NCBI GenBank assembly: GCA_001917535.1
Contig: MNEF01000098.1
Location: 45,241 to 109,240 of the forward strand
Direction of reading: 5' to 3'
DNA from: Candidatus Rokubacteria bacterium 13_1_40CM_69_27
GTDB lineage: Bacteria; Methylomirabilota; Methylomirabilia; Rokubacteriales; CSP1-6
Length of the DNA: 64,000 nucleotides
In this document: piece after piece, positions 1 to 64,000 of the stretch
Numbering within the stretch: position 1 is the first letter of the stretch
How the letters are laid out: each line of letters starts with the position of its first letter
Position numbers and translations under genes: made by a program
Notes under the pieces: model-generated
What the model saw: only the letters and a program-made list of their open reading frames with translations
What the model was told of the DNA's origin: nothing
The model's database searches: none

Positions 1-726
1 CCGTCGAGGATGTAGGTGAACCCCTTGCCCTCCTCGCCGATGAGGGCCTCGGCCGGGATCTCCATGTCGTCGAAGAACAGCGCGTTGGTGGAGTGGTTCA
101 TCATCATGCGCAGCGGTCGCACCTCGAGCCCCTTGGCGTGGCGGATGTCCACCAGGAACACCGAGAGCCCTTCCGTCTTGCGCCGGACCTTATCCACCGG
201 GGTCGTGCGCGCGAGCAGGAGCATGAGGTCGGACTGCAGGACGCGGGAGATGAAGATCTTCTGGCCATTGACGACGTAGTGGTCGCCCCGGCGCACCGCG
301 GTGGTTTGAAGCTTGGTCGTGTCGGACCCCGCGTTGGGCTCGGTGACGCCGAAGGCCTGCAGGCGCAATTCGCCCGAGGCGATTTTCGGCAGGTAGGCCC
401 GCTTCTGAGCCGCGCTGCCGTGGCGGAGCAGCGTCCCCATGATGTACATCTGGGCGTGGCAGGCGGCCGCGTTGCCTCCGGCGGCGTGGACCGTCTCGAG
501 GATCAGCCCGCCTTCCGTGATGCCGAGCCCGGCGCCGCCGTACTCCTCGGGGATGAGGGCGGCCAGATAGCCGGCCTTGGTCAGGTCGTCGACGAAGGCC
601 TCGGGATACTCACGCTTGGCGTCGAGCGCGCGCCAGTACTCGCCGGGGTAGCGCTTGCAGATCTCGGCGACGCCGTCCCGCAGCGCGCGCTGCTCGTCGG
701 TGAGGGTGAGGTTGATGACCGCCATG
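1..726 (-). CDS. Acyl-CoA dehydrogenase; only the N-terminal 242 aa lie in the window, the C-terminus runs past coordinate 1
   Basis: Reverse-complement translation from the ATG at 726..724 gives MAVINLTLTDEQRALRDGVAEICKRY...GVTEPNAGSD...VVNGQKIFIS, the typical acyl-CoA dehydrogenase N-terminal and middle domain. It is not in the ORF track because there is no stop inside the window. Confidence 0.8.
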
Positions 727-747
727 GCTCTTTCCCTTTGGATCGGA

Positions 748-1536
748 TTATTTTCCCCGGAAATGGGGCTTGCGCTTCTCGTTGAAGGCCCGCACGCCCT
801 CGAGGCGATCCTCGGTGACGACGGTGGCGTTGTAGGCCTCGATGGCCAGGATCATCGCGGTGTCGAGGTCGGTCTCGAGGCCGTAGACGATGGCCTTCTT
901 GGCCTGGCGCACCGCCACCGGGCCGTTCTGGGCGATGGTCGCGGCGATCTCGAGCGCCCGGGCGCGGGCCTGTCCCTTGGGCACCAGGTGGTTGACGAGC
1001 CCGGCCGTCCTGGCCTCGTCGGCCTTCATGCGGCGGCCGGTGAAGATGAGCTCCTTGGCCAGCGGCGCGCCCAGGATCCGGGGCAGCAACTGCGTGCCGC
1101 CGATGCCGGGGAAGATGCCGAGCGTCGTCTCCGGCACGCCGAACACGGCCGTCTCGCTGGCCACGATGAAGTCGGAGAGGATGGCCAGCTCGCAGCCGCC
1201 GGCCAGCGCGAAGCCCTCCACCGCTGCGATGACGGGAACGGGGCAGCGGAGAATCCGGAACGCGGCTTGCTCGAAAACCACGTGTTGCGCCCGCCACGTC
1301 TCGTCCGACATCAAGTTGCGCTCCTTGAGGTCACCGCCGGCGCAGAAGGCGCGGTCGCCAGCGCCGGTCAGCACCACGGCGCGGATCTCGGCCTCGCGCT
1401 GGAGCGCGTCGAAACAGGCGATGATCTCCTCGCCCATGGCGGTGGTCATGGCGTTCATCTGCTCGGGGCGGTTCAACGTCACGGTGGCGACGTGTCCGTC
1501 CGGCGAGCGCTCGACCAGGAGATGCTGGTAGCTCAG
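748..1536 (-). CDS. Enoyl-CoA hydratase/isomerase (crotonase family)
   Basis: The protein reads LSYQHLLVERSPDGHVATVTLNRPEQMNAM...AFCAGGDL...VNGFALAGGCELA...AFNEKRKPHF, a crotonase fold. The arginine-rich N-terminal extension of the tracked ORF (to 1665) is rejected. The true start is near 1536, overlapping the stop of the upstream gene, and no canonical start codon could be pinned down. Confidence 0.75.
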   Translation of the reverse strand: MSYQHLLVERSPDGHVATVTLNRPEQMNAMTTAMGEEIIACFDALQREAEIRAVVLTGAGDRAFCAGGDLKERNLMSDETWRAQHVVFEQAAFRILRCPVPVIAAVEGFALAGGCELAILSDFIVASETAVFGVPETTLGIFPGIGGTQLLPRILGAPLAKELIFTGRRMKADEARTAGLVNHLVPKGQARARALEIAATIAQNGPVAVRQAKKAIVYGLETDLDTAMILAIEAYNATVVTEDRLEGVRAFNEKRKPHFRGK

Positions 1537-2723
1537 GCGATCACCCCCCGCGCGCGCAGGCTGCGCACGTCGTCGCGCGTGTAGCCGAGCCAGGTCAGCA
1601 CGTCCTCGCTGTGCTCGCCGAGCCGGGGCGGGCCGCGGCGCACCTCGGGCCGGCGGCCGTTCCACTGGATCGGCAGCCCGATGCTCGTGTAGTCGGGCAG
1701 GCGCGCGTGCGGCGCGCTCAGGAGCATCCCGCTCTCGCGCGTCTGGGGCTCCTCGAGCACGGCGTCGATCGTGAGGATCGGCGAGCAGGGCACGCCGCGG
1801 CTCCGCAGCCCCTCGACCAGCTCGCGGGCTTTCTTGTCGCGGGTCAGGGCCGAGAGGGCCTCGACGAGCGCCACCCGGTGGTGGACGCGCGAGGGGTTGT
1901 CCATGAAGCGCGCATCACGGGCGAGGTCGGGAACGCCCAGCCCCTCGGCCAGCCGCGCGAACATCGCGTCCGACGGCGCCGCGATCATGACGTGGCCGTC
2001 CGCGGTCGGGAAGGCCTGGTAGGGCGCGATCATCGCCGTGCCCGAGCCCTGGGGGGTGGGAACTTCACCCGACCCGAGATAGCCCATGGCCTGGTAGGAG
2101 ACCCACATGAGCGTCGTCTCGAAGAGCGCGGTGCTGACGTCCACCGCGCGGCCGGTGGCGTCGCGCTGACGGAGGGCGGCGACGATGCCCAGGGCTGCCC
2201 ACATGCCGGTGCCCATGTCGACGATCGAGGTGCCGACCCGGGCCGGCTCCTGGCCGGGATGGCCGTTGACGGACATGAGCCCCGCGTAGGCCTGCATCAT
2301 CGGATCGTAGCCGGGCAGGTCGCGCAGCGGACCGCGCGTCCCGTAGGCGGTGACGGAGCAGTAGACCAGCCGTGGGTTGAGCCGGCTGGCGGCAGCGAAG
2401 TCGAGGCCCAACTCGGCGACCACGCCGGCCCGGAGGCTCTGGACGAACACGTCGGCGCGGGCGACCAGTCGCCGGAGTACCTCGAGCCCGGCCTCGGTCT
2501 TGACGTCGAGCGCGAGGCTGCGTTTGTTGCGGTTCATGGCCAGGAAGAAGGCGCTCTCGTCGCCCCAGTACGGCGGCGCCCAGGCGCGAGCGTCGTCGCC
2601 GCGGTCGGGCCGCTCGATCTTGATGACGTCGGCGCCCATGTCGCCGAGGATCTGCGTGCAGAACGGTCCGGCGACGTTCTGGGTCAGGTCCGCGACGACC
2701 AGTCCCTCGAGCGGCAGCGCCAC
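1533..2723 (-). CDS. CoA-transferase family III (CaiB/BaiF-like)
   Basis: 396 aa with a GTG start at 2723. The protein reads LEGLVVADLTQNVAGPFCTQILGDMGADVIKIERP...AYDPMMQAYAGLMSVNG...RNKRSLALD, which are family III CoA-transferase signatures. Confidence 0.85.
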   Translation of the reverse strand: MALPLEGLVVADLTQNVAGPFCTQILGDMGADVIKIERPDRGDDARAWAPPYWGDESAFFLAMNRNKRSLALDVKTEAGLEVLRRLVARADVFVQSLRAGVVAELGLDFAAASRLNPRLVYCSVTAYGTRGPLRDLPGYDPMMQAYAGLMSVNGHPGQEPARVGTSIVDMGTGMWAALGIVAALRQRDATGRAVDVSTALFETTLMWVSYQAMGYLGSGEVPTPQGSGTAMIAPYQAFPTADGHVMIAAPSDAMFARLAEGLGVPDLARDARFMDNPSRVHHRVALVEALSALTRDKKARELVEGLRSRGVPCSPILTIDAVLEEPQTRESGMLLSAPHARLPDYTSIGLPIQWNGRRPEVRRGPPRLGEHSEDVLTWLGYTRDDVRSLRARGVIA

Positions 2724-2747
2724 GGGAGGGAGTCTACCACTGGGGAC

Positions 2748-3779
2748 TCAGCGCCGCGTCCCGCTGAGCTCCTGGCGGACCAGGGCCGCGCCGTCCGCCA
2801 GCGCCCGGAGCTTCTGGTTGCACATGTAGCGCGGCGACCAGCCGAAGCCGCAGTCGGGGTTGACCGTCAGCTTCTCGGTGGGGCACACCTCGAGCACGCG
2901 GCGGATTCGCCGCGCCACGTCCTCCGGCGTGTCCGGATAGAAGCCCTTCACGTCGATGAGGCCGGCGCCGAGCTCGCGCCCGTCGCCATGCTTCCTCCAG
3001 ATGTCCAGCTCGGCCAGTTCCCGGCTGGCGAACTCCAGCACGAACTGGTCGGCGCGTGCCTTGAGCAGCCCGGGGAAGTAGGGCTCGTAGGTCCGGGCGA
3101 AGCGCGAGCGGCCGAAGCGGTTGCCGAAGCAGATGTGAAAGCCGAGCTTGGCCTGCACGCCCTCGGTGGCCAGGTTGAACAGGCGCGCCATCTCCTCGCC
3201 GGAGACGTTGCCGCGCGCGGGCTCGTCGATCTGGATGAAGTCCGCGCCCGCCGCTACCAGCCCCTTGAGCTCCTCGTTGATGACCTCCGCGAACCGCTCG
3301 GCCACGTCGACCACGCCCCGATAGACCTTGCCGGGATGGATGCGGGAGCCGAAGGTGAGGGGCCCGGCGCACGTCGCCTTCGTCCGGCGCGTCGTGTGCG
3401 ATTTCAGGTATTCGAACTCCTTGATGATGCCCAGGCCGCCGGGCGGCGTCTCGATGCGGCCCACCGCCTGGTAGCGCGTCTGCTGGTCGTAGCCCCAGGG
3501 GCCGACGTGGCGCCGGACGGGCTGGGGATCGATCCCCTTGATGATGGCGTAGTAGGAGTCGACGTAGCCGTCGAGCCGGCGCACCTCGCCGTCGGTGATG
3601 ATGTCGATGCCCGCCGCCTCCATGTCGCCGATGGCGGCGTCGGCGGCGTCGTCGAACATCTCCTCGAGGTCGGCCGGGCCGGCCGCGCCGGCCTCGTACG
3701 CCTTGACCATGGTGAACCACCAGCCCGGCTTTCCGTGCGAGCCCACCACGGCGGTGGGAATGATCGGTAGCGCCCTCAT
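2748..3779 (-). CDS. Cobalamin-independent methionine synthase-like protein (MetE C-terminal/UroD-like fold)
   Basis: 343 aa reading MRALPIIPTAVVGSHGKPGWW...IDIITDGEVRR...FIQIDEPA...NPDCGFG, which matches the MetE-like 'methionine synthase II' family. Its ATG overlaps the livF stop (ATGA). Confidence 0.7.
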   Translation of the reverse strand: MRALPIIPTAVVGSHGKPGWWFTMVKAYEAGAAGPADLEEMFDDAADAAIGDMEAAGIDIITDGEVRRLDGYVDSYYAIIKGIDPQPVRRHVGPWGYDQQTRYQAVGRIETPPGGLGIIKEFEYLKSHTTRRTKATCAGPLTFGSRIHPGKVYRGVVDVAERFAEVINEELKGLVAAGADFIQIDEPARGNVSGEEMARLFNLATEGVQAKLGFHICFGNRFGRSRFARTYEPYFPGLLKARADQFVLEFASRELAELDIWRKHGDGRELGAGLIDVKGFYPDTPEDVARRIRRVLEVCPTEKLTVNPDCGFGWSPRYMCNQKLRALADGAALVRQELSGTRR

Positions 3780-4486
3780 GACACCGTCCCCCCGATGATG
3801 CGCAGGACCGTCGCATCACGCTGGGCGTCCTGCGGCTTGCCGGCGAAGATGATCTCGCCGCGCTCGATGACATACAAGCGGCTCGTATGCTCGGGCACGT
3901 GATGGATGTTCGACTCGGCCAGCAGGACGCCGTGCCCGAGCCGGGTGATGGCGGCGATGGACTGGCTGAGGGCCGGCAGGATCGCCGGCGAGAGCCCCTC
4001 GAAGGGCTCGTCCAGGAGCAGCAGCTCCGGGTCGAGGGCCAGGGCCCGGGCGACCGACAGCATCTTGCGCTCGCCGCCGGAGAGCTGCGTGCCCCCGCGC
4101 GCCGCGTAGGCGCGGAGCTCGGGGAACAGCGCCCAGGCGCGCTCGACGCGCTCGGCGGCGGACCGCGCCGTCGTGCGCGTCCAAGTGGCGATCTCGATGT
4201 TCTCGGCCACGGTCAGGTCGCCGAAGATCTCGCTCTCCTCGGGCGAGAAGCCGACGCCGAGCGCGGCGATCTCGTGGGTGCGCAGGCCGACGAGGGAGCG
4301 GCCCCTGAAGGTGATGCTGCCGGCGACGGGCCGCAGATACCCCATGATCGTGCGCAGCGTGGTGGTCTTGCCGGCGCCGTTGCGCCCGACGAGGCAGACC
4401 AGCTCGCGCTCGCCGACCTCCAGCCTGACGTCGTCGAGGATGCGGCTGGCCCGGATGTCGACCGTCAGCGCCTGGACCGCGAGCAT
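3776..4486 (-). CDS. livF: Branched-chain amino acid ABC transporter ATP-binding protein LivF
   Basis: 236 aa with a Walker A motif GRNGAGKTTTL, the ABC signature LSGGERKMLSVARAL and a Walker B motif LLLLDEP. It has the LivF-type short ATPase architecture. Confidence 0.85.
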   Translation of the reverse strand: MLAVQALTVDIRASRILDDVRLEVGERELVCLVGRNGAGKTTTLRTIMGYLRPVAGSITFRGRSLVGLRTHEIAALGVGFSPEESEIFGDLTVAENIEIATWTRTTARSAAERVERAWALFPELRAYAARGGTQLSGGERKMLSVARALALDPELLLLDEPFEGLSPAILPALSQSIAAITRLGHGVLLAESNIHHVPEHTSRLYVIERGEIIFAGKPQDAQRDATVLRIIGGTVS

Positions 4487-6345
4487 CAGGCCGGACGCTT
4501 GCCCAGCACGGTGGTCACCACGTGGGTGTCGGCCCGGATCTCAGCGGGGGTGCCGTCGGCGAGCAGCCGCCCCCCGTGGAGGGCGACGATCCGGTCCGAG
4601 TAGCCGAAGACGATGTCCATGTCGTGCTCGACCTGGATGATGGCCTTGATCGCGATGCGCTTGGCCGCCGCCACCAGGACCTCCATGATGGCGTGCTTGT
4701 CCCGCGTGCTGACGCCGGACGTGGGCTCGTCCAGGAGGATGACGTCGGGGTGGAGGGCGAAGGCGCCGGCCACGTCGAGCAGCTTCTTGTCCCCCTGAGG
4801 GAGCGTGCCGGCGAGGCAGGACAGCCGGTCGGCGAACCCGAAGAGCGCCGCCACGTCGCCGACCTGCGCCCGGACCTCCGCGTCGCGCGCCAGCGAGGCC
4901 AGGAGCCGGCGGCCGCGGCCCAGGCGCGAGACGACGGTGACCGCCAGGGTCTCGGCGACCGTGAGCCCCGGGAAAATGTTGACGAGCTGAAAGCTGCGGG
5001 CCAGGCCGAGCCGGACCAGGCGCACGGGCCCGATCCCGGCGACGTCCACGCCCTTGAACGTCACGCGGCCGCTCGACGGCTTTCCCAGCCCGCTCAGCAC
5101 GTTCACCAGCGTCGTCTTCCCGGCCCCGTTGGGGCCGATGATCGAGACGAACTCGCCCTCCCGGACCGCCAGCGACACGCCGTCGAGCGCCACCACGTCA
5201 CCGTAGAGCTTCACCACGTCTCGCGCTTCGATGAGCGGACGTGGGCGAGTGCCTGCAGGTCGGGCGCGTGACGGGAGCGGTTCGTGCGCCGGCTTGGCCG
5301 GCGTATCCACTGGGGAGGTTCGGAGGGGGCCGTGAGGCCCCCGCTGACTAGGGATTCGGAGGGGGCCGTGAGGCCCCCGCTGACGATGGATGTCGGAGGG
5401 GGCCGCCGAGGCCCCCTCCGAATCAAACAATCCCATGAGCCCGCGGGGGAAGCAGATGACCACGATGGCCAGGAGCGCGCCGAAGATGAATCTCCAGTAT
5501 TGCGTCAGGGACATGACCTGGTCCTGCAGGAAGATGAAGACGAAGGCACCCAGGATCGGGCCGAAGAAGTTGGCGAAGCCGCCCAGCAACAGCATGAAGA
5601 CCAGGTTGCCCGAGTGCGTCCAGTACGCCAGCAGAGGATCGGCCAGCCCGGTGGGCACGGCCAGCAGCGCTCCGCCGACGCCGCCGAACACGCCGGCGAT
5701 CACGAAGGCCGCCAGGCGGTAGCACCGCGCGCTCACGCCCACCGCCGCTGCCTTGTCGGGGTTCTCGCGGATCGCCCGCAGGCAGAGCCCGAAGGGCGAG
5801 CGCACGATGCGCCACATGACGACGGTGCCCAGGACCAGCAGCGCCAGCGCGTAGAAGTAGTAGGGGCCGGTGAGAAACTCGACCTTGTCGAGGAAGTCGA
5901 AGCCGCGGCCCAGGAGCTTCGGGCGCAGCACGCGCATGCCCTCGTCGCCCCCGGTCAGGGCGTAGAACTTGAAGAGGAACGAGTAGAAGAGCATCCCGAA
6001 GGCCAGCGTCAGCATGCCGAAGTAGATCTTGACGTAGCGCACGCACAAGAGGCCAGTGGGCACCGCCACCACCGCCGCCACCGCGGCCGCGGATACCAGG
6101 ATGGCCTCGAAGTGCACCATGCCGAAGGCGCTGGTCAGGTAGGCCGCGGTGTAGGCGCCGAGCGCCAGGAAGAGGGCATGGCCGAAGGAGAGCAGCCCGG
6201 TGTAGCCGAACAATAAGTTGAGGCCCAGCAGCGCCAGGCCGTAGCCGAAGAATGGCAGCATCAGGGTGGCGTAGTAGGCCCGGCCGGCGAAGGGCACCAG
6301 CGCCACCGCCAGCAGGGCCAGCCCGAGCGCGCCGCGGCCGATCAC
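4486..6345 (-). CDS. livM-livG: Fused LivM permease / LivG ATPase, joined by an in-frame repeat-derived linker
   Basis: A single frame with no stop runs through both domains. The LivM permease part (GVIGRGALGL ... ICFPRGLMGLFDSEG) starts at the GTG at 6345, overlapping the livH stop (GTGA). The LivG ATPase part (LIEARDVVKLYGDVVALDGVSL...GPNGAGKTTL...LSCLAGTLPQGDKKLLDVAGAF...LLDEPTSGV) follows a 12-aa x2 linker encoded by REP-like units. The 130-aa arginine-rich extension of the tracked ORF (to 6738) is rejected. Confidence 0.7.
   Translation of the reverse strand: MIGRGALGLALLAVALVPFAGRAYYATLMLPFFGYGLALLGLNLLFGYTGLLSFGHALFLALGAYTAAYLTSAFGMVHFEAILVSAAAVAAVVAVPTGLLCVRYVKIYFGMLTLAFGMLFYSFLFKFYALTGGDEGMRVLRPKLLGRGFDFLDKVEFLTGPYYFYALALLVLGTVVMWRIVRSPFGLCLRAIRENPDKAAAVGVSARCYRLAAFVIAGVFGGVGGALLAVPTGLADPLLAYWTHSGNLVFMLLLGGFANFFGPILGAFVFIFLQDQVMSLTQYWRFIFGALLAIVVICFPRGLMGLFDSEGASAAPSDIHRQRGPHGPLRIPSQRGPHGPLRTSPVDTPAKPAHEPLPSRARPAGTRPRPLIEARDVVKLYGDVVALDGVSLAVREGEFVSIIGPNGAGKTTLVNVLSGLGKPSSGRVTFKGVDVAGIGPVRLVRLGLARSFQLVNIFPGLTVAETLAVTVVSRLGRGRRLLASLARDAEVRAQVGDVAALFGFADRLSCLAGTLPQGDKKLLDVAGAFALHPDVILLDEPTSGVSTRDKHAIMEVLVAAAKRIAIKAIIQVEHDMDIVFGYSDRIVALHGGRLLADGTPAEIRADTHVVTTVLGKRPA
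5319..5421. repeat. Three tandem REP-like palindromic units lying in frame inside the livM-livG junction
   Basis: Units of ttcggagggggccgtgaggcccccgctgac at 5319-5348 and 5355-5384 (36-bp period), followed by a perfect palindrome tcggagggggcc gccga ggccccctccga at 5393-5421. Other copies of the same family lie elsewhere in the window. Confidence 0.85.
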
Positions 6346-7202
6346 GCCGCCGCCCTCGCGAAGAGCCCGGCCGGGCGCAGGACGAGGACGGCGATGACGA
6401 TCACGTAGATGCCCAGCATCTCTAGCTCGGGGTAGATCGCGATGGCCACCGCCTTGAGCACGCCCACGATGAGCGCGCCGGCGAACGCCCCGCGCATGCT
6501 GCCGAGCCCGCCGATGACGACGACGGCGAAGGCCTCGACGATCAACTCGATGCCCATCTCGTTCATCGCCGCCGTGGCCGGGATGACGAGCGCGCCGCCC
6601 ACCGTGCCCAACGCGACGCCCAGCGTGAAGACGCGGGAGTAGAGGCGGGGCAGGTCGATGCCCAGCGCTTCGGCCATGCGCGGGTTCTCGGCGGCGGCGC
6701 GAACGAGGCGACCGAAGCGCGTGCGCGTGAGCAGCCACCCCACGGCGGCGGCGATGGTGGCGCCGGCGGCGATGACGACCAGGTTGTAGACGGGAATGGT
6801 GAGGGCGCCGACCTTGAGCTGGCCGTATATCAGATAAACGGAGCCGAGCTGGTGGGGGGCGGTGCCCCAGAAGAACCGGATCACGTCCTCGAACATGAGC
6901 ACGAGGGCGAAGGTGAGCAGGAGCTGGAAGCTTTCGTCGCGGTCGTAGATGGTCCGGAGCAGCCGCTCGACCGGAGGGCCGATCGCGGCCAGGAGGACGC
7001 CGCTCAGGATCAGGATGCCCAGGAAGAGGGATGGCGGGGCGCCAGCCCCCAGGGCCCAGGTGACGAGCGACACGCCGAAGTAGGCGCCCAGCGCGTAAAA
7101 CGAGCCGCAGGCCAGGTTGAGGATCTTCTGGACGCCGAAGACGAGTTGCAGCCCGGCCGCCGCCAGAAAGAGCACGGCGGCATGGAACACGCCGCCGAGC
7201 AC
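6342..7202 (-). CDS. livH: Branched-chain amino acid ABC transporter permease LivH
   Basis: 286 aa, hydrophobic, with a LivH-like N-terminus (IQQSVNIVLGGVFHAAV...GSFYALGAY). The GTG at 7202 is the tracked start. The frame stays open upstream, so the true start may be up to about 60 nt further 5', overlapping the binding-protein stop. Confidence 0.8.
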   Translation of the reverse strand: MLGGVFHAAVLFLAAAGLQLVFGVQKILNLACGSFYALGAYFGVSLVTWALGAGAPPSLFLGILILSGVLLAAIGPPVERLLRTIYDRDESFQLLLTFALVLMFEDVIRFFWGTAPHQLGSVYLIYGQLKVGALTIPVYNLVVIAAGATIAAAVGWLLTRTRFGRLVRAAAENPRMAEALGIDLPRLYSRVFTLGVALGTVGGALVIPATAAMNEMGIELIVEAFAVVVIGGLGSMRGAFAGALIVGVLKAVAIAIYPELEMLGIYVIVIAVLVLRPAGLFARAAA

Positions 7203-7239
7203 GATGTTGACGCTCTGCTGGATCAGGGGCCCGGAATCC

Positions 7240-8511
7240 TCACGCCTTCCAGCTGTTGATCCACTCGTAGAGGCCCGTGCCGGAGGGCTTCTGGATCTGC
7301 CGGGTGGACATCACCTCGACGGGGTCGATCGTGACGAAGTCGTGCTTGTTCCGGTGGGTGCTGAGGCCCTGGAAGAAGCTGCACTCCATGACGTGGTCGG
7401 CCCGGTAGCTGCGCTTGCCCGACAGCGACTCGACCTCGATGCCCTCGAGCGCCTCGATGATCTGGTCGGTGGACGGCCACTTGCCGCCCGCGGCCCTGGC
7501 GGCCTTCTCCACCGCCGCCCGGTAGGCCGCCAGCGTGAAGTAGGCGTGGTCCGATTCGTAGTTCGGCCACTCCTTGAACCGCTCCTGGTGCCAGCGGACG
7601 AATTCGCGGAGGAGCGGGCTCGCGTTGGGCGCCTCGAAGTACATGGAGTTGTAGCCGAGGATCATCCCCTCGGGCGTGAACGCCTTCTTGAGCGACTCGT
7701 GAACGCCGCCGGCCGTGGTCATGACAAACTTGGTGGTCGCCGTCAGCCCGGCCGCGTGCGCCTGCTTCATTAAAATCGGGGCGTCGGCCGACCAGAACGA
7801 GCAGAAGATCAGGTCGGGCCTGGCCTGCCCCAGCGCGGCCACGTGCGAGGTGAAGTTGGTCTCGCCCAGCTTGGGCCAGAGGTCCACCACCGGCGTGACG
7901 CCCATCTCCAGCTTCTTCATGATGGCCAGGAACGCCGCCCAGTTGTCGCGCCCGTACGAATAGTCGTTGTTGATGCCGGCGACCGTCTTGATCTTCCCCT
8001 TGAGGTGCTTGGCGGTCAGGATCGACGCCATCACGGCTTCCGCTTCGTTATCGACGCTGCGGAACGAGTACCGGGGCTTCGGCATGGTCTCCTCCACGCC
8101 CTTCTGGGTCGTGGCATCCCAGGCCAGCCACAGCGTCTTGAGCTCCTCGGCGACGGGGCCGATGGCGAGACCCACCCCCGTGGAGACGACGCCGGTGATG
8201 ACGTCCACCCTGCTCTGGAGGCCGAGCTTGCGAAACCGCTCCACCGTGTCCTTGGGGTTCGACTCCTCCTCGACGACCAGCTCGATCCGGCGGCCGAGGA
8301 TGCCGCCGGCCGCGTTGATGCGGTCCACGGCGAACTGCGTGCCACGGAGCCCGGACTCCCCCACCGGCGCCGTGACGCCGGCCTTGGCGGCCAGCACGCC
8401 GATCTTGACAGGACCCGTCTGCGCGAACGCGGGCGGCACGTCCAGCCGCGCCGCCAGCGCGCCGGAGGCGCCGCCAAGCAGTCTCAGAAAGGTGCGCCGG
8501 GTCGTGGCCAT
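7240..8511 (-). CDS. livK: Tat-exported ABC transporter substrate-binding protein (Liv/branched-chain amino acid type)
   Basis: It has a twin-arginine signal MATTRRTFLRLLGGASGALAA, and the mature protein has a type I periplasmic binding fold (KIGVLAAKAGVTAPVGESGLRGTQFAVDRINAAGGILGRRIEL). The start is chosen at the internal ATG at 8511 (MATTRR) rather than the tracked 8538. Confidence 0.8.
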   Translation of the reverse strand: MATTRRTFLRLLGGASGALAARLDVPPAFAQTGPVKIGVLAAKAGVTAPVGESGLRGTQFAVDRINAAGGILGRRIELVVEEESNPKDTVERFRKLGLQSRVDVITGVVSTGVGLAIGPVAEELKTLWLAWDATTQKGVEETMPKPRYSFRSVDNEAEAVMASILTAKHLKGKIKTVAGINNDYSYGRDNWAAFLAIMKKLEMGVTPVVDLWPKLGETNFTSHVAALGQARPDLIFCSFWSADAPILMKQAHAAGLTATTKFVMTTAGGVHESLKKAFTPEGMILGYNSMYFEAPNASPLLREFVRWHQERFKEWPNYESDHAYFTLAAYRAAVEKAARAAGGKWPSTDQIIEALEGIEVESLSGKRSYRADHVMECSFFQGLSTHRNKHDFVTIDPVEVMSTRQIQKPSGTGLYEWINSWKA

Positions 8512-8653
8512 ACCAGCCTCCCTCGGTGTCCGAAGCATTCGTGCCGCCCGCAGGGCGCCTCATTCTAGCGCGCTTGATCGTCAGCGGCCACGGCCAGCAT
8601 GCTAGAATTCGTGACGCCGGCGCTAGAGATTCTGTCCGATCGATGGAGGGCTC

Positions 8654-10894
8654 GTGCACGTACGCTTCTGGGGAACGCGCGGCTCCGTCGCCGCTCCCGG
8701 CCCGGCCACGGTGCGGTACGGCGGTAACACCTCCTGTGTCGAGGTGCGCAGCGACGACGGCACCCTGATCGTGCTCGACTGCGGCACCGGCGCCCGGGCG
8801 CTCGGCCTGCACCTGGCGCGCTCGGAGCCCCAGCCCCTCCGGCTCAACCTCTTCATCGGGCACACCCACTGGGATCACATCCAGGGGTTTCCCTTCTTCG
8901 TCCCGGCGTTCATGCCGGGCGTCGAGCTGAACATCTACGCGCCCGTCGGCTTCCAGCGCAGCCTGGAGGAGGCGATGGCGGGGCAGATGGAGTACGCCTA
9001 CTTCCCGGTGACGCTCCGCGACCTGCGGAGCCGCATCCACTTCACGGAGCTGGACGAGGGCTTCTTCCGCCTGGGCGAGGTGCTGGTCGAGACGCAGTAT
9101 CTCAACCACACCGCGCCCACCATCGCCTACCGGATGTCGGCGGGCGGCGCCACCATCGCCTACACGACCGACCACGAGCCGTTCTGGAAGCCGGCGGGCG
9201 GGGTCTCCGACCATCCGGGCGACCAGAACCACATCACGTTCCTGCGCGGCGCCGATCTCGTCATCCATGACGCGCAGTACAGCGACGAGGAGTACCAGAG
9301 CAAGATCGGGTGGGGCCACAGCCCCGTCGAGTACGCCACCGATGTCGCCCTGGCCGCCGGCGTGCGCCGCCTTGCGCTCTTCCACCACGACCCCACCCAC
9401 GATGACGCCATGATCGAGCGCATGGAAACGGGAGCCCGTGACCGCGCCGCCCGCGCCGGCGGAGGCCTGGAGGTCTTCGCGGCCGCCGAGGGGCTCGAGC
9501 TGCGGGTGGACGGGCGGGGCGCCGCCAAGCCGATCGCGGCGGCCTCGGCGCTCCACCGCCGTCCGGTGGCCGGCGGACGCGTCCTCCTGGTGAGCTCCAA
9601 CGGCAGCGAGATCGCGGCCATCGAGGAGATTCTGGCAGCGGACGATCTGTCGGTGGTCGCAGTGCCGGACATGCGCGCCGCGTTGGCCCGCGGGCCCGAG
9701 GTCGCCCCCGACCTGGCGATCGTCGACGCACGACTGCCCGACGGCGACGGCGCCGCCCTCCTCCGCCCGCTGGTCGAGCGCATGGGGCGACGAAACTTCC
9801 CGATGCTGCTCCTCACCGAGGAGCCGAGCGCGGCGCGGGCGGCCGAGAAGGCCGGCGCGCCCTTCTGCGATTACCTGGCCAAGCCCTTCAGTCCGCCGAT
9901 GCTCCACGCGCGGGTGCGGGCCTGGCTGGCGCGGGCGCTGGCCACCGCGGAGACAGCCAGCCCCGACCGCGCCGAGGTTCGCCGGGCCGACGAGCCCCGC
10001 GATTTCGCCGGCATCCTCGCCCAGTTCCCGCTGTTCCAGCCGCTCGGGGGTGAGCGGCTCCGACATCTGATCCAGGGCGCCACCGAACACGCCTATCCGG
10101 CCGGCCACGTTATCGTCAGCGAGGGCGAGTTCGACGACCGCGTCTTCGTCATCCTCTCCGGGCGCGTCCGCGTGGTCGAGGCGATGGCGGACGCGATGAC
10201 CGAAGCGGTCCTGGGCGGGCTGGGGGAAGGGGAGATCTTCGGCGAGCTGAGCACGCTGACCGGCCGGCCGCGCTCGGCGACCGTCATCGCCATGGAGCGA
10301 ACCCGCTGCCTGGCGCTTCGTCACGAGCGCTTCCTCCAGGCGCTCGAGGGCTCCTCTGAAGTGGCGCTGGCTCTCCTGCGGCTGCTCGCGGGGCGGCTGC
10401 TCGAGGCCGACCGCCGGCTGGCCCGCTACGCTCCCGACACGCTGACCGGTCTGGCCAGCCGCCGCGCGTTTCACGACCAGTACCGGCGGCTCGCCGCCGG
10501 CGCCCGGCGCCGGAAGAGCGGTGTGCTGCTGTTGCTCTTCGACGTCCTGCGTCTGAGGACGATCAACGACCGTTTCGGCTACACGGTCGGCGACGAGGTG
10601 CTGCGCACCGTTGCCGACGCGCTCACCAGCACCACGAGGGCCACCGACCTCGTCGCCCGCTACGGCGCCGACGAGTTCGCCCTGCTCCTGCTGGACACGC
10701 ACGCCGACGACGTCGATCGGGTGCTGCGCCGCGTGGCGGAGAAGCTCGCGGAGCTGTCGGGCCGCCGGGGGCTATCGCTCACCGTGCAGTGCAGCGTCGG
10801 CGTCTCCTTCCGCGAGGTTCCGCCGGACATCGCCGACGAGCTGGTGCGGGAGGCGGACGGAGACATGCGCCGCGGCCGTCTCGTGCCGGCCTGA
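8654..10894 (+). CDS. Four-domain signalling protein: MBL-fold metallohydrolase, receiver (REC), cyclic-nucleotide-binding (cNMP) and GGDEF domains
   Basis: GTG start at 8654 with a GGAGGG ribosome-binding site 5 nt upstream. Residues 1-270 are an MBL fold with the HxHxDH motif GHTHWDHIQG. Residues around 300-410 are receiver-like (DLAIVDARLPDGDG, LLLTEE, YLAKPF), but the acidic pair is replaced (LLVSSNGS). Residues around 440-560 are a cNMP-binding domain (GEIFGELSTLTGRPRSATV). Residues around 575-746 are a GGDEF domain with an intact I-site RATD followed by an A-site RYGADEF (a GADEF variant). Confidence 0.8.
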   Translation: MHVRFWGTRGSVAAPGPATVRYGGNTSCVEVRSDDGTLIVLDCGTGARALGLHLARSEPQPLRLNLFIGHTHWDHIQGFPFFVPAFMPGVELNIYAPVGFQRSLEEAMAGQMEYAYFPVTLRDLRSRIHFTELDEGFFRLGEVLVETQYLNHTAPTIAYRMSAGGATIAYTTDHEPFWKPAGGVSDHPGDQNHITFLRGADLVIHDAQYSDEEYQSKIGWGHSPVEYATDVALAAGVRRLALFHHDPTHDDAMIERMETGARDRAARAGGGLEVFAAAEGLELRVDGRGAAKPIAAASALHRRPVAGGRVLLVSSNGSEIAAIEEILAADDLSVVAVPDMRAALARGPEVAPDLAIVDARLPDGDGAALLRPLVERMGRRNFPMLLLTEEPSAARAAEKAGAPFCDYLAKPFSPPMLHARVRAWLARALATAETASPDRAEVRRADEPRDFAGILAQFPLFQPLGGERLRHLIQGATEHAYPAGHVIVSEGEFDDRVFVILSGRVRVVEAMADAMTEAVLGGLGEGEIFGELSTLTGRPRSATVIAMERTRCLALRHERFLQALEGSSEVALALLRLLAGRLLEADRRLARYAPDTLTGLASRRAFHDQYRRLAAGARRRKSGVLLLLFDVLRLRTINDRFGYTVGDEVLRTVADALTSTTRATDLVARYGADEFALLLLDTHADDVDRVLRRVAEKLAELSGRRGLSLTVQCSVGVSFREVPPDIADELVREADGDMRRGRLVPA

Positions 10895-10909
10895 AGCGGG
10901 CTAGCCCAG

Positions 10910-10983
10910 TCGGAGGGGGCCTTGATGGCCCCCTCCGAAGCCTCCCCCAGGAAGGGGTTGCACCGGCGAAGCCGGCGCTCGAA
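10910..10983. repeat. REP-like palindromic element between convergent genes
   Basis: tcggagggggcc ttgat ggccccctccga at 10910-10938, a perfect 12-bp stem. It is followed by a conserved tail, cctcccccaggaaggggttgcaccggcgaagccggcgctcgaa, which is also seen at 15256-15292. Confidence 0.85.
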
Positions 10984-11030
10984 ACGGCCACCGGTGGTCG
11001 CAGTCGGCCGGCGCCATTCTTCGCAGGCAC

Positions 11031-11774
11031 CTAGCGCCGTCGCTTGCGGCTGACGAACGCCTGGATCAGCTCCCGGGCGGCCGGACTCGTCCTGAGCGCC
11101 GCCCCGTAGGCCTCGGCCTCGGGGCCGCGCCCGCCGGCGCGTAGCATCGCCACGACCGCCTTCGTCGCCGCCAGCCCCACCCGCGGCGCGCGCGCGATGT
11201 CGGCCGCCCACGCCTCGGCGGTGGCCTCCAGTGTGGGCGCCGCCACCACGCGGTTGACGAGTCCCATCCGCAGCGCCTCGCTGGCGTGGATGGTGCGCCC
11301 GGTCAGCAGCAGGTCGCGGCCGTGGGCGCCGCCGGCGACGTCCAGTAGCCGGGCGATCCCGTAGGCGGGGTTGAAGCCGAGCGTCACCTCGGGTAGGCCG
11401 AAGCGGGCGCGGTCGGACGCGATCCTCAAGTCCTGGGCCACCGCCAGCATCAGCCCGCCCCCCAGGGCATAGCCGTCGATCGCCGCCAGCGTCACCTGCG
11501 GCAGGCGCGCGAAGCGCTCCATAAGGGCCGCCTGGCGCCGGGCCAGCGCTTCGGCCTCGTCGGCGCCGAGCGTGGCCATCTCGGTGATATCGTTGCCTGC
11601 GCAGAAGGCGCGGCCCCGCCCGGCAACGACGAGGACGTTGACGTCCTCCATCGCGGTGACGCGTTCGAGCGCCTCCTCCAGCGCGGCCGTGAGCGTGCGG
11701 TTCAGCGCGTTCAGCGCCTCGGGACGGTTCAACCTGAGCCAGGCTACGCCGCGCCCGGTCTCGAGGTCGAGCAT
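11031..11774 (-). CDS. Enoyl-CoA hydratase/isomerase family protein
   Basis: 247 aa reading MLDLETGRGVAWLRLNRPEALNAL...AFCAGNDI...IDGYALGGGLMLA, a crotonase fold. Confidence 0.8.
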   Translation of the reverse strand: MLDLETGRGVAWLRLNRPEALNALNRTLTAALEEALERVTAMEDVNVLVVAGRGRAFCAGNDITEMATLGADEAEALARRQAALMERFARLPQVTLAAIDGYALGGGLMLAVAQDLRIASDRARFGLPEVTLGFNPAYGIARLLDVAGGAHGRDLLLTGRTIHASEALRMGLVNRVVAAPTLEATAEAWAADIARAPRVGLAATKAVVAMLRAGGRGPEAEAYGAALRTSPAARELIQAFVSRKRRR

Positions 11775-12007
11775 CAGGCGCGGGGATGCGGCCGGAGCCA
11801 GGCGAGCGCGGCCAGCGCGACGCCCGCAGCGGCGGCGAAGGGCCAGAAGTTGGTGCGGAAGAACGGGATCGAGAACGCATCGACACCCAGCGGCAGGTGG
11901 GGCCCGTGCTCCTCCAGCGGGCTGACGGTGAGGATGATGACGGTGCGCTGCCGGTCGAGCGCGTCCAGCGCCCGCGTGGACATCTCTTCGAGTCGATGCA
12001 CGCTCAA
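11774..12007 (-). pseudogene. Creatininase-family (creatinine amidohydrolase) N-terminal fragment
   Basis: A 77-aa ORF with a TTG start containing ILTVSPLEEHGPHLPLGVDAF, which matches the creatininase motif (EQHGPHLPLGTD). It then diverges and terminates. Full-length family members are about 250 aa. Confidence 0.4.
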
Positions 12008-13518
12008 AAGGAGGACCCTCGGGTGGCCGTGAGGTAGTCGGTCTTGGCGCGGTCCAGCTCCGCGATGACGGCGCGGCGCTCGGCGATCAGCTCACGCGCG
12101 GCCTGGTCGCGCGTGAGCGCCAGCACGCCGAAGCGCAGCACGCGCCGGAGCCGGCCGAGCCCGCGGAAGTAGTGATAGGCCACCACGCCGGTGAGGGGCA
12201 GCGAGAGCGCGAAGAGGGCGGCCCAGCCCCGGCCGGCGAGGCGCGCCACCAGCCCGACCTCGAGCCCCCAGAAGAGGGGAAAGGCGACGATGCTGGCCAG
12301 CAGCCGCGTCGTCGCGTAGTCGGTCTCCTTGCGCGCGGTGGCCCGAGCGAGCCAGCGGGGCACGAAGTAGGGCAGCGCGTTGACGGCGGCGCCGTAGACG
12401 AACACGGGGAAGCCCGCGATGGCGCCCCCGGTGCGCCGGAGGCGCCGCCGGATCGGCGAGTGTCCCAGCCGCGCCTGCACCGCCTCGTCCTTCACCCGGT
12501 AGGCGCGGAGGAGGGCACGGTAGCCCTGTATCCGCTGCCAGATTCGCTCGACCCGCTTCGGCTCGCGCGCCTTGAAGTACTGCACCGCGTCCACGATCGT
12601 GCGCGACAGGCGGAAGAGATCGATCTGCCTGTCAGCGAGCCCGCGCTCCTCCCTCAGCTCGCGGATCAGCTCGCCCCGATAAAGCTCCTCCACGGCCCGG
12701 ACGACCTCGGCGGCCTCGATCCGGTCCACGTGCACCACTTGGGCCTCCATGGCCCACTGGATCGCCGTGGTGAGCGCCTCCACGCCCTTGGTGGCGTCGG
12801 CGTGGTAGGCCGCGACGTACGCGGCGATCGGGATCGGCTCGCCGAAGGAGACGAGCACCCGCCCCCTGAACGACTTGCGTGCTTCGAAGGACAGGCCGAC
12901 CGGAATGAGCCGCAGCTCGCCGGGATGGTCCACCTCGTAACCCAGGGCGATGCGGGCGGCGCCGGTCCTGATGCGCTGGACGCGGGCCTCGGCGTGGGTG
13001 GTGCCCTCGGGATAGATCGCGATGAGCCGGCCCTCGGCGAAGGCCCGATGACATGCCGCGAAGACGTCGGCGTTGCGGTCGGCTCGTCGGCTCGCCTCGG
13101 GCGCAGGGGGCGAGTTTGATTCGCTCGCCTCGCGCGCGGGGGCCCCAGCCCCCGGCCGCGCTGCGGCTCGCCCTGCGGCTCGCACTGCCATCTTGTCCGG
13201 GTCGTCCTGTCTCCGGTAGACGGGGATGGCGCCGCAGGCGGCGAGGAAGCACGCCAAGAGCGGATTGCGGAAGAGCGCGGCGGTGGCCAGATAGTGTGCC
13301 TTGCGGGTGAGGACGGCGCCGACCAGCAGGGAGTCGATGAGGTTGTTGGGGTGGTTGATGCAGAGCAGGACCGGCCCCCGCTCCGGCACCCGCTCGGAGT
13401 GCCGCGCGTCCACGCGCTTGAAGAAGAACCACAGCCAGAACCGCGCGATCAGCCGGACGGCCACGTAGAAGCGATCGCTCCCGGATGCGGCCGGAGCCTC
13501 GGCGACGGTCGTCGTCAT
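12004..13518 (-). CDS. Lysophospholipid/1-acyl-sn-glycerol-3-phosphate acyltransferase (PlsC family) with a C-terminal membrane extension and an internal low-complexity insertion
   Basis: The start is the ATG at 13518 (MTTTVAEAP). It has the HX4D motif NHPNNLID and the IYPEGTTH motif. A 33-aa insertion, AVRAAGRAAARPGAGAPAREASESNSPPAPEASRRADR, lies between motifs II and III and is encoded by the repeat family 2 copy. The 150-aa arginine-rich N-terminus of the tracked ORF is rejected. Confidence 0.75.
   Translation of the reverse strand: MTTTVAEAPAASGSDRFYVAVRLIARFWLWFFFKRVDARHSERVPERGPVLLCINHPNNLIDSLLVGAVLTRKAHYLATAALFRNPLLACFLAACGAIPVYRRQDDPDKMAVRAAGRAAARPGAGAPAREASESNSPPAPEASRRADRNADVFAACHRAFAEGRLIAIYPEGTTHAEARVQRIRTGAARIALGYEVDHPGELRLIPVGLSFEARKSFRGRVLVSFGEPIPIAAYVAAYHADATKGVEALTTAIQWAMEAQVVHVDRIEAAEVVRAVEELYRGELIRELREERGLADRQIDLFRLSRTIVDAVQYFKAREPKRVERIWQRIQGYRALLRAYRVKDEAVQARLGHSPIRRRLRRTGGAIAGFPVFVYGAAVNALPYFVPRWLARATARKETDYATTRLLASIVAFPLFWGLEVGLVARLAGRGWAALFALSLPLTGVVAYHYFRGLGRLRRVLRFGVLALTRDQAARELIAERRAVIAELDRAKTDYLTATRGSSF
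13078..13190. repeat. Direct-repeat family 2 (GCTCGCCTCGGGCGCAGGGG-type) inside the plsC-like coding sequence
   Basis: ggctcgcctcgggcgcaggggg at 13088-13109, gattcgctcgcctcgcgcgcggggg at 13116-13141 and a degenerate gcggctcgccctgcggctcgcactgcc unit after that. Near-identical units are at 59916-60025. Confidence 0.7.
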
Positions 13519-14057
13519 CTGCCGGCGTGGCGCTTGAGCAGGCTGTCGAAGTCCTCCACCGTCAGGCTCTCCGCCCATTCCACCGCCTCGGAGTCGTGGC
13601 CGTAAGACTCGGCCATGTAGGTCATCGCCTCCCGCTTCGTCGAGAAGAGCCGCCACAGGTGGCCGGGGCCGCCGCCCCGCCGCCGCAGGTGGAAGGCGGG
13701 ATCGGTGGGCGTCTGGGGCTGATAGGTGGTGCGCTGGCCGAAGCGATCCAGGGTGATCCAGGCCACGGCGATACCGTGCGCGGAGAGTACCCGCGTCCTC
13801 AGCGAGTCCTCGGGCGGGAGCGAGTCGATGTCGCGGAGCTGGGGCCCGTAGTAGACGGGGACGCCTTCGCCGGGCAGCGTGAGCCGCGCGCTGAGCGGCT
13901 CGCCGACCGAGTCGAGCAGCGCCTTGGACTCTTCGCTCACCCAGACGAGCCCGGGCGTATAGAGGTCGGCCCACGCCTCGATCACGCTGCCGGCGGGCAG
14001 CAGGGGGCGCCGCCTCGCGATCTCGTCTCCTCCGGCGATGAGATAGAGGCGTCTCAC
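13515..14057 (-). CDS. Hypothetical protein with no recognised domain, embedded in the methylcitrate-type operon
   Basis: The GTG at 14057 overlaps the prpF stop (GTGA) and its stop overlaps the plsC-like start. The protein reads VRRLYLIAGGDEIARRRPLLPAGSVIEAW... Confidence 0.5.
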   Translation of the reverse strand: MRRLYLIAGGDEIARRRPLLPAGSVIEAWADLYTPGLVWVSEESKALLDSVGEPLSARLTLPGEGVPVYYGPQLRDIDSLPPEDSLRTRVLSAHGIAVAWITLDRFGQRTTYQPQTPTDPAFHLRRRGGGPGHLWRLFSTKREAMTYMAESYGHDSEAVEWAESLTVEDFDSLLKRHAGR

Positions 14058-15154
14058 GGAATCCTCACGAACCCTTCCATCAGGCGACGCGCCGTTCGGT
14101 AGACGGTCACGCACTCCGCCCACGGTTGGCCGTCGCGAATGGTCACCGTGGCGGCGACGGGCAGCACGCCCGACGGGTGGCCGAGCCTGAGATCACCCTC
14201 CTTGCCGCCGAGCGCGCATTCGTGGACCACCGTGCCCTCGACGCGGGCGGCCACCGCCAGACACATGGCGGCGGTCAGCGCGAAGGCCCGGTGACAGTTG
14301 CCCATCGACATGACGCGCGCCAGCAGGTCGACCTGGTCGGAGGCGTAGGGTGTCCCGTCGAGCGCCCGGAAGGGCGCGGCCCGAGCGACAACCGCGATCT
14401 TGGGGACGGCGGCGCTTCCGGGAACGCCCATCCGGCCGGCGGCCTCGACCCGGATCGCCTCGAGGCGGGCCCCGACCGCGCGATCGGCATCGATCGCCTC
14501 CGGCGTCTCGGCGCCCGTGAGCCCGAGATCCCGGGCCCGGACGAAGACCACGGGGTTGGTGGCGTCCACCAGCGAGGCCTCCACGCCGCCGACCGCGTCG
14601 CGCGGCCGGCCCGTCGGCAGCAGCCGCTCGGTGGCCGCGCCGCCGGGGTCGAAGAAGTCGAGCGCGATCCTGGCGCCGCTGCCGGGCACGCCGGCCAGCT
14701 CGAAGTCACCTTCCACCGCCGCCTCGCCGTCCTTCACCGGCACGTGGGCCACGATGATCTTCCTGGTGTTCGTGTTGTGGATCCGCACGATCTTCTCGTC
14801 GGCGCCGGCGGGTACGATCTTCTCGTCGATGGCGAACGGGCCGACAGTGGCCGAGCAGTTGCCGCAGTTGCCGGCGTAGTCCACGACGGGGTTCCTCACG
14901 TCGACCTGGGCGAACGTGTAGTTCACATCGGCGTCGGAACGGGTGGGCGGGCCGATGATACACGCCTTGGAGAGCGACGAGATGCCGCCGCCGAGACCGT
15001 CGAGCTGCCGGCCGTAAGGGTCGGGGCTGCCCAGCGCGGCGAGGAGGATGCGATCGCGCGCCGGCCCCGGATGCGGCAGGTCCTCCTCGTGGAAGACGAG
15101 GCACCGGCTCGTCCCGCCACGCATGTAGACGGCCCGGACCCGGCGCTGCGTCAT
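14054..15154 (-). CDS. prpF: PrpF family 2-methylaconitate isomerase (PrpF/AcnD-accessory)
   Basis: 366 aa reading MTQRRVRAVYMRGGTSRCLVFHEEDLP...CGNCSATVGPFAIDE..., the PrpF/methylaconitate isomerase family signature. Confidence 0.8.
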   Translation of the reverse strand: MTQRRVRAVYMRGGTSRCLVFHEEDLPHPGPARDRILLAALGSPDPYGRQLDGLGGGISSLSKACIIGPPTRSDADVNYTFAQVDVRNPVVDYAGNCGNCSATVGPFAIDEKIVPAGADEKIVRIHNTNTRKIIVAHVPVKDGEAAVEGDFELAGVPGSGARIALDFFDPGGAATERLLPTGRPRDAVGGVEASLVDATNPVVFVRARDLGLTGAETPEAIDADRAVGARLEAIRVEAAGRMGVPGSAAVPKIAVVARAAPFRALDGTPYASDQVDLLARVMSMGNCHRAFALTAAMCLAVAARVEGTVVHECALGGKEGDLRLGHPSGVLPVAATVTIRDGQPWAECVTVYRTARRLMEGFVRIP

Positions 15155-15157
15155 ATC

Positions 15158-15298
15158 CTCGGAGGGGGGTTACGCCCCCTTTCCTCCGTCGGAGGGGGCC
15201 GTCGAGGCCCCCTCCGAGATCCCTGGTCGGAAGGGGCCTCGCGGCCTCCTCCGAGCTACCCCAGAGGATTGCGCCGGCGGAGCCGGCGCTCGAAGCGT
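15158..15298. repeat. Cluster of three REP-like units plus the conserved tail, between the aconitase gene and prpF
   Basis: A degenerate unit at 15158-15188, the perfect unit tcggagggggcc gtcga ggccccctccga at 15189-15217, the variant tcggaaggggcc tcgc ggcctcctccga at 15227-15254, and the tail ccccagaggattgcgccggcggagccggcgctcgaa at 15256-15292. Confidence 0.85.
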
Positions 15299-15327
15299 CG
15301 TCGTCCCCCGCGCTGCGACCGATGGGG

Positions 15328-17247
15328 TCATCGCCGAGCGGAGCGGGTGTGGGCGAGGAGCCCACCGGCGAGGAGGATCTCGCGCTCGCGCGGCGTCAGC
15401 ACGCAGGAGGCCGCGAAGCCGCGCCCCGTGCGCGCGTTGACGACGGTCACGCGTGCGCCCGCCGCCAGGGCCGCGCGCAGCCCCTCGAGCCGGAGCCGGT
15501 CGTCGCGCTCGATATCGTCCCCGTCGCCGGGGTCGTCGCAGGTGAGGGGGACGATGCCCCAGTTGATGAGGTTGGCGCGGTGGATGCGCGCGAATGACCT
15601 GGCAATCACGGCGCGGACGCCCAGGTACATGGGCGCGACGGCGGCCACCTCGCGGGAGGAGCCCTGGCCGTAGAGCTCCCCGGCCACGATGATGCCCCGC
15701 CCGGCGGCCTTGGCGCGGGCCACGAACTCCGGGTCGACATACTTGAAGCAGAACTCGGCGATGGCCGGGATGTTCGAGCGGAAGATCAGGATGCCCGCCC
15801 CCGACGGGGAGATGTCGTCGGTCGAGACCTTGTCGCCGAGCTTCAGCAGTACGGGCGCCTCCAGCGTCTGGGCGACGGGCTCGCCGAGCGGGACCGGCTT
15901 GATGTTCGGGCCGCGCGCGACCTCGCCCTGGCCGTCGGCCTCGACCAGCCCGGCCGTCGACGCGGCGAAGCTCGCCGGCAGGCGCAGCGGCGGCTCGGGC
16001 CCGAGCGTGCGCGGATCGGTGATGACACCGGTCAGCGCCGAGGCGGCGGCGACCACCGACGAGCAGAGATAGACCTGATCGTCCTTGACGCCGCTGCGGC
16101 CGGGAAAGTTGCGGTTGAAGGCGCGCAGGCTCTTGGCCCCGCTGGCCGGCACGTGGCCGAGGCCCGGGCACGCGCCGCAGGTCGACTCGGAGACGGTGAC
16201 GCCGGCCTCCAGAAGATCGGTGAGCAGGCCCTCGCGGGCCATCGTTTCTAAAATTCGATGGCTGCCGGGGAAGAGAACGAACGAGACTGATGGGTGCACG
16301 CGGCGGGTCCTCAGAACGGCGGTGACCGATGCCATGTCGTGCCACGAGCCGTTCGTGCACGAGCCGACCATCACCTGCTCGACCGCCGTCCCCGCCACCT
16401 CCTCCACCGGCACCACGCGGTCGGGCGAGCCGGGCAGGGCGATCAGTGGCCCGACGGCGCCCAGGTCCAGCTCGAGCTGATCGTCGTAGGACGCGTCGTC
16501 ATCGGGCGCGGCCGGCCGCCAGTCGGCGCCGCGGCCGAGCCGCGACAGGTACGAGCGCGTGACCTCGTCGCTGGGAAAGACGCTCGTCGTGAGCGAGAGC
16601 TCGGCGCCCATGTTGGCGATGGTCATGCGCTGGGCCACCAGCAGGCTCTGGAGGCCCGGGCCGGCGTACTCGAAGATCTTGCCGCTCCCGCCGTGGACGC
16701 TCAGTCGGCGCAGCAGCTCGAGGATCACGTCCTTGGCGGTGACCCATGGACGCAGGGCGCCGCTCAGCCAGACGCGGACGACGGCCGGCATCGTGAAGAA
16801 GTAGGGGCCGCCGCCCATGGCCACCGCCACGTCGAGGCTGCCGGCGCCGATGGCGAGCATTCCCACCGCCCCGCAGAGCGGTGTGTGGCTGTCGCTGCCC
16901 AGCAGCGTCTGCCCCGGCACCGAGAAGGTCTCGAGGTGCACTTGATGGCAGATGCCGTTGCCGGGCTTGGAGAAGGTGGCGCCGTACTTCCGCGAGGCGG
17001 TGCCGAGATAGCGGTGGTCGTCGGAGTTCCGCGAGTCGAACTGGTAGACGTTGTGGTCGATGTAGGTGACGACCCGGGGGGCGGCCACCCGCTGGAAGCC
17101 CAGCGCCTCGAACTGGAGGAACGCCATGGTGCCGTTGGTGTCCGTCAGGAGGATCTGGTCCATGGCCAGGCCGATTTCTTCGCCCACGTCCAGCTTGCCG
17201 GCGGCCAGGTGGCTCCCGATCAGCTTGTGGGTGAGGCTCCGGCCCAT
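15328..17247 (-). CDS. Aconitase-family hydro-lyase (fused large and small subunit; candidate 2-methylcitrate dehydratase)
   Basis: 639 aa with an aconitase catalytic domain (GICHQVHLE..., GSDSHT, VGSCTNGSWHDM) and a C-terminal swivel domain. It lies between prpC and prpF. Confidence 0.8.
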   Translation of the reverse strand: MGRSLTHKLIGSHLAAGKLDVGEEIGLAMDQILLTDTNGTMAFLQFEALGFQRVAAPRVVTYIDHNVYQFDSRNSDDHRYLGTASRKYGATFSKPGNGICHQVHLETFSVPGQTLLGSDSHTPLCGAVGMLAIGAGSLDVAVAMGGGPYFFTMPAVVRVWLSGALRPWVTAKDVILELLRRLSVHGGSGKIFEYAGPGLQSLLVAQRMTIANMGAELSLTTSVFPSDEVTRSYLSRLGRGADWRPAAPDDDASYDDQLELDLGAVGPLIALPGSPDRVVPVEEVAGTAVEQVMVGSCTNGSWHDMASVTAVLRTRRVHPSVSFVLFPGSHRILETMAREGLLTDLLEAGVTVSESTCGACPGLGHVPASGAKSLRAFNRNFPGRSGVKDDQVYLCSSVVAAASALTGVITDPRTLGPEPPLRLPASFAASTAGLVEADGQGEVARGPNIKPVPLGEPVAQTLEAPVLLKLGDKVSTDDISPSGAGILIFRSNIPAIAEFCFKYVDPEFVARAKAAGRGIIVAGELYGQGSSREVAAVAPMYLGVRAVIARSFARIHRANLINWGIVPLTCDDPGDGDDIERDDRLRLEGLRAALAAGARVTVVNARTGRGFAASCVLTPREREILLAGGLLAHTRSARR

Positions 17248-17249
17248 GC

Positions 17250-18380
17250 TCAGCGCCGTGCCAACGGCACGAAGGCGCGCCGGCCCGCCCCGGTGTACTC
17301 GCCGCGCGGCCGGATCAGACGATTGTCGTCGTGCTGCTCGATGATGTTGGCGGTCCAGCCGGCGATGCGGCCGGCCGCGATGACCGGCGTGAAGAGATCG
17401 ACGGGGATCCCCAGCGAGTAGAAGAGGGGAGCCGAATAGAAATCGACGTTAGGGATCAGTCCCTTGGCTGCGCTGATCCGCTCGTGGAGCGTCACCGATA
17501 TTTGAAACCACTTGAACTGCCCCGACTGTCGGCACGCCTCCTCGGCCATCCCCCTGAGGATGGCCGCGCGCGGGTCACCCGCCCGGTAGACGCGGTGGCC
17601 GAAGCCCATGAGCCGCCGCTTGGTCCGGAGCGCGTCTTCGGTGAAGCGCTCCACGCTGGCGACCTCGCCGATCTCCAGGAGCGTGTGCATGACCGCTTCG
17701 CCCGCCCCACCGTGCAGAGGGCCCTTGAGAGCGCCCACGCCGCCGGCCACCGCCGAGTGCATGTCCGACTGCGTCGAGGTGATGACGCGCGTGGTGAAGG
17801 TGGACGCGTTCATCTCGTGCTCGGCGTAGAGCGTGAGGCTCGCGTCGAAGGCCTTGGCCGCCGTGGCCGAGGGGCGGACGCCGGTCAGCATGTAGAGGAA
17901 GTTGGCGGCGTGCCCGAGATCGGCCGCGGGCGTGACGGGTTCCTGACCGCCGCGGACGCGATGGTGGGCGCAGATCGCAATCGCGAGCTGACTGGCCACA
18001 CGCGCCGCCTTGCGGCGGTTGGCGTCGTGCGAGTTGTCGGTGGTGTCGGGATCGTGCATGCCCAGGATGGCCACGGCCGCCTGCAGCGCGCGCATGGGGT
18101 CGGTGGACCGCGGCATCAGCCGGAAGGCCTCGATCAGCTCGCGGGGGATCGACCGCGCCGAGATCAGCTCGCTGACGAAGCGATCGAGCTGCGGCTTGCC
18201 CGGCAGCTCGCCGTGCCAGAGGAGGTAGGCGACTTCCTCGAAGGTCGCCTGGCGCGCGAGATCCTCGATGTCGTACCCGCCGTAGGCGAGCCGGCCGTTC
18301 TTGCCGTCGAGGTCGCACAGCCGCGTCTCGGCGGCGACGACTCCCTCGAGCCCGCGGATCAACGAACTCCCTTCGCTCAT
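17250..18380 (-). CDS. prpC: Citrate synthase family protein, probably 2-methylcitrate synthase
   Basis: 376 aa containing GFGHRVY and the other conserved citrate synthase motifs. It is co-oriented with the aconitase-family gene and prpF. Confidence 0.85.
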   Translation of the reverse strand: MSEGSSLIRGLEGVVAAETRLCDLDGKNGRLAYGGYDIEDLARQATFEEVAYLLWHGELPGKPQLDRFVSELISARSIPRELIEAFRLMPRSTDPMRALQAAVAILGMHDPDTTDNSHDANRRKAARVASQLAIAICAHHRVRGGQEPVTPAADLGHAANFLYMLTGVRPSATAAKAFDASLTLYAEHEMNASTFTTRVITSTQSDMHSAVAGGVGALKGPLHGGAGEAVMHTLLEIGEVASVERFTEDALRTKRRLMGFGHRVYRAGDPRAAILRGMAEEACRQSGQFKWFQISVTLHERISAAKGLIPNVDFYSAPLFYSLGIPVDLFTPVIAAGRIAGWTANIIEQHDDNRLIRPRGEYTGAGRRAFVPLARR

Positions 18381-18462
18381 GGCCGGCTCCTCGTGAGGGC
18401 TCTACGGTAGACTGGGGGTCCGCCCCGCGCAAGACCGGGCGGCCGCGTGTATCCTCGGCCCG

Positions 18463-19425
18463 GTGCGGCCGCCGACACTCGTCGCTCATGCCGACTGGGG
18501 ATGGAGCCCGCCCAAGCGCTGGCTGGCCCGCGCGTGTCTGGAGGCCGGCCGGTACGTCGCCCGGGCCCCCGAGCCGGTGGGGGCGCCGCCGACGCTGCTC
18601 GGCGACCTGGTCGCGGCGGCCCCGGGCGGCGGGCCCGTGCTGCTCGGCTTCGACTTTCCCATCGGGCTGCCCGCGGCCTACGCGGAGCGGGTCGGTATCA
18701 CGCGCTTCCTCGACGTTCTGCCCGGCTTCGGTGAGGCCGCCTGGCCCGAGTTCTATCGCGTCGCCGATCGCCCGGAGGACATCGCGCTGGCGCGGCCCTT
18801 CTATCCCGACCGCCCCGGCCTGTCCGGCGCGCGGCGGCGGGTCCACCTGGCCCAGGGACTGGGCGTCACCCTGAGCGCGCTCTGGCGCGCGTGCGATCGC
18901 AAGCAACCGTACCGTCGCGCCGCCGCCCCGATCTTCTGGACGCTCGGCGGCCAGCAGGTCGGCAAGGCCGCCATCAGCGGCTGGCGCGACGTCCTGGGGC
19001 CCGCGCTGCGGTCGGGCGACGTTGACGTGGCGATCTGGCCGTTCGCCGGCCGGCTCGGCGAGCTGTTGCGCCCTGGACGCGTCGTGATCGTCGAGTGCTA
19101 CCCCGCCGAGATCTACGCGCAGCTCGGTCTCGTCTTTCGACGACGCGGGGAGCGGAAGTGGGGCAAGCGCATCCAGGCGGACCGGCGCGCCAACGCCGCC
19201 CGGCTCTTCGCGTGGGCGCGCTCCGCGGGCGTGGCCCTCGCACCCTCGCTGCGAAAGGCGATCGCCAGCGGGTTCGGCGCCGGCGCCGACGGGGAGGACC
19301 GGTTCGACGCCGTCGTCGGGCTCTGCGGCATGCTGGAGACCGCGCTGGGGCGGCGGCCACCCGGGGAGCCGGACGACGAGGTCGTCCGAGCCGTCGAGGG
19401 GTGGATTCTCGGGTTACGCGTTTGA
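18463..19425 (+). CDS. Conserved hypothetical protein (DUF429-like)
   Basis: 320 aa with a GTG start, reading VAHADWGWSPPKRWLARA...LLGFDFPIGLPAAY. The family assignment is tentative. Confidence 0.5.
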   Translation: MRPPTLVAHADWGWSPPKRWLARACLEAGRYVARAPEPVGAPPTLLGDLVAAAPGGGPVLLGFDFPIGLPAAYAERVGITRFLDVLPGFGEAAWPEFYRVADRPEDIALARPFYPDRPGLSGARRRVHLAQGLGVTLSALWRACDRKQPYRRAAAPIFWTLGGQQVGKAAISGWRDVLGPALRSGDVDVAIWPFAGRLGELLRPGRVVIVECYPAEIYAQLGLVFRRRGERKWGKRIQADRRANAARLFAWARSAGVALAPSLRKAIASGFGAGADGEDRFDAVVGLCGMLETALGRRPPGEPDDEVVRAVEGWILGLRV

Positions 19426-20358
19426 CCTGCGCAGCACCTCTTCCACGAAGGCCCGCAGTGCCTCCCAATCGTACGGCCCCTGGCGGAAGGCGATGTTCAG
19501 GCGAGCGGCTCCCGCGTCGCGGTAGGCGGCGGCCAGCTCGATCGCCTGCTTGGGCGTGCCGCGCACGAAGCCGGTGCGGCCCTGCGCGTCCTTTCCAAAG
19601 TGCGCCTGGAAGAGCGCCTCGCCCCGGGCCGCGCCCTTGGCGTCGGCGCCCATGTAGAAGCCGACGTTGGCGGACTTCAAGATCGTCTTCGGGTCCCGTC
19701 CCTCCTTGTCGCACCACTGGTCGAGCACCTGGCTCTTCTTCTTCCACTGGTCGGGGCCGAGATAGGGCGCGTTCCAGCCGTCGGCGTAGCGGGCGGCGGC
19801 GCGCAACGTGCGCTTCTCGCCGCCGCCGCCGATCCAGATCGGCAGGCGCGGCTGGAGCGGCTTGGGGTTGTTGGGCGCGTTCTGGAGCTGGAAGTGCTTG
19901 CCGGTGAAGTTCGCGCGCTTGACCGCGGGATCGAAGAGCTGGCGGAGGGCCTGCGCGAACTCCTCCAGCATGTCCTCGCGCACGCCGATGGAGGGGAAGG
20001 GGATGCCGAAGGCGCGGGCCTCGAGCTCGTGCCAGCCGGCGCCGATGCCGCACTCCACGCGGCCATTCGAGAGGTAGTCGATGGAGGTCAGCGCGGAGGC
20101 CAACACCCCCGGGTTGCGGTACAGGTTGCAGTAGACCAGCGAGCCGATGCGCACGCGCTTCGTCTCCAGCGCGGCCGCCGTCATGATCGAGATGGACTCG
20201 AAGCAGTCGAGATCGCCGCCCTGGGGCGGGGACTCCTGGAAGTGATCCGACACCGAGAACCAGTCGAAGCCGCTTTCGTCGGCGAACTTCCAGAGCCGCC
20301 GCATCTCGGCGAGCGGCCCCCCCATGTGGCCGACGTGGATGCCGAAGGTCATGGCCAT
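19414..20358 (-). CDS. Luciferase-like (LLM class) flavin/F420-dependent oxidoreductase
   Basis: The start is the ATG at 20358 (MAMTFGIHVGHMGGPLAEM). It has a luciferase-like TIM barrel (WFSVSDHF, GIGAGWHELEARAFGIPFP). The 185-aa arginine-rich N-terminus of the tracked ORF is rejected. Confidence 0.75.
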   Translation of the reverse strand: MAMTFGIHVGHMGGPLAEMRRLWKFADESGFDWFSVSDHFQESPPQGGDLDCFESISIMTAAALETKRVRIGSLVYCNLYRNPGVLASALTSIDYLSNGRVECGIGAGWHELEARAFGIPFPSIGVREDMLEEFAQALRQLFDPAVKRANFTGKHFQLQNAPNNPKPLQPRLPIWIGGGGEKRTLRAAARYADGWNAPYLGPDQWKKKSQVLDQWCDKEGRDPKTILKSANVGFYMGADAKGAARGEALFQAHFGKDAQGRTGFVRGTPKQAIELAAAYRDAGAARLNIAFRQGPYDWEALRAFVEEVLRRSNA

Positions 20359-20369
20359 TGGTCGGCTCC

Positions 20370-21137
20370 TCAGCCAGTGGTGAGCGTGAGCCCGGCGTCG
20401 ATGACGAGCGTCTGGCCCGTGACCCAGCGGGCCTCGTCGCTGGCCAGATAGACCGCGCCCCAGGCGACGTCCCACCCGGTGCCCTCGATGCCCAGCGGAG
20501 AGGACTGCCGGCGGCGTTCCCGCGCCTCGGCGCCCAGGCTCTCCACCATCGGCGTCCACACCCGGCCGGGCGCGATGGCGTTGACGCGGATTCCCCGGGG
20601 CCCGAGTTGCACGGCGACGCTTCGCACGAAGCCGATCACGCCGGCCTTGGCGGCGGCGTAGGCCGTGCGCCCGTGCCCGCGCAGCGCGGCCACCGACGAT
20701 ACGCAGATGATGCTGCCGGAGCCCTGAGCGACCATCGGGGGCACGGCCGCCTGGGTGGCCAGCAGCATGGACTTGAGATCGACGGTCATCACGCGGTCCC
20801 ACTCCTCTTCCGTCGTCTCCAGGAGGTCCTTGCGCGACTCGACGCCGACGTTGTTGTGGAGGATGTCGAGGCCGCCCCAGCGCGCGACGGCCGCCCGCAC
20901 CATCGCCTGGCACTCGGCCGCGCGGGTCACGTTGGCGGCGAACACCTCGGCCTCGCCGGACTCGGCGCGGATCAGCTCCACGGTGTCCGCGGCGCGCTCC
21001 TTGGCCTGGTCCACGCAGAGCACCCGCGCGCCTTCGCGCGCGAAGAGGATGGCCGTCGCCTTGCCGTTGCCGAGACCGGGGCCGCGGGAGCCGGCCCCGG
21101 TCACGATCGCAACCTTGCCCGCCAGTCGGCCGGGCAT
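20370..21137 (-). CDS. SDR family oxidoreductase
   Basis: The start is the ATG at 21137 (MPGRLAGKVAIVTGAGSRGPGLG), which overlaps the upstream stop (ATGA). The catalytic YAAAK motif is present. The N-terminal extension of the tracked ORF is rejected. Confidence 0.8.
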   Translation of the reverse strand: MPGRLAGKVAIVTGAGSRGPGLGNGKATAILFAREGARVLCVDQAKERAADTVELIRAESGEAEVFAANVTRAAECQAMVRAAVARWGGLDILHNNVGVESRKDLLETTEEEWDRVMTVDLKSMLLATQAAVPPMVAQGSGSIICVSSVAALRGHGRTAYAAAKAGVIGFVRSVAVQLGPRGIRVNAIAPGRVWTPMVESLGAEARERRRQSSPLGIEGTGWDVAWGAVYLASDEARWVTGQTLVIDAGLTLTTG

Positions 21138-22222
21138 CAGCCCATCAGGAGCTTGCCGGCCACCTCGCGCCCCATGGCCCGGATCTGCTCGCGGCTGACT
21201 CCTTCGCCAATCAACCCGGTCACCAGCATCGCGTAGCCGTCGGGCTGCGAAGGGTTGCCGGTCTGGCCGAGGTCCGTCGAGAGCAGGAAATTCTCGGCGC
21301 CGATGGCCTTGATGTGGCCCGCGGACTCCTTGTAGGTGACCTGACGCCAGTGGCGCATCCAGGCCAGGTGCGCCTGGGGCCCCATCAGCGGCCCCATCGC
21401 GCAGATCTCGAGCTTGGCGCCCATCGACGCCGCCTTCTTCATCTGCTCGACGGTCATGTTGACCACGTCGAACTCGGCGTGCGTCACCACGAGGCGATCG
21501 CAGCCGGCATCGCGCGCGGCCTCGACGATGGCCAGCGCCTCGGCGGGCGAGGCGTGGCCGGTGCAGACCACGAGCTTCTGCTGGGCGCAGACCTTCAGCA
21601 CCTCGCGGACCGCCGGCAGCACCTTGCCGTCGGCGCCGACGACCTTGATGCCCTCGGGCGCGTCCTTGAAGTGCTTGACGTGATTGTCGGCGTCGAAGGT
21701 CGGGAACCAGACGATGCGGCCGTAGCCGCCCTGCATGCGCCACATCCACTGCACCGCCTCGGGGTTGATGCCGCCGGCGGCGCCGTTGAGCGCGATGCCG
21801 CCGAAGGCCTTCATGCCCGGCACGTGCTTGCGGAGGAGCCAGGCCCGGTCGGCGGTGAGGGCCGTGTGGCTCTTGAGGACGACCGCCTCCAGCTTGCGGG
21901 CCGCGTAGAGCTGGGCCGATTCCTCGTCGTCCACGGCGCGACCGAAGACGTCGGGCGCCGTGTGCACGTGGAAGTCGATCAAGCCTTCGATCGGGCTGAC
22001 GACGGGGGGAGGCGGCGGGAAAACGCGCACCTGGGCGCCAGCCGCCTTCGGCCAGGTGGCCAGGGCGGCCAGGCCGGCGACGCCGGCGGTCGCCGTCTTG
22101 ATGAAGTCGCGCCGGCCCCCGCTCTGCGTCGCGGTTGTCGTCCCGTTCGAAACCGGAGGATGGCCCCAGCTGGGGCCGCAGCAGTTGGTGAATCGCCATC
22201 GGGGAAGCTGGAATGGCTTCAT
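21137..22222 (-). CDS. Tat-signal metal-dependent hydrolase (amidohydrolase/PHP-like HxH motif)
   Basis: 361 aa with a twin-arginine motif GGRRDFIKTATAGVAGLAALA, and LIDFHVHTAPDVFGR at the start of the catalytic domain. The family assignment is tentative. Confidence 0.5.
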   Translation of the reverse strand: MKPFQLPRWRFTNCCGPSWGHPPVSNGTTTATQSGGRRDFIKTATAGVAGLAALATWPKAAGAQVRVFPPPPPVVSPIEGLIDFHVHTAPDVFGRAVDDEESAQLYAARKLEAVVLKSHTALTADRAWLLRKHVPGMKAFGGIALNGAAGGINPEAVQWMWRMQGGYGRIVWFPTFDADNHVKHFKDAPEGIKVVGADGKVLPAVREVLKVCAQQKLVVCTGHASPAEALAIVEAARDAGCDRLVVTHAEFDVVNMTVEQMKKAASMGAKLEICAMGPLMGPQAHLAWMRHWRQVTYKESAGHIKAIGAENFLLSTDLGQTGNPSQPDGYAMLVTGLIGEGVSREQIRAMGREVAGKLLMG

Positions 22223-22238
22223 ACGCCCCTCCTGGTTG

Positions 22239-23909
22239 TTATGTGAACGAGGGATCGATGCGGACGTCGATCAGGTACGGGCCCCCGCTGCGCAGGCCCC
22301 GCGTCAGCGCCGCCGGCACCTCGCCGGCCTTCTCGACGTGCTCGCCGGGCACCCCCAGCGAGCGCGCCAGGCCGACCCAGTCGATGGGCGGCCGGTCGAG
22401 GTCCATGCCCACATAGCGGTCGTCCTCGGCCGAGAAGCCCTTGAGGGCGAGCGTGCGCTGCTTGAGGATCCGGTACGACGCGTTGTTGAAGATGACGTAG
22501 ACGACGCCGAGCCCTTCCCGGGCGGCCGTCCACAGCCCCTGGCTCGTGTACATCGCGCTACCGTCGCCGACCAGCGCGATCACCGGGCGCCGGGGCAGCG
22601 CCAGCTTGACGCCCAGCGCCGCCGGGAGCCCCCAGCCGATCCCGCCGCCCCGGAGGCCGAAGAAGCTCTTGGGATCGGCGCAGCGGAGGAGCTGGCGCAG
22701 GCCGTGGCCGGACGAGATCGACTCGTCGATGATGGTGACGTCGTCGGGGACGCTGGCGGCGATCGCCTGGACCAGGCTCAGCGACGACATCGGGATCTGC
22801 CGGGCCTCCCGCTGCGCGCGCTCGGTCAGCTCCGCGCGCATCCGTTCGTGGGCCGCCCGCGCCGCCTCCCGCCGCTTCGGCGCCTCGGCATGGCCGTGCG
22901 TCGTCGTGTGGCGGCGCAGCGCCTCGGAGAGCTCGGGCAGCGTCGCTTTGGGCTCGCCGTGGATGGCGACGGCGGCGGGATAGTTCTTGCCCAGCTCCCA
23001 GGGGTTCACGTCCAGGTGCACGATGCGGAGGCCGGGGGGCATCGGATCGACGTCGTCGGGCAGCGAGAGCGTGAAGAGGTCGCCGCCCACCGAGAAGAGA
23101 AGATCGTGGCTCATCAGCAGCGCCCTGATCTGAGGGCCCAGGCGCGGCATCGGGCCAGCGTACTGAGGATGCGTGAACGGGAAGCTGCAGGTGGAAGACA
23201 CGCACTCGGTGACGACCGGACAGCCCACCAGCTCGGCCAGCTCCACGATCTCGCCGAGCGCGTCGCCGTGGGCCACGGCGTCGCCGGCGACGAGCAGGGG
23301 CTGCTCGGCCTTCGCCAGCAGCGCGGCGGCCCGATCGATCGCCTGGTGATCGCCGACGATGCGCGGCGCCACCCGGGTGGAGGCCAGGAGATCGACGTCG
23401 CGCTCGGCGTTGAGGACGTCGACCGGCAGCGAGAGGAACACCGGGCCCGTCGGGTGGGCCAGCGCGGTTTTCGTGGCACGCCGGACGATCCGGGGCAGGT
23501 CCTCCAGGCGGCGCACCTCGGTGGACCATTTGACGAAGGGCTCGGCGACCGGCGGCAGCTCGGCCCAGAGGATCGGCTCCGTGGCCGTGAAGGACTGGTC
23601 GTGCTGCCCGGCGGTCAGGAGCATGGGCGCGCCCGACTTGCGCGCGTTGTAGAGCATGCCCATCGCGTTGCCGAGACCCGGCGCGATGTGCACGTTCACC
23701 GCGGCCAGCCCGCCGCTGGCCAGGGCGTAGCCATCGGCCATCGCGATGGCCACGGCCTCCTGGAGCGCCAGCACGTAGCGGATCCGCGGCTCGCGCGCCA
23801 GCCCGTCCATCAGCGGCAGCTCGGTCGTCCCCGGGTTGCCGAACATGACGGAGACGCCTTCTTGGGCGAGGATCTCGAGGAACGCCTGCTTGCCGGAGGT
23901 CAGTGGCAT
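22239..23909 (-). CDS. Thiamine-pyrophosphate-dependent enzyme (benzoylformate decarboxylase/acetolactate synthase family)
   Basis: It has an N-terminal TPP Pyr domain (FGNPGTTELPLMDGL) and a C-terminal PP domain (GDGSAMYTSQGLWTAAREGLGVVYVIFNN). The start is the ATG at 23909 (MPLTSG) or the tracked 23948. Confidence 0.8.
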   Translation of the reverse strand: MPLTSGKQAFLEILAQEGVSVMFGNPGTTELPLMDGLAREPRIRYVLALQEAVAIAMADGYALASGGLAAVNVHIAPGLGNAMGMLYNARKSGAPMLLTAGQHDQSFTATEPILWAELPPVAEPFVKWSTEVRRLEDLPRIVRRATKTALAHPTGPVFLSLPVDVLNAERDVDLLASTRVAPRIVGDHQAIDRAAALLAKAEQPLLVAGDAVAHGDALGEIVELAELVGCPVVTECVSSTCSFPFTHPQYAGPMPRLGPQIRALLMSHDLLFSVGGDLFTLSLPDDVDPMPPGLRIVHLDVNPWELGKNYPAAVAIHGEPKATLPELSEALRRHTTTHGHAEAPKRREAARAAHERMRAELTERAQREARQIPMSSLSLVQAIAASVPDDVTIIDESISSGHGLRQLLRCADPKSFFGLRGGGIGWGLPAALGVKLALPRRPVIALVGDGSAMYTSQGLWTAAREGLGVVYVIFNNASYRILKQRTLALKGFSAEDDRYVGMDLDRPPIDWVGLARSLGVPGEHVEKAGEVPAALTRGLRSGGPYLIDVRIDPSFT

Positions 23910-23974
23910 GGGGGCCCGATCATAAACCCGCAGCTCGCTTGATTCCAAGGGGGGTGCCCGGTACGCTCTCAGGC

Positions 23975-25012
23975 GTGCCGGCCACGGATGGTGCTCTCCT
24001 CCGCGCGGCGCGCCGCGAACCGACTCCCTACACGCCGGTGTGGCTCATGCGCCAGGCCGGGCGCTATCTGCCAGAATACCGAGCGATGCGGGCGCGGTAC
24101 GGCTTCCTCGAGCTGTGCCGCAACCCGGAGGCGGCCGCGGAGGTGACGCTGCAGCCCGTCGGGCGCCTCGGGGTCGACGCGGCGATCCTCTTCGCCGACA
24201 TCTTGCTGATCGTGGAGCCGCTCGGCGTCGGCCTGGAGTTCTCGAGAGGCGAGGGGCCGGTCATCGCGCGCCCCATCCGGCAGGAGGTGGATGTCGGCCG
24301 CCTCAAGCCCATCGACGTGGCCAGCGGGGTACCATTCGTCTTCGAGACGGTGCGGAAGGTTGTTCGCGCGCTGGGCGGCCGCGTGCCCCTCATCGGCTTC
24401 GCGGGCGCGCCGTTCACCGTCGCCTCGTACCTGGTCGAGGGAGGGCCGTCGCGCCACTACCTGCACACGAAGCGTCTCATGTACGAGGCGCCGGAGGCCT
24501 GGCATCGCCTGATGGAGCTGCTGGCCGACGCCACCGCGCGCTATCTGAACGGGCAGATCGCGGCGGGCGCCCAGGCCGTCCAGCTCTTCGACTCCTGGGT
24601 GGGCGTGCTGAGCCCCGCCGACTACCGCGCGTTCGTGCTGCCGCACGTGCGAGCGCTGCTCAAGGCGCTGACGCCGGGCGCCCCCGTCATTCACTTCGGC
24701 ACCGGCACGGCCGCATTGCTCCCGCTCATGCGCGAGGCGGGCGGCAACGTCATCGGCCTCGACTGGCGCGTGGACCTCGACGCCGCCTGGGCCACGGTCG
24801 GGCACGACATCGCGGTCCAGGGCAATCTCGATCCCGCCGTGCTGCTGGCCAAGCCGTCCTATATAAGGGAACGGGCCAAAGAGGTCCTGGCGCGGGCCGG
24901 GGGTCGGCCGGGTCATATCTTCAACCTCGGCCACGGCGTGCTCCCTGACACGCCCGTCGAGCACGTGAAGGCGCTCGTCGACATCGTCCACGAGCTCTCC
25001 GACCGTCGATGA
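23975..25012 (+). CDS. hemE: Uroporphyrinogen decarboxylase
   Basis: The protein reads TPVWLMRQAGRYLPEYRA...FAGAPFT.... The GTG at 23975 gives a typical HemE N-terminus. The tracked ORF began at 23903. Confidence 0.85.
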   Translation: MPATDGALLRAARREPTPYTPVWLMRQAGRYLPEYRAMRARYGFLELCRNPEAAAEVTLQPVGRLGVDAAILFADILLIVEPLGVGLEFSRGEGPVIARPIRQEVDVGRLKPIDVASGVPFVFETVRKVVRALGGRVPLIGFAGAPFTVASYLVEGGPSRHYLHTKRLMYEAPEAWHRLMELLADATARYLNGQIAAGAQAVQLFDSWVGVLSPADYRAFVLPHVRALLKALTPGAPVIHFGTGTAALLPLMREAGGNVIGLDWRVDLDAAWATVGHDIAVQGNLDPAVLLAKPSYIRERAKEVLARAGGRPGHIFNLGHGVLPDTPVEHVKALVDIVHELSDRR

Positions 25013-26124
25013 TCGAGGCGGTACTGCTGATCGCCTTCGGTGGGCCCACGGCGCCCGACGAGATTCGGCCGTTCCTCCGCAACGTGGCGCGCGGCCGCGC
25101 CGTCCCGGCGGCGCGACTGGAGGAGGTGGCGCATCACTACGAGCGGATGCCCGGTGGCCGCTCGCCGCTCAACGAGCTGACGGTCCGCCAGGCCCGCGCT
25201 CTCGCCGAGACACTCGCCGCTGACGGCCCCGCGCTTCCGGTCTTCGTCGGCATGCGCAACTGGCACCCGTACCTGCACGAGACGCTGGCCGAGATGGCCG
25301 GCCAGGGGATCCGGCGAGCGCTGGGCATCATCCTGTCACCGCTCCGCACGGAGGCGTCGTGGGAGCGCTACCTGCGGGACGTCGCCGAGGCCCGCGCCCA
25401 GACGCCCACCGCGCCGGAGGTGGTCTTCGCGCCGGCCTGGTTCGAGCACCCGCAGTTCGTCGCCGCCGCCGCCGATCGCTGCCGGCGCGCGCTGGACGAA
25501 GTGCCCCCCGGCGAGCGCGCGGCGACGCCGCTCGTCTTCACCGCCCACAGCGTTCCGGTCCCGATGGCCGAGGCGTCGCCGTACGTCGCCGATTTCGCGG
25601 CGGCCGCGGGCGCAGTCGCGGCGGCGCTCGGGCGCGCGCGCTGGTCCCTCGCCTACCAGAGCCGGAGCGGGAGCCCGCGCGACCGGTGGCTGGAGCCCGA
25701 CGTCAACGATGTCCTGAAGGAGCTGGCGCGGCAGGGTGCGCCGCACGTCGTCGTCGTCCCCCTCGGCTTCGTGTGCGACCACGTCGAGGTGCTTTACGAT
25801 CTCGACGTCGAAGCGCGCGCGACCGCCGCCACGGTGGGCCTCATCCTCCACCGCGCGGCCGCTGTCAACGATCATCCCGACTTCATCGCCGCGCTGGCCG
25901 ATCTCGTGCGCCGTCACGTCGCCGAGGGCGACGCTGCGCGGGCCGGGCAGGCCCGAGCGCCCTCCTCGACCACGCAATCCACGCCGCGGCCTTCGCCCTC
26001 TTCCAGCGCTCGCTTCCCTCAACCCCCTGAGACACGGGTCTCGGAGGGCGCATCCGGCCCGCCTGGCCCGCGCCCCCCGTCCCCCGGCGAGACGGCGCCC
26101 ACGCGTCGGCGAGGGCGGCGGTGA
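25009..26124 (+). CDS. hemH: Ferrochelatase with a Pro/Ser-rich C-terminal tail
   Basis: The protein reads MIEAVLLIAFGGPTAPDEIRPFLRNV...VVVVPLGFVCDHVEVLYDLD. Its stop overlaps the hemY GTG start. Confidence 0.85.
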   Translation: MIEAVLLIAFGGPTAPDEIRPFLRNVARGRAVPAARLEEVAHHYERMPGGRSPLNELTVRQARALAETLAADGPALPVFVGMRNWHPYLHETLAEMAGQGIRRALGIILSPLRTEASWERYLRDVAEARAQTPTAPEVVFAPAWFEHPQFVAAAADRCRRALDEVPPGERAATPLVFTAHSVPVPMAEASPYVADFAAAAGAVAAALGRARWSLAYQSRSGSPRDRWLEPDVNDVLKELARQGAPHVVVVPLGFVCDHVEVLYDLDVEARATAATVGLILHRAAAVNDHPDFIAALADLVRRHVAEGDAARAGQARAPSSTTQSTPRPSPSSSARFPQPPETRVSEGASGPPGPRPPSPGETAPTRRRGRR

Positions 26125-27536
26125 AGGTGGTGGTCGTCGGGGGCGGCATCACCGGACTGGCCTGCGCCCACCGTGCGGTGGAGATCGCGCGGGAACGCGG
26201 CATCGAGCTCGAGCTCACGCTGCTGGAGGCGCGCGAGCGACTCGGGGGGACGATCGAGACCGAACGAACCGGCGGCTTCCTGATCGAGGCCGGCCCCGAT
26301 TCCTTCCTGTCCGAGAAGCCGTGGGCGCTCGCACTCTGCCGGCGCCTGGGGGTGGTGGATCGGCTCGTACCGACCGACGATCGCTTCAGGAAGACGTTCG
26401 TGTGGTTCCGGGGACGTCTGCACCCCTTGCCCGAGGGCTTTCAGCTCCTGGCGCCGGCCCGCTTCGGCCCCTTCATCACCTCCGGCCTCTTCTCGTGGCC
26501 AGGCAAGCTGCGCATGGCGCTCGATCTGCTGCTGCCGCGCGGGATCCCCGGCGAGGACGAGAGCCTGGGCTCGTTCGTGCGGCGGCGGCTCGGACGGGAA
26601 GCGCTCGAGCGCGTCGCCCAGCCGCTGGTGGCGGGCATTTACACGGCCGATCCGGACGAGCTGAGCCTCGCCGCCACCATGCCGCGCTTCCTCGAGCTCG
26701 AGCGTCGGGAGCGGAGCCTGATCCTCGCCCTCTGGCGCGCGCGCCGCCGCGCGCCGGCGACGGCCGAAGGGACGAGCGGAGCGCGCTGGAGCCTCTTCGT
26801 CACCTTCGCCGACGGGATGGGGGAACTGGCGGAGGCGCTGGCCGGACGCTTGCCGCCGGGAGCCGTGCACCTCAAGCACCGCGTGGACGGGATCGAGCGC
26901 GGCGGTCGCTGGCGGATCGATCTCGGTGCCGGCGGCGCGCTCGAAGCCGACCGCGTGGTCGTCGCCACCGAGGCCCACGGGGCCGCTCGCCTGCTCCGGT
27001 ACGTCGATCCGCCGCTGGCGACGATGCTCCAGATGATTCCGTACGCCTCGTCGGCCACCGTGTCGCTCGGCTATCGGCGCGCCGACATCCCCCATCCGCT
27101 CGATGGCTTCGGCTTCGTGGTGCCGCGCGTGGAGGGCCGCCAGCTGCTGGCGTGCACCTTCGCGAGCGTCAAGTACCCGGGGCGGGCCCCAGAGGGCGGA
27201 GCGCTCCTGCGCTGTTTCCTCGGCGGCGCCCTGAACGCCGCGGTGCTGGAGCGGGACGACGGCGAGCTCATCCAGCGGGCCAGAGAGGAGCTGAGCGCGG
27301 CGCTCGGCGTCACCGCCGAGCCGGTGCTCGCCCGGGTGGCGCGCCATCCCTTCGCGATGCCGCAGTACGGTGTGGGCCACCGCAAGAGCGTCGAGGCGAT
27401 CGAGCGCCGGCTCGAGACGGCGCCCGGCCTCGCGCTCGCCGGGGCCGCCTACGGGGGCGTGGGCATCGCCGACTGCGTGAGGTCGGGCGAGAGCGCCGCC
27501 GAGCGTGTCCTCCTCGGCCGAGCCCACGAGGGCTGA
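26121..27536 (+). CDS. hemY: Protoporphyrinogen oxidase (FAD-dependent HemY/PPOX type)
   Basis: 471 aa with a GTG start and a dinucleotide-binding motif VVVVGGGITGLACA. It has full-length PPOX-family similarity. Confidence 0.85.
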   Translation: MKVVVVGGGITGLACAHRAVEIARERGIELELTLLEARERLGGTIETERTGGFLIEAGPDSFLSEKPWALALCRRLGVVDRLVPTDDRFRKTFVWFRGRLHPLPEGFQLLAPARFGPFITSGLFSWPGKLRMALDLLLPRGIPGEDESLGSFVRRRLGREALERVAQPLVAGIYTADPDELSLAATMPRFLELERRERSLILALWRARRRAPATAEGTSGARWSLFVTFADGMGELAEALAGRLPPGAVHLKHRVDGIERGGRWRIDLGAGGALEADRVVVATEAHGAARLLRYVDPPLATMLQMIPYASSATVSLGYRRADIPHPLDGFGFVVPRVEGRQLLACTFASVKYPGRAPEGGALLRCFLGGALNAAVLERDDGELIQRAREELSAALGVTAEPVLARVARHPFAMPQYGVGHRKSVEAIERRLETAPGLALAGAAYGGVGIADCVRSGESAAERVLLGRAHEG

Positions 27537-28231
27537 CGGCGACGGCGAGGACGGTGGACCGCGTTACGCGCGGTGCCGGAGCCCGCGCCGTAGGCGTCGA
27601 CGACCTCGCCCAGCTCGGCCCGCTCGTCGGGCCCCAGCGCCCGCTCGAGAACGCTCGCCGCGTGCCGGAGGACGGTGGCGTCCCGGGCTCGGGTGGCGCG
27701 CACCGCCAGGGCCTCCATCAGAAGCGCGCCGTAGGCGTCGAGCGCCTCGCCCGTGAGCCTGGGGCCGGCGGCGGCGACGAGCCGGCCGAGCCGCGGATAG
27801 TGCGGGGGGCTGTGGACCAGCACGGCGTCCTCGTGCGCCGCGTGGTAGGCCGCGAGGTCGCGGGTGCGGGGCGGGGTCGCCCAGCCGGCCTTCTTCTTCC
27901 ACGGGCAGACGCGGCAGGCGACCGACGAGCACGGCGGCGTAGAGCCCGCGGCCCGCCCCCGGGGGCGGCCGTCCGCGTGGTACACGAGAACACGGAAGGC
28001 CCCGCAGGAGGGCGACGCGCGCTTGAGGACGTAGCCGTCGAGGCCGAGTCGTCGGGCGGGGCACGCCGAGGCCGACCTCGACTCCGGGCAGACGGGCACC
28101 CACTCGACGAAGGGGCCGAGCGTCGCGGTGAGGAACGGATCGCGTTTGTCGCCGCCGTCGTAGCGGACACGCTCGCCCAGCAGGCACGCCGAGATTCCGA
28201 GGCGGGGCTTTTCGGACTCGATTTTCGGCAT
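27449..28231 (-). CDS. DUF523 + DUF1722 fusion protein (YbgA-like)
   Basis: The start is the ATG at 28231, giving MPKIESEKPRLGISACLLGERVRYDGGDKRD...VPVCPE (DUF523 N-terminus), then LKRASPSCG, then a DUF1722-like C-terminus (LAAYHAAHEDAVLVHSPPHYPRLGRLVAAA). The central part of DUF523 is shortened and the conserved GLxxPRP segment appears in another frame. The 3' end overlaps hemY by 88 nt. Confidence 0.5.
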   Translation of the reverse strand: MPKIESEKPRLGISACLLGERVRYDGGDKRDPFLTATLGPFVEWVPVCPESRSASACPARRLGLDGYVLKRASPSCGAFRVLVYHADGRPRGRAAGSTPPCSSVACRVCPWKKKAGWATPPRTRDLAAYHAAHEDAVLVHSPPHYPRLGRLVAAAGPRLTGEALDAYGALLMEALAVRATRARDATVLRHAASVLERALGPDERAELGEVVDAYGAGSGTARNAVHRPRRRRQPSWARPRRTRSAALSPDLTQSAMPTPP

Positions 28232-28253
28232 CGGCTCGCATAGTGTAGCAGTC

Positions 28254-28733
28254 GTGTCGGAGCCGCTGAGCCCGAGCGCCCAGAAGGTGCAGGAGGCGCT
28301 GACCGCGTTGGGCTTCACGTACCAGGTCGTCGAGTCGCCGCGACCGACGCGCACGGCCGCCGAAGCCGCCACGCTCGTCGGCGGCCAGGTCGGTCAGATC
28401 GCGAAGTCGCTCGTCTTCCGGGCGGCGCCGAGCGGTCGGCCGATTCTGGTGATCGCCAGCGGCGCGAATCAGGTGAACGAGTGGCGGATCGGCGCGCTGC
28501 TCAAGGAAACGCTCGAGAAGGCCAACGCCGCCTTCGTGCGCGAGCACACTGGCTTCGCCATCGGCGGGGTGCCCCCTCTCGGTCACGCCAAGCCGCTCCC
28601 GACCTTCATCGATCAGGACCTCATGAGGCACGCCGAGATCTGGGCCGCGGCCGGCACGCCGAACGCGCTCTTCCGGCTGATCCCCGCCGACCTGGTCAAG
28701 ATGACGGGGGGCCGCGTGGTCAAGGTCACCTAG
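28254..28733 (+). CDS. YbaK/ProX-type aminoacyl-tRNA deacylase domain protein
   Basis: 159 aa with a GTG start, reading SAQKVQEALTALGFTYQVVES...KSLVF...GGVPPLGH, which matches the YbaK/EbsC family. Confidence 0.75.
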   Translation: MSEPLSPSAQKVQEALTALGFTYQVVESPRPTRTAAEAATLVGGQVGQIAKSLVFRAAPSGRPILVIASGANQVNEWRIGALLKETLEKANAAFVREHTGFAIGGVPPLGHAKPLPTFIDQDLMRHAEIWAAAGTPNALFRLIPADLVKMTGGRVVKVT

Positions 28734-28746
28734 CCGGAGCCCCCGG

Positions 28747-29781
28747 ATGCCGACGATCGACCCTGCCAAACTCGAGCAGGTAACGCGTGACGTCTTCGTG
28801 GCCCGTGGGGTGCCCGCCGGCGATGCCGGGTGGATCGCCACGCTGCTCGTCCGTGCGAACCTCCGAGGCCACGATTCACACGGGGTGATCCGCATCCCCC
28901 ATTACGTACGCGCGATGAAGGCGGGCGAGGTCAACCCCGCGCCGCACATCACCGTGGAATCGGAGACGCCGACGATCGCCCTGATCGACGGCGATCAAGG
29001 CTTCGGGCAGGTCGTCGCCCGGCGGGGGATCACGCTGGCGGTCGAGAAAGCCACGGCCCAGGGGATGTCGGCGGTGACGCTGAAGCGCACGAATCACATC
29101 GGGCGCCTGGCCGACTACGCGGAGATGGCGGCCAGCCAGGGGCTGATCGGGATGCTCTGGGTGAACGCGCCCATGGCGCTCAACGTGGCGCCCTGGGGCG
29201 GCGCCGGGCGGCGGCTCGGGACCAACCCGCACGCGATCGCCGTCCCCGGACCGAACGGCAGCGTCGCCATGTCCCTCGACTTCGCGACGAGCGTCATCGC
29301 CGAGGGCAAGCTGAAGGTGAAGTTCAACCGGGGCGAGCCGGTCGCGCCCGGGATCATGCTGAACGGCGCCGGGCAGCCCTCGACCGATCCCCGCGAGTTC
29401 TACGCCGACCCGCCGGGCTCGCTGCTGACGGTGGGCGGGCACAAGGGCTACGGGCTCTCGCTGGCGGTCGAGATTCTGGGCGGGATCCTCTCGGGTACCG
29501 GCGTCGCCCGGGCCACGCCGGGTCCCGTCCAGAACGGCACCCTGATGGTCTGCCTCGATCCCGGCCGCTTCCTGCCCCCGGCGGACTTCCACGCCCAGGT
29601 GGAGGCGCTCTTCGCCTTCGCGCGCTCGGCGCCGCTCGCCGCCGGCGCCAAGGAGATCCTGATCCCCGGCGAGCCGGAGGCCCGCACCGAGCGCGAGCGC
29701 CGCGCGCACGGCATTCCCGTGGACGACGAGACCTGGCGACAGATCGCGAAGTGTGCGGCCGAAGTCGATGTGAGCGCCTGA
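28747..29781 (+). CDS. Ldh2 family malate/L-lactate/sulfolactate dehydrogenase
   Basis: 344 aa reading GHDSHGVIRIPHY...TNPHAIAVP...GGHKGYGLSLAVEILGG. Confidence 0.8.
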   Translation: MPTIDPAKLEQVTRDVFVARGVPAGDAGWIATLLVRANLRGHDSHGVIRIPHYVRAMKAGEVNPAPHITVESETPTIALIDGDQGFGQVVARRGITLAVEKATAQGMSAVTLKRTNHIGRLADYAEMAASQGLIGMLWVNAPMALNVAPWGGAGRRLGTNPHAIAVPGPNGSVAMSLDFATSVIAEGKLKVKFNRGEPVAPGIMLNGAGQPSTDPREFYADPPGSLLTVGGHKGYGLSLAVEILGGILSGTGVARATPGPVQNGTLMVCLDPGRFLPPADFHAQVEALFAFARSAPLAAGAKEILIPGEPEARTERERRAHGIPVDDETWRQIAKCAAEVDVSA

Positions 29782-29804
29782 GGGGCGCGGAGGCGGGATC
29801 GCGA

Positions 29805-30029
29805 ATGCTCCAGGTGGTCACGATGAAGGAGATCGACGCCATCTTCGCGGTCACCGACGCGCTCGGCATCCACCGGGAGATGCTGGTCATCCCGCTCGGC
29901 CCGGCCTCGCCGGGACGCGTGAGGCGGTTGCCGAACGGCAAGCTCGAGATCACCGTCGATGCCGCGCGCCCGATCGAGGAGTGGGTGAAGGAGCTGCCCG
30001 CCCTGATCGCGGCGGCCCCGGGGAAGTGA
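29805..30029 (+). CDS. Small hypothetical protein (74 aa)
   Basis: ATG at 29805 with GGAGG 8 nt upstream. Its stop overlaps the permease GTG start (GTGA). There is no recognised domain. Confidence 0.35.
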   Translation: MLQVVTMKEIDAIFAVTDALGIHREMLVIPLGPASPGRVRRLPNGKLEITVDAARPIEEWVKELPALIAAAPGK

Positions 30030-31342
30030 CGGCCGGGCTCCGGCGCGACCTCGGGCTGCTCCCCCTCGCCGCCGTCGTCTTCTTCAACGTCAGCGGCGGC
30101 CCCTATGGCGTCGAGGACATGGTGCCGTCGTTCGGCCCCGGCCTCACGCTCCTCCTGCTGCTCCTCACGCCGCTGCTGTGGAGCCTCCCCGTCTCGCTGG
30201 CCATGTCCGAGCTGGCCTCGGCGATGCCCGACGAGGGCGGCTACGTCACGTGGACCACCCGTGCCTTCGGGACCTTCTGGGGCTTCCAGGTCGGCTGGTG
30301 GTCCTGGGTGGACAGCTTCGTGGACGTCGCCGTCTACCCCACGCTCTTCGTCGAGTACGCGAAGTTCTGGTACCCGGCAATGACCTCACTGGAACGCTGG
30401 CTGCTGGCCCTCGCCTTCATCGTCGCCCTGACCGCGCTCAACGTGCTCGGCGTGCGCCCGGTCGGCCGGGCCGCCGTCGCCATGGCGGCCGCCGCGCTCC
30501 TGCCGATCATCGCGCTCGTCGTGGCCGGGCTCGCCTCCCCGCGCCAGTGGCCGTGGACACCATTCCTGACCGAGAGCGGCACGCTGGGGACGAGCCTGGG
30601 TCTGGGACTGGCCGTGGTCATGTGGAACTACTCGGGGTGGGACACGCCCTCGACCTGCCTCGGCGAAACGCGGGCGCCGGAGCGCGCGTTCCGGGCCGCG
30701 CTGTTCATGGCCCTGCCCGTGATCGCCGCCGGCTATCTCCTGCCGATGACCGCGGCGTTCGCCAGCGGAGCCGACTGGACGACGTGGACGACCGGCGAGC
30801 TGCCCAAGATCGCCCGCGCGGTGGGCGGCGCGTGGCTGGGACACGCGGTAGGCGCCGGCGCGGTCGTCAGCACGGCGGGGCTGTTCATGTCGCTGCTCCT
30901 GACCAACTCGCGCCTGCCCTACGTGCTGTCGCGGGAGGGGCTGATGCCCGCCTCCCTGGCGGCCGTCCACCCGCGGTTCGGCACGCCGTGGGTGGCGGTG
31001 GTGCTCTCGGCCGCGCTCTACGCCGCGTTCGCCGCCTTTTCCTTCAAGGAACTGATCGTCCTCAACGTCTGGCTCTACTCGCTGAGCCTGCTCGTGGAGC
31101 TGGCGGCGTTCGTCCGGCTGCGGGCGACCGAACCCACGATGGTGCGCCCGTGGCGGGTGCCGGGCGGTCGGGCCGGGGCGCTCGTCGTGGCGATCGTCCC
31201 CGCGCTGTTCGCCCTGGGGGCCATGGCCACGGCGGGGTGGCTCAACACGGCGGCTGGCGTCATGGCGGCGCTGACCGGGCCGATCATGTACGTGCTCTTG
31301 CAGCGGCGGCGATACTCTCTGAGCCAGGAGGGCCGGCCATGA
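30026..31342 (+). CDS. APC family amino acid/polyamine permease
   Basis: 12-TM hydrophobic protein (VVFFNVSGGPYGVEDMV..., AMSELASAMP). The start is the GTG at 30026. The tracked ORF started at 29981. Confidence 0.8.
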   Translation: MTAGLRRDLGLLPLAAVVFFNVSGGPYGVEDMVPSFGPGLTLLLLLLTPLLWSLPVSLAMSELASAMPDEGGYVTWTTRAFGTFWGFQVGWWSWVDSFVDVAVYPTLFVEYAKFWYPAMTSLERWLLALAFIVALTALNVLGVRPVGRAAVAMAAAALLPIIALVVAGLASPRQWPWTPFLTESGTLGTSLGLGLAVVMWNYSGWDTPSTCLGETRAPERAFRAALFMALPVIAAGYLLPMTAAFASGADWTTWTTGELPKIARAVGGAWLGHAVGAGAVVSTAGLFMSLLLTNSRLPYVLSREGLMPASLAAVHPRFGTPWVAVVLSAALYAAFAAFSFKELIVLNVWLYSLSLLVELAAFVRLRATEPTMVRPWRVPGGRAGALVVAIVPALFALGAMATAGWLNTAAGVMAALTGPIMYVLLQRRRYSLSQEGRP

Positions 31343-31540
31343 GACATCCTGTGTCAACCTTCGAATTGCATGCAGCGGCCACGCGCTGGGCGGCACAGTG
31401 AAGCATGACGTCGTAGGGACGGCGGTCTTGCCAGCAGCGCCACAGGACGCGAACTCACGCGCGGGCCAGGACGCGGATCGCGTGGGGATGATGGCAGCCC
31501 CGCCGGCGTGCGGCGGCGTAGATCGCCGCCGCCCAGGGCC

Positions 31541-31569
31541 TCGGAGGGGGCCGTCGAGGCCCCCTCCGA
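31541..31569. repeat. REP-like palindromic element
   Basis: tcggagggggcc gtcga ggccccctccga, a perfect 12-bp stem, lying between convergent genes (the permease and the ferredoxin-like protein). Confidence 0.85.
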
Positions 31570-31573
31570 CTGG

Positions 31574-31885
31574 CTAGCGCGAGGCCAGGTTGTCGTCGAT
31601 GACCGCCGCCAGACAGTTCAGGGCGCCGATCGAGTAGACGTATGTCTTCCAGCCGATCGCCACGTGATCCCCGCGCTCGCCCGGCCGCGGGGCGCGGTAA
31701 ATCGTCACGCCGACGTTCGGTCCCCTCCCCGTGCAGCCACCGGCGCAGCCCTCGCGCACGCGCACGACGTCCGCGAGGTTGCGGTCGGCGACGAGCGCCT
31801 GGAGATGGCGCGCGATCGCCCGGGCGTCCATCGGCACAGGCCGGCCGCCCCGCCGGAGGGGCAGCGTCACGGCCCCCGGCTCCAT
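31574..31885 (-). CDS. Thioredoxin-like [2Fe-2S] ferredoxin family protein (putative)
   Basis: The start is the ATG at 31885 (MEPGAVTLPL). It reads REGCAGGCTGRGPNVGVTIY...VAIGWKTYVYSI. The start may lie further upstream so as to include a fourth cysteine. The tracked N-terminal extension is rejected. Confidence 0.45.
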   Translation of the reverse strand: MEPGAVTLPLRRGGRPVPMDARAIARHLQALVADRNLADVVRVREGCAGGCTGRGPNVGVTIYRAPRPGERGDHVAIGWKTYVYSIGALNCLAAVIDDNLASR

Positions 31886-31938
31886 CGGACATACGGTGAC
31901 GACCAGTCGTCGCTTCGAAACCGCTTGCCTCCGGGGCC

Positions 31939-32217
31939 TCACGGGCAGCTCCCGGCCCTGGTCAGACCCAGGAGCAGGAAGGCGGCTCCGCCGGTGAGCC
32001 CGCCGGCGATGTCGGTCACCCAGTGAGCATTCAGAACGACGCGACTTACCGCGACCCCGGCCACCGCCGCCAGGCACAGGCCGGTGCCGACGCAGCGCCA
32101 GGCGCGCCGCGCGTCGCTCGTCCACAGCAGGTGGGTCAGCGCGCCAAAGAGAAGCGAGACGAGGGCCGGCCCGGCGAGCGCCTGTCGCGCGCCGCTCATT
32201 CGGGTGTCGGGCGTCAT
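31939..32217 (-). pseudogene. PAP2 phosphatase C-terminal fragment
   Basis: A 92-aa ORF carrying only the third PAP2 motif (SRVVLNAHWVTDIAGG) and two TM segments. Motifs 1 and 2 are absent. Confidence 0.4.
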
Positions 32218-33095
32218 CGCCGCTTCATTCTAGTCGGTGTCACGGGGGGAAGCGCCAATCGTCCAGCCAGTCGCGCCGCGGCGACGACCGGCTCCTCAGC
32301 GGGCGCGACCCAGCGCGCGCGCAAGCCGGCCTGCGCGACCGCCCGTCGGAGGCCCGCCCGGAACCACTCGTCCCTCAGCACGCTCCCGGCCCAGCTGATC
32401 GCGATGGGCGGCGGAAGCCGCAGGCGCCGCGCGACGTCCGCCACAAGCGCGGCAAGGTGGGCCTGGCCCGTCGTGACAATGGCCCGCGCCCTGCGGTGGC
32501 CGCGCCGGGCCCGCCGGACCACCGCCGGGGCGAGCGCGGCGATTCGCGCCACCGGATTTTGAGCATGCACGAGCCGGCGCAACGGCGGGAAGTCCTCGCC
32601 CCGGGTCGTCGCCCGTAGCCACTCCCGCCCGAGCCAGAAGGCCGAGCCCTCGTCACCGAGCAACGGGCCGAGCCCGCCCGCCCGCTCCCAACGTCCCCTC
32701 GCGTCCCGTCCGACCACGATCGAGCCCGTGCCCGACAGGACCAGCACGCCCGGGCGCGTTCCCAGCGCTCCCAGCAGCGCCGCCTGAGCATCCGAGAGCA
32801 CGACGACCCGCCGCGCCATGCCCTGGAGGCGGTGCGCCAGCGCGCGGCGCTCGCGCGCCGTCCAGATGCCGTGTGAGGCGACAACCAGCGTGGCGACGTC
32901 GCGATGCGTCCAGCCGCGGGGTTTCCAGACCGTAGGAAAAAATTTCTCCACTTCGCGCAGGCCGGTCGCCGGCACTGCAACGCTGGCGACGCGACGACCA
33001 CCCCGGAGCGCGAGCATCCGAAGCCACGTACCCCCGATGTCAACCCCGACCTCCAGGGCAGGCGGCGCGGGTCCTTTGTGTCGATTCGCGGACAT
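32214..33095 (-). CDS. BadF/BadG/BcrA/BcrD-type ATPase (N-acetylglucosamine kinase-like)
   Basis: 293 aa reading LEVGVDIGGTWLRMLAL...VLVLSGTGSIVVG. Confidence 0.75.
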   Translation of the reverse strand: MSANRHKGPAPPALEVGVDIGGTWLRMLALRGGRRVASVAVPATGLREVEKFFPTVWKPRGWTHRDVATLVVASHGIWTARERRALAHRLQGMARRVVVLSDAQAALLGALGTRPGVLVLSGTGSIVVGRDARGRWERAGGLGPLLGDEGSAFWLGREWLRATTRGEDFPPLRRLVHAQNPVARIAALAPAVVRRARRGHRRARAIVTTGQAHLAALVADVARRLRLPPPIAISWAGSVLRDEWFRAGLRRAVAQAGLRARWVAPAEEPVVAAARLAGRLALPPVTPTRMKRR

Positions 33096-33215
33096 GGCGT
33101 GACTCCCTGTCCCGTATTGTCTGTCAGTCGCACGAGGGGGAGTCTCCCGAAATCAGGCGGTTAAGGGGTATGTCCTGGATGGCATGGTAGATGCTGACAT
33201 TTCCGCCGGGAAGGG

Positions 33216-33845
33216 GTGCGGGCGATGGGCAGGACACTGGCGGCGTGGCTCTTGATGGCAGCCGCCGCGGCAGCGCCGACCATGACGCCGCGCGACGTCG
33301 TGCAGTCGGCCGTCATGCGCGTGCTCCAGACGATCGAAGACGCGCAGGCGTCGCAGCAGGCCGGGCGTCCGAACCCCGAGAAGGTGCGGCTGGAGATCCG
33401 GCGCATCGCCACGGATCTCTTCGACTTCGACGAAGTCTCCCGGCGCGCGCTGTCGCGCCACTGGGCCGCGCGGACCAGTCAGGAGCAGGCCGAGTTCATC
33501 TCGCTGTTCACCGACCTCCTCGAGCGCTCCTACGTGGGCAAGATCGAGTCGTACTCGGGCGAGAAGATCGCGTACACGGGGGAGCTCGTGGACGGCGACT
33601 ACGCCACCGTCCGCTCCCGCATCGTCAGCAAGCGGCGCACCGAGACCGCCCTCGACTATCGCCTGCACCGCGCGGGCGGCCGGTGGAAGGTCTACGACGT
33701 CATGATCGACGGCGTGAGCTTCGTCTCGACCTACCGCAGCGAGTTCAACCGGATCATCCAGTCGTCGTCGTGGGACGATCTGATGAACCGGCTGCGCAAG
33801 AAGCGGATCGAAATCCGGACCGTCGTCGACCGTCGAGCGAGCTGA
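33216..33845 (+). CDS. mlaC: MlaC/Ttg2D family phospholipid-binding periplasmic protein
   Basis: It has a signal peptide MGRTLAAWLLMAAAAAA followed by the Ttg2D/MlaC fold (LEIRRIATDLFDFDEVSRRALSRHWA...KVYDVMIDGVSFV). Confidence 0.75.
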   Translation: MRAMGRTLAAWLLMAAAAAAPTMTPRDVVQSAVMRVLQTIEDAQASQQAGRPNPEKVRLEIRRIATDLFDFDEVSRRALSRHWAARTSQEQAEFISLFTDLLERSYVGKIESYSGEKIAYTGELVDGDYATVRSRIVSKRRTETALDYRLHRAGGRWKVYDVMIDGVSFVSTYRSEFNRIIQSSSWDDLMNRLRKKRIEIRTVVDRRAS

Positions 33846-33865
33846 CCCGCAGAGTATGATGGGGC

Positions 33866-35350
33866 GTGCCCGGCACGCCCTCCGGCCTCACCTGGCCCGA
33901 TTACGCGGTCCTGGCCGTCTCCCTCGCCCTCCTCCTCGCCATCGGATTCGGCCTCAGCCGGCAGCAGCGCGACACGGTCGACTTCTTCCTGGCCCGCCGC
34001 CGCGTCCCCTGGTGGGCGGCCTGTCTGTCGTTCCTGGCCACCGAGATCAGCGCGGTCACCATCATCTCCGTGCCGGCCACCGCCTACAGCGAAAATTGGG
34101 AGTACGTGCAGTTCTTCGTCGGCGCCACCCTGGCCAAGTTCGCCGTCGCCTACCTGTTCATCCCCGCCTTCTACCGGCACGACGTGACCACCATCTACGA
34201 GTTCCTGCATCACCGCTTCGGGCGCGCCAGCCAGGTGACCGCCTCCATCTTCTTCTTCGTCACGCGCCTGCTGGGCTCGGGCGTACGCCTGATGGCGGCC
34301 GCCCTGGCGGTGTCCATTCTCATGGGCTGGCCGCTGGGGCCGACCATTGCCGTGTTCATCGTGGTGTGCATCCTCTACATCGGCACCGGGGGCGTCAAAG
34401 CGGTCGTCTGGACCAACGTCTTCCAGGCGGCCATGTTCCTCACGGCGGGCGCCGCGACGCTCCTCTACCTGATCTCGCGCATCGACGGCGGCCTGGCCGG
34501 CGTTGTCGCCGTGGCCGGCGGCGCCGGCCGCCTGAACGTCGTCAATTGGGGCCCGGCCCCCGGCGCGCCGGACTTCTGGCCCCGCGTCCTCACCGAGCCC
34601 AACATCGTCTGGGTGGCCGTTCTCAACGGCTTCGTCGGCTCGATGGCGGCGTTCGGCACCGACCACGATCTGATGCAGCGCCTGCTCACGGTCGAGACGC
34701 GGCGTGAGAGCCAGACGACCCTGTCGCTGACGCCGCTGGGGACGCTGGTGACGCTGATCATTTACCTGGGCCTGGGCGCGGCGCTCTACACCTTCTACGC
34801 CCAGCACCCGGCGCTCGCCGTCTCGCGACCCGATGAGATCCTCCCCCACTTCGTCCAGCAGGCGATGCCGGCGGTGCTCCGCGGGCTCATGCTGAGCGCC
34901 ATCGTGTTGGCCTCGATCGACTCGCCGCTGGGCTCGCTGGCCGCCTCGTTCGTCACCGACATCTACCGGCCCCTCCTGGTCCGCGGGCGGGGCGAGGGCC
35001 ACTACCTCCTCGCCTCCCGGATCAGCGTGGTCGGATTCGGCCTGGTCCTCGGCGTGCTCGCTCACGCATTCTCGCGGTTCGACCAGATCCTCTGGCTCGC
35101 CTTCAAGATCGCGGGCGTCACCTTCGGCTCGCTGCTGGGCGTGTTCCTGCTGGGGCTCCTCTGGCACCGCCGGGTGAACGACTGGGCCAACGTGGCGGCC
35201 ATGGTCCTGATGGCCCTGGTGAACCTGGTGCTGCTGGTCCTGTCGGAGACGACGGTGCTCGTCTTCGCGTGGTCGTGGCTGGTGATCCTGGGCACCGCGG
35301 GGACGATATTGGTGGCGCTGGCCCTCTCGGAGCTCTCCGAGAAGCGTTAA
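33866..35350 (+). CDS. Sodium:solute symporter (SSS/SLC5 family)
   Basis: 494 aa with a polytopic topology. It reads FFLARRRVPWWAACLSFLATEISAVTII...TIYEFLHHRFG. Confidence 0.85.
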   Translation: MPGTPSGLTWPDYAVLAVSLALLLAIGFGLSRQQRDTVDFFLARRRVPWWAACLSFLATEISAVTIISVPATAYSENWEYVQFFVGATLAKFAVAYLFIPAFYRHDVTTIYEFLHHRFGRASQVTASIFFFVTRLLGSGVRLMAAALAVSILMGWPLGPTIAVFIVVCILYIGTGGVKAVVWTNVFQAAMFLTAGAATLLYLISRIDGGLAGVVAVAGGAGRLNVVNWGPAPGAPDFWPRVLTEPNIVWVAVLNGFVGSMAAFGTDHDLMQRLLTVETRRESQTTLSLTPLGTLVTLIIYLGLGAALYTFYAQHPALAVSRPDEILPHFVQQAMPAVLRGLMLSAIVLASIDSPLGSLAASFVTDIYRPLLVRGRGEGHYLLASRISVVGFGLVLGVLAHAFSRFDQILWLAFKIAGVTFGSLLGVFLLGLLWHRRVNDWANVAAMVLMALVNLVLLVLSETTVLVFAWSWLVILGTAGTILVALALSELSEKR

Positions 35351-35418
35351 GGGGCCGAGGCGGGCAGAAGGCCCCGGGGATCACATCGTGCCGGTCTGGG
35401 AATTGCCGCGCGTCAAAG

Positions 35419-35443
35419 CGCGGGGGCGGGGACGGCCCCCGCG
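35419..35443 (+). terminator. GC-rich hairpin downstream of the symporter gene
   Basis: A 9-bp stem cgcgggggc ggggacg gcccccgcg with no U-tract after it. Confidence 0.3.
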
Positions 35444-35567
35444 GGTAGGCCGGTTGGGAGGGACGGTGATGAACGCCGACAAAGGAAGGGCTGAGTTCGG
35501 ACAGGCCAAAGGTTGCGTGATACTCCTCGCGTAGAGTGGAATGAAACAGAGGAGTTCAACCGGGCCA

Positions 35568-36296
35568 ATGGCTTCCGTTCGCGATTACTATAAGATTTTG
35601 GGTCTGGGCCGGCACGCCGACCAAGCAGCCATCAAGCGGGCCTACCGGCGACTCGCGCTGAAGCACCATCCCGACGTCGCCGGGCGCCATTCGCCGGCTC
35701 GTTTCCTGGAGATCCAGGAGGCCTACGCTGTTCTCTCCGATCCCGAAAAGCGCCGCCAGTACGACGCCGTCCGCCGGGAGCGGGACCTGGCGTCGCCGGG
35801 TGATCGCCCGGCACGGGCAGGCGCCAAGCGAGCTGGCCGTCGCCCGGGGGCGGACTTTTTCCGGCTCGTCGTGGAAGGGCTTGGGCTCAGCATCGGTGTC
35901 AGGCTGGGGAGGGCCGGGGGGGACCGGCGACGGCGCGGCCAAAAGCCGAGCTCGAAGGACCCGGGGCCACGGTCATGGAAAGATCTCACGCGATCAGTTC
36001 CGTCGCGCCCGTCACAATCACCCCTCGGGAGGCCACCGCCCGACCCGGCGGAGACAGGGAAAGCACGATCGGTGCCCCGGGGGCGACGGCGCGGCGGGAG
36101 TTGGGGAACTTGGCCATGGATCGTGCTGCGGCAGTGCGGGGCCGACGACTTGACGCCACCATCATCATCGCCAATGCTGCGGACCCCGTGTTCGTCGCCG
36201 ACCTCCAGGGCCGGATCTTGGCAAGGTCAGAACGCTGGAGCGGGAGAGCGACGGACAGATCCCGACCGTGGCGCTGACCGCCTACGCACGCAGTGA
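35568..36296 (+). CDS. J-domain (DnaJ-like) protein with a low-complexity C-terminal region
   Basis: It starts MASVRDYYKILGLGRHADQAAIKRAYRRLALKHHPD...EAYAVLSDPEKRRQYD, a canonical J domain with HPD. The following 170 aa are Pro/Arg/Ser-rich with no recognised domain and overlap the receiver remnant in another frame. The ATG at 35568 has a GAGGAG-type site upstream. Confidence 0.5.
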   Translation: MASVRDYYKILGLGRHADQAAIKRAYRRLALKHHPDVAGRHSPARFLEIQEAYAVLSDPEKRRQYDAVRRERDLASPGDRPARAGAKRAGRRPGADFFRLVVEGLGLSIGVRLGRAGGDRRRRGQKPSSKDPGPRSWKDLTRSVPSRPSQSPLGRPPPDPAETGKARSVPRGRRRGGSWGTWPWIVLRQCGADDLTPPSSSPMLRTPCSSPTSRAGSWQGQNAGAGERRTDPDRGADRLRTQ

Positions 36297-36417
36297 AGAT
36301 CGTGCGCGAGCGCTCTCCGCAGGATTCCAGATGCACGTGGCCAAGCCGGTCGAGCCGGTCGAGTTCGCGGCCCTCATTGCGGGCCTGACGGCCAGGCCCC
36401 GTCAGCGACGCGCCTGA
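36154..36417 (+). pseudogene. Response-regulator receiver (REC) domain remnant with a possible frameshift
   Basis: This frame encodes PGPDLGKVRTLERESDGQIPTVALTAYARSEDRARALSAGFQMHVAKPVEPVEFAALIAGL, which matches the REC beta3-to-alpha5 half, with no start codon. The phospho-acceptor segment DPVFVADLQG sits in a neighbouring frame, separated at a GGG run at about 36209. The N-terminal acidic pocket is not found. Confidence 0.35.
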
Positions 36418-36420
36418 TGA

Positions 36421-37935
36421 TCAGTGGCCCAGCCGCGCGATGACGGCGGCGAGCTGACACTTGCGAAAGCCGTAGGCGGTGATGCCCAGCACGCCGGGCG
36501 CGAGCAGGGCGGCGTCGTAGGGGTCGCGTAGCAGAACGACGGCGAGTGCGCGCGCCCGCGCCTGGATCGCGTCGAGCAGGGCGCGGTTCGACGAATAGAG
36601 GTGGGCGTCGAAGAGGAAGAGCACCGTCGCGTCGGCGACGCTGGCTCGCTCGGCCGCCTCGGTGATCTCCGCCGGCGACGGCTCGATGCCCACCAGCGCG
36701 GTGTCCGGGCTGACCCCGGCGGCGGCGAACGCCCGCGCGACATAGCCCTTCTCGTCGGTCAGCTCCGGCTCGATGGTGATGCGCGGGGCCAAGTCCGAAA
36801 AGCGAGGGAAGACGACCACGACGCGCCGGTTGAGCGCTTGCTTGAAGTCGGGTCGGCCCGCGGCGACGACGGTCAGCGCGCGCGTCGCCATGGCCATGGC
36901 CAGCGGCGTACCGTCGGTCTCGGCGGCTGGCGGACCGCCCTCGAAGCGGGCCGAGCGTGTCTGGCGGAGGCGCCCCACACGCTGGGCGGCGGCCTCCAGC
37001 TCGGGTCGGGGCCGCGCGCCCGCGCGGTAGGCCTGGACCAGCGCCTGCGCCGCCGCGCGCTGGGCATCCGCGGTATGACAGACGAGGAGCAGGTCATGAC
37101 CCGCCGCCGCGGCCCGCACGGTCGCCTCGCCGATGGGGCATGTCTCCGCGATCGCGCCCATCTCGAGATCGTCCGAGACGATGACGCCCCGGAAGCCCAC
37201 CTGGCCGCGCAGGTACTCCTCGACGATCAGGTGTGAGAAGGTGGCCGGCACCCCCGAGGGATCGAGGTTCGGATACACGGGATGGGACGTCATCACGCAC
37301 TCGATGCCGGCGGCGATGGCCTCGAGGAACGGCACGAGATGGAGCGCGTGCATCTCGTCCCAGGTCGACTCGATCCGCGGCAGGCGCAGGTGCGCGTCGA
37401 GGGGAGAGTGACCCTTGCCGGGGAAGTGCTTGGCGCATGCCGACAGGCCGCCCCGGGCCATCCCCCTGATTCGGGCGGCGCCGTAGCGGGCCACGATCGA
37501 CGGGTCCTTGCCGTACGACCGGATGCCGATGTTGGGGCTGTAGCGCTCGGTGAGGACGTCGAGCACCGGTGCCAGGTTCAGGTCCACGCCCAGCCGGCGC
37601 AGCTCGCGCGCCTCGATGAGGCCCTGGCGGAATGCGAACGCTTCCTCGCCCGCCGCGCCCACCGCGAGATTGTCCGGAAAGATCGTCACGCCGCGGCCGA
37701 GCATGATGACGCGGCCGCCCTCGTGGTCCGTGGCGACGAGCAGTCGGCGGCCGAGCGACGTCTCCAGTCGCGTGATCAGCGTCGCTAGCTGTTCGGGGCT
37801 CTCGAAGTTTCGCCGGTAGAGGATCAGGCCCGCCGCGCGCGTGTCGCGGAAGAGCGCGATGTCTTCCTCCCGGAGCACGGGGCCCGGCAGGCCGAACATC
37901 AGGCGCCCGCCGACGAGGTCTTCCAGGTCGCTCAC
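36421..37935 (-). CDS. nagZ: Beta-N-acetylhexosaminidase (glycoside hydrolase family 3, NagZ)
   Basis: 504 aa reading VATDHEGGRV...GIDLNLAPVLDV...KHFPGKGH...VIVSDDLEMGA. Confidence 0.85.
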   Translation of the reverse strand: MSDLEDLVGGRLMFGLPGPVLREEDIALFRDTRAAGLILYRRNFESPEQLATLITRLETSLGRRLLVATDHEGGRVIMLGRGVTIFPDNLAVGAAGEEAFAFRQGLIEARELRRLGVDLNLAPVLDVLTERYSPNIGIRSYGKDPSIVARYGAARIRGMARGGLSACAKHFPGKGHSPLDAHLRLPRIESTWDEMHALHLVPFLEAIAAGIECVMTSHPVYPNLDPSGVPATFSHLIVEEYLRGQVGFRGVIVSDDLEMGAIAETCPIGEATVRAAAAGHDLLLVCHTADAQRAAAQALVQAYRAGARPRPELEAAAQRVGRLRQTRSARFEGGPPAAETDGTPLAMAMATRALTVVAAGRPDFKQALNRRVVVVFPRFSDLAPRITIEPELTDEKGYVARAFAAAGVSPDTALVGIEPSPAEITEAAERASVADATVLFLFDAHLYSSNRALLDAIQARARALAVVLLRDPYDAALLAPGVLGITAYGFRKCQLAAVIARLGH

Positions 37936-38090
37936 GTGTCGATTTTAACGGACGTCGGCCCTTTGGCCGCCGCCGCGGCCGTCGTAAGAATCACGTATTC
38001 GTCGGCCCCGTGACAGATCGGCCCGACATGACGGTCGGCCCTCGTGCCTAACCTCTTCATAAGAATAAGTTTTCGAGCTTGGCCCGAGTC

Positions 38091-38106
38091 TGGCACAGGC
38101 GGTGCA
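38091..38106 (+). promoter_or_regulatory. Putative sigma-54 (-24/-12) promoter
   Basis: TGGCAC aggcg GTGCA. GG and GC are spaced as in the TGGCAC-N5-TTGCA consensus. It lies about 105 nt upstream of the glycine-zipper gene. Confidence 0.3.
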
Positions 38107-38211
38107 CGCCCGCAGCGGATGGAAGGATTGCAAGGAGCTGCGGTCATGGCGGTGCTCCGGGCAGGGCCGAAGGGCGAGGGGACGGGGACGAAGCCTCAAG
38201 GAGGGAGCGAC

Positions 38212-38721
38212 ATGGCGGACAACAGCTGGAACCCGTGGAAGATGACGGCGATCGGGATGGCGCTGGTGATGGTGACCGCGCTCATCACCGGTCTCGTCGT
38301 CGCGAACTGGAGCGGCTCGGATACCGGCGCGAAGGTGGTCGCGCCCCCAGCTCCGGCCTCGCGACCTGCCGCGCCGGCGGCGTCGCGACCGGTCGCCGCG
38401 ACGGCGCCCGTGTCCACGATGCCGACGCAGGTGGCGATCAACGCGTGTAACCAGTACGCGGCGCAGCAGGCGGGGCAGGGTGACAAGACCATGGAGGTCG
38501 TGAAGGACGCCGCGGTCGGCGCGGTGGTCGGGGCGGCGGTCGGGGCCGCCGGCGGCGCCATCGCCGACGGTGGCAAGGGTGCCGGCAAGGGCGCAGCGAT
38601 CGGCGGCGTGGTGGGCGCCGGGGCTGGCACCCTCTACGGGCTGAATGAGGGCAAGAAGAACGACCAGCGCTACCGTGATGCCTACGCGACCTGTATGCGC
38701 TCGAAGGGTTACACCGGCTAA
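38212..38721 (+). CDS. Glycine-zipper membrane protein (YMGG-like 'Gly-zipper_2TM' family)
   Basis: ATG at 38212 with AAGGAGG 7 nt upstream. It has an N-terminal TM helix, an Ala/Pro-rich linker, then GAVVGAAVGAAGGAIADGGKGAGKGAAIGGVVGAGAG and a C-terminal DAYATCMRSKGYTG. Confidence 0.6.
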   Translation: MADNSWNPWKMTAIGMALVMVTALITGLVVANWSGSDTGAKVVAPPAPASRPAAPAASRPVAATAPVSTMPTQVAINACNQYAAQQAGQGDKTMEVVKDAAVGAVVGAAVGAAGGAIADGGKGAGKGAAIGGVVGAGAGTLYGLNEGKKNDQRYRDAYATCMRSKGYTG

Positions 38722-38739
38722 TTCGGCCGCGTTCCCCTC

Positions 38740-38771
38740 GGCCCGCCCCGCGAGATCTCCGCGGGGCGGGC
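38740..38771 (+). terminator. Perfect 13-bp GC hairpin after the glycine-zipper gene
   Basis: ggcccgccccgcg agatctc cgcggggcgggcc. Confidence 0.4.
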
Positions 38772-38845
38772 CTGTGTCGCCGGGTCGATCGCCCCTCGTT
38801 GGTAAGATGAATGCAAGGATTCTGTGTCCATGGGGGAGGTTGGCG

Positions 38846-39184
38846 ATGAGAGCGTTCATCATTGCGTTGGTTCTGGGCTTGGCCATGCTCTGGGCGCTGC
38901 CCGGCTGGACCGCCGACGACTCGAAGGTCAAGGCGGGGACCAACCAGGTGGAGACCGGCGCCAAGAAGATCGGCGACGGCAAGATCGGCCAGGGTGTCGA
39001 GGATACGGCCAAAGGTATCGGCAAGACCGTCGTCGAGGGCGCCAAGTTCACCGGCGACAAGCTGAAGGAAGCCGGCAAGGCGGCCGAGCCGAAGGCCAAA
39101 ACCACCTGGGAGCACATCAAGGACGGGGCCGTTTCGTTCGGCCAGAGCGTCAAGAACTTCTTCGGGCGCCTGTTCTCGGGCTGA
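38846..39184 (+). CDS. Small secreted Lys/Gly-rich hypothetical protein
   Basis: ATG at 38846 after GGGGGAGG. It has a signal peptide MRAFIIALVLGLAMLWALPGWTA and a repetitive lysine-rich sequence (GAKKIGDGKIGQGVEDTAKGIGKTVVEGAKFTGDKLKEAGKAAEPKAK). Confidence 0.5.
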   Translation: MRAFIIALVLGLAMLWALPGWTADDSKVKAGTNQVETGAKKIGDGKIGQGVEDTAKGIGKTVVEGAKFTGDKLKEAGKAAEPKAKTTWEHIKDGAVSFGQSVKNFFGRLFSG

Positions 39185-39193
39185 CGAAGCCGG

Positions 39194-40372
39194 TCACGGG
39201 TAGAGGAGGTACGGCGCGCGCATTCGCCTCCAACCCTCGAGCGATCTGCGCCAGCCGCGCTCGATTTCGCCGAGCGCGGTGCCCCGCTCGAGCGCCAGAC
39301 GGATGACCTCGGTGCCGCAGAGAATGTCGATGGGGAGGCGCCGGCGCTCGAACTCATAGGGCGGCCGGCGCCAGGCGAAGCGGCGGGGCGCCAGGCGCCG
39401 CGCCGCGGCGAGCAGTGCGAGCCCCGTGACGAATGGTCTGAAGCGATCGCGATCGGTGACGTGCACCTGCACACCGCCGCACAGCCGCCCGGCCCACTTG
39501 TGAAAGGTCGGGGCGAAGCGGGCGGGGCGGAAGTGGACGCCGGGCAGGCGCTGGGCGTTCAGGAGCTCGGCGTACCGGTGGGCGTCGAGAAAGGGCGCGC
39601 CCACCCACTCGAACGGGCGCGTCGTGCCCCGGCCCTCCGAGAGATTGCTGCCCTCGATGAGGCAGCCGCCCGGATAGACACGCGCGGTGTCGGGCGTCGG
39701 CATGTTCGGTGACGGCGCGACCCACTGGAGCCCGGTGTCCTCCCACGCCATGGCCCGGCGCCAGCCGCTCATCGGCACCACCGTCAGCGCGCAGCCGAGC
39801 GCGTGCTCGGAGTTCAGGTAGCGCGCCAGCTCGCCGATCGTCATCCCGTGGCGCGCCGGAAGCGGGTAGAGGCCGACGAAGGAGGCGAACGCGGGGTCGG
39901 GGACGTTGCCTTCGACGGCGACGCCGCCGAGCGGGTTCGGCCGGTCGAGCACGATCAGCGGCACCCCGGCCCGCCCGCACGCCCGCATGGTCAGGGCCAT
40001 CGTCCACACGAAGGTGTAGTACCGGGCGCCGACGTCCTGCAGGTCCACGAGCAGCACGTCGAGATCGTGCAGCCTCGCGGGCGTCGGCGCGCGGCGCGGG
40101 CCGTAAAGGCTCTCGACGGGCAGCCCGGTCACGGGGTCGCGCGACCTTCCGACCCTCGCGTGGTCCTGGGCCGCGCCCCAGAGCCCGTGCTCGGGGGCAA
40201 AGAGGCGGGCCAGGCGAGCGCCGGGCAGGTCGGCCAGGAGCGTGACGGCGTGCTGGAGCCGGCCATCGACGGATGCCTGGTGAGCCAGCAGCGCGAAGCG
40301 CTTGCCCCTCAGGAGCGCGGCGCGGCGGCGGACGAGCACGTCGAGACCCGATGCGACGCGGCGCACGCGCAC
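39194..40372 (-). CDS. namZ: DUF1343 family protein (exo-beta-N-acetylmuramidase NamZ-like)
   Basis: It reads VASGLDVLV...LRGKRFALLAHQASV...LLVDLQDVGARYYTF...LDRPNPLGG. The start is chosen at the GTG at 40372 or 40366, because the tracked start at 40453 would abut the divergent murQ start. Confidence 0.75.
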   Translation of the reverse strand: MRVRRVASGLDVLVRRRAALLRGKRFALLAHQASVDGRLQHAVTLLADLPGARLARLFAPEHGLWGAAQDHARVGRSRDPVTGLPVESLYGPRRAPTPARLHDLDVLLVDLQDVGARYYTFVWTMALTMRACGRAGVPLIVLDRPNPLGGVAVEGNVPDPAFASFVGLYPLPARHGMTIGELARYLNSEHALGCALTVVPMSGWRRAMAWEDTGLQWVAPSPNMPTPDTARVYPGGCLIEGSNLSEGRGTTRPFEWVGAPFLDAHRYAELLNAQRLPGVHFRPARFAPTFHKWAGRLCGGVQVHVTDRDRFRPFVTGLALLAAARRLAPRRFAWRRPPYEFERRRLPIDILCGTEVIRLALERGTALGEIERGWRRSLEGWRRMRAPYLLYP

Positions 40373-40451
40373 GATAGTAGCCCACGGGGCGCTGCCGCTG
40401 CGCCGGCGTTCGTCACGTCCGGGCGGCGAATCGGGGTACGATGCGGGCGTC

Positions 40452-41363
40452 ATGCTCCGCCCACGCTACGAGCGGCTGCTGACGGAGCGCACCAATCGCG
40501 CGAGCCGCGCGCTCGACTGCCTGAGCCCACTGGCGATCGCCCGCCTCATGAACCGCGAGGATTGGCTGGCGGTGCGGGCGGTGGGCCGGGCGCTGCCGGC
40601 GATTGCGCGGGCCGTGGACCTCATCGTCGCGTCGCTCCGGCGGGGCGGCCGCCTGTTCTTCGTAGGCGCCGGCACCAGCGGCCGGCTGGGCGTGCTGGAG
40701 GCCGCCGAGTGCCCGCCGACCTTCGGCACCCCACGCGGTCTCGTGCAGGCGATCATGGCCGGCGGCCGCGCCTCCGTCTTCCGCGCGCGGGAGGGGGCCG
40801 AGGACGACGTGACGGCCGCCGTGCGGGCGGTGGGCGCCCGCGTGCGCCCGGGCGACGTGGTCGTGGGCGTCTCGGCGAGCGGGGTGACGCCATTCGTCCG
40901 CGCGGCGCTGGCGGCGGCCCGCCGCGGGGGCGCGGCGACCGTGCTCGTCGTCTGTAACCCGATGCGCCGGCGCCAGGGTGCGGCTCAGGCGCTTATCGCG
41001 CTGCGTCCGGGCCCCGAAGTCCTGGCGGGATCCACGCGGCTGAAGGCCGGGACGGCCACCAAGCTGGTGCTCAACACCCTCACCACGGCGAGCATGGCCC
41101 GGCTGGGTCGCATCTACGGTAATCGGATGGTCGATCTGCAACCGCGCTCGCGAAAGCTCCGCGCTCGCGCGCTGCGGCTCATTCAGGATGTCGCCGACGT
41201 GCCGCGCCCGGCGGCGGCTCGTGCGCTTGACGCCGCCGGCAATCGCGTGCGCCTGGCCATCGTCATGGCGCGGCGGGGACTGTCCGCGCCGGCCGCCGCC
41301 CGCGTCCTGCGCGCAGCCGGAGGGTCGCTGAGGACCGTCCTCGGCGGTGACAGCCACCGGTAA
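40452..41363 (+). CDS. murQ: N-acetylmuramic acid 6-phosphate etherase
   Basis: It has a SIS domain (LFFVGAGTSGRLGVLEAAECPPTFG, GVSASGVTPFV). The start is the ATG at 40452 (MLRPRYERLL). Confidence 0.85.
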   Translation: MLRPRYERLLTERTNRASRALDCLSPLAIARLMNREDWLAVRAVGRALPAIARAVDLIVASLRRGGRLFFVGAGTSGRLGVLEAAECPPTFGTPRGLVQAIMAGGRASVFRAREGAEDDVTAAVRAVGARVRPGDVVVGVSASGVTPFVRAALAAARRGGAATVLVVCNPMRRRQGAAQALIALRPGPEVLAGSTRLKAGTATKLVLNTLTTASMARLGRIYGNRMVDLQPRSRKLRARALRLIQDVADVPRPAAARALDAAGNRVRLAIVMARRGLSAPAAARVLRAAGGSLRTVLGGDSHR

Positions 41364-41455
41364 CCGCCTTCACACCCGAACTCCCGGCGGCGCCAAGAAA
41401 TGCCGCCAACGCCGCCCCCGCATCGCGGCACATGTTTTGCTCCGCTCGCTCAGCG

Positions 41456-42244
41456 ATGGTGGTTCGGCGCTGCGTCTGGCATCGCAAGTATCGCGGGTAC
41501 CCCCTCGTGTACGGCGTCGCCTCGTGGCGCGACCCGAGCATCGCCTTCAGCGATGGCATCTGCCGCCGGTGCACCGTCCGCCTGCGGGAGGACCTGCGGT
41601 TTCCCCCTCACGTGGTGGACTCGGCGCCGGAGGCGCCGGCGTGGGAGCCGCTGGTGCCGGGGACCGCGGTCGCGCTCGCCGTCATCGCGACGCTGCTGAT
41701 CGTCACGCAGCCCCTCGACGCGCCCCCGCCGGCGCGGATCGTGACGCCCGAGCCCCCGCGGGCCGTTGTCGACGCGGCCCTCGATCGCGCGGTCCGGATC
41801 GAGTCGCGGGGGGTGAGCCGGCCGGGCCCGCACCGAACCGTCACGACGAGGTCCAAGGCAGACGAGTCGGCGCTGCCGAGAGCGGCGGTGGCGATGCGTC
41901 CAGGGCGGCCTCTCCTCGCATCGGCAACGGGGGCCCGCCCGGCAGCCGCGAGCCCGCCCGGAGTGATCGCGTTCAACGACCGCGCGGCCGCGGGCGCCGG
42001 GTTGGGGATGCAGGCCCCCGAGGTCATCGAAGGGGGCCTCGACGCCCCCTGCGAGCCTCTCCCAGAGCCGATTGCGCCCGCGAAGCCGGCACTCGAACCG
42101 CGGTTACTCCGACAGCCCCTAGCCGACGCGGCGCCGCCTCAGGCGTGCGAGGGGCCGGCGGTGTCCTCGGCGCGCACCGGCGTCCGGCCACGCAGGAAGT
42201 CGAAGTCGCAGCCCTCGTCGGCTTGCAGCACGTGGTCGAGGTAG
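41456..42244 (+). CDS. Hypothetical Cys-rich membrane protein with a Pro-rich tail
   Basis: It starts MVVRRCVWHRKYRGYPLVYGVASWRDPSIAFSDGICRRCTVRL, a C-x2-H...C-x2-C zinc-ribbon-like module. This is followed by one TM helix (AVALAVIATLLIV) and then a long Pro/Ala-rich region whose 3' end overlaps the convergent dehydratase gene by about 100 nt. Confidence 0.35.
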   Translation: MVVRRCVWHRKYRGYPLVYGVASWRDPSIAFSDGICRRCTVRLREDLRFPPHVVDSAPEAPAWEPLVPGTAVALAVIATLLIVTQPLDAPPPARIVTPEPPRAVVDAALDRAVRIESRGVSRPGPHRTVTTRSKADESALPRAAVAMRPGRPLLASATGARPAAASPPGVIAFNDRAAAGAGLGMQAPEVIEGGLDAPCEPLPEPIAPAKPALEPRLLRQPLADAAPPQACEGPAVSSARTGVRPRRKSKSQPSSACSTWSR

Positions 42245-43872
42245 AGCCGGCCGTAGCCGCGGGTGAAGTGGGGCGGCCGCGGCTTCCAGGCCGCCTTGCG
42301 CCGGGCCAGCTCCTCATCGCCCACCCGGAGCGTCAGCGTGCGCGTCGGCACGTTCAGCTCGATCTCGTCGCCGTCGCGCACGAGGGCCAGGGGACCCCCG
42401 ACGGCCGACTCCGGCGCCACGTGCAGCACCACCGTGCCGTACGACGTTCCGCTCATCCGCGCGTCGGAGATGCGGACCATGTCCTTGACCCCCTTCTTCA
42501 ACAGGCGCGCCGGAATCGGCGCCGCGCCCCATTCCGGCATGCCGGGCGCCCCCTTGGGGCCGACGTGCTTGAGGACGAGGACGGACGTGTCGTCGACCGG
42601 CAACGCGGGGTCGTCGATCCGCTGGTGCAGATCGTCGTGGTCCTCGAAGACGACCGCCTTCCCCCGATGGGTGAGCAGGTGCGGCGAGGCCGCCGACTGC
42701 TTGAGCACAGCGCCGTCGGGACAGAGGTTGCCGGAGAGGATCACGGTTCCGCCCTCGGACCCCAGCGGCATCGAGAGCGGACGGATGACGTCTTCGTTGT
42801 AGCACCGCGCGTCGCGGACGTTGTCGGCCATGGAGACGCCGTTCACGGTGAGCGCGCCGCCGTGGAGCAACGGTAACAGCTCCTTGAGTACCGCCGGCAG
42901 CCCGCCGGAGTAGAAGAAGTCCTCCATCAGATATTTCCCCGACGGACGGAGGTTGGCCAGGAGGGGCGTGGTCTTGGACAACTCGTCGAAGCGGGAGAGC
43001 GGGAGTCGCACGCCCAGTCGGCCGGCGATCGCCACCAGGTGAATGATGGCGTTGGTGGAGCCCCCGATGGCCATGTCGGTGCGGATGGCGTTGTCGAACG
43101 CCTTCGCCGTCATGATCTCGGAGGGCTTGGGACCGCCGGCCAGGGCCATGGCGACAGCGCGGCGGCCGCTGAGCTCGGCCAGCGCCAGGCGCCGAGAGTC
43201 CGGCGCGGGAATGGCGGCGTTGCCCGGCAGGGTCATGCCGAGCGCCTCCGCCATCGAGGCCATCGTGGACGCCGTGCCCATGACCATGCAGTGACCGGTC
43301 GAGCGAGACATGCAGGATTCGGCCTCGCACAGCTCCTCGTCCGTGAGACGTCCGGCCCGGCGCTCCGCCCAGAGGCGCCAGACGTCGGTGCCCGAGCCCA
43401 GCTCCTCCATGCGCCACTTGCCCCGGAGCATCGGGCCGCCGGTGACCATGAGCGCGGGGATGTCGGCCGAGGCGGCGCCCATGAGCATGGCGGGGGTGGT
43501 CTTGTCGCAACCCGAGAGCAGCACCACGGCGTCCAGCGGATAGGCGCGGACGCACTCCTCGACGTCCATCGCCATCAAATTGCGGAAGAGCATCGTGGTG
43601 GGCTTCATCAGGACTTCCCCGAGCGAGATGGTCGGGAACTCGAGCGGGAAGCCGCCGGCGGACCACGCGCCGCGCTTGACCGCGTCGGCGACCTGGCGCA
43701 GATGGGCGTTGCAGTTGGTCAGCTCGGACCAGGAGTTGGCGATGCCGATCACCGGACGGCCGTCGAAGACGAGATCGCTGAACCCTTCGGTCTTGAGCCA
43801 CGAGCGATGGACGAACCCGTCCAGGTCCCGTCGCCCGAACCAGTTGCGGCTGCGGAGATGCTGTGTTGTCAT
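42139..43872 (-). CDS. Dihydroxy-acid/sugar-acid dehydratase (IlvD/EDD family)
   Basis: The start is the ATG at 43872 (MTTQHLRSRNWFG). It reads CDKTTPAML and SGGLP, and the [4Fe-4S] ligand cysteines are present. Confidence 0.85.
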   Translation of the reverse strand: MTTQHLRSRNWFGRRDLDGFVHRSWLKTEGFSDLVFDGRPVIGIANSWSELTNCNAHLRQVADAVKRGAWSAGGFPLEFPTISLGEVLMKPTTMLFRNLMAMDVEECVRAYPLDAVVLLSGCDKTTPAMLMGAASADIPALMVTGGPMLRGKWRMEELGSGTDVWRLWAERRAGRLTDEELCEAESCMSRSTGHCMVMGTASTMASMAEALGMTLPGNAAIPAPDSRRLALAELSGRRAVAMALAGGPKPSEIMTAKAFDNAIRTDMAIGGSTNAIIHLVAIAGRLGVRLPLSRFDELSKTTPLLANLRPSGKYLMEDFFYSGGLPAVLKELLPLLHGGALTVNGVSMADNVRDARCYNEDVIRPLSMPLGSEGGTVILSGNLCPDGAVLKQSAASPHLLTHRGKAVVFEDHDDLHQRIDDPALPVDDTSVLVLKHVGPKGAPGMPEWGAAPIPARLLKKGVKDMVRISDARMSGTSYGTVVLHVAPESAVGGPLALVRDGDEIELNVPTRTLTLRVGDEELARRKAAWKPRPPHFTRGYGRLYLDHVLQADEGCDFDFLRGRTPVRAEDTAGPSHA

Positions 43873-43919
43873 GAGTGCCTCCCGGGGCACTCGATTATAG
43901 AGGAGATCGGAGGAAACGA

Positions 43920-44717
43920 ATGCGGCTGGCGGGCAAACTCGCGGTGGTGACGGGTGGGGGCAGCGGGATCGGGCGCGGGATCGCCCTGGCCATGGCCCGG
44001 GAGGGCGCGGACGTCGCCATTTCCGACATCCAGGTGCTGAACGCCGAGAAAGTGGCGGCCGAGATCAAGGCGTTGGGGCGGCGGGTGGCCGCCATGAAGA
44101 CCGACGTGACCAGCGCCGCCGACGTCAAGGCCATGATCGATCGCACGCGGGAGACGTTCGGCAAGATCGACATCCTCGTCAACAACGCCGGGGCGGCGGC
44201 ATCGCCCGGAATGCCCTTCACCAACAACACCGAGGAGGATTGGGACCGCGCGTTCGCCGTAAACACCAAGTCAGTGTTTCTCACCTGCAAGGCGATCGCG
44301 CCGTACCTGATCGAGCGGAAGAGCGGGCGCATCATCAACATCGCGTCGATCGCCGGCCCCATCGCCGCGCTCACGATGCCGCCGTACAGCGTGGCCAAGA
44401 TGGGCGTCATCACGTTCACCAGGATCGTCGCCAAGGAGCTGGCGCCCTACGGCGTCACCGTGAACGCGATCTGCCCGGGGGTGCTCTACACCGCGTTCTG
44501 GGAGAAGCTGGCGGCGCACATCGCCACGACCAACCCGGCCTTCGCGGGCATGACGCCCCGCCAGGTGTTCGAAAAGCGCGTGGCCGACCTCGTCCCCCTG
44601 AAGCGCGAGCAGACGCCCGACGACATCGCCTGGGCCGCGGTGTTCCTGGCCTCCGAGGAGGCGCGGAACATCACCGGCCAGGCTCTCAACGTCGACGGCG
44701 GGGTGGTGATGCACTGA
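43920..44717 (+). CDS. SDR family oxidoreductase
   Basis: ATG at 43920 after GGAGGAAACGA. It reads MRLAGKLAVVTGGGSGIGRG...NNAG...YSVAKMGV. Confidence 0.8.
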   Translation: MRLAGKLAVVTGGGSGIGRGIALAMAREGADVAISDIQVLNAEKVAAEIKALGRRVAAMKTDVTSAADVKAMIDRTRETFGKIDILVNNAGAAASPGMPFTNNTEEDWDRAFAVNTKSVFLTCKAIAPYLIERKSGRIINIASIAGPIAALTMPPYSVAKMGVITFTRIVAKELAPYGVTVNAICPGVLYTAFWEKLAAHIATTNPAFAGMTPRQVFEKRVADLVPLKREQTPDDIAWAAVFLASEEARNITGQALNVDGGVVMH

Positions 44718-44756
44718 TGCCGGGCCAACTGACTTCCCCGTGGTGGTGATGTACTG

Positions 44757-45935
44757 ATGGATTTCGACTTCACGCCCGAGCAGGAGGCATTCCGCAAGGA
44801 GGTCCAGCAGTGGCTGGAGCAGAACCTCCCGGACGACCTGCGCGGTCGCGCCTTCGCGGCCTCCCGGGCCGACCGCGAAGAGGTCCGGAAGCTCCGGACC
44901 TGGCAGAAGAGGATGTACGAGGCCGGCTACGTCGGCATGGACTGGCCGCGCGAGTTCGGGGGCCGCGGCGCCACGCTGGTCGAGCAGGTCATCCTTTACC
45001 AGGAGCTGGCGCGCGCGGAATCGCCGCAGTTCGTCAACCGCGGCGGCCTCTCGATGCTGGGGCCGACTCTCATGAAGCACGGCACGCCGCCCCAGCAGAA
45101 GCGCTTCCTTCCCCAGATCCTGACCGCCGACGAGATCTGGTGTCAGGGATTCTCCGAGCCCAACGCGGGCTCGGATCTCGCCAATCTCCAGACGCGCGCC
45201 GAGCGCGTGGGCGATCACTTCGTCGTCAACGGCCAGAAGGTCTGGACCAGTATGGCCCACGTCGCCGACTGGTGCTTCCTGCTGGTCCGCACCGACCCCG
45301 CGGTGCCCAAGCACAAGGGCATCACCTTCCTCCTGGTCGACATGAAGTCGCCCGGCATCACGGTCCGGCCCCTCCGCCAGATCACGGGCGAGGCGGAGTT
45401 CAACGAGGTCTTCTTCGACACCGTCCGGGTGCCCCTCGAGAACCTCGTGGGCAAGCCGAACGAGGGGTGGAGCGTGGCCCTGACGACGCTGGCCTACGAG
45501 CGCGATCTGCTGACCTTCATCCGGCACATCTCACTGCGCAACGCGGTGCACCGGCTGGTCAAGCTCGCGCGGGCGCGCGGCCGGGCCCGCGATCCGGTCG
45601 TGCGGCAGAAGATCGCGAACATCTGGATCGGCGAGCAGGCGCTCCAGCTCAACGCCTACCGGAGCCTCACGAACATTCTCCGGGGCGGTCAGCCGGGGCC
45701 CGAAGGCTCGACCTCCAAGCTCTTCTGGAGTCAGGTGGACCAGGAGTTGGCGCAGGTCGCCACCGAGGTGATCGGCCCCTATGCTCAGGTCGCCCACGGC
45801 TCGGCGTGGGCGCCAGACGAGGGCCAGTGGGAGTTCTACGCGATGCTCGCCCAGGCCAGCGGGATCCGCGCGGGGACGTCGGAAATATTGAGAAATATCC
45901 TGGGGGAGCGCGTGCTCGGGCTGCCCAAAGACTGA
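44757..45935 (+). CDS. Acyl-CoA dehydrogenase family protein
   Basis: 392 aa reading WCQGFSEPNAGSDLANL...VNGQKVWTS, a typical acyl-CoA dehydrogenase middle domain and helical C-terminal domain. Confidence 0.8.
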   Translation: MDFDFTPEQEAFRKEVQQWLEQNLPDDLRGRAFAASRADREEVRKLRTWQKRMYEAGYVGMDWPREFGGRGATLVEQVILYQELARAESPQFVNRGGLSMLGPTLMKHGTPPQQKRFLPQILTADEIWCQGFSEPNAGSDLANLQTRAERVGDHFVVNGQKVWTSMAHVADWCFLLVRTDPAVPKHKGITFLLVDMKSPGITVRPLRQITGEAEFNEVFFDTVRVPLENLVGKPNEGWSVALTTLAYERDLLTFIRHISLRNAVHRLVKLARARGRARDPVVRQKIANIWIGEQALQLNAYRSLTNILRGGQPGPEGSTSKLFWSQVDQELAQVATEVIGPYAQVAHGSAWAPDEGQWEFYAMLAQASGIRAGTSEILRNILGERVLGLPKD

Positions 45936-45941
45936 TGGGTC

Positions 45942-46724
45942 ATGAGTGATCTGCTCTACGAGGTGAAGGACCGGATCGCCACCATCACCTTGAACCGCCC
46001 GGACAAGCTCAACGCCTTCACGGGGCCGATGATCGACGCCTGGGCCGCCTCGCTGGGCGAAGCCCAGCGCGACGACCGCATCCACGTGGTCGTCGTCACC
46101 GGAAGCGGCCGCGCCTTCTGCGCCGGTGGCGACGTGGGGCGCATGGGCGAGGGCAAGCCCAGCGGGCTCGACCACAAGAACCAGCTCTGGGAGCACATCC
46201 ACCGAATCCCCAAGACGCTCGAGGCCATGGACAAGCCGGTGATCGCGATGGTCAACGGCCTGGCGGTGGGGGCGGGCATGGGGATGTGCCTCATGTGCGA
46301 CGTACGCATCGCGTCCGAGGAGGCGCGATTTTCGACGGGCTACGTGAAGGTGGGGCTGGTTCCCGGCGACGGCGACACCTACTTCCTGCCGCGCCTGGTG
46401 GGCGCCGCGAAGGCGCTGGAGCTCTTGTGGACGGCGGACTTCGTCGAGGCGGCCGAGGCGCTCCGCTTGGGGATCGTCAACCGCGTGGTCCCCGCCGCCC
46501 AGCTCAGGGACGCCACCTACGCGCTGGCCGAACAAATCGCCAGCGGGCCCCAGATCCCCGTCCGCATGATCAAGAGGCTGGTCTATCAGAGCCTGCGGCT
46601 CGACCTCCGCACGCACCTCGACCTCGTCTCGTCCCACATGGCGATCGTCCGCGAGACGGCCGACCACGCCGAGGGCGTCGCCGCCTTCAAGGAAAAGCGC
46701 GCGCCGAAGTTCCAGGGGCGGTGA
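45942..46724 (+). CDS. Enoyl-CoA hydratase/isomerase
   Basis: It reads ITLNRPDKLNAF...AFCAGGDV...VNGLAVGAGMGMCLMCDVRIA. Confidence 0.8.
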   Translation: MSDLLYEVKDRIATITLNRPDKLNAFTGPMIDAWAASLGEAQRDDRIHVVVVTGSGRAFCAGGDVGRMGEGKPSGLDHKNQLWEHIHRIPKTLEAMDKPVIAMVNGLAVGAGMGMCLMCDVRIASEEARFSTGYVKVGLVPGDGDTYFLPRLVGAAKALELLWTADFVEAAEALRLGIVNRVVPAAQLRDATYALAEQIASGPQIPVRMIKRLVYQSLRLDLRTHLDLVSSHMAIVRETADHAEGVAAFKEKRAPKFQGR

Positions 46725-46856
46725 CGGGCTGTCCGCTTCCTGGTCACTGTCTGTCAGGCTGACACCCTGCCCGGCCGCCGAGGGATCGGAACCCCTCGAA
46801 AGATCACGTCGGCCTCGCCGTGACGGCGTGGCCCCGGTCTTGCTCTACCGGCCGCC

Positions 46857-47375
46857 GTGGATCTCCACGAGACGAAGGACCGGGTCGCCGTCGCCTTGGT
46901 GGAGTCGATCTTCCGCCGGGCCCGCTACCGCGTGCGGCCCTTCGACGCGGATGGAACGAAGCCCCGATTCGTCCGCGAGGACTTCGCGCCGAGCTTCTTC
47001 GTCTTCGTCCCGGGGCCGGAGGGCGCCGAGCGCGAGTTCCTGATCGACGTCACCTATCGGCCCTTCGTCGAGCAGTTCATCGCGCTCGAGAACAAGCGCC
47101 GGGACTCCTCGATCTTCGTCCTGGCCCGGCGTCACTGGCCGGCGCTGCACTTCGTGCTCGTCACCGATCATCCCGGAGCCGGCCGCTCCTGCTTCCAGGC
47201 CGTCACGCTGGGTGAACGCGGCGCCGAGGTGAGGCTCCGCACGGTCGACCTCGTCGATCTCGCCGAGTTCGGCGTCTTCCCGCACAACGTCGCGGATCAC
47301 GAGGAGCTGCTGCTCCGGATCTTCGCGATGCTCTCGGCCGACCGGCACCGTCGCGAGCAGCCGCACGCCGGCTAG
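46857..47375 (+). CDS. Hypothetical protein, no recognised domain
   Basis: 172 aa with a GTG start, reading VDLHETKDRVAVALVESIFRRARYRVRPFDADG.... Confidence 0.4.
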   Translation: MDLHETKDRVAVALVESIFRRARYRVRPFDADGTKPRFVREDFAPSFFVFVPGPEGAEREFLIDVTYRPFVEQFIALENKRRDSSIFVLARRHWPALHFVLVTDHPGAGRSCFQAVTLGERGAEVRLRTVDLVDLAEFGVFPHNVADHEELLLRIFAMLSADRHRREQPHAG

Positions 47376-47410
47376 GCGCGCGTCGGACTAAGCTCCGTTA
47401 ATAGGCAGAG

Positions 47411-47683
47411 ATGAACGAGGACCCGGACAGCAACCGACGAACGCACCTCGTGATGGTGTGGACGACCCTCCTGTGGCTGTTCGGGACTGTGGCGTACGCC
47501 TACACCTACATCCTACATCGGGTAAGTCTGCCAGACGCCGTCGGCTATGAAGCCGACTGGTCGTGGCAGCTGTTTTTCTTCTCCCTCGTCCGCCTTCCGC
47601 TCTTGATAGCGGGTCTCGTTGCCGTTCTTTGCCTCGAGCGTGTGCTTTGGTCGCGCTGGGGGGCTGCCAGCCGTGCCGCCTAA
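47411..47683 (+). CDS. Small hypothetical membrane protein (90 aa, 2 TM)
   Basis: MNEDPDSNRRTHLVMVWTTLLWLFGTVAYAYTYIL...QLFFFSLVRLPLLIAGLVAVLCL. Its GC content is visibly lower (about 58-60%) than the surrounding region (about 70%). Confidence 0.4.
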   Translation: MNEDPDSNRRTHLVMVWTTLLWLFGTVAYAYTYILHRVSLPDAVGYEADWSWQLFFFSLVRLPLLIAGLVAVLCLERVLWSRWGAASRAA

Positions 47684-47746
47684 CCGGCGATTGGAGCGGC
47701 CCGACGTAGAGCCGTTCGAGCGCGGGCTTCGCCCGCGCAATCCTTG

Positions 47747-47787
47747 CTGGGGGAGGTTTCGGAGGGGGCCGTCGAGGCCCCCTCCGA
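47747..47787. repeat. REP-like palindromic element (full unit with leader)
   Basis: ctgggggaggtt tcggagggggcc gtcga ggccccctccga, lying between convergent genes (the small membrane protein and the DJ-1 gene). Confidence 0.85.
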
Positions 47788-47792
47788 CTAGA

Positions 47793-48374
47793 TCACACCG
47801 CCGAGTAGGCGCGGTACTCCATCTGGGCGGCGATCTCCTCGCGGGCGGCGGCGCCCCAGAACCTCTCGACCAGGTAGAGCCCGAGGTCGAGCGCCGAGGC
47901 GACGCCCCCCGCGGTGACCACCTGCCCCTCGTCGACGATGCGCCGGTCGGTGACGACCTCGCGACAGTAGGGACGGAGAAGGTCGTAGGCCCGGTGATGC
48001 GTGGTCGCCCGCCGGCCAGCGAGATAGCCGGCCTTGCCGAGCAGCAGCGCGCCCGTGCAGACCGACGCCAGCGGGCGCCGGGGCCCCCACGATTTCAGAT
48101 AATCGATCAGGCGCGCGTCGTTGACGAGGGCGCGCGTGCCGAAGCCGCCCGGGACGTAGAGGAGGTCGAAGGCGGCCAGGTCCTCGTAGACCGCGTCGGG
48201 CCTGATCAGGAGCCCGGTCTCGTCCCCGATCTCGGCATCCGTCCCGATGATCCGGTGGGTCACAGCGGGGTCGATCCCCATGGTGGCCACGCGTCGCAGC
48301 GCGTCGTAGCCGCCGATGAAGTCGAGGAAGGTCAGGCGCGGGAACACGAGGAAGGCGATGCGCTTGATGGCCAT
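47793..48374 (-). CDS. DJ-1/PfpI family protein (class I glutamine amidotransferase-like)
   Basis: The start is the ATG at 48374 (MAIKRIAFLVFPRLTFLDF). It has the nucleophile elbow ASVCTGALLLG. The tracked N-terminal extension is rejected. Confidence 0.8.
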   Translation of the reverse strand: MAIKRIAFLVFPRLTFLDFIGGYDALRRVATMGIDPAVTHRIIGTDAEIGDETGLLIRPDAVYEDLAAFDLLYVPGGFGTRALVNDARLIDYLKSWGPRRPLASVCTGALLLGKAGYLAGRRATTHHRAYDLLRPYCREVVTDRRIVDEGQVVTAGGVASALDLGLYLVERFWGAAAREEIAAQMEYRAYSAV

Positions 48375-48379
48375 GGCCG

Positions 48380-49075
48380 TCAGGCGAACGCGCGGGCGAT
48401 GGCGAAGGCGGCGCCGGCGGCCAGCCCGCCGATCAGCGCCGTCTGGAGCGCGCTCCGCGCGGGCGGCGCCCCGGTGAAGCGCGCCTTGATGTACCCGAAG
48501 ACCAGCAGGGCCACGATGGTGACGACGACCGAGACCGTCAGGGCGCTGGTCGCCTTGGGGAAGACGATGTACGGCCAGAGCGGGATGAGCCCGCCCATGA
48601 CGTAGGCGCCGCCGATCGTCAGCGCGCTCGCCAGCGCCCGGCCTGGATCGGGCCGCTCGAGGCCCAACTCGAAGCGCATCATGAAGTCGACCCACCCCTC
48701 CGGGTGCCGTTTCAAGGCGTCGACGAGGGGCCGGGCCTCTTCCGCCTTGACGCCGTAAGTCTCCAGGACCTCGACCACTTCCGCCGCCTCCGCCTCGGGC
48801 TTCTCGCGGACCTCGCGCTGCTCGCGCCGGCGCTCGCTCTCATAATGCTCGGCGTCGCTCCGGGCCGCCAGGTAGCCGCCGAGGCCCATGGCCAGAGCGC
48901 CGGCGGCGATCTCGGCGAGTCCCGCCACCACGATGATCCACGTGGCGTCAATGACCCCCGTGAGCCCCGCCGCCAGCGCGAAGGGCACGGTCAGCCCGTC
49001 CGCCATGCCGAGCACGAGGTCGCGCACGGTCCGGTTGCCCGTGAAGTGCCGCTCGGGGTGCGCCACCGGAATCAT
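48380..49075 (-). CDS. VIT1/CCC1 family iron/manganese transporter
   Basis: The start is the ATG at 49075 (MIPVAHPERHF...DLVLGMADGLTVPFALAAGL). It has a central acidic cytoplasmic helix region (EVREKPEAEAAEVVEVLETYG). Confidence 0.75.
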   Translation of the reverse strand: MIPVAHPERHFTGNRTVRDLVLGMADGLTVPFALAAGLTGVIDATWIIVVAGLAEIAAGALAMGLGGYLAARSDAEHYESERRREQREVREKPEAEAAEVVEVLETYGVKAEEARPLVDALKRHPEGWVDFMMRFELGLERPDPGRALASALTIGGAYVMGGLIPLWPYIVFPKATSALTVSVVVTIVALLVFGYIKARFTGAPPARSALQTALIGGLAAGAAFAIARAFA

Positions 49076-49602
49076 CCCTCGATGGACGCGATGCCGTGCT
49101 TGTGGCGCTGGGCCAGGGCTTGGTAACCGGTGGGATTGGCGCGCACCCAAAACTCGGCCGGGGTCCCGGCCAGGGGCCCCTTGATCTTGGCGGGCGCGCC
49201 GAGGGCGAGCATGCCCTCCGGAATCTCGGTGCCCGGTGTGACCAGGGCGCCGGCGGCGATCATGGCTCGCGCTCCGATCCGGGCGCCGTCGAGGACGGTC
49301 GCCCCGTTGCCGACGAGCGCTTCCTCACCGAGGGTGGCGCCGTGGACCACGCAGGTGTGACCGATCGTCGCGCCGGCACCCACTTCCACCGGATTGACGG
49401 GCGTCACATGGACGACGGCGCAGTCCTGGACGTTGGCGCCCCGCCGGATGACGATCGGACCAAAGTCAGCCCGGATGACGGCGTTGTACCAGATGGAGGC
49501 GTTCTCCTCGACCGTGACGTCGCCGATCAGGACCGCGGTCGGCGCGATGAACGCGGACGGGTGCACGTGGGGGTGCTTTCCCTCGAAGCTGAACAGTGGC
49601 AT
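49072..49602 (-). CDS. Gamma-class carbonic anhydrase / hexapeptide-repeat (CaiE/PaaY-like) protein
   Basis: 176 aa reading HPSAFIAPTAVLIGDVTVEENASIWYNAVIRAD with left-handed beta-helix repeats. Confidence 0.8.
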   Translation of the reverse strand: MPLFSFEGKHPHVHPSAFIAPTAVLIGDVTVEENASIWYNAVIRADFGPIVIRRGANVQDCAVVHVTPVNPVEVGAGATIGHTCVVHGATLGEEALVGNGATVLDGARIGARAMIAAGALVTPGTEIPEGMLALGAPAKIKGPLAGTPAEFWVRANPTGYQALAQRHKHGIASIEG

Positions 49603-49675
49603 GGGGCGGGCCCTCGCAGTATGCTCGGAATCGGTTCCTATCTTACGCGAAGTCCTTCGGGCGATGGAGGGTGGA

Positions 49676-50701
49676 ATGCCGATGCCGAGGATCGCCGCCG
49701 TGGCGACGGCGACGCCCCCCTACCGGTTCACGCAGTCCGACCTGCTGGCGCTGTCCGGCTACACCGACGCGCAGCGCCGCGGCTTCTTCGAGCGCAGCGA
49801 GATCGAGAGCCGCTTTCTCTACATCGACCCCCGGCGCTTCCGTCCCGACGAGAGCGTGGATGAGCTGCAGGACCGCTTTCGGCGCGGCGCGCTGGAGCTC
49901 TCGGAGGCGGCGGCGCGGGGGGCGCTGGCGCGGGCCGGCTGGACGGCGGGCGACGTGGACTTCGTGGCCACCACCACCTGCACCGGGCGCCTCACCCCCA
50001 GCCTGGACGCTCACCTGATCGGGCGCCTCGGCTGTCGGGCCGACGTCCAGCGCGCGCACATCGGTGACACCGGCTGCGCCTCCGCGATGGTGGCGCTGCA
50101 GCAGGCGTGGAATCATCTCCACGCCTTCCCGGAGCACCGCGCGCTCGTGGTGGCGGTGGAGATCTGCTCGGCCGCGTACTTCCTCGATCAGCGCCTGGAG
50201 TCGGCGGTCGCCCACGCCATTTTCGCCGACGGCGCCGGAGCCCTGGCGCTGTCGGCTACCGGCCAGGGCCCTGCCGTCGTGGCCCACCGCACGCTCTTCA
50301 GACCCGAGCATCTCGACGCCATGGGCTTCGAGTATCCCGGCGGCCGCCCCCGGGTGGTCCTCTCCAAGGACGTGCGTCGCATCGGCGCCGGCATGCTCGA
50401 CGAGATGACGAAGGTGTTGATGGACGCGCAGGGGCTCAAGCGCGAGGATATCCGCCACTGGATCCTGCACTCGGCGGGGCGGCGCGTGCTCGATCGCGCG
50501 CGCGTGCTGCTCGCGCTCACCGAGGAGCAGATGGCGCACGCGCGGGCGGTGCTGAGAAAGTACGGCAACATGTCATCGGCGACGATCCTCTTCGTGCTCG
50601 AGGAGATGCTACGCGCCGAGTCGACGGTGCCGGGCGACTGGGGGCTCATGATCGGCCTCGGGCCCGGGTTCGCGGCCGAGGGCGCCCTGCTCAGATGGTA
50701 G
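49676..50701 (+). CDS. Type III polyketide synthase (chalcone/stilbene synthase family)
   Basis: It has the Cys-His-Asn triad context (TTTCTGRLTPSLDAHL, GCASAMVALQQA, ILHSAGRRVL, GPGFAAEGALLRW). The ATG at 49676 has a GGAGGG site 4 nt upstream, with alternatives at 49664 and 49682. Confidence 0.85.
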   Translation: MPMPRIAAVATATPPYRFTQSDLLALSGYTDAQRRGFFERSEIESRFLYIDPRRFRPDESVDELQDRFRRGALELSEAAARGALARAGWTAGDVDFVATTTCTGRLTPSLDAHLIGRLGCRADVQRAHIGDTGCASAMVALQQAWNHLHAFPEHRALVVAVEICSAAYFLDQRLESAVAHAIFADGAGALALSATGQGPAVVAHRTLFRPEHLDAMGFEYPGGRPRVVLSKDVRRIGAGMLDEMTKVLMDAQGLKREDIRHWILHSAGRRVLDRARVLLALTEEQMAHARAVLRKYGNMSSATILFVLEEMLRAESTVPGDWGLMIGLGPGFAAEGALLRW

Positions 50702-50824
50702 TGCGAGCCGCAGGACGGCCGGGGGCGGGGGCCCCCGCGTCCGAGGCGAGCCGATGAATCGAGTGGTGCGAGCCGCAGGACGGCCGGGGGCGGGGGCCCC
50801 CGCGTCCGAGGCGAGCGGTGTCCC

Positions 50825-51499
50825 ATGGTGATGCAGCGCGCGGAGGGAGCGATCGAGTATCTGGACCGGCCCGTGCCGTGGGCGGATCGCGACGCCTCGC
50901 TCGACGACATCGATCGCCTCAACGCCTGGTTCGGCGGCTACTGGCTGACGCTGCGCGAGGTCCGCCGCCTCGCCGGGGCGGCGGCGGCCGGGCCGGCGCT
51001 GCTGGTCGTCGACGTCGGCGGCGGCCGGGGGGACTTTGCCCACCGGCTGATCGACTGGGCCCGGCGCGGGGGACGCGCGGTCCGCGTCGTCGTGGTCGAC
51101 CGGGAGTGCGCGGGCGACGGCGCCGGCATTCTCCGGGTGAGGGCGGACGCGACGGCGCTGCCCTTCCGGGAGGGCGCGGCCGACGTCGTCACGGCGTCGC
51201 TGACGCTCCACCACCTCGAGCCCGACGCCGCGGTCGCGTCGCTGCGGGAGATGCGGGCGACGGCGCGCGGGGCGGTGGTGGTCAACGACCTGCTACGCTC
51301 GCGGCTCACGCTGGGGCTCGTGTGGCTGGTGACGCGGCTCTTCTGCCGCCACCGCTTCTCGCGCCACGACGGGCCGCTCTCGGTCCGCCGCGCGTATGCG
51401 GCGGAGGAACTGCGGGTGCTGGCCGACAAAGCCGGCCTCGCGCGCGTGGCGATCCGGCGCTATCCGTGGCTCGGCCGGATCGTGGCGGTGCTGGCATGA
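50825..51499 (+). CDS. Class I SAM-dependent methyltransferase
   Basis: It has SAM motif I, VVDVGGGRGDF. It is coupled to the downstream gene by an ATGA overlap. Confidence 0.75.
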   Translation: MVMQRAEGAIEYLDRPVPWADRDASLDDIDRLNAWFGGYWLTLREVRRLAGAAAAGPALLVVDVGGGRGDFAHRLIDWARRGGRAVRVVVVDRECAGDGAGILRVRADATALPFREGAADVVTASLTLHHLEPDAAVASLREMRATARGAVVVNDLLRSRLTLGLVWLVTRLFCRHRFSRHDGPLSVRRAYAAEELRVLADKAGLARVAIRRYPWLGRIVAVLA

Positions 51500-52698
51500 G
51501 GCCGGGGGCGGACGTCATCGTCGTCGGCGCCGGCCCAGCCGGCGCGGCGACCGCCATCCTCCTGGCGGAGCGGGGCCTCGAGGTCCTCGTGCTCGACCGG
51601 GCCAAGTTCCCCCGCCCGAAGATCTGTGGCGAGTATCTGAGCCCCGAGGCCGTGCGCATCCTCGACGGCCTCGGCGTGCTCAAGGCCCTCGACGCGGCCG
51701 GCGCGGCGCTGGTGATGGGCATGCGGATCACCGCCCCCGACGGCACGGTCGTCGCCGGTACCTATCGTCCGGTGGGGCCGTGGCAGCCCTATCGAGGGCA
51801 CGCGATGGGGATCACGCGCTCGAGGCTGGACGGCGCGCTGGTCGATCGGCTCCGTGCCCTGCCCGTGGACTTCCGCGAGCAGGTGCGCGTCACCGACGTG
51901 CTCGGCGACGGTGACCGGATCGTCGGCGTCGAGGCCATCGACGTCGAGGGGCGCCGGCGCACCTTTCGCGCGCCGTTGGTGGTGGGCGCCGATGGCCGGG
52001 CCTCGGTGATCGCCCAGCGGCTGGGGTGCCGCCGACCCCACCGCCTGCGGCGCATGGCCCTCGTCACCTACGTGGCGGGGCTGCCGGACTGCCGCGACGC
52101 CGGCGAGATCTTCGTGGACCCGCCCGACTACGCGATCCTGAACCCGCTGTCGCCCGACCGCGTGAACATGAGCGTCGTCGTCCCGCTCGAGCACGTGACG
52201 CCGTGGAGCGATCGGCTGGACGTCTTCTTCGCCGCGCGCGTCAGGCAGTTGCCGCATCTGGCCCGGCGCGTGAGCGGCGCCGAGCGGGTCGCGCCGGTGC
52301 AGGCGATGGGGCCGCTCGCCTACCGGGTGCGGCCGCCGCGGGTGGGGGGCGTGTTGCTGGTCGGCGACGCCGCCGGCTTCTACGACCCGCTGACGGGCGA
52401 GGGCGTCTTCAGCGCCCTGCGCGCGGCCGAGCTGGCGGCGGAGACGGCTGCGCAGGCGTTCCGGGTGGGCGACTGGTCGGCGGCGACGCTGGCCGCCTAT
52501 GAGCGGGCCCGGCGCGCCTGCTTCGGCGACAAGGAGCGCTTCGTCCGGGCGCTCCAGGCCGTCATCCGGCGTCGCTGGCTGGCGAACGTCGCGGCGCGCG
52601 CCCTGGCGCGCCGCCCGGCACTCCTCGACCTCCTGCTCGGTGTCGCCGGCGACTACGTTCCAGCCCGCGCGTTGCTGGCCGGTCTCCGGACGCGTTGA
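51496..52698 (+). CDS. FAD-dependent oxidoreductase (geranylgeranyl-reductase/flavin monooxygenase family)
   Basis: The start is the ATG at 51496 (MRPGADVIVVGAGPAGAATA, a dinucleotide-binding motif). It also has GDAAGFYDPLTGEG. The 225-aa N-terminal extension of the tracked ORF is rejected. Confidence 0.8.
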   Translation: MRPGADVIVVGAGPAGAATAILLAERGLEVLVLDRAKFPRPKICGEYLSPEAVRILDGLGVLKALDAAGAALVMGMRITAPDGTVVAGTYRPVGPWQPYRGHAMGITRSRLDGALVDRLRALPVDFREQVRVTDVLGDGDRIVGVEAIDVEGRRRTFRAPLVVGADGRASVIAQRLGCRRPHRLRRMALVTYVAGLPDCRDAGEIFVDPPDYAILNPLSPDRVNMSVVVPLEHVTPWSDRLDVFFAARVRQLPHLARRVSGAERVAPVQAMGPLAYRVRPPRVGGVLLVGDAAGFYDPLTGEGVFSALRAAELAAETAAQAFRVGDWSAATLAAYERARRACFGDKERFVRALQAVIRRRWLANVAARALARRPALLDLLLGVAGDYVPARALLAGLRTR

Positions 52699-52771
52699 AG
52701 CTTCGGGCGGGGGCGCTCCCGGCCTAAGCTAGCGCTGGTGCCGCTCTCTAACCTCTTCCGAGGAGCCGACG

Positions 52772-53437
52772 ATGGCGAGGTCTGCTGACAACCTGCCGCG
52801 GAGATTCGGCAAGCTCCCCACGCCCGCTGTCACCGACGTGATGGACGAGATGGGGCTGCCGCGGCAGACCCTGCCGTCCACGATCCAGCCCCTCACCGCC
52901 GACATGCGCCTGGCCGGTTACGCGTTCACCGCGCGGGGCCGCCCGCATCGAGGCCCCCCGCGCGAGCGCGATCAGACGCTGCGGCAGTTCTTGAAGATGC
53001 TGGGAGCGGTACCCAGCGACTCGGTCCTCGTGCTGGCGGCCAACGACAACATGGCCGCCCACTTCGGCGAGCTGTCCGCCCACTGGTTCCGCGCCCGGCG
53101 CGTGCGAGGGGCCGTGATCGACGGCGCCACCCGGGACGCCGCCGCCATCGGCCGGCTCCGCTTCCCGACCTTCGTGCGCTACCGCACGCCTCAGGACTCG
53201 GTGCCGCGCTGGCGGGTGACCGACTGGGGGCTGCCGCTGACCATCGGGGGGGTGCGCGTGAGCCTGGGCGACATCATCGTTGCCGACGTCGACGGCGTCG
53301 TCGTCGTCCCCCGCCGTGTCGCCCACCAGGTGCTGATCCGCTCCGAGAAGCTCGTGGGGGCCGAGAACAAGGTGCGTTCCGCCGTGCGCCGGGGGATGAC
53401 GCCGCTGCAGGCGTACGAGAAGTTCGGGAGCTTCTAG
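52772..53437 (+). CDS. RraA family protein (RNase E inhibitor/4-hydroxy-4-methyl-2-oxoglutarate aldolase fold)
   Basis: 221 aa reading AVIDGATRDAAAI...DGVVVVPR. There is a GAGGAG site upstream of the ATG. Confidence 0.75.
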   Translation: MARSADNLPRRFGKLPTPAVTDVMDEMGLPRQTLPSTIQPLTADMRLAGYAFTARGRPHRGPPRERDQTLRQFLKMLGAVPSDSVLVLAANDNMAAHFGELSAHWFRARRVRGAVIDGATRDAAAIGRLRFPTFVRYRTPQDSVPRWRVTDWGLPLTIGGVRVSLGDIIVADVDGVVVVPRRVAHQVLIRSEKLVGAENKVRSAVRRGMTPLQAYEKFGSF

Positions 53438-53484
53438 CGGCGTGTTGGAGTACGCACCGGATCTGGACTCCTCCCGTTCGAGCG

Positions 53485-53550
53485 CCGGCTTTGCCGGCGC
53501 CACCTGTTCCTGGGGGAGGTTTCGGAAGGGGGGCGAAGCCCCCCGCCGAG
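53485..53550. repeat. REP-like element (variant) plus a short hairpin
   Basis: gccggc ttt gccggc at 53485-53501, then ctgggggaggtt tcggaagggggg cgaa gccccccgccga at 53510-53549. It lies between convergent genes (the RraA-family gene and the M23 peptidase). Confidence 0.75.
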
Positions 53551-53554
53551 GCTC

Positions 53555-54973
53555 CTAGCGGGTCCGGCGGGGACCGGGACGCGGCGCCGGGACGGCCGCC
53601 GGCCGCGGCGCCCGGTCGCGGGAGTCGGCGCTCCCGATCGGGCTCAGGCCCGCCGCCGCCAGCGGCTCGCTGATCCGGTCCCGAATCCACTTCGCGTCCC
53701 ACCATTCCAGCGGCGTCACCGAGACGCCGTGCACCAGCACTTCGTAGTGCAGGTGATCGCCGATGGCCAGGCCGGTGGTGCCCGTCCGCCCGATCTCCTG
53801 GCCCTTGGCCACATGGTCGCCGACGTTGACGGCGATCGTCGAGAGATGACCGTAGAGGGTCATGAGGCCGAGACCGTGATCGAGGATGATCGTGTTGCCG
53901 TAGATCGTCAGGGGTCCGGTGAAGACGACGGTGCCCGAGTTCGCGGCCGGCACCGGCGCCTGCCTGGTCGAGGCGAGGTCGTAGCCGAAGTGCACCTGCG
54001 TGTCGACGTCGCGCCCGGCGTAGACGTACGTGCGTGTCTCGGCGAAGTTCGAGAAGACCTTGGTGTTCCGGGGCTGCAGGAACGGGCCCTCCCAGAGCGG
54101 TCGCTCGGCGGTCTTGACGGCCAGCCGCCGCTTTTCCGCCTCGGCCTGGCGGCGCTGTTCGCGATTGATGACCAGGAAGGCGTCGAGGAGCGGGCGCGAG
54201 GCCGGATGCTGAGGCAGCAACTCCGGGATCTTGGCCTGGAGGAAGGCGTCCTTGATCTCGATCCGCTCCCGGCGGAAACGACGGGGCAGCACCTCGGCGC
54301 TGATCCCGCGGGACGTGCTGTTGCCGGCCTCATCCTCGGCGGTGACCGTGATGGGCGTGCCCGAGGCGTAGTCGTAGGGCAGCGCAAAGAAGCCCACGCG
54401 CGTGCCCGGCGCTCCCAGCGGGAAGGTCGGGAACGCCAGCGCGCCCACGCGCGTCTCGGCGCGGGCGGCGTCGCCGGCGCGGACGACGACCAGCGCGGCC
54501 CCGCCCGGCGCCAGGTAGCGCGTGGAGGCCACGACGTCGAGCGTGGGCGGCGTGAGGTCGATGGTGACGGGATAGCTGGCGGCGGCGCGCTGGCGGGCGG
54601 GGAGCGGGCGCCAGAAGTCGTCACGCGCCCACACCTCGATGGTGGCCTCGCCCTCGCGAAGGCCCACGGCCGCCGGCTCCAGCGTCACCGCGATCTCGGC
54701 GCGGGGGCCCAGCGGCTCTTCCCGCTTGACGACGACCACGGGCTGATCGCCCTGCACGACGCGCACCTCGGCGCGGGCGACGTTGCCGCGGGCCGCCTCG
54801 ATGAGGAAGGTGAGCGGCGTCTTCTGGCCGACGAAGCGCCGCGGCGCCGCCGTCACCCGCACGTCCGGCACCGACTGGCGCCAGAGCAGGTACGACAGGG
54901 CACCCGCCAGGACGAGGAGGAGAAGCAGGACGAGGATCCAGGTTCGGGACCGCCGAGGCACGAGGCGCATCAT
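53555..54973 (-). CDS. M23 family metallopeptidase (peptidoglycan endopeptidase) with an N-terminal membrane anchor
   Basis: It has the catalytic motifs HFGYD...YGHLS...GDHLHYEV. The start is the ATG at 54973 (MMRLVPRRSRTWILVLLLLLVLAG). Confidence 0.75.
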   Translation of the reverse strand: MMRLVPRRSRTWILVLLLLLVLAGALSYLLWRQSVPDVRVTAAPRRFVGQKTPLTFLIEAARGNVARAEVRVVQGDQPVVVVKREEPLGPRAEIAVTLEPAAVGLREGEATIEVWARDDFWRPLPARQRAAASYPVTIDLTPPTLDVVASTRYLAPGGAALVVVRAGDAARAETRVGALAFPTFPLGAPGTRVGFFALPYDYASGTPITVTAEDEAGNSTSRGISAEVLPRRFRRERIEIKDAFLQAKIPELLPQHPASRPLLDAFLVINREQRRQAEAEKRRLAVKTAERPLWEGPFLQPRNTKVFSNFAETRTYVYAGRDVDTQVHFGYDLASTRQAPVPAANSGTVVFTGPLTIYGNTIILDHGLGLMTLYGHLSTIAVNVGDHVAKGQEIGRTGTTGLAIGDHLHYEVLVHGVSVTPLEWWDAKWIRDRISEPLAAAGLSPIGSADSRDRAPRPAAVPAPRPGPRRTR

Positions 54974-55023
54974 ACCACGGCGGTTGCTTGACACCCCTCC
55001 GGGCCCTTGGCTAGATTGGCGCG

Positions 55024-56898
55024 GTGTCCATCGCCGTCTGGCTGATCCCCGCCTTTCCGCTCGCCGGCGCGCTGGTCAACATGCTCTTCGGGCGCGTCAT
55101 CCGCTCGCGCGCTCACTGGATCGCGGTGCCCGCGCTGGCCGGATCGTTCCTGGCCGCCTGTGCGGTCTTCGCGGGGATCTGGAGCGGCCGCACCATCGCC
55201 CCCCGGCTCTTCCCCTGGATCGTTGCCGGCGACTTCGAAACGTCGGTCGCGGCGCACGTCGATCCGCTCGCCGGCGTCATGCTGCTGGTCGTCACCGGTG
55301 TCGGCTTCCTCATCCACCTCTACTCGGCGGGCTACATGCGCGGCGACCCCGGGTATGCCCGCTACTTCGCCTACCTGAACCTCTTCGTCTTCTCCATGAC
55401 GATGCTGGTGCTGGCCGGCAACTTCCTGCTCCTCTACGTGTTCTGGGAAGCGGTGGGCCTCTGCTCCTATCTCTTGATCGGCTTCTGGTACACGCGCCCG
55501 GCGGCTGCGCAGGCGGGCAAGAAGGCGTTCATCGTCAACCGCGTCGGCGACTGCGGCTTCGGCCTGGGCGTCATGTGGCTCTGGACCGCGCTGGGCACGC
55601 TGGACTACGCCGACGTCTTCGCCAAGGTCCCCGAGCTCTCGCCGGCGGTCGCCACCGGCATCGCGCTCCTGCTCTTCATGGGGGCGTGCGGAAAGTCGGC
55701 GCAGCTGCCGCTCCACACGTGGCTGCCGGACGCGATGGAGGGCCCGACGCCGGTCTCCGCGCTCATTCACGCCGCCACCATGGTCACCGCGGGCGTCTAC
55801 ATGGTCGCGCGGAGCCACGCGCTCTTCGAGCGCTCGGGCCTGGCGCTGGAGGTGGTGGCGTGGGTCGGCGTGGTCACCGCGCTGTTCGCCGCCACCGTCG
55901 GGCTCGTCCAGACCGACATCAAGCGCGTGCTGGCCTACTCCACGATCAGCCAGCTCGGGTACATGTTCGCCGCCGTCGGGCTCGGTGCCTACGCGGCCGG
56001 CATCTTTCACCTGGTGACGCACGCCTTCTTCAAGGCGCTCCTCTTCCTGGGCGCCGGCAGCGTCATCCACGCGCTCGGCGGCGAGCAGGACCTCCGGAAG
56101 ATGGGCGGGCTGGCCCCCAAGATGGTGCCGACCGCGCTCACCATGGCCATCGGCGCGGCCGGGCTGGCCGGCGTGCCCGGCCTGGCCGGCTTCTTCTCGA
56201 AGGACGAGATCCTGGCCTCCGCGTTCGGGGGCGGGCACCGCCTGCTCTGGGCGTTGCTGCTGATGGGCGCCTTCCTTACGGCCTTCTATGCGTTCCGCCT
56301 GCTCTTCCTGGCTTTCTTCGGCGGCCCCCGCATGCCGCGCGAGGTGGCCCATCACGTCCATGAATCGCCGGCGGTGATGACGGCGCCGCTGGCCGTGCTG
56401 GCACTCCTCACCGTGGTAGCCGGTTGGGCCGTGGGCGTGCCGTCCGAGCAGGGCACGCGCTTCGCCCGGTTCCTGGCCCCCGTCTTCCCGCTCCCCGCGG
56501 CCGAGCCCAGCGGCCTCGTCACCTACGTCCTGCTCATGCTCAACGTGGTCGTGGTCACGGCGGGCATCATGCTGGCGTGGTTCATGTACATGTCGGCCCC
56601 GGTGCGGCCGGAGAGGATCGGCCGCCCGCGCACGCCGATCCACGCCCTGCTGCTGAACGCCTACTACGTCGACGGGCTGTACGATCGCGCCATCGTGCGG
56701 CCGCTGCTGGCCCTGTCGACGTACCTGGCCCGCGTCGTCGACCTCGGCCTGGTCGACGGTCTGGTGAACCTGACCGGGCGGGCCGTCCTGGCCTGGGCGG
56801 CGGGGCTCCGGCGCGCCCAGACGGGGTACGTCGTGAACTACGCGCTCACGATGCTGGTGGGCGCGGTGGTGCTGGTCGGTTTCCTGCTCATCCGATGA
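55024..56898 (+). CDS. nuoL: NADH-quinone oxidoreductase subunit L
   Basis: 624 aa with a GTG start. It reads KSAQLPLHTWLPDAMEGPTPVSALIHAATMVTAGVY, and the long C-terminal amphipathic helix region is present. Confidence 0.9.
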   Translation: MSIAVWLIPAFPLAGALVNMLFGRVIRSRAHWIAVPALAGSFLAACAVFAGIWSGRTIAPRLFPWIVAGDFETSVAAHVDPLAGVMLLVVTGVGFLIHLYSAGYMRGDPGYARYFAYLNLFVFSMTMLVLAGNFLLLYVFWEAVGLCSYLLIGFWYTRPAAAQAGKKAFIVNRVGDCGFGLGVMWLWTALGTLDYADVFAKVPELSPAVATGIALLLFMGACGKSAQLPLHTWLPDAMEGPTPVSALIHAATMVTAGVYMVARSHALFERSGLALEVVAWVGVVTALFAATVGLVQTDIKRVLAYSTISQLGYMFAAVGLGAYAAGIFHLVTHAFFKALLFLGAGSVIHALGGEQDLRKMGGLAPKMVPTALTMAIGAAGLAGVPGLAGFFSKDEILASAFGGGHRLLWALLLMGAFLTAFYAFRLLFLAFFGGPRMPREVAHHVHESPAVMTAPLAVLALLTVVAGWAVGVPSEQGTRFARFLAPVFPLPAAEPSGLVTYVLLMLNVVVVTAGIMLAWFMYMSAPVRPERIGRPRTPIHALLLNAYYVDGLYDRAIVRPLLALSTYLARVVDLGLVDGLVNLTGRAVLAWAAGLRRAQTGYVVNYALTMLVGAVVLVGFLLIR

Positions 56899-58421
56899 CG
56901 GTAGGGATCCTCTCGGCGGTGACGTTCCTGCCCGCCGCCGGTGGGCTGGCGCTGGCGCTGGTGCCGCGCCATCGCGCGAACGCCCTGCGGGGGGGCGCGC
57001 TCGTCGTGGCCCTGGCCACCTTCGCGCTGTCGTTGCCGCTCTACGTCGCGTTCGACGCGGAGTCGGCCGATTACCAGTTCGAGGTGTACGCGCGCTGGAT
57101 GCCCACACTCGGCGTGGGCTACCACCTGGGCATCGACGGCATCAGCCTGCTGCTGGTCCTCCTGACCACGTTCCTGATGCCGATCGCGCTCCTCTCGGCG
57201 TGGCACGCGATCGACGATCGCCCCAAGGAGTTCGTGGTGACCATGCTCGTTCTCGAGACGGGCATGCTCGGCGTCTTCGTGAGCCTCGACCTGTTCCTCT
57301 TCTACGTCTTCTGGGAGGCCATGCTGATCCCGATGTACTTCATCATCGGGGTCTGGGGCGGGCCCAGCCGCGTCTACGCGGCGGTCAAGTTCGTCCTCTA
57401 CACGATGCTCGGCTCCGTGCTGATGCTGCTGGCCATCCTGGCCCTCTACTACCAGCACGGCGCCGCCACCGGGACGTTCACCTTCGACCTGCCGACGCTG
57501 GCCCGCTGGGTGGTGCCGGCCGGGCTCGGGCAGCACCTCATGTTCCTGGCCTTCGCGCTGGCGTTCGCCATCAAGGTGCCCCTCTTTCCCTTCCACACCT
57601 GGCTGCCGGACGCGCACGTGGAAGCGCCTACGGCCGGCTCGGTCATCCTGGCCGGCGTCCTGCTCAAGATGGGCACCTATGGCTTCCTGCGCTTCTGCCT
57701 GCCGCTCTTCCCCGACGCCAGCCTCGCCTTCGGTCCCCTGATCTTCGCGCTGGCCGTGATCGGGATCGTCTACGGCGCCTGGGTGTCGACCGTCCAGCCC
57801 GACCTCAAGAGGCTCGTCGCCTACTCGAGCGTGAGCCACCTCGGCTTCGTCATGCTGGGGATCTTCACGCTGAACACCCAGGGGCTCGTGGGCGGACTCA
57901 TCCAGATGGTCAATCACGGGCTCTCGACGGGCGCGCTCTTCCTCCTGGTGGGCATGATCTACGAGCGCCGGCACACGCGCCTCATCGCCGACTTCGGGGG
58001 CCTCTGGAAGGTCGTGCCGGCCTTCTCGGCGGTGCTGCTGCTGGTGTCGCTCTCGTCCCTGGGCCTGCCCGGGCTGAACGGGTTCGTGGGCGAGTTCCTG
58101 ATCCTCGTCGGCGTTTTCCAGGTCAACCGGCTGCTCGCCGCCGCGGCCACCACCGGAATCATCTTCGCGGCCGTCTATCTGCTGTGGATGTACCAGCGGG
58201 TGATCTTCGGCGAAGTGACGCGCGAGGAAAACCGCCGGCTGCCCGACCTCACGCCCCGCGAGTGGGCGGTGATGGCGCCGGTGATCGTGTTCATCGTGTG
58301 GATCGGCGTCTACCCGGCCGCCTTCACCGGACCCACCGAGGCCACGATCGATGCGTTGATCGCCCAGGTCGAATCGAAGGCCAGCGTGGCCGCCGAGCCG
58401 GTGCGGACCTCGCGGCGATGA
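56895..58421 (+). CDS. nuoM: NADH-quinone oxidoreductase subunit M
   Basis: The ATG at 56895 overlaps the nuoL stop (ATGA). It reads KVPLFPFHTWLPDAHVEAPTAGSVILAGVLLKMGTYG. Confidence 0.9.
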   Translation: MTVGILSAVTFLPAAGGLALALVPRHRANALRGGALVVALATFALSLPLYVAFDAESADYQFEVYARWMPTLGVGYHLGIDGISLLLVLLTTFLMPIALLSAWHAIDDRPKEFVVTMLVLETGMLGVFVSLDLFLFYVFWEAMLIPMYFIIGVWGGPSRVYAAVKFVLYTMLGSVLMLLAILALYYQHGAATGTFTFDLPTLARWVVPAGLGQHLMFLAFALAFAIKVPLFPFHTWLPDAHVEAPTAGSVILAGVLLKMGTYGFLRFCLPLFPDASLAFGPLIFALAVIGIVYGAWVSTVQPDLKRLVAYSSVSHLGFVMLGIFTLNTQGLVGGLIQMVNHGLSTGALFLLVGMIYERRHTRLIADFGGLWKVVPAFSAVLLLVSLSSLGLPGLNGFVGEFLILVGVFQVNRLLAAAATTGIIFAAVYLLWMYQRVIFGEVTREENRRLPDLTPREWAVMAPVIVFIVWIGVYPAAFTGPTEATIDALIAQVESKASVAAEPVRTSRR

Positions 58422-59872
58422 GCCCGATCCCGGCGCCGCCGGTCGTGCTCGGCCCGCTCCTGCCCTCGCTGATCGTGGTCGGCACCGCCATCGTGGTGCT
58501 CCTGCTCGATCTCCTGCCGCCCCGCGCCAGCAAGGCGCACCTGGGCACCGTCGCCCTGGCCGGGCTGGTGGGGGCGCTCCTGGCCACCTTGAGGACGTGG
58601 GGCAGCGGCGGCCGCGCCTTCCACGACATGATCGTGCTGGACGACTACGCCCTCTTCTTCCACATCGTCATCTGCTACGCGGCGGCGCTGATCGTGCTCC
58701 TCTCGATGGATTACCTGCGTCGGGCCGGCGCCGAGTCGGGCGAGGGCTACGGCCTCATCCTCTTTTCCACCGCCGGCATGATGGTGCTCGCCTCCGCCAA
58801 TGACCTGATCGTCGTGTTCCTGGCCATCGAGCTGATGTCGCTTTCGCTCTACGTGCTGGCGGGGCTGTTCAAGCGACGGCGGGAGGCGGGCGAGGCGTCG
58901 ATGAAGTACTTCCTGCTCGGCGTGTTCGCCTCCGCCTTCCTCCTCTACGGCATCGCCCTGGTCTACGGCGCCACCGGCACGACCAACTTCGACCGCATCG
59001 TGGTGGCCGTGGGCGCGGGGCCGCGCGATCGGCTCTTCCTCATCGGGCTCGGGATGCTCATGGTGGGCTTCGGCTTCAAGATCTCGTCCGTGCCCTTCCA
59101 CATGTGGGCCCCGGACGTCTACCAGGGAGCGCCCACCAGCGTCACCGCGCTCATCGCCACCGGATCGAAGGCGGCGGTCTTCGCGGCACTCATCCGCCTG
59201 CTGGTGGCCGGCCTGCGCACGATCCAGCCGGACTCCACCGCGCTGCTGTGGGCGCTGGCCGCGCTGACCATGACCGTCGGCAACGTCGTCGCCATCGCCC
59301 AGTCGAACCTCAAACGGATGCTGGCGTACTCCTCCATCGCCCACGTGGGGTACATGCTGGTCGGGCTGGTGGCCGGCGGCGCGCCGGGCGCCGGCGCCGT
59401 TCTCTTCTACCTGCTGGCGTACACCTTCACCACGGTGGGCACGTTCGGGGTGATCGCGCTCTGCGAGCGAGCGGGGCAGGAGGCGGTCGAGGTGCGCGAC
59501 TACGCGGGGCTCGGGCGACGCCATCCGCTGCTGGCGCTCACGCTCGGCCTCTTCCTCCTGTCGCTGATCGGGATCCCGCCCCTGGCCGGCTTCGTCGGCA
59601 AGTTCTACCTCTTCGGCTCCGCGGTGCGCGCCGGCTACGTCTGGCTCGCCGTCATCGCCGTGCTCAACTCCGCCGTCGCCGCTTACTACTATCTGCGGGT
59701 GATCGTCTACATGTACATGCAGGAGCCGGAGGCGGCCTCGGCGTCGCTGGCGCCGTCTTTCGCCGGGGGCCTGGCGCTCGCGATCGCGCTCATCGGCATC
59801 GTGCTCCTCGGGGTGATGCCGGCGCCGTTCGCGGACCTCGCGCAGGCCGCCGTCGCCCCCCTGATCCGCTAG
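58418..59872 (+). CDS. nuoN: NADH-quinone oxidoreductase subunit N
   Basis: The ATG at 58418 overlaps the nuoM stop. It reads KISSVPFHMWAPDVYQGAPTSVTALIATGSK. Confidence 0.9.
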   Translation: MSPIPAPPVVLGPLLPSLIVVGTAIVVLLLDLLPPRASKAHLGTVALAGLVGALLATLRTWGSGGRAFHDMIVLDDYALFFHIVICYAAALIVLLSMDYLRRAGAESGEGYGLILFSTAGMMVLASANDLIVVFLAIELMSLSLYVLAGLFKRRREAGEASMKYFLLGVFASAFLLYGIALVYGATGTTNFDRIVVAVGAGPRDRLFLIGLGMLMVGFGFKISSVPFHMWAPDVYQGAPTSVTALIATGSKAAVFAALIRLLVAGLRTIQPDSTALLWALAALTMTVGNVVAIAQSNLKRMLAYSSIAHVGYMLVGLVAGGAPGAGAVLFYLLAYTFTTVGTFGVIALCERAGQEAVEVRDYAGLGRRHPLLALTLGLFLLSLIGIPPLAGFVGKFYLFGSAVRAGYVWLAVIAVLNSAVAAYYYLRVIVYMYMQEPEAASASLAPSFAGGLALAIALIGIVLLGVMPAPFADLAQAAVAPLIR

Positions 59873-59915
59873 TGCCGGCCCAAGTAACTTCGCCATACTT
59901 CGTTCTCGGACTTAC

Positions 59916-60025
59916 GCAGGCTCGCCTCGCGTACCGAGCACGCTGCGGCTTCGCACGAATGGTCTCAGGCTCGCCTCGGACGGGCGGGATTCTCCGGGTT
60001 CGCTCGCCTCGGGCGCAGGGGCCCA
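59916..60025. repeat. Direct-repeat family 2 (three units) at the truncation point of a CoA-transferase remnant
   Basis: caggctcgcctcgcg at 59916, caggctcgcctcggacgggcggg at 59966 and ttcgctcgcctcgggcgcaggggcc at 59998. The last unit is almost identical to 13088-13109. Confidence 0.7.
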
Positions 60026-60444
60026 AGGCGCTGGGACTGGACCAGCTGCTCACCGACCCGCGGTACACGCCGTGGTCGAATCTCCTCGCCCGGCGCGGCG
60101 AGCTGATCGAGACGCTGGAGGCGCGCTTCCGCACCCGCACGACAGAGGAGTGGCTGAAGGTCCTCGTCGAGAGCGGCGTGCCGGCGGGCCGGGTCAACTC
60201 CGGCCGGGAGGTCTTCGAGCACCCGCAGCTCAAGCTCAACGGCGTCGTGATGGACACACGGCATCCCCGGGCCGGCCGCCTGCGCATGATGGGCTTCCCG
60301 CTGCGGCTCACCCGCACGCCGGCGCGGCTGCGCCGTCACGCGCCGGCGCTCGGTGCCGACACCCGCGCGGTGCTGCGGGACCTCGGCTATCGTCCGGCGG
60401 AGATCCGACGGCTGGTCGGCGAGCGCGTGGTGCGCGGCCGGTGA
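60007..60444 (+). pseudogene. C-terminal 145 aa fragment of a family III CoA-transferase
   Basis: It reads LGLDQLLTDPRYTPWSNLLARRGELIETLEARFRTRTTEEWLKVLVESGVPAGRVNSGREVFEHPQL...HPRAGRLRMMGFPLRLTRTPA...LGADTRAVLRDLGY, which matches the CaiB/BaiF C-terminal domain. The about 250-aa N-terminal domain is missing, and upstream in the frame lies repeat sequence and the end of nuoN. Confidence 0.5.
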
Positions 60445-61232
60445 CGACGCCCCGCCTCCGGCTACCGCACCGGGGCTGGCTCTTCGATCTCGACGGCACG
60501 GTGTATCGCGGCGAGGCGCTGATCCCCGGCGCGCGCGAGACGATCCTGGCTTTGCGCGCCGCCGGCCGCCGGGTGGTCTTCCTCTCGAACAAGCCGCTCC
60601 AGACCCGCGAGGATTACGCGCTCAAGCTCACCGGCCTGGGGATCCCCACGAGGGCCGACGAGGTGATCAGCTCGTCGCTGGTGCTGGTCCGCCACCTGGC
60701 GGTCCTCGATCCGGGGGCCCCCGTCTTCGTCATCGGCGAGCCGCCGCTGATCGCCGAGCTCGCCGCCACCGGGTTCGAGGTCCGGCGCGACCACCAGGTG
60801 CGGTGGGTCGTGATCGCCTTCGACCGCACCTTCGATTACGCGAAGCTCAACACGGCTCTCCAGGCCGTGCGGGGCGGGGCCGGGCTGATCGCCACGAATC
60901 CTGATCGCACGTGCCCCACCGAGCACGGCGAGATTCCCGACTGCGCTGGCATGATCGCCGCCGTCGAGGCGGTGACGGGCCGGGCGGTGGAGATCATCGT
61001 CGGCAAGCCGTCGCCGATCATCCTGGAGGTCGCGCTGGCGACATTGGGGGTCGAGGCGGCCGACTGCGTCGTGGTGGGCGACCGCCTCGAGACCGACATC
61101 GTCATGGGCAAGCGGCGGGGGCTGGGGACGGTGCTCGTGCTGAGCGGCATCACGCGTCCGGACGATCCCCGCATCGCCGAGATCAACCCGGACGCCGTGA
61201 TAGGATCGATTCGAGAGCTGATCCAACCATGA
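60441..61232 (+). CDS. HAD superfamily hydrolase, subfamily IIA (NagD/PGP-like phosphatase)
   Basis: GTG at 60441 (GTGA overlap). It reads WLFDLDGTVYRG...VVFLSNKP...GKPSP...VGDRLETDI. Confidence 0.75.
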   Translation: MTTPRLRLPHRGWLFDLDGTVYRGEALIPGARETILALRAAGRRVVFLSNKPLQTREDYALKLTGLGIPTRADEVISSSLVLVRHLAVLDPGAPVFVIGEPPLIAELAATGFEVRRDHQVRWVVIAFDRTFDYAKLNTALQAVRGGAGLIATNPDRTCPTEHGEIPDCAGMIAAVEAVTGRAVEIIVGKPSPIILEVALATLGVEAADCVVVGDRLETDIVMGKRRGLGTVLVLSGITRPDDPRIAEINPDAVIGSIRELIQP

Positions 61233-62848
61233 CGCGAGCGGCGCTGACCGACGGTGACTACGACGTCGTCATCATCGGCGGCGGCATGGCGGGCGCCGGC
61301 GCCGCCCGCGACCTCGCGCTGCGGGGTGCGGCGGTGGCGCTGTTGGACAAGGGCGACTTCGCCTCCGGCACCACCTCCCGCTCGTCGAAGCTGATCCACG
61401 GCGGGCTGCGCTACCTCGAGCTCTTCGACGTCGCCCTGGTCCGCGAGTCGCTGCGCGAGCGGGAGACCCTCCGGCGGCTGGCGCCGCACCTCGTCCGACC
61501 GCTGCCGTTCCTGGTGCCCGTCTACCGCGATTCGTCGCGCAGCCTCATCAAGGTCCGGATCGGGCTCACGCTCTACGACTGGCTCACGCCGGGGCGGGAC
61601 CGCGAGCGCTACCGCGTGCTGCGCCCCGTCGACGCGCTGAGCCTGGAGCCGGGGATCCGCGCGGAGGATCTCAAGGGGGCGGGCTACTACTTCGACGACC
61701 TGCTGGTGTTCCCCGAGCGGCTCTGCCTGGAGAACGTGCTCTCGGCCTGCCGGCACGGCGCCCGCGCCTTCAACTACGCCGACGTCGAAGAGGTCGTTCG
61801 GGACCCGCGCGGGCGCATCCGGGGCGTGCGGGCCCGCGACCTCCTCACCGGCCGGGTGGTGACGTTCGGCGCCCGCGTCGTCGTCAACGCCACGGGGCCG
61901 TGGGTCGATCTGATCCGCGAGCGAGCGCGCATCGCCGACCGGGGGCGGCAGATCGTGCGGCGGACCAAGGGCGTCCACTGCCTGCTGCCCCGACTCACCG
62001 ACCGCGCCGTCTATCACGGCACCAGCGACGACCGGATGATCTTCGTGATCCCCTGGCGCGACTTCTCCCTGGTGGGCACCACCGACACCGACTTCGACGG
62101 CGACCTCGATCGCCTCTTCGCCACGCGCCAGGAGGTCACCTATCTCCTCCAGGAGGTCCGCAAGGCGGTGCCCGATCGGCGCGTGGTTCCGGAGGAGGTG
62201 GCGTACACGTACGCCGGCGTGCGACCGCTCTCGTTCGAGGAGGGCAAGCGCGCGTCGGACGTGTCGCGAGCGCACCGGGTGGTGGTCGAGGCGGGCGGCG
62301 ACTTCCTCTCGGTCACGGGGACGAAGCTGACCTGCTACCGCAGCCTGGCCGCCGCGCTGGGGGATCGCGTGATGCAGAGGCTGGGGCGCCGCGCGCCCAG
62401 CCGCACCGACCGCCTGACGCTGGACGGCGCCGACGAGCCGCCGGGGCGCGTCGAGGCGCGCGCCTGGCTCGACGTCTCGCCGGAGGTGGCGGCCTCCGGG
62501 CTCAGCCGCGAGACGCTGGAGACGCTCGTCGCCACCTACGGCCGCACCTACCGCCGGGTGATCGAGCTGGCGGGCAAGGTGCCGGGCGGCGCCGAGCGGC
62601 TCTGCCCGCAGAATCCGGAGATCGTCGCCCAGCTCCACCACGCGGTGCAGGAGGAGTTGGCGGTGTCGCTCCAGGACGCGCTGCTGCGCCGCACCGGCAT
62701 CGGCACCAGCGGGTGCCAGGGGCTCGACTGTGCCGAAGCCATCGGCCGACGGATGGCGCAGCTCGCCGGCTGGACCCCGCGCCGGCTCCAGGCGGAGCTG
62801 GACGCCTGGGAGGCGCACGTGGCGCGCTCCCAGCGCTTCAAGGCGTGA
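61229..62848 (+). CDS. glpD: FAD-dependent glycerol-3-phosphate dehydrogenase
   Basis: The ATG at 61229 overlaps the HAD stop (ATGA). It reads YDVVIIGGGMAGAGAARDLALRG...SSKLIHGGLRYLE. The tracked N-terminal extension is rejected. Confidence 0.85.
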   Translation: MTRAALTDGDYDVVIIGGGMAGAGAARDLALRGAAVALLDKGDFASGTTSRSSKLIHGGLRYLELFDVALVRESLRERETLRRLAPHLVRPLPFLVPVYRDSSRSLIKVRIGLTLYDWLTPGRDRERYRVLRPVDALSLEPGIRAEDLKGAGYYFDDLLVFPERLCLENVLSACRHGARAFNYADVEEVVRDPRGRIRGVRARDLLTGRVVTFGARVVVNATGPWVDLIRERARIADRGRQIVRRTKGVHCLLPRLTDRAVYHGTSDDRMIFVIPWRDFSLVGTTDTDFDGDLDRLFATRQEVTYLLQEVRKAVPDRRVVPEEVAYTYAGVRPLSFEEGKRASDVSRAHRVVVEAGGDFLSVTGTKLTCYRSLAAALGDRVMQRLGRRAPSRTDRLTLDGADEPPGRVEARAWLDVSPEVAASGLSRETLETLVATYGRTYRRVIELAGKVPGGAERLCPQNPEIVAQLHHAVQEELAVSLQDALLRRTGIGTSGCQGLDCAEAIGRRMAQLAGWTPRRLQAELDAWEAHVARSQRFKA

Positions 62849-63402
62849 CGTCCCGCCGCGTCGTCGTCGGCTCCGTGGCGCTGCTCGCCACCGCATTCGC
62901 CGCGCCGCTGGCCGCGGTGTCAGACGAAGAGGTGAAGACGATCTCCACGCGGCCGGGTGTGACGCAGTCGTTTCTCCTCCTGCCTCCGGCCGCGCCCCCG
63001 CTGGCCAGCGTCATCCTCTTCACCGCCACGTTCCTGTTCCGGCAGTTCTACCTGACGGTCCCCGACGAGCCGGCCGAGGCGGCGCAGCTGGACGGCGTCG
63101 GACCCCTGCGGTTCCTCTGGTCGTTCCTCCTCCCGCTGTCATGGACGAACGTCGCCGCCCTCTTCGTGGTTCTCTTCATCTACGGCTGGAACCAGTACCT
63201 CTGGCCCCTCATGATCACCAACACCGAGGCCATGCGCGTCGTCGTCATCGGCCTGCAAGACCTCATTCCGCGGACGGGGACGCACGTCCCCGGGTGGAAC
63301 ATCATGATGGCCGCCGCCATGGTGGCGCTCCTGCCGCCGGTGGCGGTGATCCTCCTCATGCAGCGCTGGTTCGTGAAGGGCCTCGTCGGGAGCGAGAAGT
63401 AG
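62845..63402 (+). pseudogene. ugpE: C-terminal remnant of sn-glycerol-3-phosphate ABC permease UgpE fused to an unrelated signal-peptide-like leader
   Basis: Only about 130 aa match the UgpE/MalG C-terminal half (FRQFYLTVPDEPAEAAQLDGVGPLRFLWSFLLPLSW...WNQYLWPLMITNTEAMRVVVIGL...MAAAMVALLPPVAVILLMQRWFVKGL, an EAA loop with the last 2-3 TM helices). The N-terminal 60 aa (VTSRRVVVGSVALLATAFAAPLAAVSDEEVKTIS) is not UgpE-like. Confidence 0.45.
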
Positions 63403-64000
63403 ATGCCCCGGTTCGTCGTGCACCGGGGCGGGGCGGCCCTCTGGCCCGAGAACAGCCTGCTGGCCTTCCGCAACGCCATCGCGCTCGGCGCCCGGCTCCT
63501 GGAGTTCGACGTCCACCGCACGGCCGACGGTGAGGCCGCGGTGATCCATGACCCGACGCTGGACCGGACGACGAACGGCTCCGGCCCGGTGGCGGCGCGC
63601 ACGGCGGCCGAGTTGCGCGGCGTGCGGCTCAAGGGGCTCGATGGCGCGCTCACCGACGAATGGGTGCCGACGATCGATGAGGTGCTGGCCCTGGCCGGGC
63701 CGGCGGGCGTGACGCTCCTGGTCGAGATCAAGACGCCGGGCCCGGCCGTGCGCTACGAGCGCCGGGGCGACCGCGTCAGGGTCGTTCCGGGCCCACGCTA
63801 CGAAGAGCTGGAGAAAAAGATCGTCGGAGCGCTCCGGACGGCGGGCGTCGCCGACCGCGCCTACGTCATGGCCTTCAACCCCGCCGTGCTCGCGGAGATC
63901 CGCGCGCTGGCGCCGCGGCAGCCCACGGCGCTGCTGGTGGACCGCCAGCACCTCGAGGGAGCGGGCGTGCCGGCGGCGGAAGCGGTGGTCTGGGCCACGG
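63403..64000 (+). CDS. ugpQ: Glycerophosphodiester phosphodiesterase (partial; the 3' end lies beyond the window)
   Basis: The ATG is at 63403. It reads MPRFVVHRGGAALWPENSLLAFRNAIALGARLLEFDVHRTADGEAAVIHDPTLDRTTNG, the GDPD catalytic motifs. There is no stop inside the window. Confidence 0.7.
   Translation, partial: MPRFVVHRGGAALWPENSLLAFRNAIALGARLLEFDVHRTADGEAAVIHDPTLDRTTNGSGPVAARTAAELRGVRLKGLDGALTDEWVPTIDEVLALAGPAGVTLLVEIKTPGPAVRYERRGDRVRVVPGPRYEELEKKIVGALRTAGVADRAYVMAFNPAVLAEIRALAPRQPTALLVDRQHLEGAGVPAAEAVVWAT

Follow-up and report, generated by a model that had tools for sequence, protein, structure and literature searches.

A hairpin-forming interspersed repeat family of Rokubacteria/Methylomirabilota with one in-frame insertion in an acyltransferase gene and one probable deletion scar

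The window analysed here, a stretch of 64,000 nucleotides from Candidatus Rokubacteria bacterium 13_1_40CM_69_27, carries a short repeat at three loci only (Table 1). Locus A lies inside a gene for a PlsC-family acyltransferase, locus B between the genes for a type III polyketide synthase (PKS) and a class I methyltransferase, and locus C beside a truncated gene for a family III CoA-transferase. The exact 10-mer GCTCGCCTCG starts at positions 13090, 13123, 50742 (minus strand), 50807 (minus strand), 59920, 59969 and 60002, i.e. it has seven matches in the window where 1.33 are expected, and the 20-mer of the repeat has five matches with up to three mismatches where 0.08 are expected. The copies that the original prediction had placed at loci A and C are thus present, far above chance, whereas the intergenic locus B on the opposite strand had been missed. 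The repeat had been described as tandem units of 20-25 bp. In fact, the repeating unit measures about 65 nt and contains a GC-rich hairpin core of 51 nt, of which the 20-mer makes up the 5' part. Such units form nested or partial composites at loci A and C. On the strand used in the original prediction, the consensus reads GCTCGCCTCG-CACG-CGGGGGC-CCCA-GCCCCCG-GC-CGTG-CTGCGGCTCGCAC; the usual sense strand is the reverse one, on which the core is preceded by GGCA and followed by CTATGAA.

Table 1. Repeat copies and associated genes in the window (strands of repeat copies refer to the consensus as written in the text)
Feature	Position	Strand	Evidence
Gene for PlsC-family acyltransferase (504 aa), host of the insertion	12004..13518	-	Pfam PF01553, E = 2e-15
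Locus A, 8-nt tandem duplication GTCGGCTC x2.1 at the distal edge of the insert	13078..13094	+	Tandem Repeats Finder, sequence reading
Locus A, composite repeat insertion, 108 nt	13081..13188	+ (GCTCGCCTCG... orientation; host gene -)	Filled versus empty site
Locus A, 5' half of outer element, GCTCGCCTCGGGCGCAGGGGGCGAG	13090..13114	+	Exact 20-mer match
Locus A, linker TTTGATTC after outer 5' half	13115-13122	+	
Locus A, complete inner element, hairpin CGCG-CGGGGGC-CCCA-GCCCCCG-GC-CGCG	13123..13172	+	nhmmer E = 7e-14
Locus A, 3' remnant of outer element, CTGCGGCTCGCAC + TGC	13173..13188	+	Exact 13-mer match
Gene for type III PKS, upstream of locus B	49676..50701	+	Pfam Chal_sti_synt_C/N, ACP_syn_III_C
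Locus B, two full tandem units, 65-nt period, intergenic	50693..50831	-	Family D10, copies 98% identical; nhmmer E = 3e-16, 5e-13
Locus B, mini-ORF 1, MVVRAAGRPGAGAPASEASR and stop	50695-50757	+	Sequence reading
Locus B, mini-ORF 2, MNRVVRAAGRPGAGAPASEASGVPW and stop	50754-50831	+	Sequence reading
Gene for class I methyltransferase, downstream of locus B	50825..51499	+	Pfam Methyltransf_25/11/23
Locus C, variant copy with both termini (GCTCGCCTCG ... CTGCGGCTTCGCAC), hairpin replaced by CGTACCGAGCACG	59920..59956	+	Exact 10-mer match, sequence reading
Locus C, 5' half of outer element GCTCGCCTCGGACGGGCGGG and linker ATTCTCCGGGTTC	59969..60001	+	Exact 10-mer match
Locus C, inner element truncated in the hairpin loop, GCTCGCCTCGGGCGCAGGGGCCC; probable deletion junction	60002..60024	+	Exact 20-mer match
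Remnant of family III CoA-transferase gene, last ~139 codons only	60025..60444	+	Pfam PF02515 (CoA_transf_3), positions 255-366 of 366

An alignment of 32 distinct copies revealed that 95.7% of the stem cells are paired, compared with 34-48% when the partners are slid against each other. Five stem pairs are altered on both sides, in 32 cells, a level that none of 500 shuffles reached; the hairpin is maintained via compensatory changes. The inner element of locus A is one row of this alignment (A1), in which covariation supports the hairpin. Pairing is weak at the unit termini (GCTCGCC.../...GGCTCGC), and no candidate for a parent insertion sequence came to light. The core can be read through in all six frames without meeting a stop codon.

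At locus A, the insert encodes AVRAAGRAAARPGAGAPAREASESNSPPAPEASRRA, which corresponds to residues 111-146 of the acyltransferase, between Met110 and Asp147. As had been proposed, the insert keeps the reading frame and falls between motif II (IPVYRR) and motif III (YPEGTT), albeit with a length of 36 rather than 33 residues. Apart from the insert the enzyme is intact, as it shares 70-94% identity with 52 orthologues and the stretches H56..D62 and Y169-T174 are invariant. The sequence DPDKM-DRNAD is uninterrupted in about 100 orthologues and, among those compared, only one 93%-identical relative has the insert in common, which bears out the view that it is lineage-specific. The empty site in genome L108 reads AAG ATG/GAC CGC (the slash marks the insertion point); at this position the window has 108 extra nucleotides and genome L107 has 126. 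In L107 the 18 additional nucleotides are found at the outer 3' remnant and restore the outer hairpin. In the window, this remnant directly adjoins CAT (13189-13191), the minus-strand codon of Met110, and at the other edge of the insert it is the 8-nt duplication that makes the length a multiple of three. Comparison of AAGATG-(108 nt)-GACCGC with AAGATG/GACCGC, a single filled/empty pair, gave no target-site duplication, and in this respect locus A differs from MITEs. In the AlphaFold2 model, pLDDT drops below 50 at residues 120-143, compared with 86-89 in the flanks, and so the inserted segment is probably flexible. In a second lineage (L111), this loop carries the composite too, in the same orientation; this insertion is probably independent of the one in the window. 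In protein P0098 the loop holds a short form, AVRGEPMNE. Other repeat-like inserts occur in the same loop in further lineages.

Locus B holds the two best-preserved copies of the window, with cores at 50701-50751 and 50766-50816. The start codon of mini-ORF 1 (ATG 50695) is located 1 nt upstream of the PKS stop codon (TAG 50699-50701), and therefore the PKS reading frame and mini-ORF 1 overlap. The two mini-ORFs meet in an ATGA (50754-50757), and the stop codon of mini-ORF 2 (TGA 50829-50831) overlaps the ATG at 50831. Via these overlapping stop and start codons, the two units bridge the PKS and methyltransferase genes. Many units elsewhere in the family likewise encode, on the usual sense strand, a mini-ORF of about 22 codons whose stop codon lies 3 nt past the core, typically within an ATGA overlapping the next start. 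A stop at exactly +3 was found in 68 of 159 non-redundant copies (~43%), whereas any other position or frame accounts for at most 11. The mini-ORF is not universal, as 57% of copies have no stop at this position. Where a downstream gene was detected, its frame matches that of the ATG in the ATGA in 15 of 32 cases, compared with about 11 expected. In database proteins that contain the element peptide, it forms a C-terminal tail or is encoded by tandem mini-ORFs.

Locus C, which is oriented opposite to its neighbouring genes, is a composite array beside a CoA-transferase gene that is decaying in the clade. The stretch 59967-60016 shows 88% identity over 51 nt with the composite in the acyltransferase gene of L111. 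That the CoA-transferase lacks its N-terminal part, as originally predicted, is confirmed by the Pfam match, which covers only the end of the domain. The gene order nuoN, CoA_transf_3, HAD, DAO is conserved in syntenic relatives, in which the CoA-transferase reading frame begins from a few to about 120 nt past the nuoN stop. These relatives also bear out the suggested deletion endpoint: they show the longer, ancestral gene after nuoN, and homology of the window to L109 and L110 restarts at about 60028, at the residues ALGLD, right after the truncated element. One endpoint of the deletion would lie in the loop of the inner element's hairpin, and the rest of this element would have been lost along with about 250 CoA-transferase codons. 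The gene encodes about 390 aa and is frameshifted in L110, and encodes 235 aa and has an internal deletion in L109, so that the three genomes have three different lesions. Since the CoA-transferase decays independently in related genomes, the deletion may have arisen without the repeat, and a single deletion junction cannot show that the repeat caused it.

Further copies were found well beyond the window, as the original prediction had anticipated. A genome scan yielded 106 blocks with the 20-mer pattern; the full element is present in all 26 blocks from Rokubacteria/Methylomirabilota and in none of the 40 blocks inspected among the other 80. The 20-mer alone has single chance occurrences in many unrelated GC-rich genomes. 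A pattern with 25 specified bases retrieved at least 120 further contigs from soil and groundwater metagenomes. All loci gathered from Rokubacteria/Methylomirabilota genomes and soil metagenomes gave 173 two-anchor matches, a few of which are false, and none of the matches listed comes from outside these sources. The core measures exactly 51 nt (17 codons) in 151 of the 173 (87%); the frame is broken in the other ~13%, with cores of 49, 50, 52, 53 or 55 nt. The repeat is a family specific to Rokubacteria/Methylomirabilota, non-autonomous, hairpin-forming and interspersed.

The copies are dispersed, chiefly between the genes of operons, as single units, as direct tandem arrays with varying numbers of units, and as nested composites. 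Arrays are head-to-tail or nested in one orientation, and inverted doublets (REPINs) are not the arrangement. The 65-nt period of locus B recurs in L105 and L020, and the layout of outer half, linker and inner element recurs in L066, L095, L099, L104, L043, L081 and L111. Both orientations are represented among the copies; a hand tally placed roughly 20 of 28 arrays (~70%) in the sense orientation, a modest bias. The coxM-coxS junction illustrates how the number of units varies: L020 has two, L105 four and L217 one, L081 has a composite and L170 is empty. Over the 81 N-terminal residues that were aligned, the CoxS proteins of L020 and L105 share 97.5% identity. Among 134 non-redundant matches with adequate flanks, seven passed an automatic test for an intragenic position, of which three are convincing on reading, all of them acyltransferase orthologues. 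Tolerance of the repeat within protein loops, which had been suggested in general terms, hence holds for the acyltransferase, a single protein.

Several known systems invite comparison. A review (PMC12548453) describes mycobacterial interspersed repetitive units (MIRUs; Supply et al. 1997) as units of 40-100 bp that form direct tandem arrays between operon genes, are inserted at or beside start codons and differ in copy number between close relatives; they have a small ORF running along with the flanking genes, the stop of which overlaps the next start at -4 spacing (ATGA). The Rokubacteria repeat is similar in its ~65-nt units in direct arrays between co-oriented genes, its location at or beside start codons and its variable unit number, as in L020 and L105; a unit ORF with overlapping stop and start is clear at locus B. 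The phyla differ, and kinship in sequence is not expected. In addition, the strong covarying hairpin, the nested composites, the limited share of copies with a +3 stop and one intragenic composite copy set the Rokubacteria repeat apart. With repetitive extragenic palindromes (REPs) and BIMEs it shares short, GC-rich imperfect palindromes that are abundant, mostly extragenic within or after operons, arranged in mosaics and grouped in lineage-specific families, but its arrays are direct or nested instead of inverted pairs and its 51-nt core is longer. IS1397-type elements insert into REP loops, and the nested composites, in which the arms of an outer unit enclose a linker and an inner unit, are similar; here, however, the inserted piece is another copy of the same small repeat and not an insertion sequence with a transposase. 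The composites may have arisen by insertion directed at the loop, or they may spread as a whole. Rickettsia palindromic elements (RPEs) measure about 100-150 bp, and roughly half of their copies are intragenic (PMC10969869). Locus A resembles them as a palindromic repeat in frame in a metabolic gene, to which it adds a peptide while the gene remains intact, but convincing intragenic copies of the Rokubacteria repeat are few and confined to one gene family.

On this basis, we consider it likely that the window contains members of a non-autonomous repeat family akin to REPs and MIRUs, one of them inserted in frame in the manner of RPEs and another marking a deletion scar. The repeat is a new family of a familiar selfish-repeat kind. 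Its mobility is inferred from filled versus empty sites and from its dispersal. Elements would be copied to new sites by a trans-acting activity that recognises the hairpin, preferably to stop/start junctions, which AAG-ATG-GAC in the acyltransferase gene would mimic. Arrays may then grow, shrink and decay as the short direct repeats at the unit ends recombine or slip. At locus A, the nested composite landed right after the ATG of Lys-Met, between motifs II and III, where it persisted as an in-frame insertion of 36 aa that uses the reading frame of the mini-ORFs. As a more speculative extension, which we put forward tentatively, the family may be adapted for translation compatibility through its stop-free 17-codon core, its own start and the ATGA overlap. 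It could thereby settle without polar effects at operon stop/start junctions or, now and then, at an ATG within a gene where the protein loop is flexible. Spread would be directed by the hairpin without a nearby transposase and could also target the loop of another copy, giving rise to nested composites, and the repeated insertions in the acyltransferase loop would reflect target mimicry by AAG-ATG-GAC.

It is possible, but in our view rather unlikely, that the repeat belongs to the REPs in the strict sense and owes its mobility to a REP-associated tyrosine transposase (RAYT) whose gene lies in another part of the genome. The short, GC-rich, imperfect palindrome, clustered in arrays and mostly extragenic, would fit, as would a G at position -3 upstream of GTGCGAGCC in 91% of the copies and a GTAG head in some first array units (GTAG-TGCGAGCC or GTAG-TGGCA-GTGCGAGCC). 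Yet this head is inconsistent, with C (44%) or T (42%) at -2 and A (53%) at -1, and the inverted doublets typical of REPINs are replaced by direct and nested arrays. No RAYT gene was found; a crude regular expression (xPxHxHxx) detected no HUH-motif ORF in 1.07 Mb of flanks. Neither a transposase or other mobilising gene nor, besides housekeeping genes, any recurrent protein family was found near the elements.

Somewhat less probable still is a selected cis-acting RNA device, in which the hairpin would stabilise or process operon mRNA and the mini-ORF would pass ribosomes to the next gene, the element being kept for its function and not as a selfish repeat. The position of elements past a stop codon and ahead of the following Shine-Dalgarno sequence or start, the common ATGA junctions and the sense bias of the arrays are consistent with such a role, and the comparable MIRU case has been read in the review as a coupling that minimises polar effects (PMC12548453). 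The compensatory changes in the stem would also fit, but they are equally expected of a DNA hairpin recognised by a mobilising enzyme. Copies in both orientations, and in or beside a dead gene, argue against the device, as do the free variation of copy number between close relatives, the orthologous junction without an element in L170, the copies without a +3 stop or with frame-breaking indels, and an Rfam search with the repeat that matched no family.

Very improbable is an assembly artefact at locus C, i.e. contigs misjoined or collapsed at the repeat while the CoA-transferase is really intact. The window probably stems from a metagenome assembly, in which contigs often break or are joined at interspersed repeats. 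However, syntenic gene order is conserved on both sides of the junction, and so an artefact would have had to delete about 750 nt within one locus. Moreover, a repeat copy inside the CoA-transferase gene would be unexpected, neither L109 nor L110 has one, and two independent assemblies show different lesions of the same gene. Convergent low-complexity coding sequence, GC-rich or rich in Ala/Pro/Gly, might come to mind in view of the 71% G+C of the genome and of the single chance occurrences of the 20-mer in unrelated GC-rich genomes, but it is refuted by the intergenic copies. The location of copies on both strands, conservation at the DNA level over ~55-65 nt in many genomes and the covarying hairpin also speak against it.

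Neither a literature search nor Rfam revealed a described repeat family for Rokubacteria/Methylomirabilota, an abundant uncultivated soil phylum. The hairpin-forming family defined here, together with its profile, helps to account for spurious small ORFs and contig breaks in metagenome-assembled genomes of this phylum, and likewise for the odd C-terminal tails of P0139, P0143 and P0144. It would represent a second, phylogenetically distant case of MIRU-style repeats that preserve gene coupling, as well as a non-rickettsial case of a palindromic repeat held in frame within an enzyme. As the family appears to have struck the acyltransferase loop at least two times, this loop offers a natural experiment in which tolerance of insertions can be weighed against preference for the target.

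The repeat reported in the original prediction at two loci, one inside an acyltransferase gene (locus A, 13081-13188) and one in front of a CoA-transferase remnant (locus C, ~59920-60024), is real and occurs well above expectation. In the 64-kb window the 20-mer GCTCGCCTCGGGCGCAGGGG (up to three mismatches) has five sites against 0.08 expected, and the exact 10-mer GCTCGCCTCG has seven against 1.33 expected, all within three loci. The third, locus B (50693-50831), holds the two best-preserved copies and had been overlooked. The unit size of 20-25 bp proved wrong: the element is larger, has the consensus GCTCGCCTCG-CACG-CGGGGGC-CCCA-GCCCCCG-GC-CGTG-CTGCGGCTCGCAC and contains the 20-mer as its 5' end. 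Its 3'-terminal motif CTGCGGCTCGCAC is restricted to loci A and B in the window. A regular-expression match at ~27653-27703 (reverse-strand offset 36297) turned out to be ordinary coding sequence.

The hairpin core is exactly 51 nt long in 151 of the 173 matches from all loci in which both termini were found, a set that includes a few false positives. Because the reverse-strand flanks are conserved too (G at -3 in 91% of copies, a CTATGAA consensus downstream), the full unit measures ~62-65 nt; the tandem period is 65 nt at locus B and in L105 (L-numbers denote related DNA loci or contigs). The hairpin of the locus B copy has a value of -31 kcal/mol. When comparing 32 distinct copies, the proposed helix is paired in 95.7% of cells, as opposed to 34-48% after sliding the partners by 1-3 columns, and the two-sided changes at five pairs (32 cells) were reached in 0 of 500 shuffles. 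These two-sided changes give the variants CACG/CGTG, GACG/CGTC and CGCG/CGCG in one part of the stem and CGGGGGC/GCCCCCG, GCGGGGC/GCCCCGC and GTGGGGC/GCCCCAC in the other. Copies of this family are dispersed, and their hairpin is conserved and covaries.

Features at the repeat loci of the window and on related contigs
Feature	Location	Strand	Remarks
GCTCGCCTCG sites, locus A	window 13090, 13123
GCTCGCCTCG sites, locus B	window 50742, 50807	minus
GCTCGCCTCG sites, locus C	window 59920, 59969, 60002
Host gene of locus A	window 12004-13518	minus	504 aa, PF01553 acyltransferase
Mini-ORF 1 start ATG	window 50695-50697	+
PKS stop TAG	window 50699-50701	+
Mini-ORF 1		+	MVVRAAGRPGAGAPASEASR, ends CGATGA
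ATGA junction	window 50754-50757	+	its ATG starts mini-ORF 2
Mini-ORF 2		+	MNRVVRAAGRPGAGAPASEASGVPW
Mini-ORF 2 stop TGA	window 50829-50831	+	overlaps candidate ATG 50831
Candidate methyltransferase starts	window 50825 and 50831	+
coxM-coxS junction	L020 1126-1259		2 units
coxM-coxS junction	L105 1479-1740		4 units
coxM-coxS junction	L217 424-490		1 unit
coxM-coxS junction	L081 655-717		composite
coxM-coxS junction	L170 ~3980		empty, 0 units
CoA-transferase	window 60025-60444		5' deletion; last ~139 codons only
CoA-transferase	L109 5001-5708		in-frame internal deletion, ~155 aa
CoA-transferase	L110 2303-3528		~390 aa, essentially full length, split by frameshift

At locus A, an insertion of 33 aa between acyltransferase motifs II and III had been proposed. 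Its placement is right, and its length is 36 aa: the window protein has 36 additional residues between Met110 and Asp147, at a point where the stretch ...YRRQDDPDKM-DRNADVFAAC... is unbroken in ~100 of 120 aligned homologues, which matches the suggested origin of the segment from the repeat. The empty site AAG ATG|GAC CGC of L108 is occupied by 108 nt in the window (13081-13188), a filled-versus-empty site polymorphism, and comparison of the two revealed no target-site duplication. L107, which is 93% identical, has 126 nt at this site, the 18 extra nucleotides completing the outer hairpin. The insert consists of the outer 5' half, the linker TTTGATTC, a complete inner element and an outer 3' remnant, a nested composite layout that recurs elsewhere, both at further loci and in additional genomes. 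The length of the insert becomes divisible by three through an 8-nt tandem duplication at its distal edge, and its reading frame is that of the locus B mini-ORFs (AVRAAGR...PGAGAPAREAS). Elsewhere the acyltransferase is conserved, the HX4D and YPEGTT motifs included. In an AlphaFold model of moderate overall quality (mean pLDDT 75, pTM 0.59), residues 120-143 have pLDDT values below 50 between flanks of 86-89, which fits a flexible segment where the insert is tolerated.

The same loop appears to have been hit by separate insertions. L111 (encoding the homologue P0027; P-numbers denote database proteins) carries the same composite in the same orientation and loop, replacing DPDKM and partly read in another frame; this insert (nhmmer E 3.5e-5) and the locus C composite share 88% identity across 51 nt. 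Since P0003-P0009, which are closer to the window protein, have an empty site and the junction differs, the L111 insertion suggests an event separate from that in the window. At the same position, P0098 has a short AVRGEPMNE and P0002 has DDPEASARQDRN, variants that, judged from the proteins, look like deletion remnants. Unrelated insertions occupy the motif II-III loop of P0010, P0011, P0015, P0016, P0024, P0025, P0038 and P0039, and in L112 (6285-6560) it holds the tandem peptide RPPSALPEHAAPATN, derived from ~57-nt repeats. Therefore, the loop is a general hotspot for repeat-derived inserts. Intragenic copies are rare: of the 134 non-redundant matches flanked on each side by 260 nt or more, seven passed an automatic in-frame test, and after reading only the three acyltransferase cases were judged convincing.

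Locus B lies between a PKS gene and a methyltransferase gene. As the start of mini-ORF 1 is located 1 nt upstream of the PKS stop codon, the two reading frames overlap. Across the family, 68 of 159 copies have a stop codon exactly 3 nt past the core, every other position or frame reaching at most 11. This stop is missing from 57% of copies and ~13% have frame-breaking core lengths; the mini-ORF property is not universal in the family. The ATG of the ATGA junction is in frame with a detectable downstream sense gene in 15 of 32 cases (~11 expected), and by a hand tally roughly 20 of 28 arrays have their mini-ORFs in the same sense as the adjacent gene. In database proteins, the element peptide occurs as tandem mini-ORFs or as a C-terminal tail of the form ...VRAAxRxGAGxPxxEAS (P0139, P0143 and P0144, the latter two with Pfam domains PF01174 and PF01634). 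Judging by these protein ends, the repeat frequently contributes a C-terminal tail, or else leads gene callers astray. A 44-aa dimer profile run against 5.8 billion proteins gave at least 12 matches, a number that is no measure of the peptide's frequency in proteins.

The genes around locus B (49676-52698) encode, consecutively, a type III PKS, a methyltransferase and an FAD-dependent reductase, a row that we take to resemble alkylresorcinol/alkylpyrone (srsABC-type) clusters. When compared with window positions 48376-52700, the related metagenome contig L126 (Ga0099828_10078368) shows 78.6% nucleotide identity to 48376-49625 and has the order hexapeptide-repeat gene, one repeat element, FAD-dependent reductase; its reductase is 72% identical (107 residues to the contig end) to the product of the window gene at ~51.5-52.7 kb. 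L126 has no type III PKS or methyltransferase gene at that position, which places the repeat at a further breakpoint in gene content.

Tandem copy number varies at the junction of coxM and coxS, the genes for the medium and small CO-dehydrogenase subunits. L020 and L105 share 97.5% CoxS identity across the 81 N-terminal residues that were compared, yet the two contigs are two units apart, which is VNTR-like behaviour.

The ORF past locus C covers only positions 255-366 of the 366 of the CoA_transf_3 model, and its closest database relatives are short as well. On the relatives' contigs the order nuoN, CoA_transf_3, HAD hydrolase, DAO is kept, and the repeat is absent from the nuoN/CoA-transferase junction of L109 and L110. 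In the window, homology starts again at ALGLD (~60028), directly preceded by an inner element that breaks off within its hairpin loop (...GGGGCCC, 60002-60024). Therefore, the repeat marks the truncation point, as had been proposed, with one deletion junction within the hairpin loop; that the hairpin caused the deletion is beyond what one junction can show. The repeat family also shows an internal deletion between short direct repeats. Given three different lesions in three genomes, the CoA-transferase looks like a decaying pseudogene, and the sequences suggest that its function may have been lost throughout this clade. The 47 nt from the nuoN stop to the first repeat copy (59873-59919, TGCCGGCCCAAGTAACTTCGCCATACTTCGTTCTCGGACTTACGCAG) have an AT content unusually high for this genome, and nothing in L109 or L110 corresponds to them. 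With three corrections (unit size, the 36-aa length and the third locus), the original interpretation is supported.

The window (71% G+C) contains other repeats. A separate palindromic family, TCGGAGGGGGCCGTCGAGGCCCCCTCCGA, is found at 5319-5423, 10910-10940, 15189-15219, 31541-31571 and 47759-47789, with 2.7 tandem 36-nt units at 5319-5416; it is presumably the first family implied by the original prediction. A third motif, GGGTTGCACCGGCGAAGCCGGCGCTCGAA, occurs at 10955-10986, 15266-15297, 42069-42100 and 53477-53531, and together with the GGAGGGGGCC family it forms an 87%-complementary composite at 10929-10983 and 53477-53531.

The best matches of the window acyltransferase are in Candidatus Rokubacteria/Methylomirabilota MAGs. 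Scanning one genome per GTDB species for GCTCGCCTCGSRCGCRGGGG gave at least 106 blocks, 26 of them from such MAGs (AR23 eight, AR26 five, nzgw243 five, and others). Among the matches listed, similarity runs on into the full element in all 26, and it ends at the 20-mer in all 40 examined of the 80 other blocks, so that these 40 are chance matches. With a stricter pattern of 25 specified bases, at least 120 further soil and groundwater metagenome contigs were added. An Rfam scan of the whole window returned no family at threshold, and a literature search combining Rokubacteria and REP found no paper.

Among known repeats, mycobacterial MIRUs are closest in working. Tandem units at operon junctions and variable copy number are shared features, and coupled mini-ORFs are seen in part of the copies, clearly at locus B; all three traits are reported for MIRUs in a passage of PMC12548453 citing Supply et al. 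1997. REP/BIME elements are alike in appearance, as GC-rich palindromes in mosaics, but the Rokubacteria repeat lacks inverted doublets, and a crude HUH-motif regular expression applied to 1.07 Mb of flanks found neither a RAYT nor another transposase (0 matches). The negatives of a tblastn search with an approximate E. coli RAYT query are void, the query matching no Pfam family. A gene between inverted copies in L031, considered as a RAYT, appears from its motifs to encode arginyl-tRNA synthetase. RPEs share the in-frame coding insertion of locus A but differ in the very low intragenic fraction of our repeat, and MITEs differ by the target-site duplication, absent at the acyltransferase site. 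Reading the sequence rules out intrinsic terminators, since the hairpin is not followed by a T-run and copies are located within operons and within a gene. CRISPRs are rejected by inspection, as arrays have at most 4-5 units with a 65-nt period and no unique spacers.

When the 396 ORFs within 1.5 kb of elements were clustered, no non-housekeeping family recurred; the recurring neighbours were ABC ATPases, SDRs, CODH subunits and pyruvate dehydrogenase E1. We classify the repeat as an interspersed hairpin family of Rokubacteria that had not been described before. A putative trans-acting activity would copy its elements to new sites and would prefer stop/start junctions, a target that AAG-ATG-GAC in the acyltransferase gene may mimic.

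Follow-up and report, generated by a model that had tools for sequence, protein, structure and literature searches.

Nucleases of the PD-(D/E)xK fold, which include Hjc (the Holliday-junction resolvase of archaea) and the restriction-like endonuclease domain of the R2 retrotransposon, are characterized by a catalytic signature of E, D, and (D/E)xK, and some of these enzymes vary in the position of the Lys residue. In the archaeal tRNA-splicing endonucleases, furthermore, structural subunits are found beside the catalytic ones. The cassettes of integrons are single promoterless ORFs that are bounded by imperfect hairpins of the form RYYYAAC...GTTRRRY and lined up on the same strand in arrays, and REP elements are dispersed, intergenic, and GC-rich hairpin units. 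The consensus of the sigma-54 (RpoN) promoter is TGGCAC-N5-TTGCT (as quoted in PMC12316311). Also, orphan immunity genes of polymorphic toxin systems, namely those without their toxins, are known from arrays in Vibrio cholerae (PMC5361080).

In a 64,000-nucleotide (64-kb) stretch of Candidatus Rokubacteria bacterium 13_1_40CM_69_27, which we call the window (GC 71.1%) and the origin of which is borne out by exact protein identity, two ORFs follow each other at the positions where a preliminary description had placed them: orf172 (46857..47375, + strand; 172 aa, GTG start) and orf90 (47411..47683, + strand; 90 aa). Neither protein matches any family of Pfam, NCBIfam, PADLOC, or PHROGs, in line with what had been said about the lack of a recognisable domain in orf172, and the flanking genes were also correctly assigned: SDR, acyl-CoA dehydrogenase (ACAD), and enoyl-CoA hydratase (ECH) upstream, and a DJ-1/PfpI gene (47793..48380, - strand; Pfam DJ-1_PfpI, E = 3.4e-21) converging from downstream. 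Within ~3 kb on each side, the genes are SDR, ACAD, ECH, DJ-1, VIT1, a hexapeptide-repeat protein (HEX), and type III polyketide synthase. The preliminary description had taken orf172 and orf90 as a low-GC two-gene island. The interval is, however, made of two independent features and not of one two-gene module, and the adjacency of the two genes is an accident of insertion. On balance, we consider it rather probable that orf172 is a core gene for a nuclease-fold protein without the catalytic residues and that orf90 is an inserted, cassette-derived orphan gene of the immunity type. Both features fit known kinds, while the particular protein families are undescribed.

In terms of base composition, only orf90 is odd. 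Its GC content (0.615) is indeed about 10 points below that of the window (0.711), and its GC3 (0.758) is below that of all 35 window genes compared (0.912 ± 0.023; minimum, 0.862); furthermore, of all 273-nt stretches in the 64 kb, the one that starts at 47381 has the lowest GC content. The GC content of orf172 (0.690) and its GC3 (0.919; neighbouring genes, 0.90–0.94) are, in contrast, typical of the window.

The loci of homologues that we fetched for comparison with the window are labelled by L-numbers (L001, L098, etc.). The order SDR-ACAD-ECH-orf172 is kept in L001–L003, L006–L009, L044, L046, L048, and L088, and about 13 related Rokubacteria loci are syntenic in all; among them, L010 is counted by its downstream DJ1-VIT1-HEX side, as its contig ends before the upstream genes. 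Downstream of orf172, the syntenic loci have some of DJ-1, VIT1, and HEX and then type III polyketide synthase. DJ-1 is variable in these relatives, being present in L007, L008, L010, and L088 and absent in L001, L002, L006, L009, and L044. The homologues of orf172 number 379 at E ≤ 1e-3, none of which is annotated, and members of the family occur in 128 species-representative genomes, nearly all of them from Rokubacteria/Methylomirabilota; an exhaustive search of 1.84 billion cluster representatives with the orf172 profile gave only 182 matches. Between syntenic loci, orf172 is 55–70% identical (ECH, 84–90%) with dN/dS of 0.32–0.41 (ECH, 0.12–0.22), and by these rates orf172 is constrained but more loosely than ECH. 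A vertically inherited core gene that forms a single-gene transcription unit is the best explanation for orf172.

The history of orf90 is different. When L007, L008, L010, and L088 were aligned with the window, the stop codons of orf172 and DJ-1 were found to be only ~20 nt apart in these four loci. At the same junction, the window carries ~400 extra bases, which comprise orf90 and a REP-like element and are absent in all four junction-sharing relatives. These bases form a strain-specific insertion of ~400 nt where the 3' ends of orf172 and DJ-1 converge, and the DJ-1 gene is its right border. Atypical composition and absence from relatives are thus found together for orf90 and the REP-like element but not for orf172, which is normal in composition and conserved in position, and because the result is split in this way, the two genes as a unit cannot be called a genomic island.

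The idea of one horizontally acquired accessory module, either toxin/immunity or defence, had its grounds: the two genes are on the same strand with a gap of 35 nt and no terminator between them, neither protein has a recognisable sequence domain, and the GC content of orf90 is low. Nonetheless, orf172 has a native composition and keeps its synteny without orf90 in about 13 other loci, the relatives of orf90 have unrelated neighbours in every context, and there were zero matches to PADLOC, all of which make a common acquisition of the two genes hardly tenable. Indeed, no homologue of orf90 was found in the fetched loci of the orf172 family and no homologue of orf172 in those of the orf90 family, among which (five contexts) no shared neighbour was seen either. 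A 182-aa protein upstream of the orf90 relative in L005 was tested as a relative of orf172 and turned out to be unrelated. What survives of the accessory module is, therefore, orf90 alone, which has a foreign composition, is strain-specific, and belongs to a family found in the position of immunity genes. The case corrects a plausible misreading, in that adjacency and the lack of a domain do not make a module. Since there is no terminator between the two genes, the expression of orf90 probably results from read-through that starts at the promoter of orf172.

As to what orf172 encodes, an AlphaFold2 model based on 61 sequences (pLDDT 87.6, pTM 0.85) exhibits an alpha-beta-beta-beta-alpha-beta core, which is the core fold of PD-(D/E)xK nucleases. 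The top matches of this model in Foldseek were tRNA-splicing and cap-snatching endonucleases; these matches are weak but point in the same direction as the fold assignment, and none of the matches to PDB reached E ≤ 0.001. Also, 9 of the 61 family members gave weak, sub-threshold matches to Tn7 TnsA-like proteins. At the sequence level, orf172 has no detectable relation to any family in Pfam or PDB; the one match in a profile search of PDB sequences was haemoglobin, which we dismissed as chance. When compared with Hjc and the R2-type nucleases, the orf172 family has an additional beta-hairpin and a long C-terminal helix as well as a second conserved block, VLVTDxPxxGRSCFQ.

The family consensus, which extends to distant members with ~30% identity, is E16...P45-D46...E64-V-K66-Y-R together with that second block. 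Based on the sequence motif and the predicted secondary structure, the classical catalytic residues fall in helix 1 (E16), at the start of strand 2 (D46), and in strand 3 (E64/K66). The window protein has E16, S46, D64, and T66 at these positions and, unlike Hjc and the R2-type nucleases, lacks both the Asp and the Lys, so that the signature of E, D, and (D/E)xK is broken. This is a property of the syntenic group: in the 13 ECH-syntenic loci including the window, K66 is lost without exception (T, A, S, or E instead), and D46 is lost in 11. In the 72 loci that do not have the promoter motif described below, the full E-D-E-K set is present in 55 and K66 in 71. In a neighbour-joining tree (no bootstrap), the Lys-less ECH-syntenic loci formed one long-branched, monophyletic clade, the sister of which was a pair of members that have the promoter motif and keep K66. 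Furthermore, among the 80 loci listed, a canonical copy was also found for six or more of the eight genomes that have a Lys-less copy.

Because K66 and usually D46 are replaced while the rest of the protein is under purifying selection, we infer that orf172 is a non-catalytic, or at the least re-purposed, paralogue of an active nuclease with a binding or regulatory role. An inactive copy beside an active paralogue would be reminiscent of the structural and catalytic subunits of archaeal tRNA-splicing endonucleases, an analogy that is functional only. Orf172 nonetheless keeps D64, E16, and E41/D42, from which an altered active site is possible, and it might then still be an active nuclease with a rearranged active site (e.g., E16, E41/D42, D64, and R68). 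The protein does keep several acidic residues as well as the invariant Y67-R68-P69, it remains under purifying selection, and a shift of the Lys position has precedents among PD-(D/E)xK enzymes, as mentioned above. The residues at the Asp and Lys positions are, however, small or polar and vary among orthologues (S/T/N/R and T/A/S/E, respectively), a pattern suggestive of released constraint and not of a new conserved catalytic residue, and the Lys-less clade evolves faster; retained nuclease activity hence appears unlikely to us, and a loss of catalysis would better describe orf172.

The members of the Lys-less clade also have a promoter motif in common. A sigma-54-type promoter, TGGCCCCGGTCTTGCT, is predicted at 46829..46844 (+ strand) with GG at -24 and GC at -12, and transcription would start at ~46855, leaving a leader of ~2 nt in the window. 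TGGCCCCGGTCTTGCT is the sole exact match to TGGC-N7-TTGCW in the 64-kb window, but 0.52 matches are expected by chance and a single match is not significant; the assignment to sigma-54 therefore rests on footprinting across loci. The motif precedes orf172 in every one of the 13 ECH-syntenic loci, counting the window (12 if the near-duplicates L002 and L003 are taken as one), in which TGGC and TTGC(T) are constant and the spacer is variable. In 852 kb of loci, furthermore, 12 of the 21 matches to the motif were orf172 promoter sites. The motif resembles sigma-54 promoters in its TGGC-N7-TTGCT sequence, its right spacing, and the presence of a palindrome and an A-rich patch upstream, but it differs from them in lying only 12–19 nt from the start codon (a conserved MDL start), so that the leader would be ~2–9 nt across the loci. 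No Shine-Dalgarno sequence was present in any of the 13 ECH-syntenic loci. As for the 72 loci without the motif, GGAG/GAGG was found in 53, and many have a TACTAT -10 box. Transcription of orf172 thus probably begins at the predicted sigma-54-type promoter and yields an mRNA with almost no leader.

The palindrome, TGTCAGGCTGACA (46752..46764), is centred ~97 nt before the predicted start and is a candidate site for an enhancer-binding protein, namely an upstream activator sequence. In the aligned syntenic loci, the spacer between ECH and orf172 has otherwise diverged but keeps a block of TG(C/T)CAnGCTGACAC, and an A-rich GAAA patch is also conserved upstream of the promoter. Neither a GAFTGA nor an RpoN-box motif was detected in the window or in ~0.81 Mb of the fetched loci, and rpoN and the enhancer-binding protein were not found there. 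A literature search on sigma-54 in Rokubacteria gave no paper linking the two, and Rfam had no match in 46500–48000 or in the 5' UTR of the canonical orf172 paralogue. The orf172 family, which is wholly unannotated, gains its first structural and evolutionary handle and offers a natural pair of putatively active and inactive paralogues with different promoter types.

Turning to orf90, helices are predicted at residues 5–38 and 46–89, and these two long helices together with two hydrophobic peaks fit a two-TM hairpin, as the preliminary description had proposed; the NCBI annotation starts the protein at an alternative position, Met15 (47453). The orf90 family has 81 members of 70–90 aa with a conserved motif, GYExxWxWQLFFFSLVRLP, and dN/dS of orf90 is 0.23–0.42; orf90 is a genuine gene.

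The gene contexts of the family point to a function. L094 and L095 share an identical Rhs protein of 1489 aa but differ in their flanks, and in both of them members of the orf90 family begin 2–5 nt after the Rhs gene. In L111, a member directly follows an Rhs protein that is 89% identical to that of L094/L095, and the Rhs protein before the member in L107 is a divergent one, with a C-terminal toxin domain that is 51% identical to that of L094 and 55% to that of L111. In L093, what precedes the member is a fragment of this toxin domain, an orphan of 99 aa (E = 6e-17). Across the pairs in L094, L111, and L107, therefore, the toxin domain and the small protein diverge together. His and Cys residues are conserved in this Rhs toxin domain, which matched nothing in Pfam or PDB, and both the toxin family and the immunity family are undescribed. 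Because the diverging pairs have the canonical toxin-immunity layout, the orf90 family probably represents the cognate immunity protein of the Rhs C-terminal toxin domain, and the conserved GYE-DW-W loop of orf90 would face the periplasm.

Some members of the family stand alone, and from this one might regard orf90 as a generic small membrane protein or even as a membrane-active toxin itself. That the spacing of 2–5 nt recurs in divergent pairs behind one family of Rhs toxin domains, and that a member also follows an orphan toxin fragment, as is standard in toxin-immunity layouts, nonetheless makes a function other than immunity quite improbable for the family. The window, however, contains no homologue of the Rhs toxin domain, and orf90 does not lie directly downstream of one; also, the Rhs-linked members are 39–55% identical to orf90 and are not its closest relatives. 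Given that the toxin partner is lacking in the window, we regard orf90 itself as an orphan immunity-type gene. In being horizontally acquired and separated from its toxin, orf90 is similar to the orphan immunity genes of Vibrio cholerae; unlike the arrays in that species (PMC5361080), orf90 is single and located at an unrelated chromosomal site outside any toxin locus.

The closest relatives of orf90 (L004, L089–L091, L098, and L102) are found in low-GC arrays of small orphan ORFs on the same strand, and an RHH-PIN pair occurs in one of the arrays. Between the ORFs lie repeats of 60–93 nt, which have RYYYAAC at the start and GTTRRRY at the end and fold into imperfect hairpins (folding energies, -25 to -31 kcal/mol; z about -3). 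By profile and folding, attC-like sites were recognised in L004, L089, L098, and L102; an nhmmer profile that was built from five sites found further sites, not used in its training, in L004, L098, and L102 as well as half-sites in L005/L092/L096/L097, and a crude attC finder gave no sites. In their sequence and structure, the repeats are integron-type attC sites. An integron integrase was not seen in any locus. The relatives of orf90 are hence similar to integron cassettes in being single promoterless ORFs with RYYYAAC...GTTRRRY hairpins as boundaries in same-strand arrays, and they also share the carriage of toxin-antitoxin genes with integron arrays.

The window keeps boundaries homologous to those of the cassettes. 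At the 5' side of orf90, GTTAATA (47397..47403, + strand) is a putative degenerate integron core site that fits GTTRRRY at five of the seven consensus positions; the offset of this GTTA from the ATG of orf90 is the same as that of GTTAGGC in L098, L096, and L089, and GGCAG follows in common. At the 3' side, an attC-like 5' arm (47678..47706, + strand) begins with the inverse core GCCTAAC (47678–47684), which overlaps the TAA stop codon of orf90. This half-site agrees with the 5' arm of the L098 attC at 25 of 30 bases, as compared with 20 at the next-best position of the window on either strand, and 18 of the 23 nt after GCCTAAC are identical to that arm. The 3' arm is missing, and where it would be expected, the REP-like element starts (GTTCGAG, 47714). 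A complete attC after the ORF is hence present in L089, L098, and L004 but not in the window.

With only one half of an attC, a putative core site that is degenerate, and neither integrase nor attI within ~3 kb, orf90 in the window is, unlike integron cassettes proper, not a functional cassette. Because a putative 5' boundary and the 5' arm are kept while the 3' arm, the toxin, and an integrase within ~3 kb are absent, we regard orf90 as an orphan cassette of the immunity type that has decayed and become immobilised. The insertion would have occurred either as a secondary-site event at GTT or by illegitimate recombination. Indeed, it is quite possible that orf90 arrived by illegitimate recombination or along with the REP-like element and that the likeness of GTTA and GCCTAAC was simply inherited from a donor array: the 3' arm of attC and nearby integrase and attI are absent, the attC profile, which was built from complete sites, does not detect the half-site of the window, and the REP-like element directly abuts the remnant. 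Against this route, however, the ends of the unit are at the cassette boundaries of the relatives and not at arbitrary points.

If all of these features are taken jointly, a clade of sigma-54-controlled, essentially leaderless, and catalytically dead nuclease-fold proteins would modulate or partner with an active paralogue, the nuclease family of which would be unique to Rokubacteria, and integron-type cassettes would carry orphan immunity genes against Rhs toxins; we consider this combined picture as speculative and rather doubtful. If it were true, cassettes in soil lineages would serve as vehicles for orphan Rhs-immunity genes that can be fixed outside any integron, and both a new two-TM immunity family and a new Rhs toxin domain, marked by conserved His and Cys, would be defined. 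In any case, an undescribed pair of an Rhs toxin and its immunity protein and cassette-borne orphan immunity genes are indicated in uncultivated soil bacteria, the latter of which bear on the spread of interbacterial defence genes. Nothing here is surprising in kind; the gain is chiefly one of annotation and of the clear experiments that it allows.

The remaining part of the insertion is the REP-like element (47714..47789, no strand assigned), which had been noticed in the preliminary description as a REP copy and is a two-hairpin unit, GTTCGAGCGCGGGCTTCGCCCGCGC ... GGAGGGGGCC-GTCGA-GGCCCCCTCC, between the convergent genes. The region 47676–47789 folds with -37.7 kcal/mol (z = -3.9), and the element had no match in Rfam. 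It probably acts as a terminator or a transcript stabiliser between the convergent genes, where the hairpin would close the transcripts from the orf90 and DJ-1 sides. The element is similar to REP elements in being a dispersed, intergenic, and GC-rich hairpin unit, here between convergent genes, but it is a ~80-nt two-hairpin composite that is specific to the source genome, unlike typical REP elements. The window has at least five intergenic copies of the hairpin, at least four of which have the longer two-hairpin unit; further two-hairpin copies are near 10908–10990, 15189–15300, and 53477–53545, and the hairpin alone is found at 5393 and 31541.

Regarding the start codon of orf90 (47411-47683, forward strand), the gene for the small two-TM protein, the public annotation (AUH29_13485) places it at Met15 (47453) to give 76 aa; the upstream ATG at 47411, with a predicted product of 90 aa, is instead favored both by where the cassette boundary lies and by the nearest relatives. 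Among the loci fetched for homologues of orf90 or orf172, furthermore, another lone orf90-type cassette (L005:6480-6560) has only half an attC, the integron-type recombination site, and adjoins an AI-2E transporter gene and a putative tRNA gene. The same context was found in L092 and L096, and these lone cassettes therefore suggest that single cassettes have been fixed repeatedly outside arrays. The Rhs C-terminal toxin domain, for its part, was located at L094:9528-9992, L111:5522-5986, and L107:5516-5998; it comprises ~150 aa with conserved His and Cys residues and the successive motifs GLDIAVIExGPTxGNPIGHTAI, NC, AAGIPN, and QF. Searches of Pfam and the PDB gave no match to this domain, which is undescribed.

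The canonical (E-D-E-K-type) paralogues of orf172 (loci L011-L075) have in common, ~60 nt before the start (e.g., L045:4940-5000), a TACTAT -10-like box. Downstream of this box come a short stem-loop, which is conserved, then a GGGTTTC tract and a ribosome-binding site, GGAGG. The stem is paired as either GCGCC...GGCGC or GCACC...GGTGC, with compensatory changes being apparent. This stem-loop leader has no match in Rfam and may be a regulatory 5' UTR. In L032 and L029, a canonical-type homologue appears to form one operon with an MlaC-like gene ~1.3 kb upstream. A sigma-54-type motif with a perfect consensus match, TGGCACCGCGGTTGCA (L032:3683-3698 and L029:2118-2133), is positioned 13 nt upstream of the ATG of the MlaC-like gene and is a second example in the lineage of such a motif with a near-zero leader.

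When the interval between orf172 and the hexapeptide-repeat gene (47793-49150) was compared against L001, L002, L006-L010, L044, and L088, the DJ-1 gene was found in only some of these relatives, and VIT1 was missing from L001; this interval is a hotspot of gain and loss. A cluster of type III polyketide synthase, methyltransferase, and FAD-monooxygenase genes (49394-50701 and downstream) is conserved in L001 (7139-10057), and its organization resembles that for the biosynthesis of phenolic lipids (alkylresorcinol type). At the end of the polyketide synthase gene, a second dispersed repeat family, GCGAGCCGCAGGACGGCCGGGGGCGGGGGCCCCCGCGTCCGAGGCGAGC, forms a tandem duplication (50698-50751 and 50763-50816; 98% identical, 65-nt spacing), and inverted copies are located at 13116-13174.

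Follow-up and report, generated by a model that had tools for sequence, protein, structure and literature searches.

A type III polyketide synthase, methyltransferase and flavoprotein cassette kept at one chromosomal position in Rokubacteria: a candidate phenolic-lipid operon

The cassette described here belongs to a Candidatus Rokubacteria MAG; on the basis of organism names, an actinomycete origin was rejected. Within the 64,000-nucleotide stretch of DNA that was analysed (hereafter the window), positions 49676 to 52698 hold three co-directional genes on the plus strand, encoding a type III polyketide synthase (PKS), a class I SAM methyltransferase (MT) and an FAD oxidoreductase. A previous sequence-only reading had described this three-gene arrangement with an ATGA overlap; its exact coordinates were confirmed, and Pfam and NCBIfam profiles bore out the three enzyme classes that it had named (PKS, SAM-dependent MT and flavoprotein of the geranylgeranyl-reductase family). 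The cassette and its immediate surroundings are organised as follows:

49072 to 49602, minus strand: hexapeptide-repeat protein, gamma-carbonic-anhydrase / PaaY-like, divergent from the PKS gene
49676 to 50701, plus strand: type III PKS, 341 aa (Pfam and NCBIfam)
50701 to 50816, plus strand: PKS-MT spacer with a 65-nt tandem duplication (comparison with sibling contigs)
50825 to 51499, plus strand: class I SAM-dependent MT, PRK06202-like, 224 aa (Pfam and NCBIfam)
51496 to 52698, plus strand: FAD-dependent oxidoreductase, geranylgeranyl-reductase superfamily, 400 aa (Pfam and NCBIfam)
52772 to 53437, plus strand: RraA-like / aldolase-family protein, co-directional, 73 nt downstream of the flavoprotein gene

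The stop codon of the MT gene overlaps the start of the FAD gene in the ATGA at 51496-51499, third-position GC is 0.90-0.92 in the three reading frames, and four sibling contigs, independently gene-called, yielded the identical three products. Taken together, these observations and the profile matches given below are far beyond chance. A further in-frame ATG at 49664 offers an alternative start for the PKS gene. Extrapolated over 75 Rokubacterial loci, the median gap is about 10 nt between PKS and MT and about -4 nt between MT and FAD. No sigma-70-like promoter was found in the cassette region and no terminator-like site inside the cassette; two terminator-like matches near 49155-49180 fall inside the hexapeptide gene, in a number not above that of shuffles, and Rfam families gave zero matches to the window.

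Both repeat copies in the PKS-MT spacer share a 51-nt GC-rich core, which includes the palindrome GCGGGGGCCCCCGC. Two copies are present in the window and in L001, L002 and L004, and one in the sibling contig L003. Elsewhere in the window, a 90% identical copy lies at 13123-13171, and fragments occur near 13087-13109 and 59968-60024. By these comparisons, the repeat is a polymorphic, REP-like dispersed element.

The PKS matches the profiles Chal_sti_synt_N/C, FAE1_CUT1_RppA and ACP_syn_III_C (Pfam/NCBIfam, E 1e-11 to 1e-21), and its best solved relative is Pks11 of M. tuberculosis (E 6e-44), a phenolic-lipid synthase. Its catalytic triad, C134/H265/N298, aligns with those of Pks11, Pks18 and THNS, and all 13 Rokubacterial PKSs that were aligned with references have it unchanged; across 75 sequences, the motifs around the triad are at least 95% conserved. 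With this Cys-His-Asn triad and these domains, the enzyme is assigned by sequence to the type III PKSs of the chalcone synthase superfamily. It shares 66-82% identity with its counterparts in 74 Rokubacterial loci, and carries HSAG where HPGG is usual. At the acyl-tunnel positions of Pks18 it has Thr103/Cys164/Tyr168, which is identical to the Thr/Cys/Tyr of Pks11 and similar to the set in two phenolic-lipid synthases, BpsA and CepA (Thr/Cys/Phe). The cyclisation position of ArsB Trp281, mapped onto the window PKS through Pks18 Leu266, is occupied by Phe218. Trp at this position has been reported to be favourable to resorcinol formation, and is found in 8 of the 11 aligned reference PKSs, including both that come from MT-FAD cassettes and both that are ICMT-linked. 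Since Phe218 replaces it here, the type of ring formed is uncertain.

A PKS phylogeny, which the sequence-only reading had put forward as a check, was run as a limited neighbour-joining (NJ) tree, distance-based, unrooted and bootstrapped, of the 13 Rokubacterial PKSs and eleven references, HidC not being among them. On this small reference set, the Rokubacterial enzymes form a separate clade (100% support) and the window PKS falls in no reference clade, the nearest branch being DpgA, the 3,5-dihydroxyphenylacetyl-CoA synthase. A split uniting Rokubacteria and DpgA against the ten other references (P. borealis, Paenibacillus and eight more) received 98% bootstrap. DpgA is also the nearest reference by alignment (37.5% identity) and the nearest named relative by tblastn (37% identity, E 6e-49), shares with the window PKS the Ser that follows the catalytic His and, at 218, an aromatic residue other than Trp, and likewise forms a resorcinol-type ring. 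These likenesses raise the possibility of a DpgA-like PKS that starts from malonyl-CoA, as DpgA does, or from a different short unit, giving a small non-lipid aromatic of, for example, the dihydroxyphenylacetyl or phloroglucinol type, which the MT and flavoprotein would then turn into a soluble methoxy-hydroquinone or cofactor precursor. We consider this unlikely. By its equivalog model NF042429, DpgA scores best of all named relatives, yet the 238.8 bits are far below the cut-off of 425, and no other type III PKS model among the NCBIfam matches is product-specific, so that the closeness is inflated; the supporting tree is unrooted, with few references. Unlike dpgA, the window gene has no dpgB/C/D-type partners in its operon or its neighbourhood and no glycopeptide context, and is accompanied instead by an MT and a flavoprotein. 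In addition, the PKSs of other MT-FAD-PKS cassettes (two here, besides the published hid and planctomycete ones) are known or presumed long-chain alkylresorcinol synthases, and the tunnel residues shared with Pks11 are those of a phenolic-lipid synthase.

The MT matches Methyltransf_25/11 (Pfam) and PRK06202 (E 5e-33), has the family motifs LHH (128-130), NDLxRSR (154-160) and RHDGPLSVRRAY (180-191), and matches 1562 cluster representatives at E<=1e-10. NF004851/PRK06202 was the only or best NCBIfam match in all four MTs scanned, with 114 bits for the window MT (below the cut-off of 243), 232 for P. borealis, 151 for Paenibacillus and 172 for Chloroflexota. Sequence searches of solved structures found no relative. 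The AlphaFold model (pLDDT 94) has as its best solved match yeast Coq5, a quinol C-methylase (4OBW, TM 0.67); the window MT is a soluble Rossmann-fold class I enzyme with the Coq5 fold.

The flavoprotein matches FAD_binding_3 (E 6e-32) and the geranylgeranyl-reductase superfamily model TIGR02032 (GG-red-SF, E 7e-42), and contains the motifs GxGxxG, FPRPKICGEYLSP, ADGRAS, DPPDYAILNP and GDAAGFYDPLTGEG. Its TIGR02032 score of 144.2 bits is below the curated cut-off of 158.8; it belongs to the superfamily, and the score does not support its assignment as a reductase. TIGR02032 was the top match in all five FAD proteins scanned. In four of these, including that of the window, the monooxygenase QhpG came next; in the P. 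borealis protein, MenJ marginally outscores QhpG. By score, the flavoprotein is equally near reductases, halogenases and hydroxylases. That it could be a flavin-dependent halogenase acting on the phenolic ring was considered and rejected, and we hold it to be extremely improbable, as both defining motifs are missing: DYAILNP aligns with the WSWIIP of Bmp2 and the WVWMIP of CmlS, WxWxIP being absent from all of ten related proteins, and the active-site lysine (FPxKxG, aligned in Bmp2, ChlB4 and CmlS) is replaced by Val73 in the window and by Leu or Arg in other Rokubacteria. The N-terminal motif is likewise GGR-like (KICGE), rather than the xIGES of halogenases.

Alternatively, the flavoprotein could be a reductase of the geranylgeranyl-reductase or MenJ type; the pathway would then finish at a methylated alkylresorcinol or alkylpyrone whose side chain or ring has been reduced, and not at a quinone. 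This we judge quite unlikely, given that the TIGR02032 score is under the cut-off and that a saturated, fatty-acyl-derived side chain would present no obvious double bond for reduction. As comparator of the srs/agq type, standing in for srsABC of S. griseus, we used the plasmid cassette of Streptomyces sp. NBC_00184 (L091; PKS-ICMT-monooxygenase). Its "FAD-dependent monooxygenase" is remote from the window flavoprotein (29% identity over 282 residues, E 2e-7); it nevertheless has TIGR02032 as its best match, and the invariant motifs Lys-x-Cys, DG and GD are common to both proteins. Because this srs-type monooxygenase falls in the same superfamily with common motifs, we read the window flavoprotein as a putative hydroxylase. 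A hydroxylase would also suit the setting beside a PKS as well as the one with UbiA described below, whereas a reductase would suit the UbiA setting only.

The same order of PKS, MT and flavoprotein is seen in srsABC of Streptomyces griseus, pkqABC of Mycobacterium smegmatis and agq, which lead from alkylresorcinol to alkylquinone, and the logic of ring formation, methylation and hydroxylation is shared. The srsABC-like arrangement that had been claimed for the window therefore stands as regards gene order; it does not extend to the MT, for the MT of L091 is of the isoprenylcysteine-carboxyl-methyltransferase (ICMT) family, the membrane type to which SrsB presumably belongs as well, and shows no similarity to the window MT (best E 3.1), which is not an ICMT-family membrane enzyme, and the flavoprotein likeness is remote. 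The resemblance to arsABCD of Azotobacter vinelandii, also claimed, was not upheld and an ars-like cluster was rejected: the likeness consists solely in the production of phenolic lipids via type III PKS. In the ars cluster, dedicated type I fatty acid synthases (ArsA/ArsD) feed two type III PKSs, and no MT or flavoprotein is known from it; in the window there is one PKS only, and no second PKS, type I FAS or PKS-I gene was found among the flanking genes in about 15 kb around the cassette. Nor was an acyl-AMP ligase or ACP gene found among the genes flanking it. A further relative in kind is cepAB of 'Entotheonella', a small operon of type III PKS and class I MT, proposed to produce phenolic lipids and lineage-wide in an uncultured group; it differs in being without a flavoprotein gene, in its variable genomic surroundings and in the Trp at the cyclisation position of CepA.

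Cassettes closer in composition were found in unrelated phyla. In the plasmid operon of the planctomycete Paludisphaera borealis (L089), the gene order is MT-FAD-PKS, and identity with the window is 40% for the MT (E 3e-23), 27% over 368 residues for the FAD protein (E 2e-18) and 32% for the PKS (E 5e-41); the P. borealis FAD protein shares the FPRPK(I/V)CG motif and, as noted, the top profile. The Bacillota member Paenibacillus cellulosilyticus has the same three families adjacent in the order PKS-MT-FAD. The three families are thus neighbours in both phyla, in differing order and with differing flanks. Such mtr-fdo-t3pks operons, reported as hidABC-like, are known in the planctomycetes Gimesia maris and Rhodopirellula baltica. 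Planctomycetal PKSs of this origin make C15/C17 alkylresorcinols; co-expression of the Gimesia maris MT and FAD proteins added one methyl group, the activity of the FAD homologue being undetectable in Corynebacterium (PMC10896814). In Cyanobium sp. LEGE 06113, hidABC is responsible for hierridin B; 5-pentadecylresorcinol is methylated by HidA, and HidB has been proposed as the hydroxylase (PMC6836626). The order hidC>hidA>hidB (PKS>MT>FAD), as in the window, also occurs in some cyanobacterial hid-like clusters (PMC8086630). As in hidABC and the planctomycetal operons, the window has a PRK06202-like MT adjoining the type III PKS and an FAD oxidoreductase of the same geranylgeranyl-reductase superfamily adjoining the MT. 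In contrast, its PKS, with Phe218 instead of Trp, lies outside the planctomycete alkylresorcinol-synthase clade in the NJ tree, which had few references and no HidC. The cassette is connected to hid through the P. borealis operon, together with the 48-55% identity that has been published for planctomycetal versus Hid proteins (PMC10896814).

By its enzyme families, the cassette is a relative, though a divergent one, of the hidABC operon of cyanobacteria and the mtr-fdo-t3pks operons of planctomycetes. Because this MT family and this kind of flavoprotein recur beside a type III PKS in the planctomycete and Paenibacillus, we describe it, from these comparisons, as hid-like in parts, srs-like in logic only, and not ars-like.

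Among the relatives compared, the closest MT-FAD pairs outside the phylum belong to a Chloroflexota cluster (L085, L086, L087, L093 and L094), in which the two genes are adjacent, with 38-42% identity to the window for FAD (199-235 bits) and 33-40% for MT (109-134 bits). None of these five loci has a type III PKS in the cluster; a UbiA-family prenyltransferase lies upstream in three of the five, and a START/SRPBCC protein and a FabF-type ketosynthase lie downstream in all five. Since its closest outside relatives adjoin no PKS, the MT-FAD pair is not specifically tied to alkylresorcinols.

A genome scan with the MT motif RHDGPLSV[RL]R, of which the best 80 of 441 loci were taken, returned nearly all Rokubacteria, and the cassette with its flanking genes is syntenic in at least 75 Rokubacteria/Methylomirabilota loci, at one chromosomal position. 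The cassette is inherited at this fixed position in many genomes of the group. Where the sequence-only reading had seen a probable small specialised-metabolite cluster, the cassette is a syntenic feature common to about 75 genomes and no isolated island; in view of this synteny a conserved lineage trait fits better than a sporadic biosynthetic island. Nor is the window rich in fatty-acyl-CoA genes, as had been stated: its content is that of ordinary core metabolism, with one each of acyl-CoA dehydrogenase, enoyl-CoA hydratase, family III CoA-transferase and SDR. The conserved Rokubacterial neighbourhood includes the hexapeptide protein, an M23 peptidase and a NuoL/Mrp-like antiporter. The hexapeptide gene is the immediate PKS neighbour in nearly all Rokubacterial loci; it is taken here as genomic context, with at most a putative role in the pathway. 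The RraA-like gene follows the cassette in closer Rokubacterial relatives and is missing from more distant loci; it was for this reason rejected as a cassette member and probably lies outside.

Because conservation extends to the entire neighbourhood, synteny inside the phylum is by itself no proof of a functional link, and the three genes could be merely syntenic housekeeping neighbours that share no pathway. We regard this as very improbable, because the same families are adjacent in a planctomycete and a Bacillota genome in another order and with other flanks, the cassette genes overlap or nearly abut, and the MT-FAD pair is kept together in Chloroflexota too.

Overall, we lean, if only slightly, towards the reading that the three genes are one operon for the assembly and tailoring of a phenolic polyketide, with a methylated, hydroxylated membrane phenolic lipid as product; the tailored phenolic polyketide that had been suggested earlier is, as a general idea, supported. 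The PKS, whose enzyme class is established and whose product is inferred, would load an acyl starter, of which a long-chain fatty acyl thioester is the likeliest, extend it on Cys134 with malonyl-CoA and close a six-membered ring, most likely a resorcinol and less likely a pyrone. The Coq5-fold class I MT would then methylate the ring on O or C, and the flavoprotein of the geranylgeranyl-reductase superfamily may act as ring hydroxylase. The end product would be a membrane-seated methylated alkyl-hydroxyphenol, hydroquinone or benzoquinone.

Full-text literature searches found no functional work on Rokubacterial type III PKSs, the papers returned naming Rokubacteria and type III PKSs only once or twice, and no literature on the combination of type III PKS, methyltransferase and geranylgeranyl reductase. 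Cyanobacteria and planctomycetes already provide examples of such a cassette; here, it occupies one chromosomal position in at least 75 Rokubacteria/Methylomirabilota genomes. Being short (about 3 kb) and self-contained, it should be easy to express heterologously. As the hid-type MT-flavoprotein pair combines with different ring-forming or tail-attaching enzymes, it offers a handle on the putative role of the flavoprotein.

The Rokubacteria, uncultured bacteria whose genomes are large, are abundant in soil. A phenolic-lipid operon at one position in many of these genomes suggests a part in membrane structure or membrane redox chemistry, and not an occasional antibiotic, and there are precedents for a membrane role in the polyketide quinones of mycobacteria and Streptomyces and in the conserved cep cluster of 'Entotheonella'. 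A bolder and, to our mind, doubtful extension is that the cassette is a Rokubacterial core pathway for a polyketide-derived methylated alkyl-quinol or quinone, serving as membrane redox carrier or antioxidant. If this were true, the MT-FAD pair would be a module of general use for turning lipophilic phenols into methylated quinols, with the alkyl tail supplied through a type III PKS in Rokubacteria, planctomycetes, cyanobacteria and Paenibacillus, and the prenyl tail through a UbiA prenyltransferase in Chloroflexota.

Owing to the G+C content of about 71%, open reading frames are plentiful in all six frames of the window, and the true frames were picked out by third-position GC. The plus strand carries three head-to-tail genes (49676-52698) in an operon-like linkage, the second and third overlapping by ATGA:

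49676-50701, plus strand, type III polyketide synthase (PKS), 341 aa
50825-51499, plus strand, methyltransferase (MT), 224 aa
51496-52698, plus strand, FAD flavoprotein (FAD), 400 aa

Since gene calling done independently on four public contigs that are nearly identical to this one yields the same three products, the coordinates and description of the genes in the sequence-only reading were correct. The MT protein is identical on Candidatus Rokubacteria contigs of GCA_001920475.1 and GCA_001918005.1, the flavoprotein is identical to AUH29_13515 ("hypothetical protein", Candidatus Rokubacteria bacterium 13_1_40CM_69_27), and every one of the nearest PKS homologues bears the label Rokubacteria, Rokuibacteriota or Methylomirabilota. 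An actinomycete origin, hinted at by the high G+C, is wrong. The sequence-only reading had also described the window as rich in fatty-acyl-CoA genes; no marked enrichment is seen, as we found one acyl-CoA dehydrogenase, one enoyl-CoA hydratase, one family III CoA-transferase and one SDR. The rest encodes methylcitrate-cycle enzymes, three haem-synthesis enzymes, amino-acid transporters, a dihydroxy-acid dehydratase, cell-wall recycling enzymes and a NuoL/Mrp-type protein; this is ordinary core-genome content. Clustered PrpF, aconitase-family and citrate-synthase-family proteins (14054-18401, minus strand) look like a methylcitrate-cycle (propionate) gene set, and consecutive genes for uroporphyrinogen decarboxylase, ferrochelatase and an amine-oxidase-family protein of the protoporphyrinogen/coproporphyrinogen oxidase type (23849-27536, plus strand) look like a haem-synthesis operon. 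A 755-aa protein (8627-10894, plus strand) combines metallo-beta-lactamase-fold, cyclic-nucleotide-binding and GGDEF diguanylate cyclase domains, while two small conserved plus-strand ORFs with good codon bias (46857-47375, 172 aa; 47411-47683, 90 aa) gave no match in a Pfam search.

A scan for the MT motif, with each species represented by one genome, yielded 441 loci, the best 80 of which were examined. Nearly all of these belong to Rokubacteria/Methylomirabilota, and tblastn with the window proteins located all three cassette genes in 75 of them. The gene order, consisting of a hexapeptide protein (minus), PKS, MT and FAD (plus), an M23 peptidase (minus) and a NuoL/Mrp-like protein (plus), is kept in essentially all loci of sufficient length among these 80. 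Two of the neighbouring genes in the window are as follows:

49072-49602, minus strand, gamma-carbonic-anhydrase/PaaY-like hexapeptide protein, divergent neighbour of the PKS, invariant across the phylum
52772-53437, plus strand, RraA/aldolase-family gene, 3' of the flavoprotein gene only in closer relatives

Across the Rokubacterial loci, tblastn identity to the window is 66-82% for the PKS, 43-69% for the MT and 57-76% for the flavoprotein; 43% of PKS positions are at least 95% conserved, about as in the adjoining primary-metabolism genes, and most loci have short or negative gaps between the cassette genes. In these loci the cassette is fixed in position and vertically inherited, as opposed to an island of sporadic occurrence. 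Eight contigs of 69-72% G+C (L013, L030, L048, L061, L063, L071, L079 and L080) show the Rokubacteria-type order around the cassette, partially so in L013, and carry public MAG labels of Acidoferrum, Binatia, Verrucomicrobiia, Nitrosotalea (an archaeon), Dormiibacterota, Limnocylindria and Deferrimicrobiaceae; they are probably mis-binned.

The PKS-MT spacer (50701-50816) holds a GC-rich element about 51 nt long with the palindrome GCGGGGGCCCCCGC, arranged as a 65-nt unit bearing the 51-nt core, followed by a second core copy; the sibling contig L003 has just a single copy. As a 90% identical copy (13123-13171) and fragments (13087-13109 and 59968-60024) sit in other intergenic regions, the element resembles a dispersed repeat of the REP type. 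In roughly one in three of the remaining Rokubacterial loci, PKS and MT abut or overlap instead.

The PKS matches chalcone/stilbene synthase and FabH-type Pfam domains, its top solved relative being M. tuberculosis Pks11 (E 6e-44), followed by Ectocarpus PKS1 and Pks18. Its active site is intact (triad C134/H265/N298), with HSAG after the catalytic His in place of the usual HPGG. Key positions were taken from Reiter et al. and mapped through the Pks18 alignment and a multiple alignment. The acyl-tunnel residues Thr144/Cys205/Ala209 of Pks18 correspond to Thr103/Cys164/Tyr168, close to the Thr/Cys/Phe carried by the phenolic-lipid synthases BpsA and CepA (Reiter et al.). At the cyclisation position, ArsB has Trp281 (resorcinol), ArsC Gly284 and Pks18 Leu266 (pyrone) (Reiter et al.); the PKS of the window has Phe218. 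This position is Phe in all 13 aligned Rokubacterial PKSs, and conservation of the AMGF motif over the 75 loci is 95% or higher; 8 of the 11 references have Trp, including both PKSs of MT-FAD cassettes and both ICMT-linked ones, while DpgA and THNS have Tyr. The ring type suggested by Phe218 is therefore ambiguous.

A bootstrapped neighbour-joining tree of the 13 Rokubacterial and 11 reference PKSs bears on the proposal that the PKS is of the alkylresorcinol type. The Rokubacterial enzymes form a single clade of their own (100%), nested in no sampled clade, and a 98% split separates them, together with DpgA, from the ten other references (Pks11, Pks18, THNS, Ectocarpus PKS1, P. borealis, Paenibacillus, srs-type, Azospirillum, Rhizobium etli and Brevibacillus). 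Given its small size, its lack of a root and its distance-based method, the tree establishes no more than that the PKS sequence does not fall within any of these clades; by the same sequence comparisons, the PKS does not appear to have moved together with the MT-FAD pair. In pairwise comparison, too, DpgA comes closest (37.5%), at a score far under the DpgA family cut-off, and a DpgA-like small aromatic product is accordingly a rival reading. We favour a long-chain acyl starter, to which analogy and the tunnel residues point; no activating-enzyme gene was found near the cassette.

The MT is a class I SAM enzyme (Methyltransf_25/11) whose sole substantial NCBIfam match is PRK06202/NF004851 (114 bits, against a cut-off of 243). 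Its family is large (1562 cluster representatives at E<=1e-10) and is marked by the motifs LHH, NDLxRSR and RHDGPLSVRRAY. A sequence search of solved structures returned no relative; the AlphaFold model (pLDDT 94) has as its top solved fold yeast Coq5 (TM 0.67), the C-methylase of ubiquinone synthesis, followed by natural-product O- and C-methyltransferases.

A tblastn search of plasmid records recovered the trio in Paludisphaera borealis (Planctomycetota; order MT-FAD-PKS) and Paenibacillus cellulosilyticus (PKS-MT-FAD). Identity to P. borealis is 40% for the window MT (E 3e-23), 27% for the flavoprotein along its whole length (E 2e-18) and 32% for the PKS; in all three cassettes the MT has NF004851 as its only or best match and the flavoprotein has TIGR02032 as its best. 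The P. borealis arrangement is the operon type described by Milke et al. 2024 (PMC10896814) in 58 planctomycetal loci, from a genome set including P. borealis PX4. In that study the PKSs make C15/C17 alkylresorcinols, the G. maris MT adds a probable C-methyl group, the flavoprotein was given no role, and the proteins are 48-55% identical to cyanobacterial HidABC. HidA O-methylates 5-pentadecylresorcinol and HidB is a proposed hydroxylase (PMC6836626); the order hidC>hidA>hidB is known too (PMC8086630). In the srs/agq-type comparator from a Streptomyces plasmid, UbiA precedes a PKS, an isoprenylcysteine-carboxyl-methyltransferase-family protein and an FAD monooxygenase. The window MT shows no similarity to the comparator MT, the flavoprotein match is weak (E 2e-7) and the PKS is 33% identical. 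The proposed srsABC likeness thus holds for the pathway logic and fails for the MT family, as the comparator represents it; judged by its enzyme families, the cassette is hid-like.

Outside the phylum, the relatives found to be closest to the Rokubacterial MT and flavoprotein are on Chloroflexota contigs (FAD 38-42% identical, 199-235 bits, compared with 72 bits for the planctomycete; MT 109-134 bits):

L085, 4035-8756, Chloroflexota cluster
L086, 3892-8731, Chloroflexota cluster
L093, 4069-8709, Chloroflexota cluster
L087, 5001-8873, Chloroflexota cluster
L094, 2404-6108, Chloroflexota cluster

Their order is (UbiA-family prenyltransferase)-MT-FAD-START/SRPBCC-FabF-type ketosynthase, with UbiA upstream in three of the five and a type III PKS in none. 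The cluster resembles a small prenyl-quinone tailoring set.

The flavoprotein matches FAD_binding_3; after it come TIGR02032, the geranylgeranyl reductase superfamily model, at 144 bits (below its cut-off of 158.8), and QhpG, a monooxygenase, at 117 bits. Pro39, Lys42, Cys44 and the DG and GD motifs are invariant in all ten flavoproteins compared, srs-type included. We place it in the geranylgeranyl reductase superfamily, an assignment that rests on sequence and fold and is compatible with a hydroxylase or a reductase. The N-terminal motif FPRPKICGEYLSP is of the reductase/MenJ type, and a reductase role is a rival reading. Hydroxylation would be the sole activity chemically sensible beside both a PKS and a UbiA prenyltransferase, and annotations or proposals assign it to the srs-type and Hid relatives; from these analogies we infer a hydroxylase. 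A halogenase is disfavoured, as the motifs speak against it: both hallmarks are missing, with DYAILNP at the WxWxIP site and Val73 where aligned halogenases have lysine. The nearest solved structures are nevertheless phenol/pyrrole halogenases, and chlorinated hierridin C comes from a producer with no identified halogenase, in which HidB, homologous to the window flavoprotein, is the only flavoenzyme of the cluster; this concurrence may be coincidence.

In the pathway we propose, the PKS would build a phenolic ring that bears a hydrophobic tail; the MT would methylate this ring on oxygen or carbon, and the flavoprotein would hydroxylate it, giving a methylated alkyl-hydroxyphenol, quinol or quinone. 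That the three genes are merely syntenic neighbours is disfavoured, as the same families recur together across phyla. It seems rather unlikely, though worth stating, that Rokubacteria produce a polyketide quinone as a core compound, using a module of general use that tailors phenols into quinols. The combination of type III PKS, methyltransferase and flavoprotein in one cassette was already known; new are (i) the host phylum, (ii) a separate PKS clade with Phe218 and HSAG, (iii) a fixed position in about 75 genomes (from the best 80 of 441 loci), and (iv) the link of the MT-FAD pair to a PKS-less, often UbiA-containing Chloroflexota cluster.
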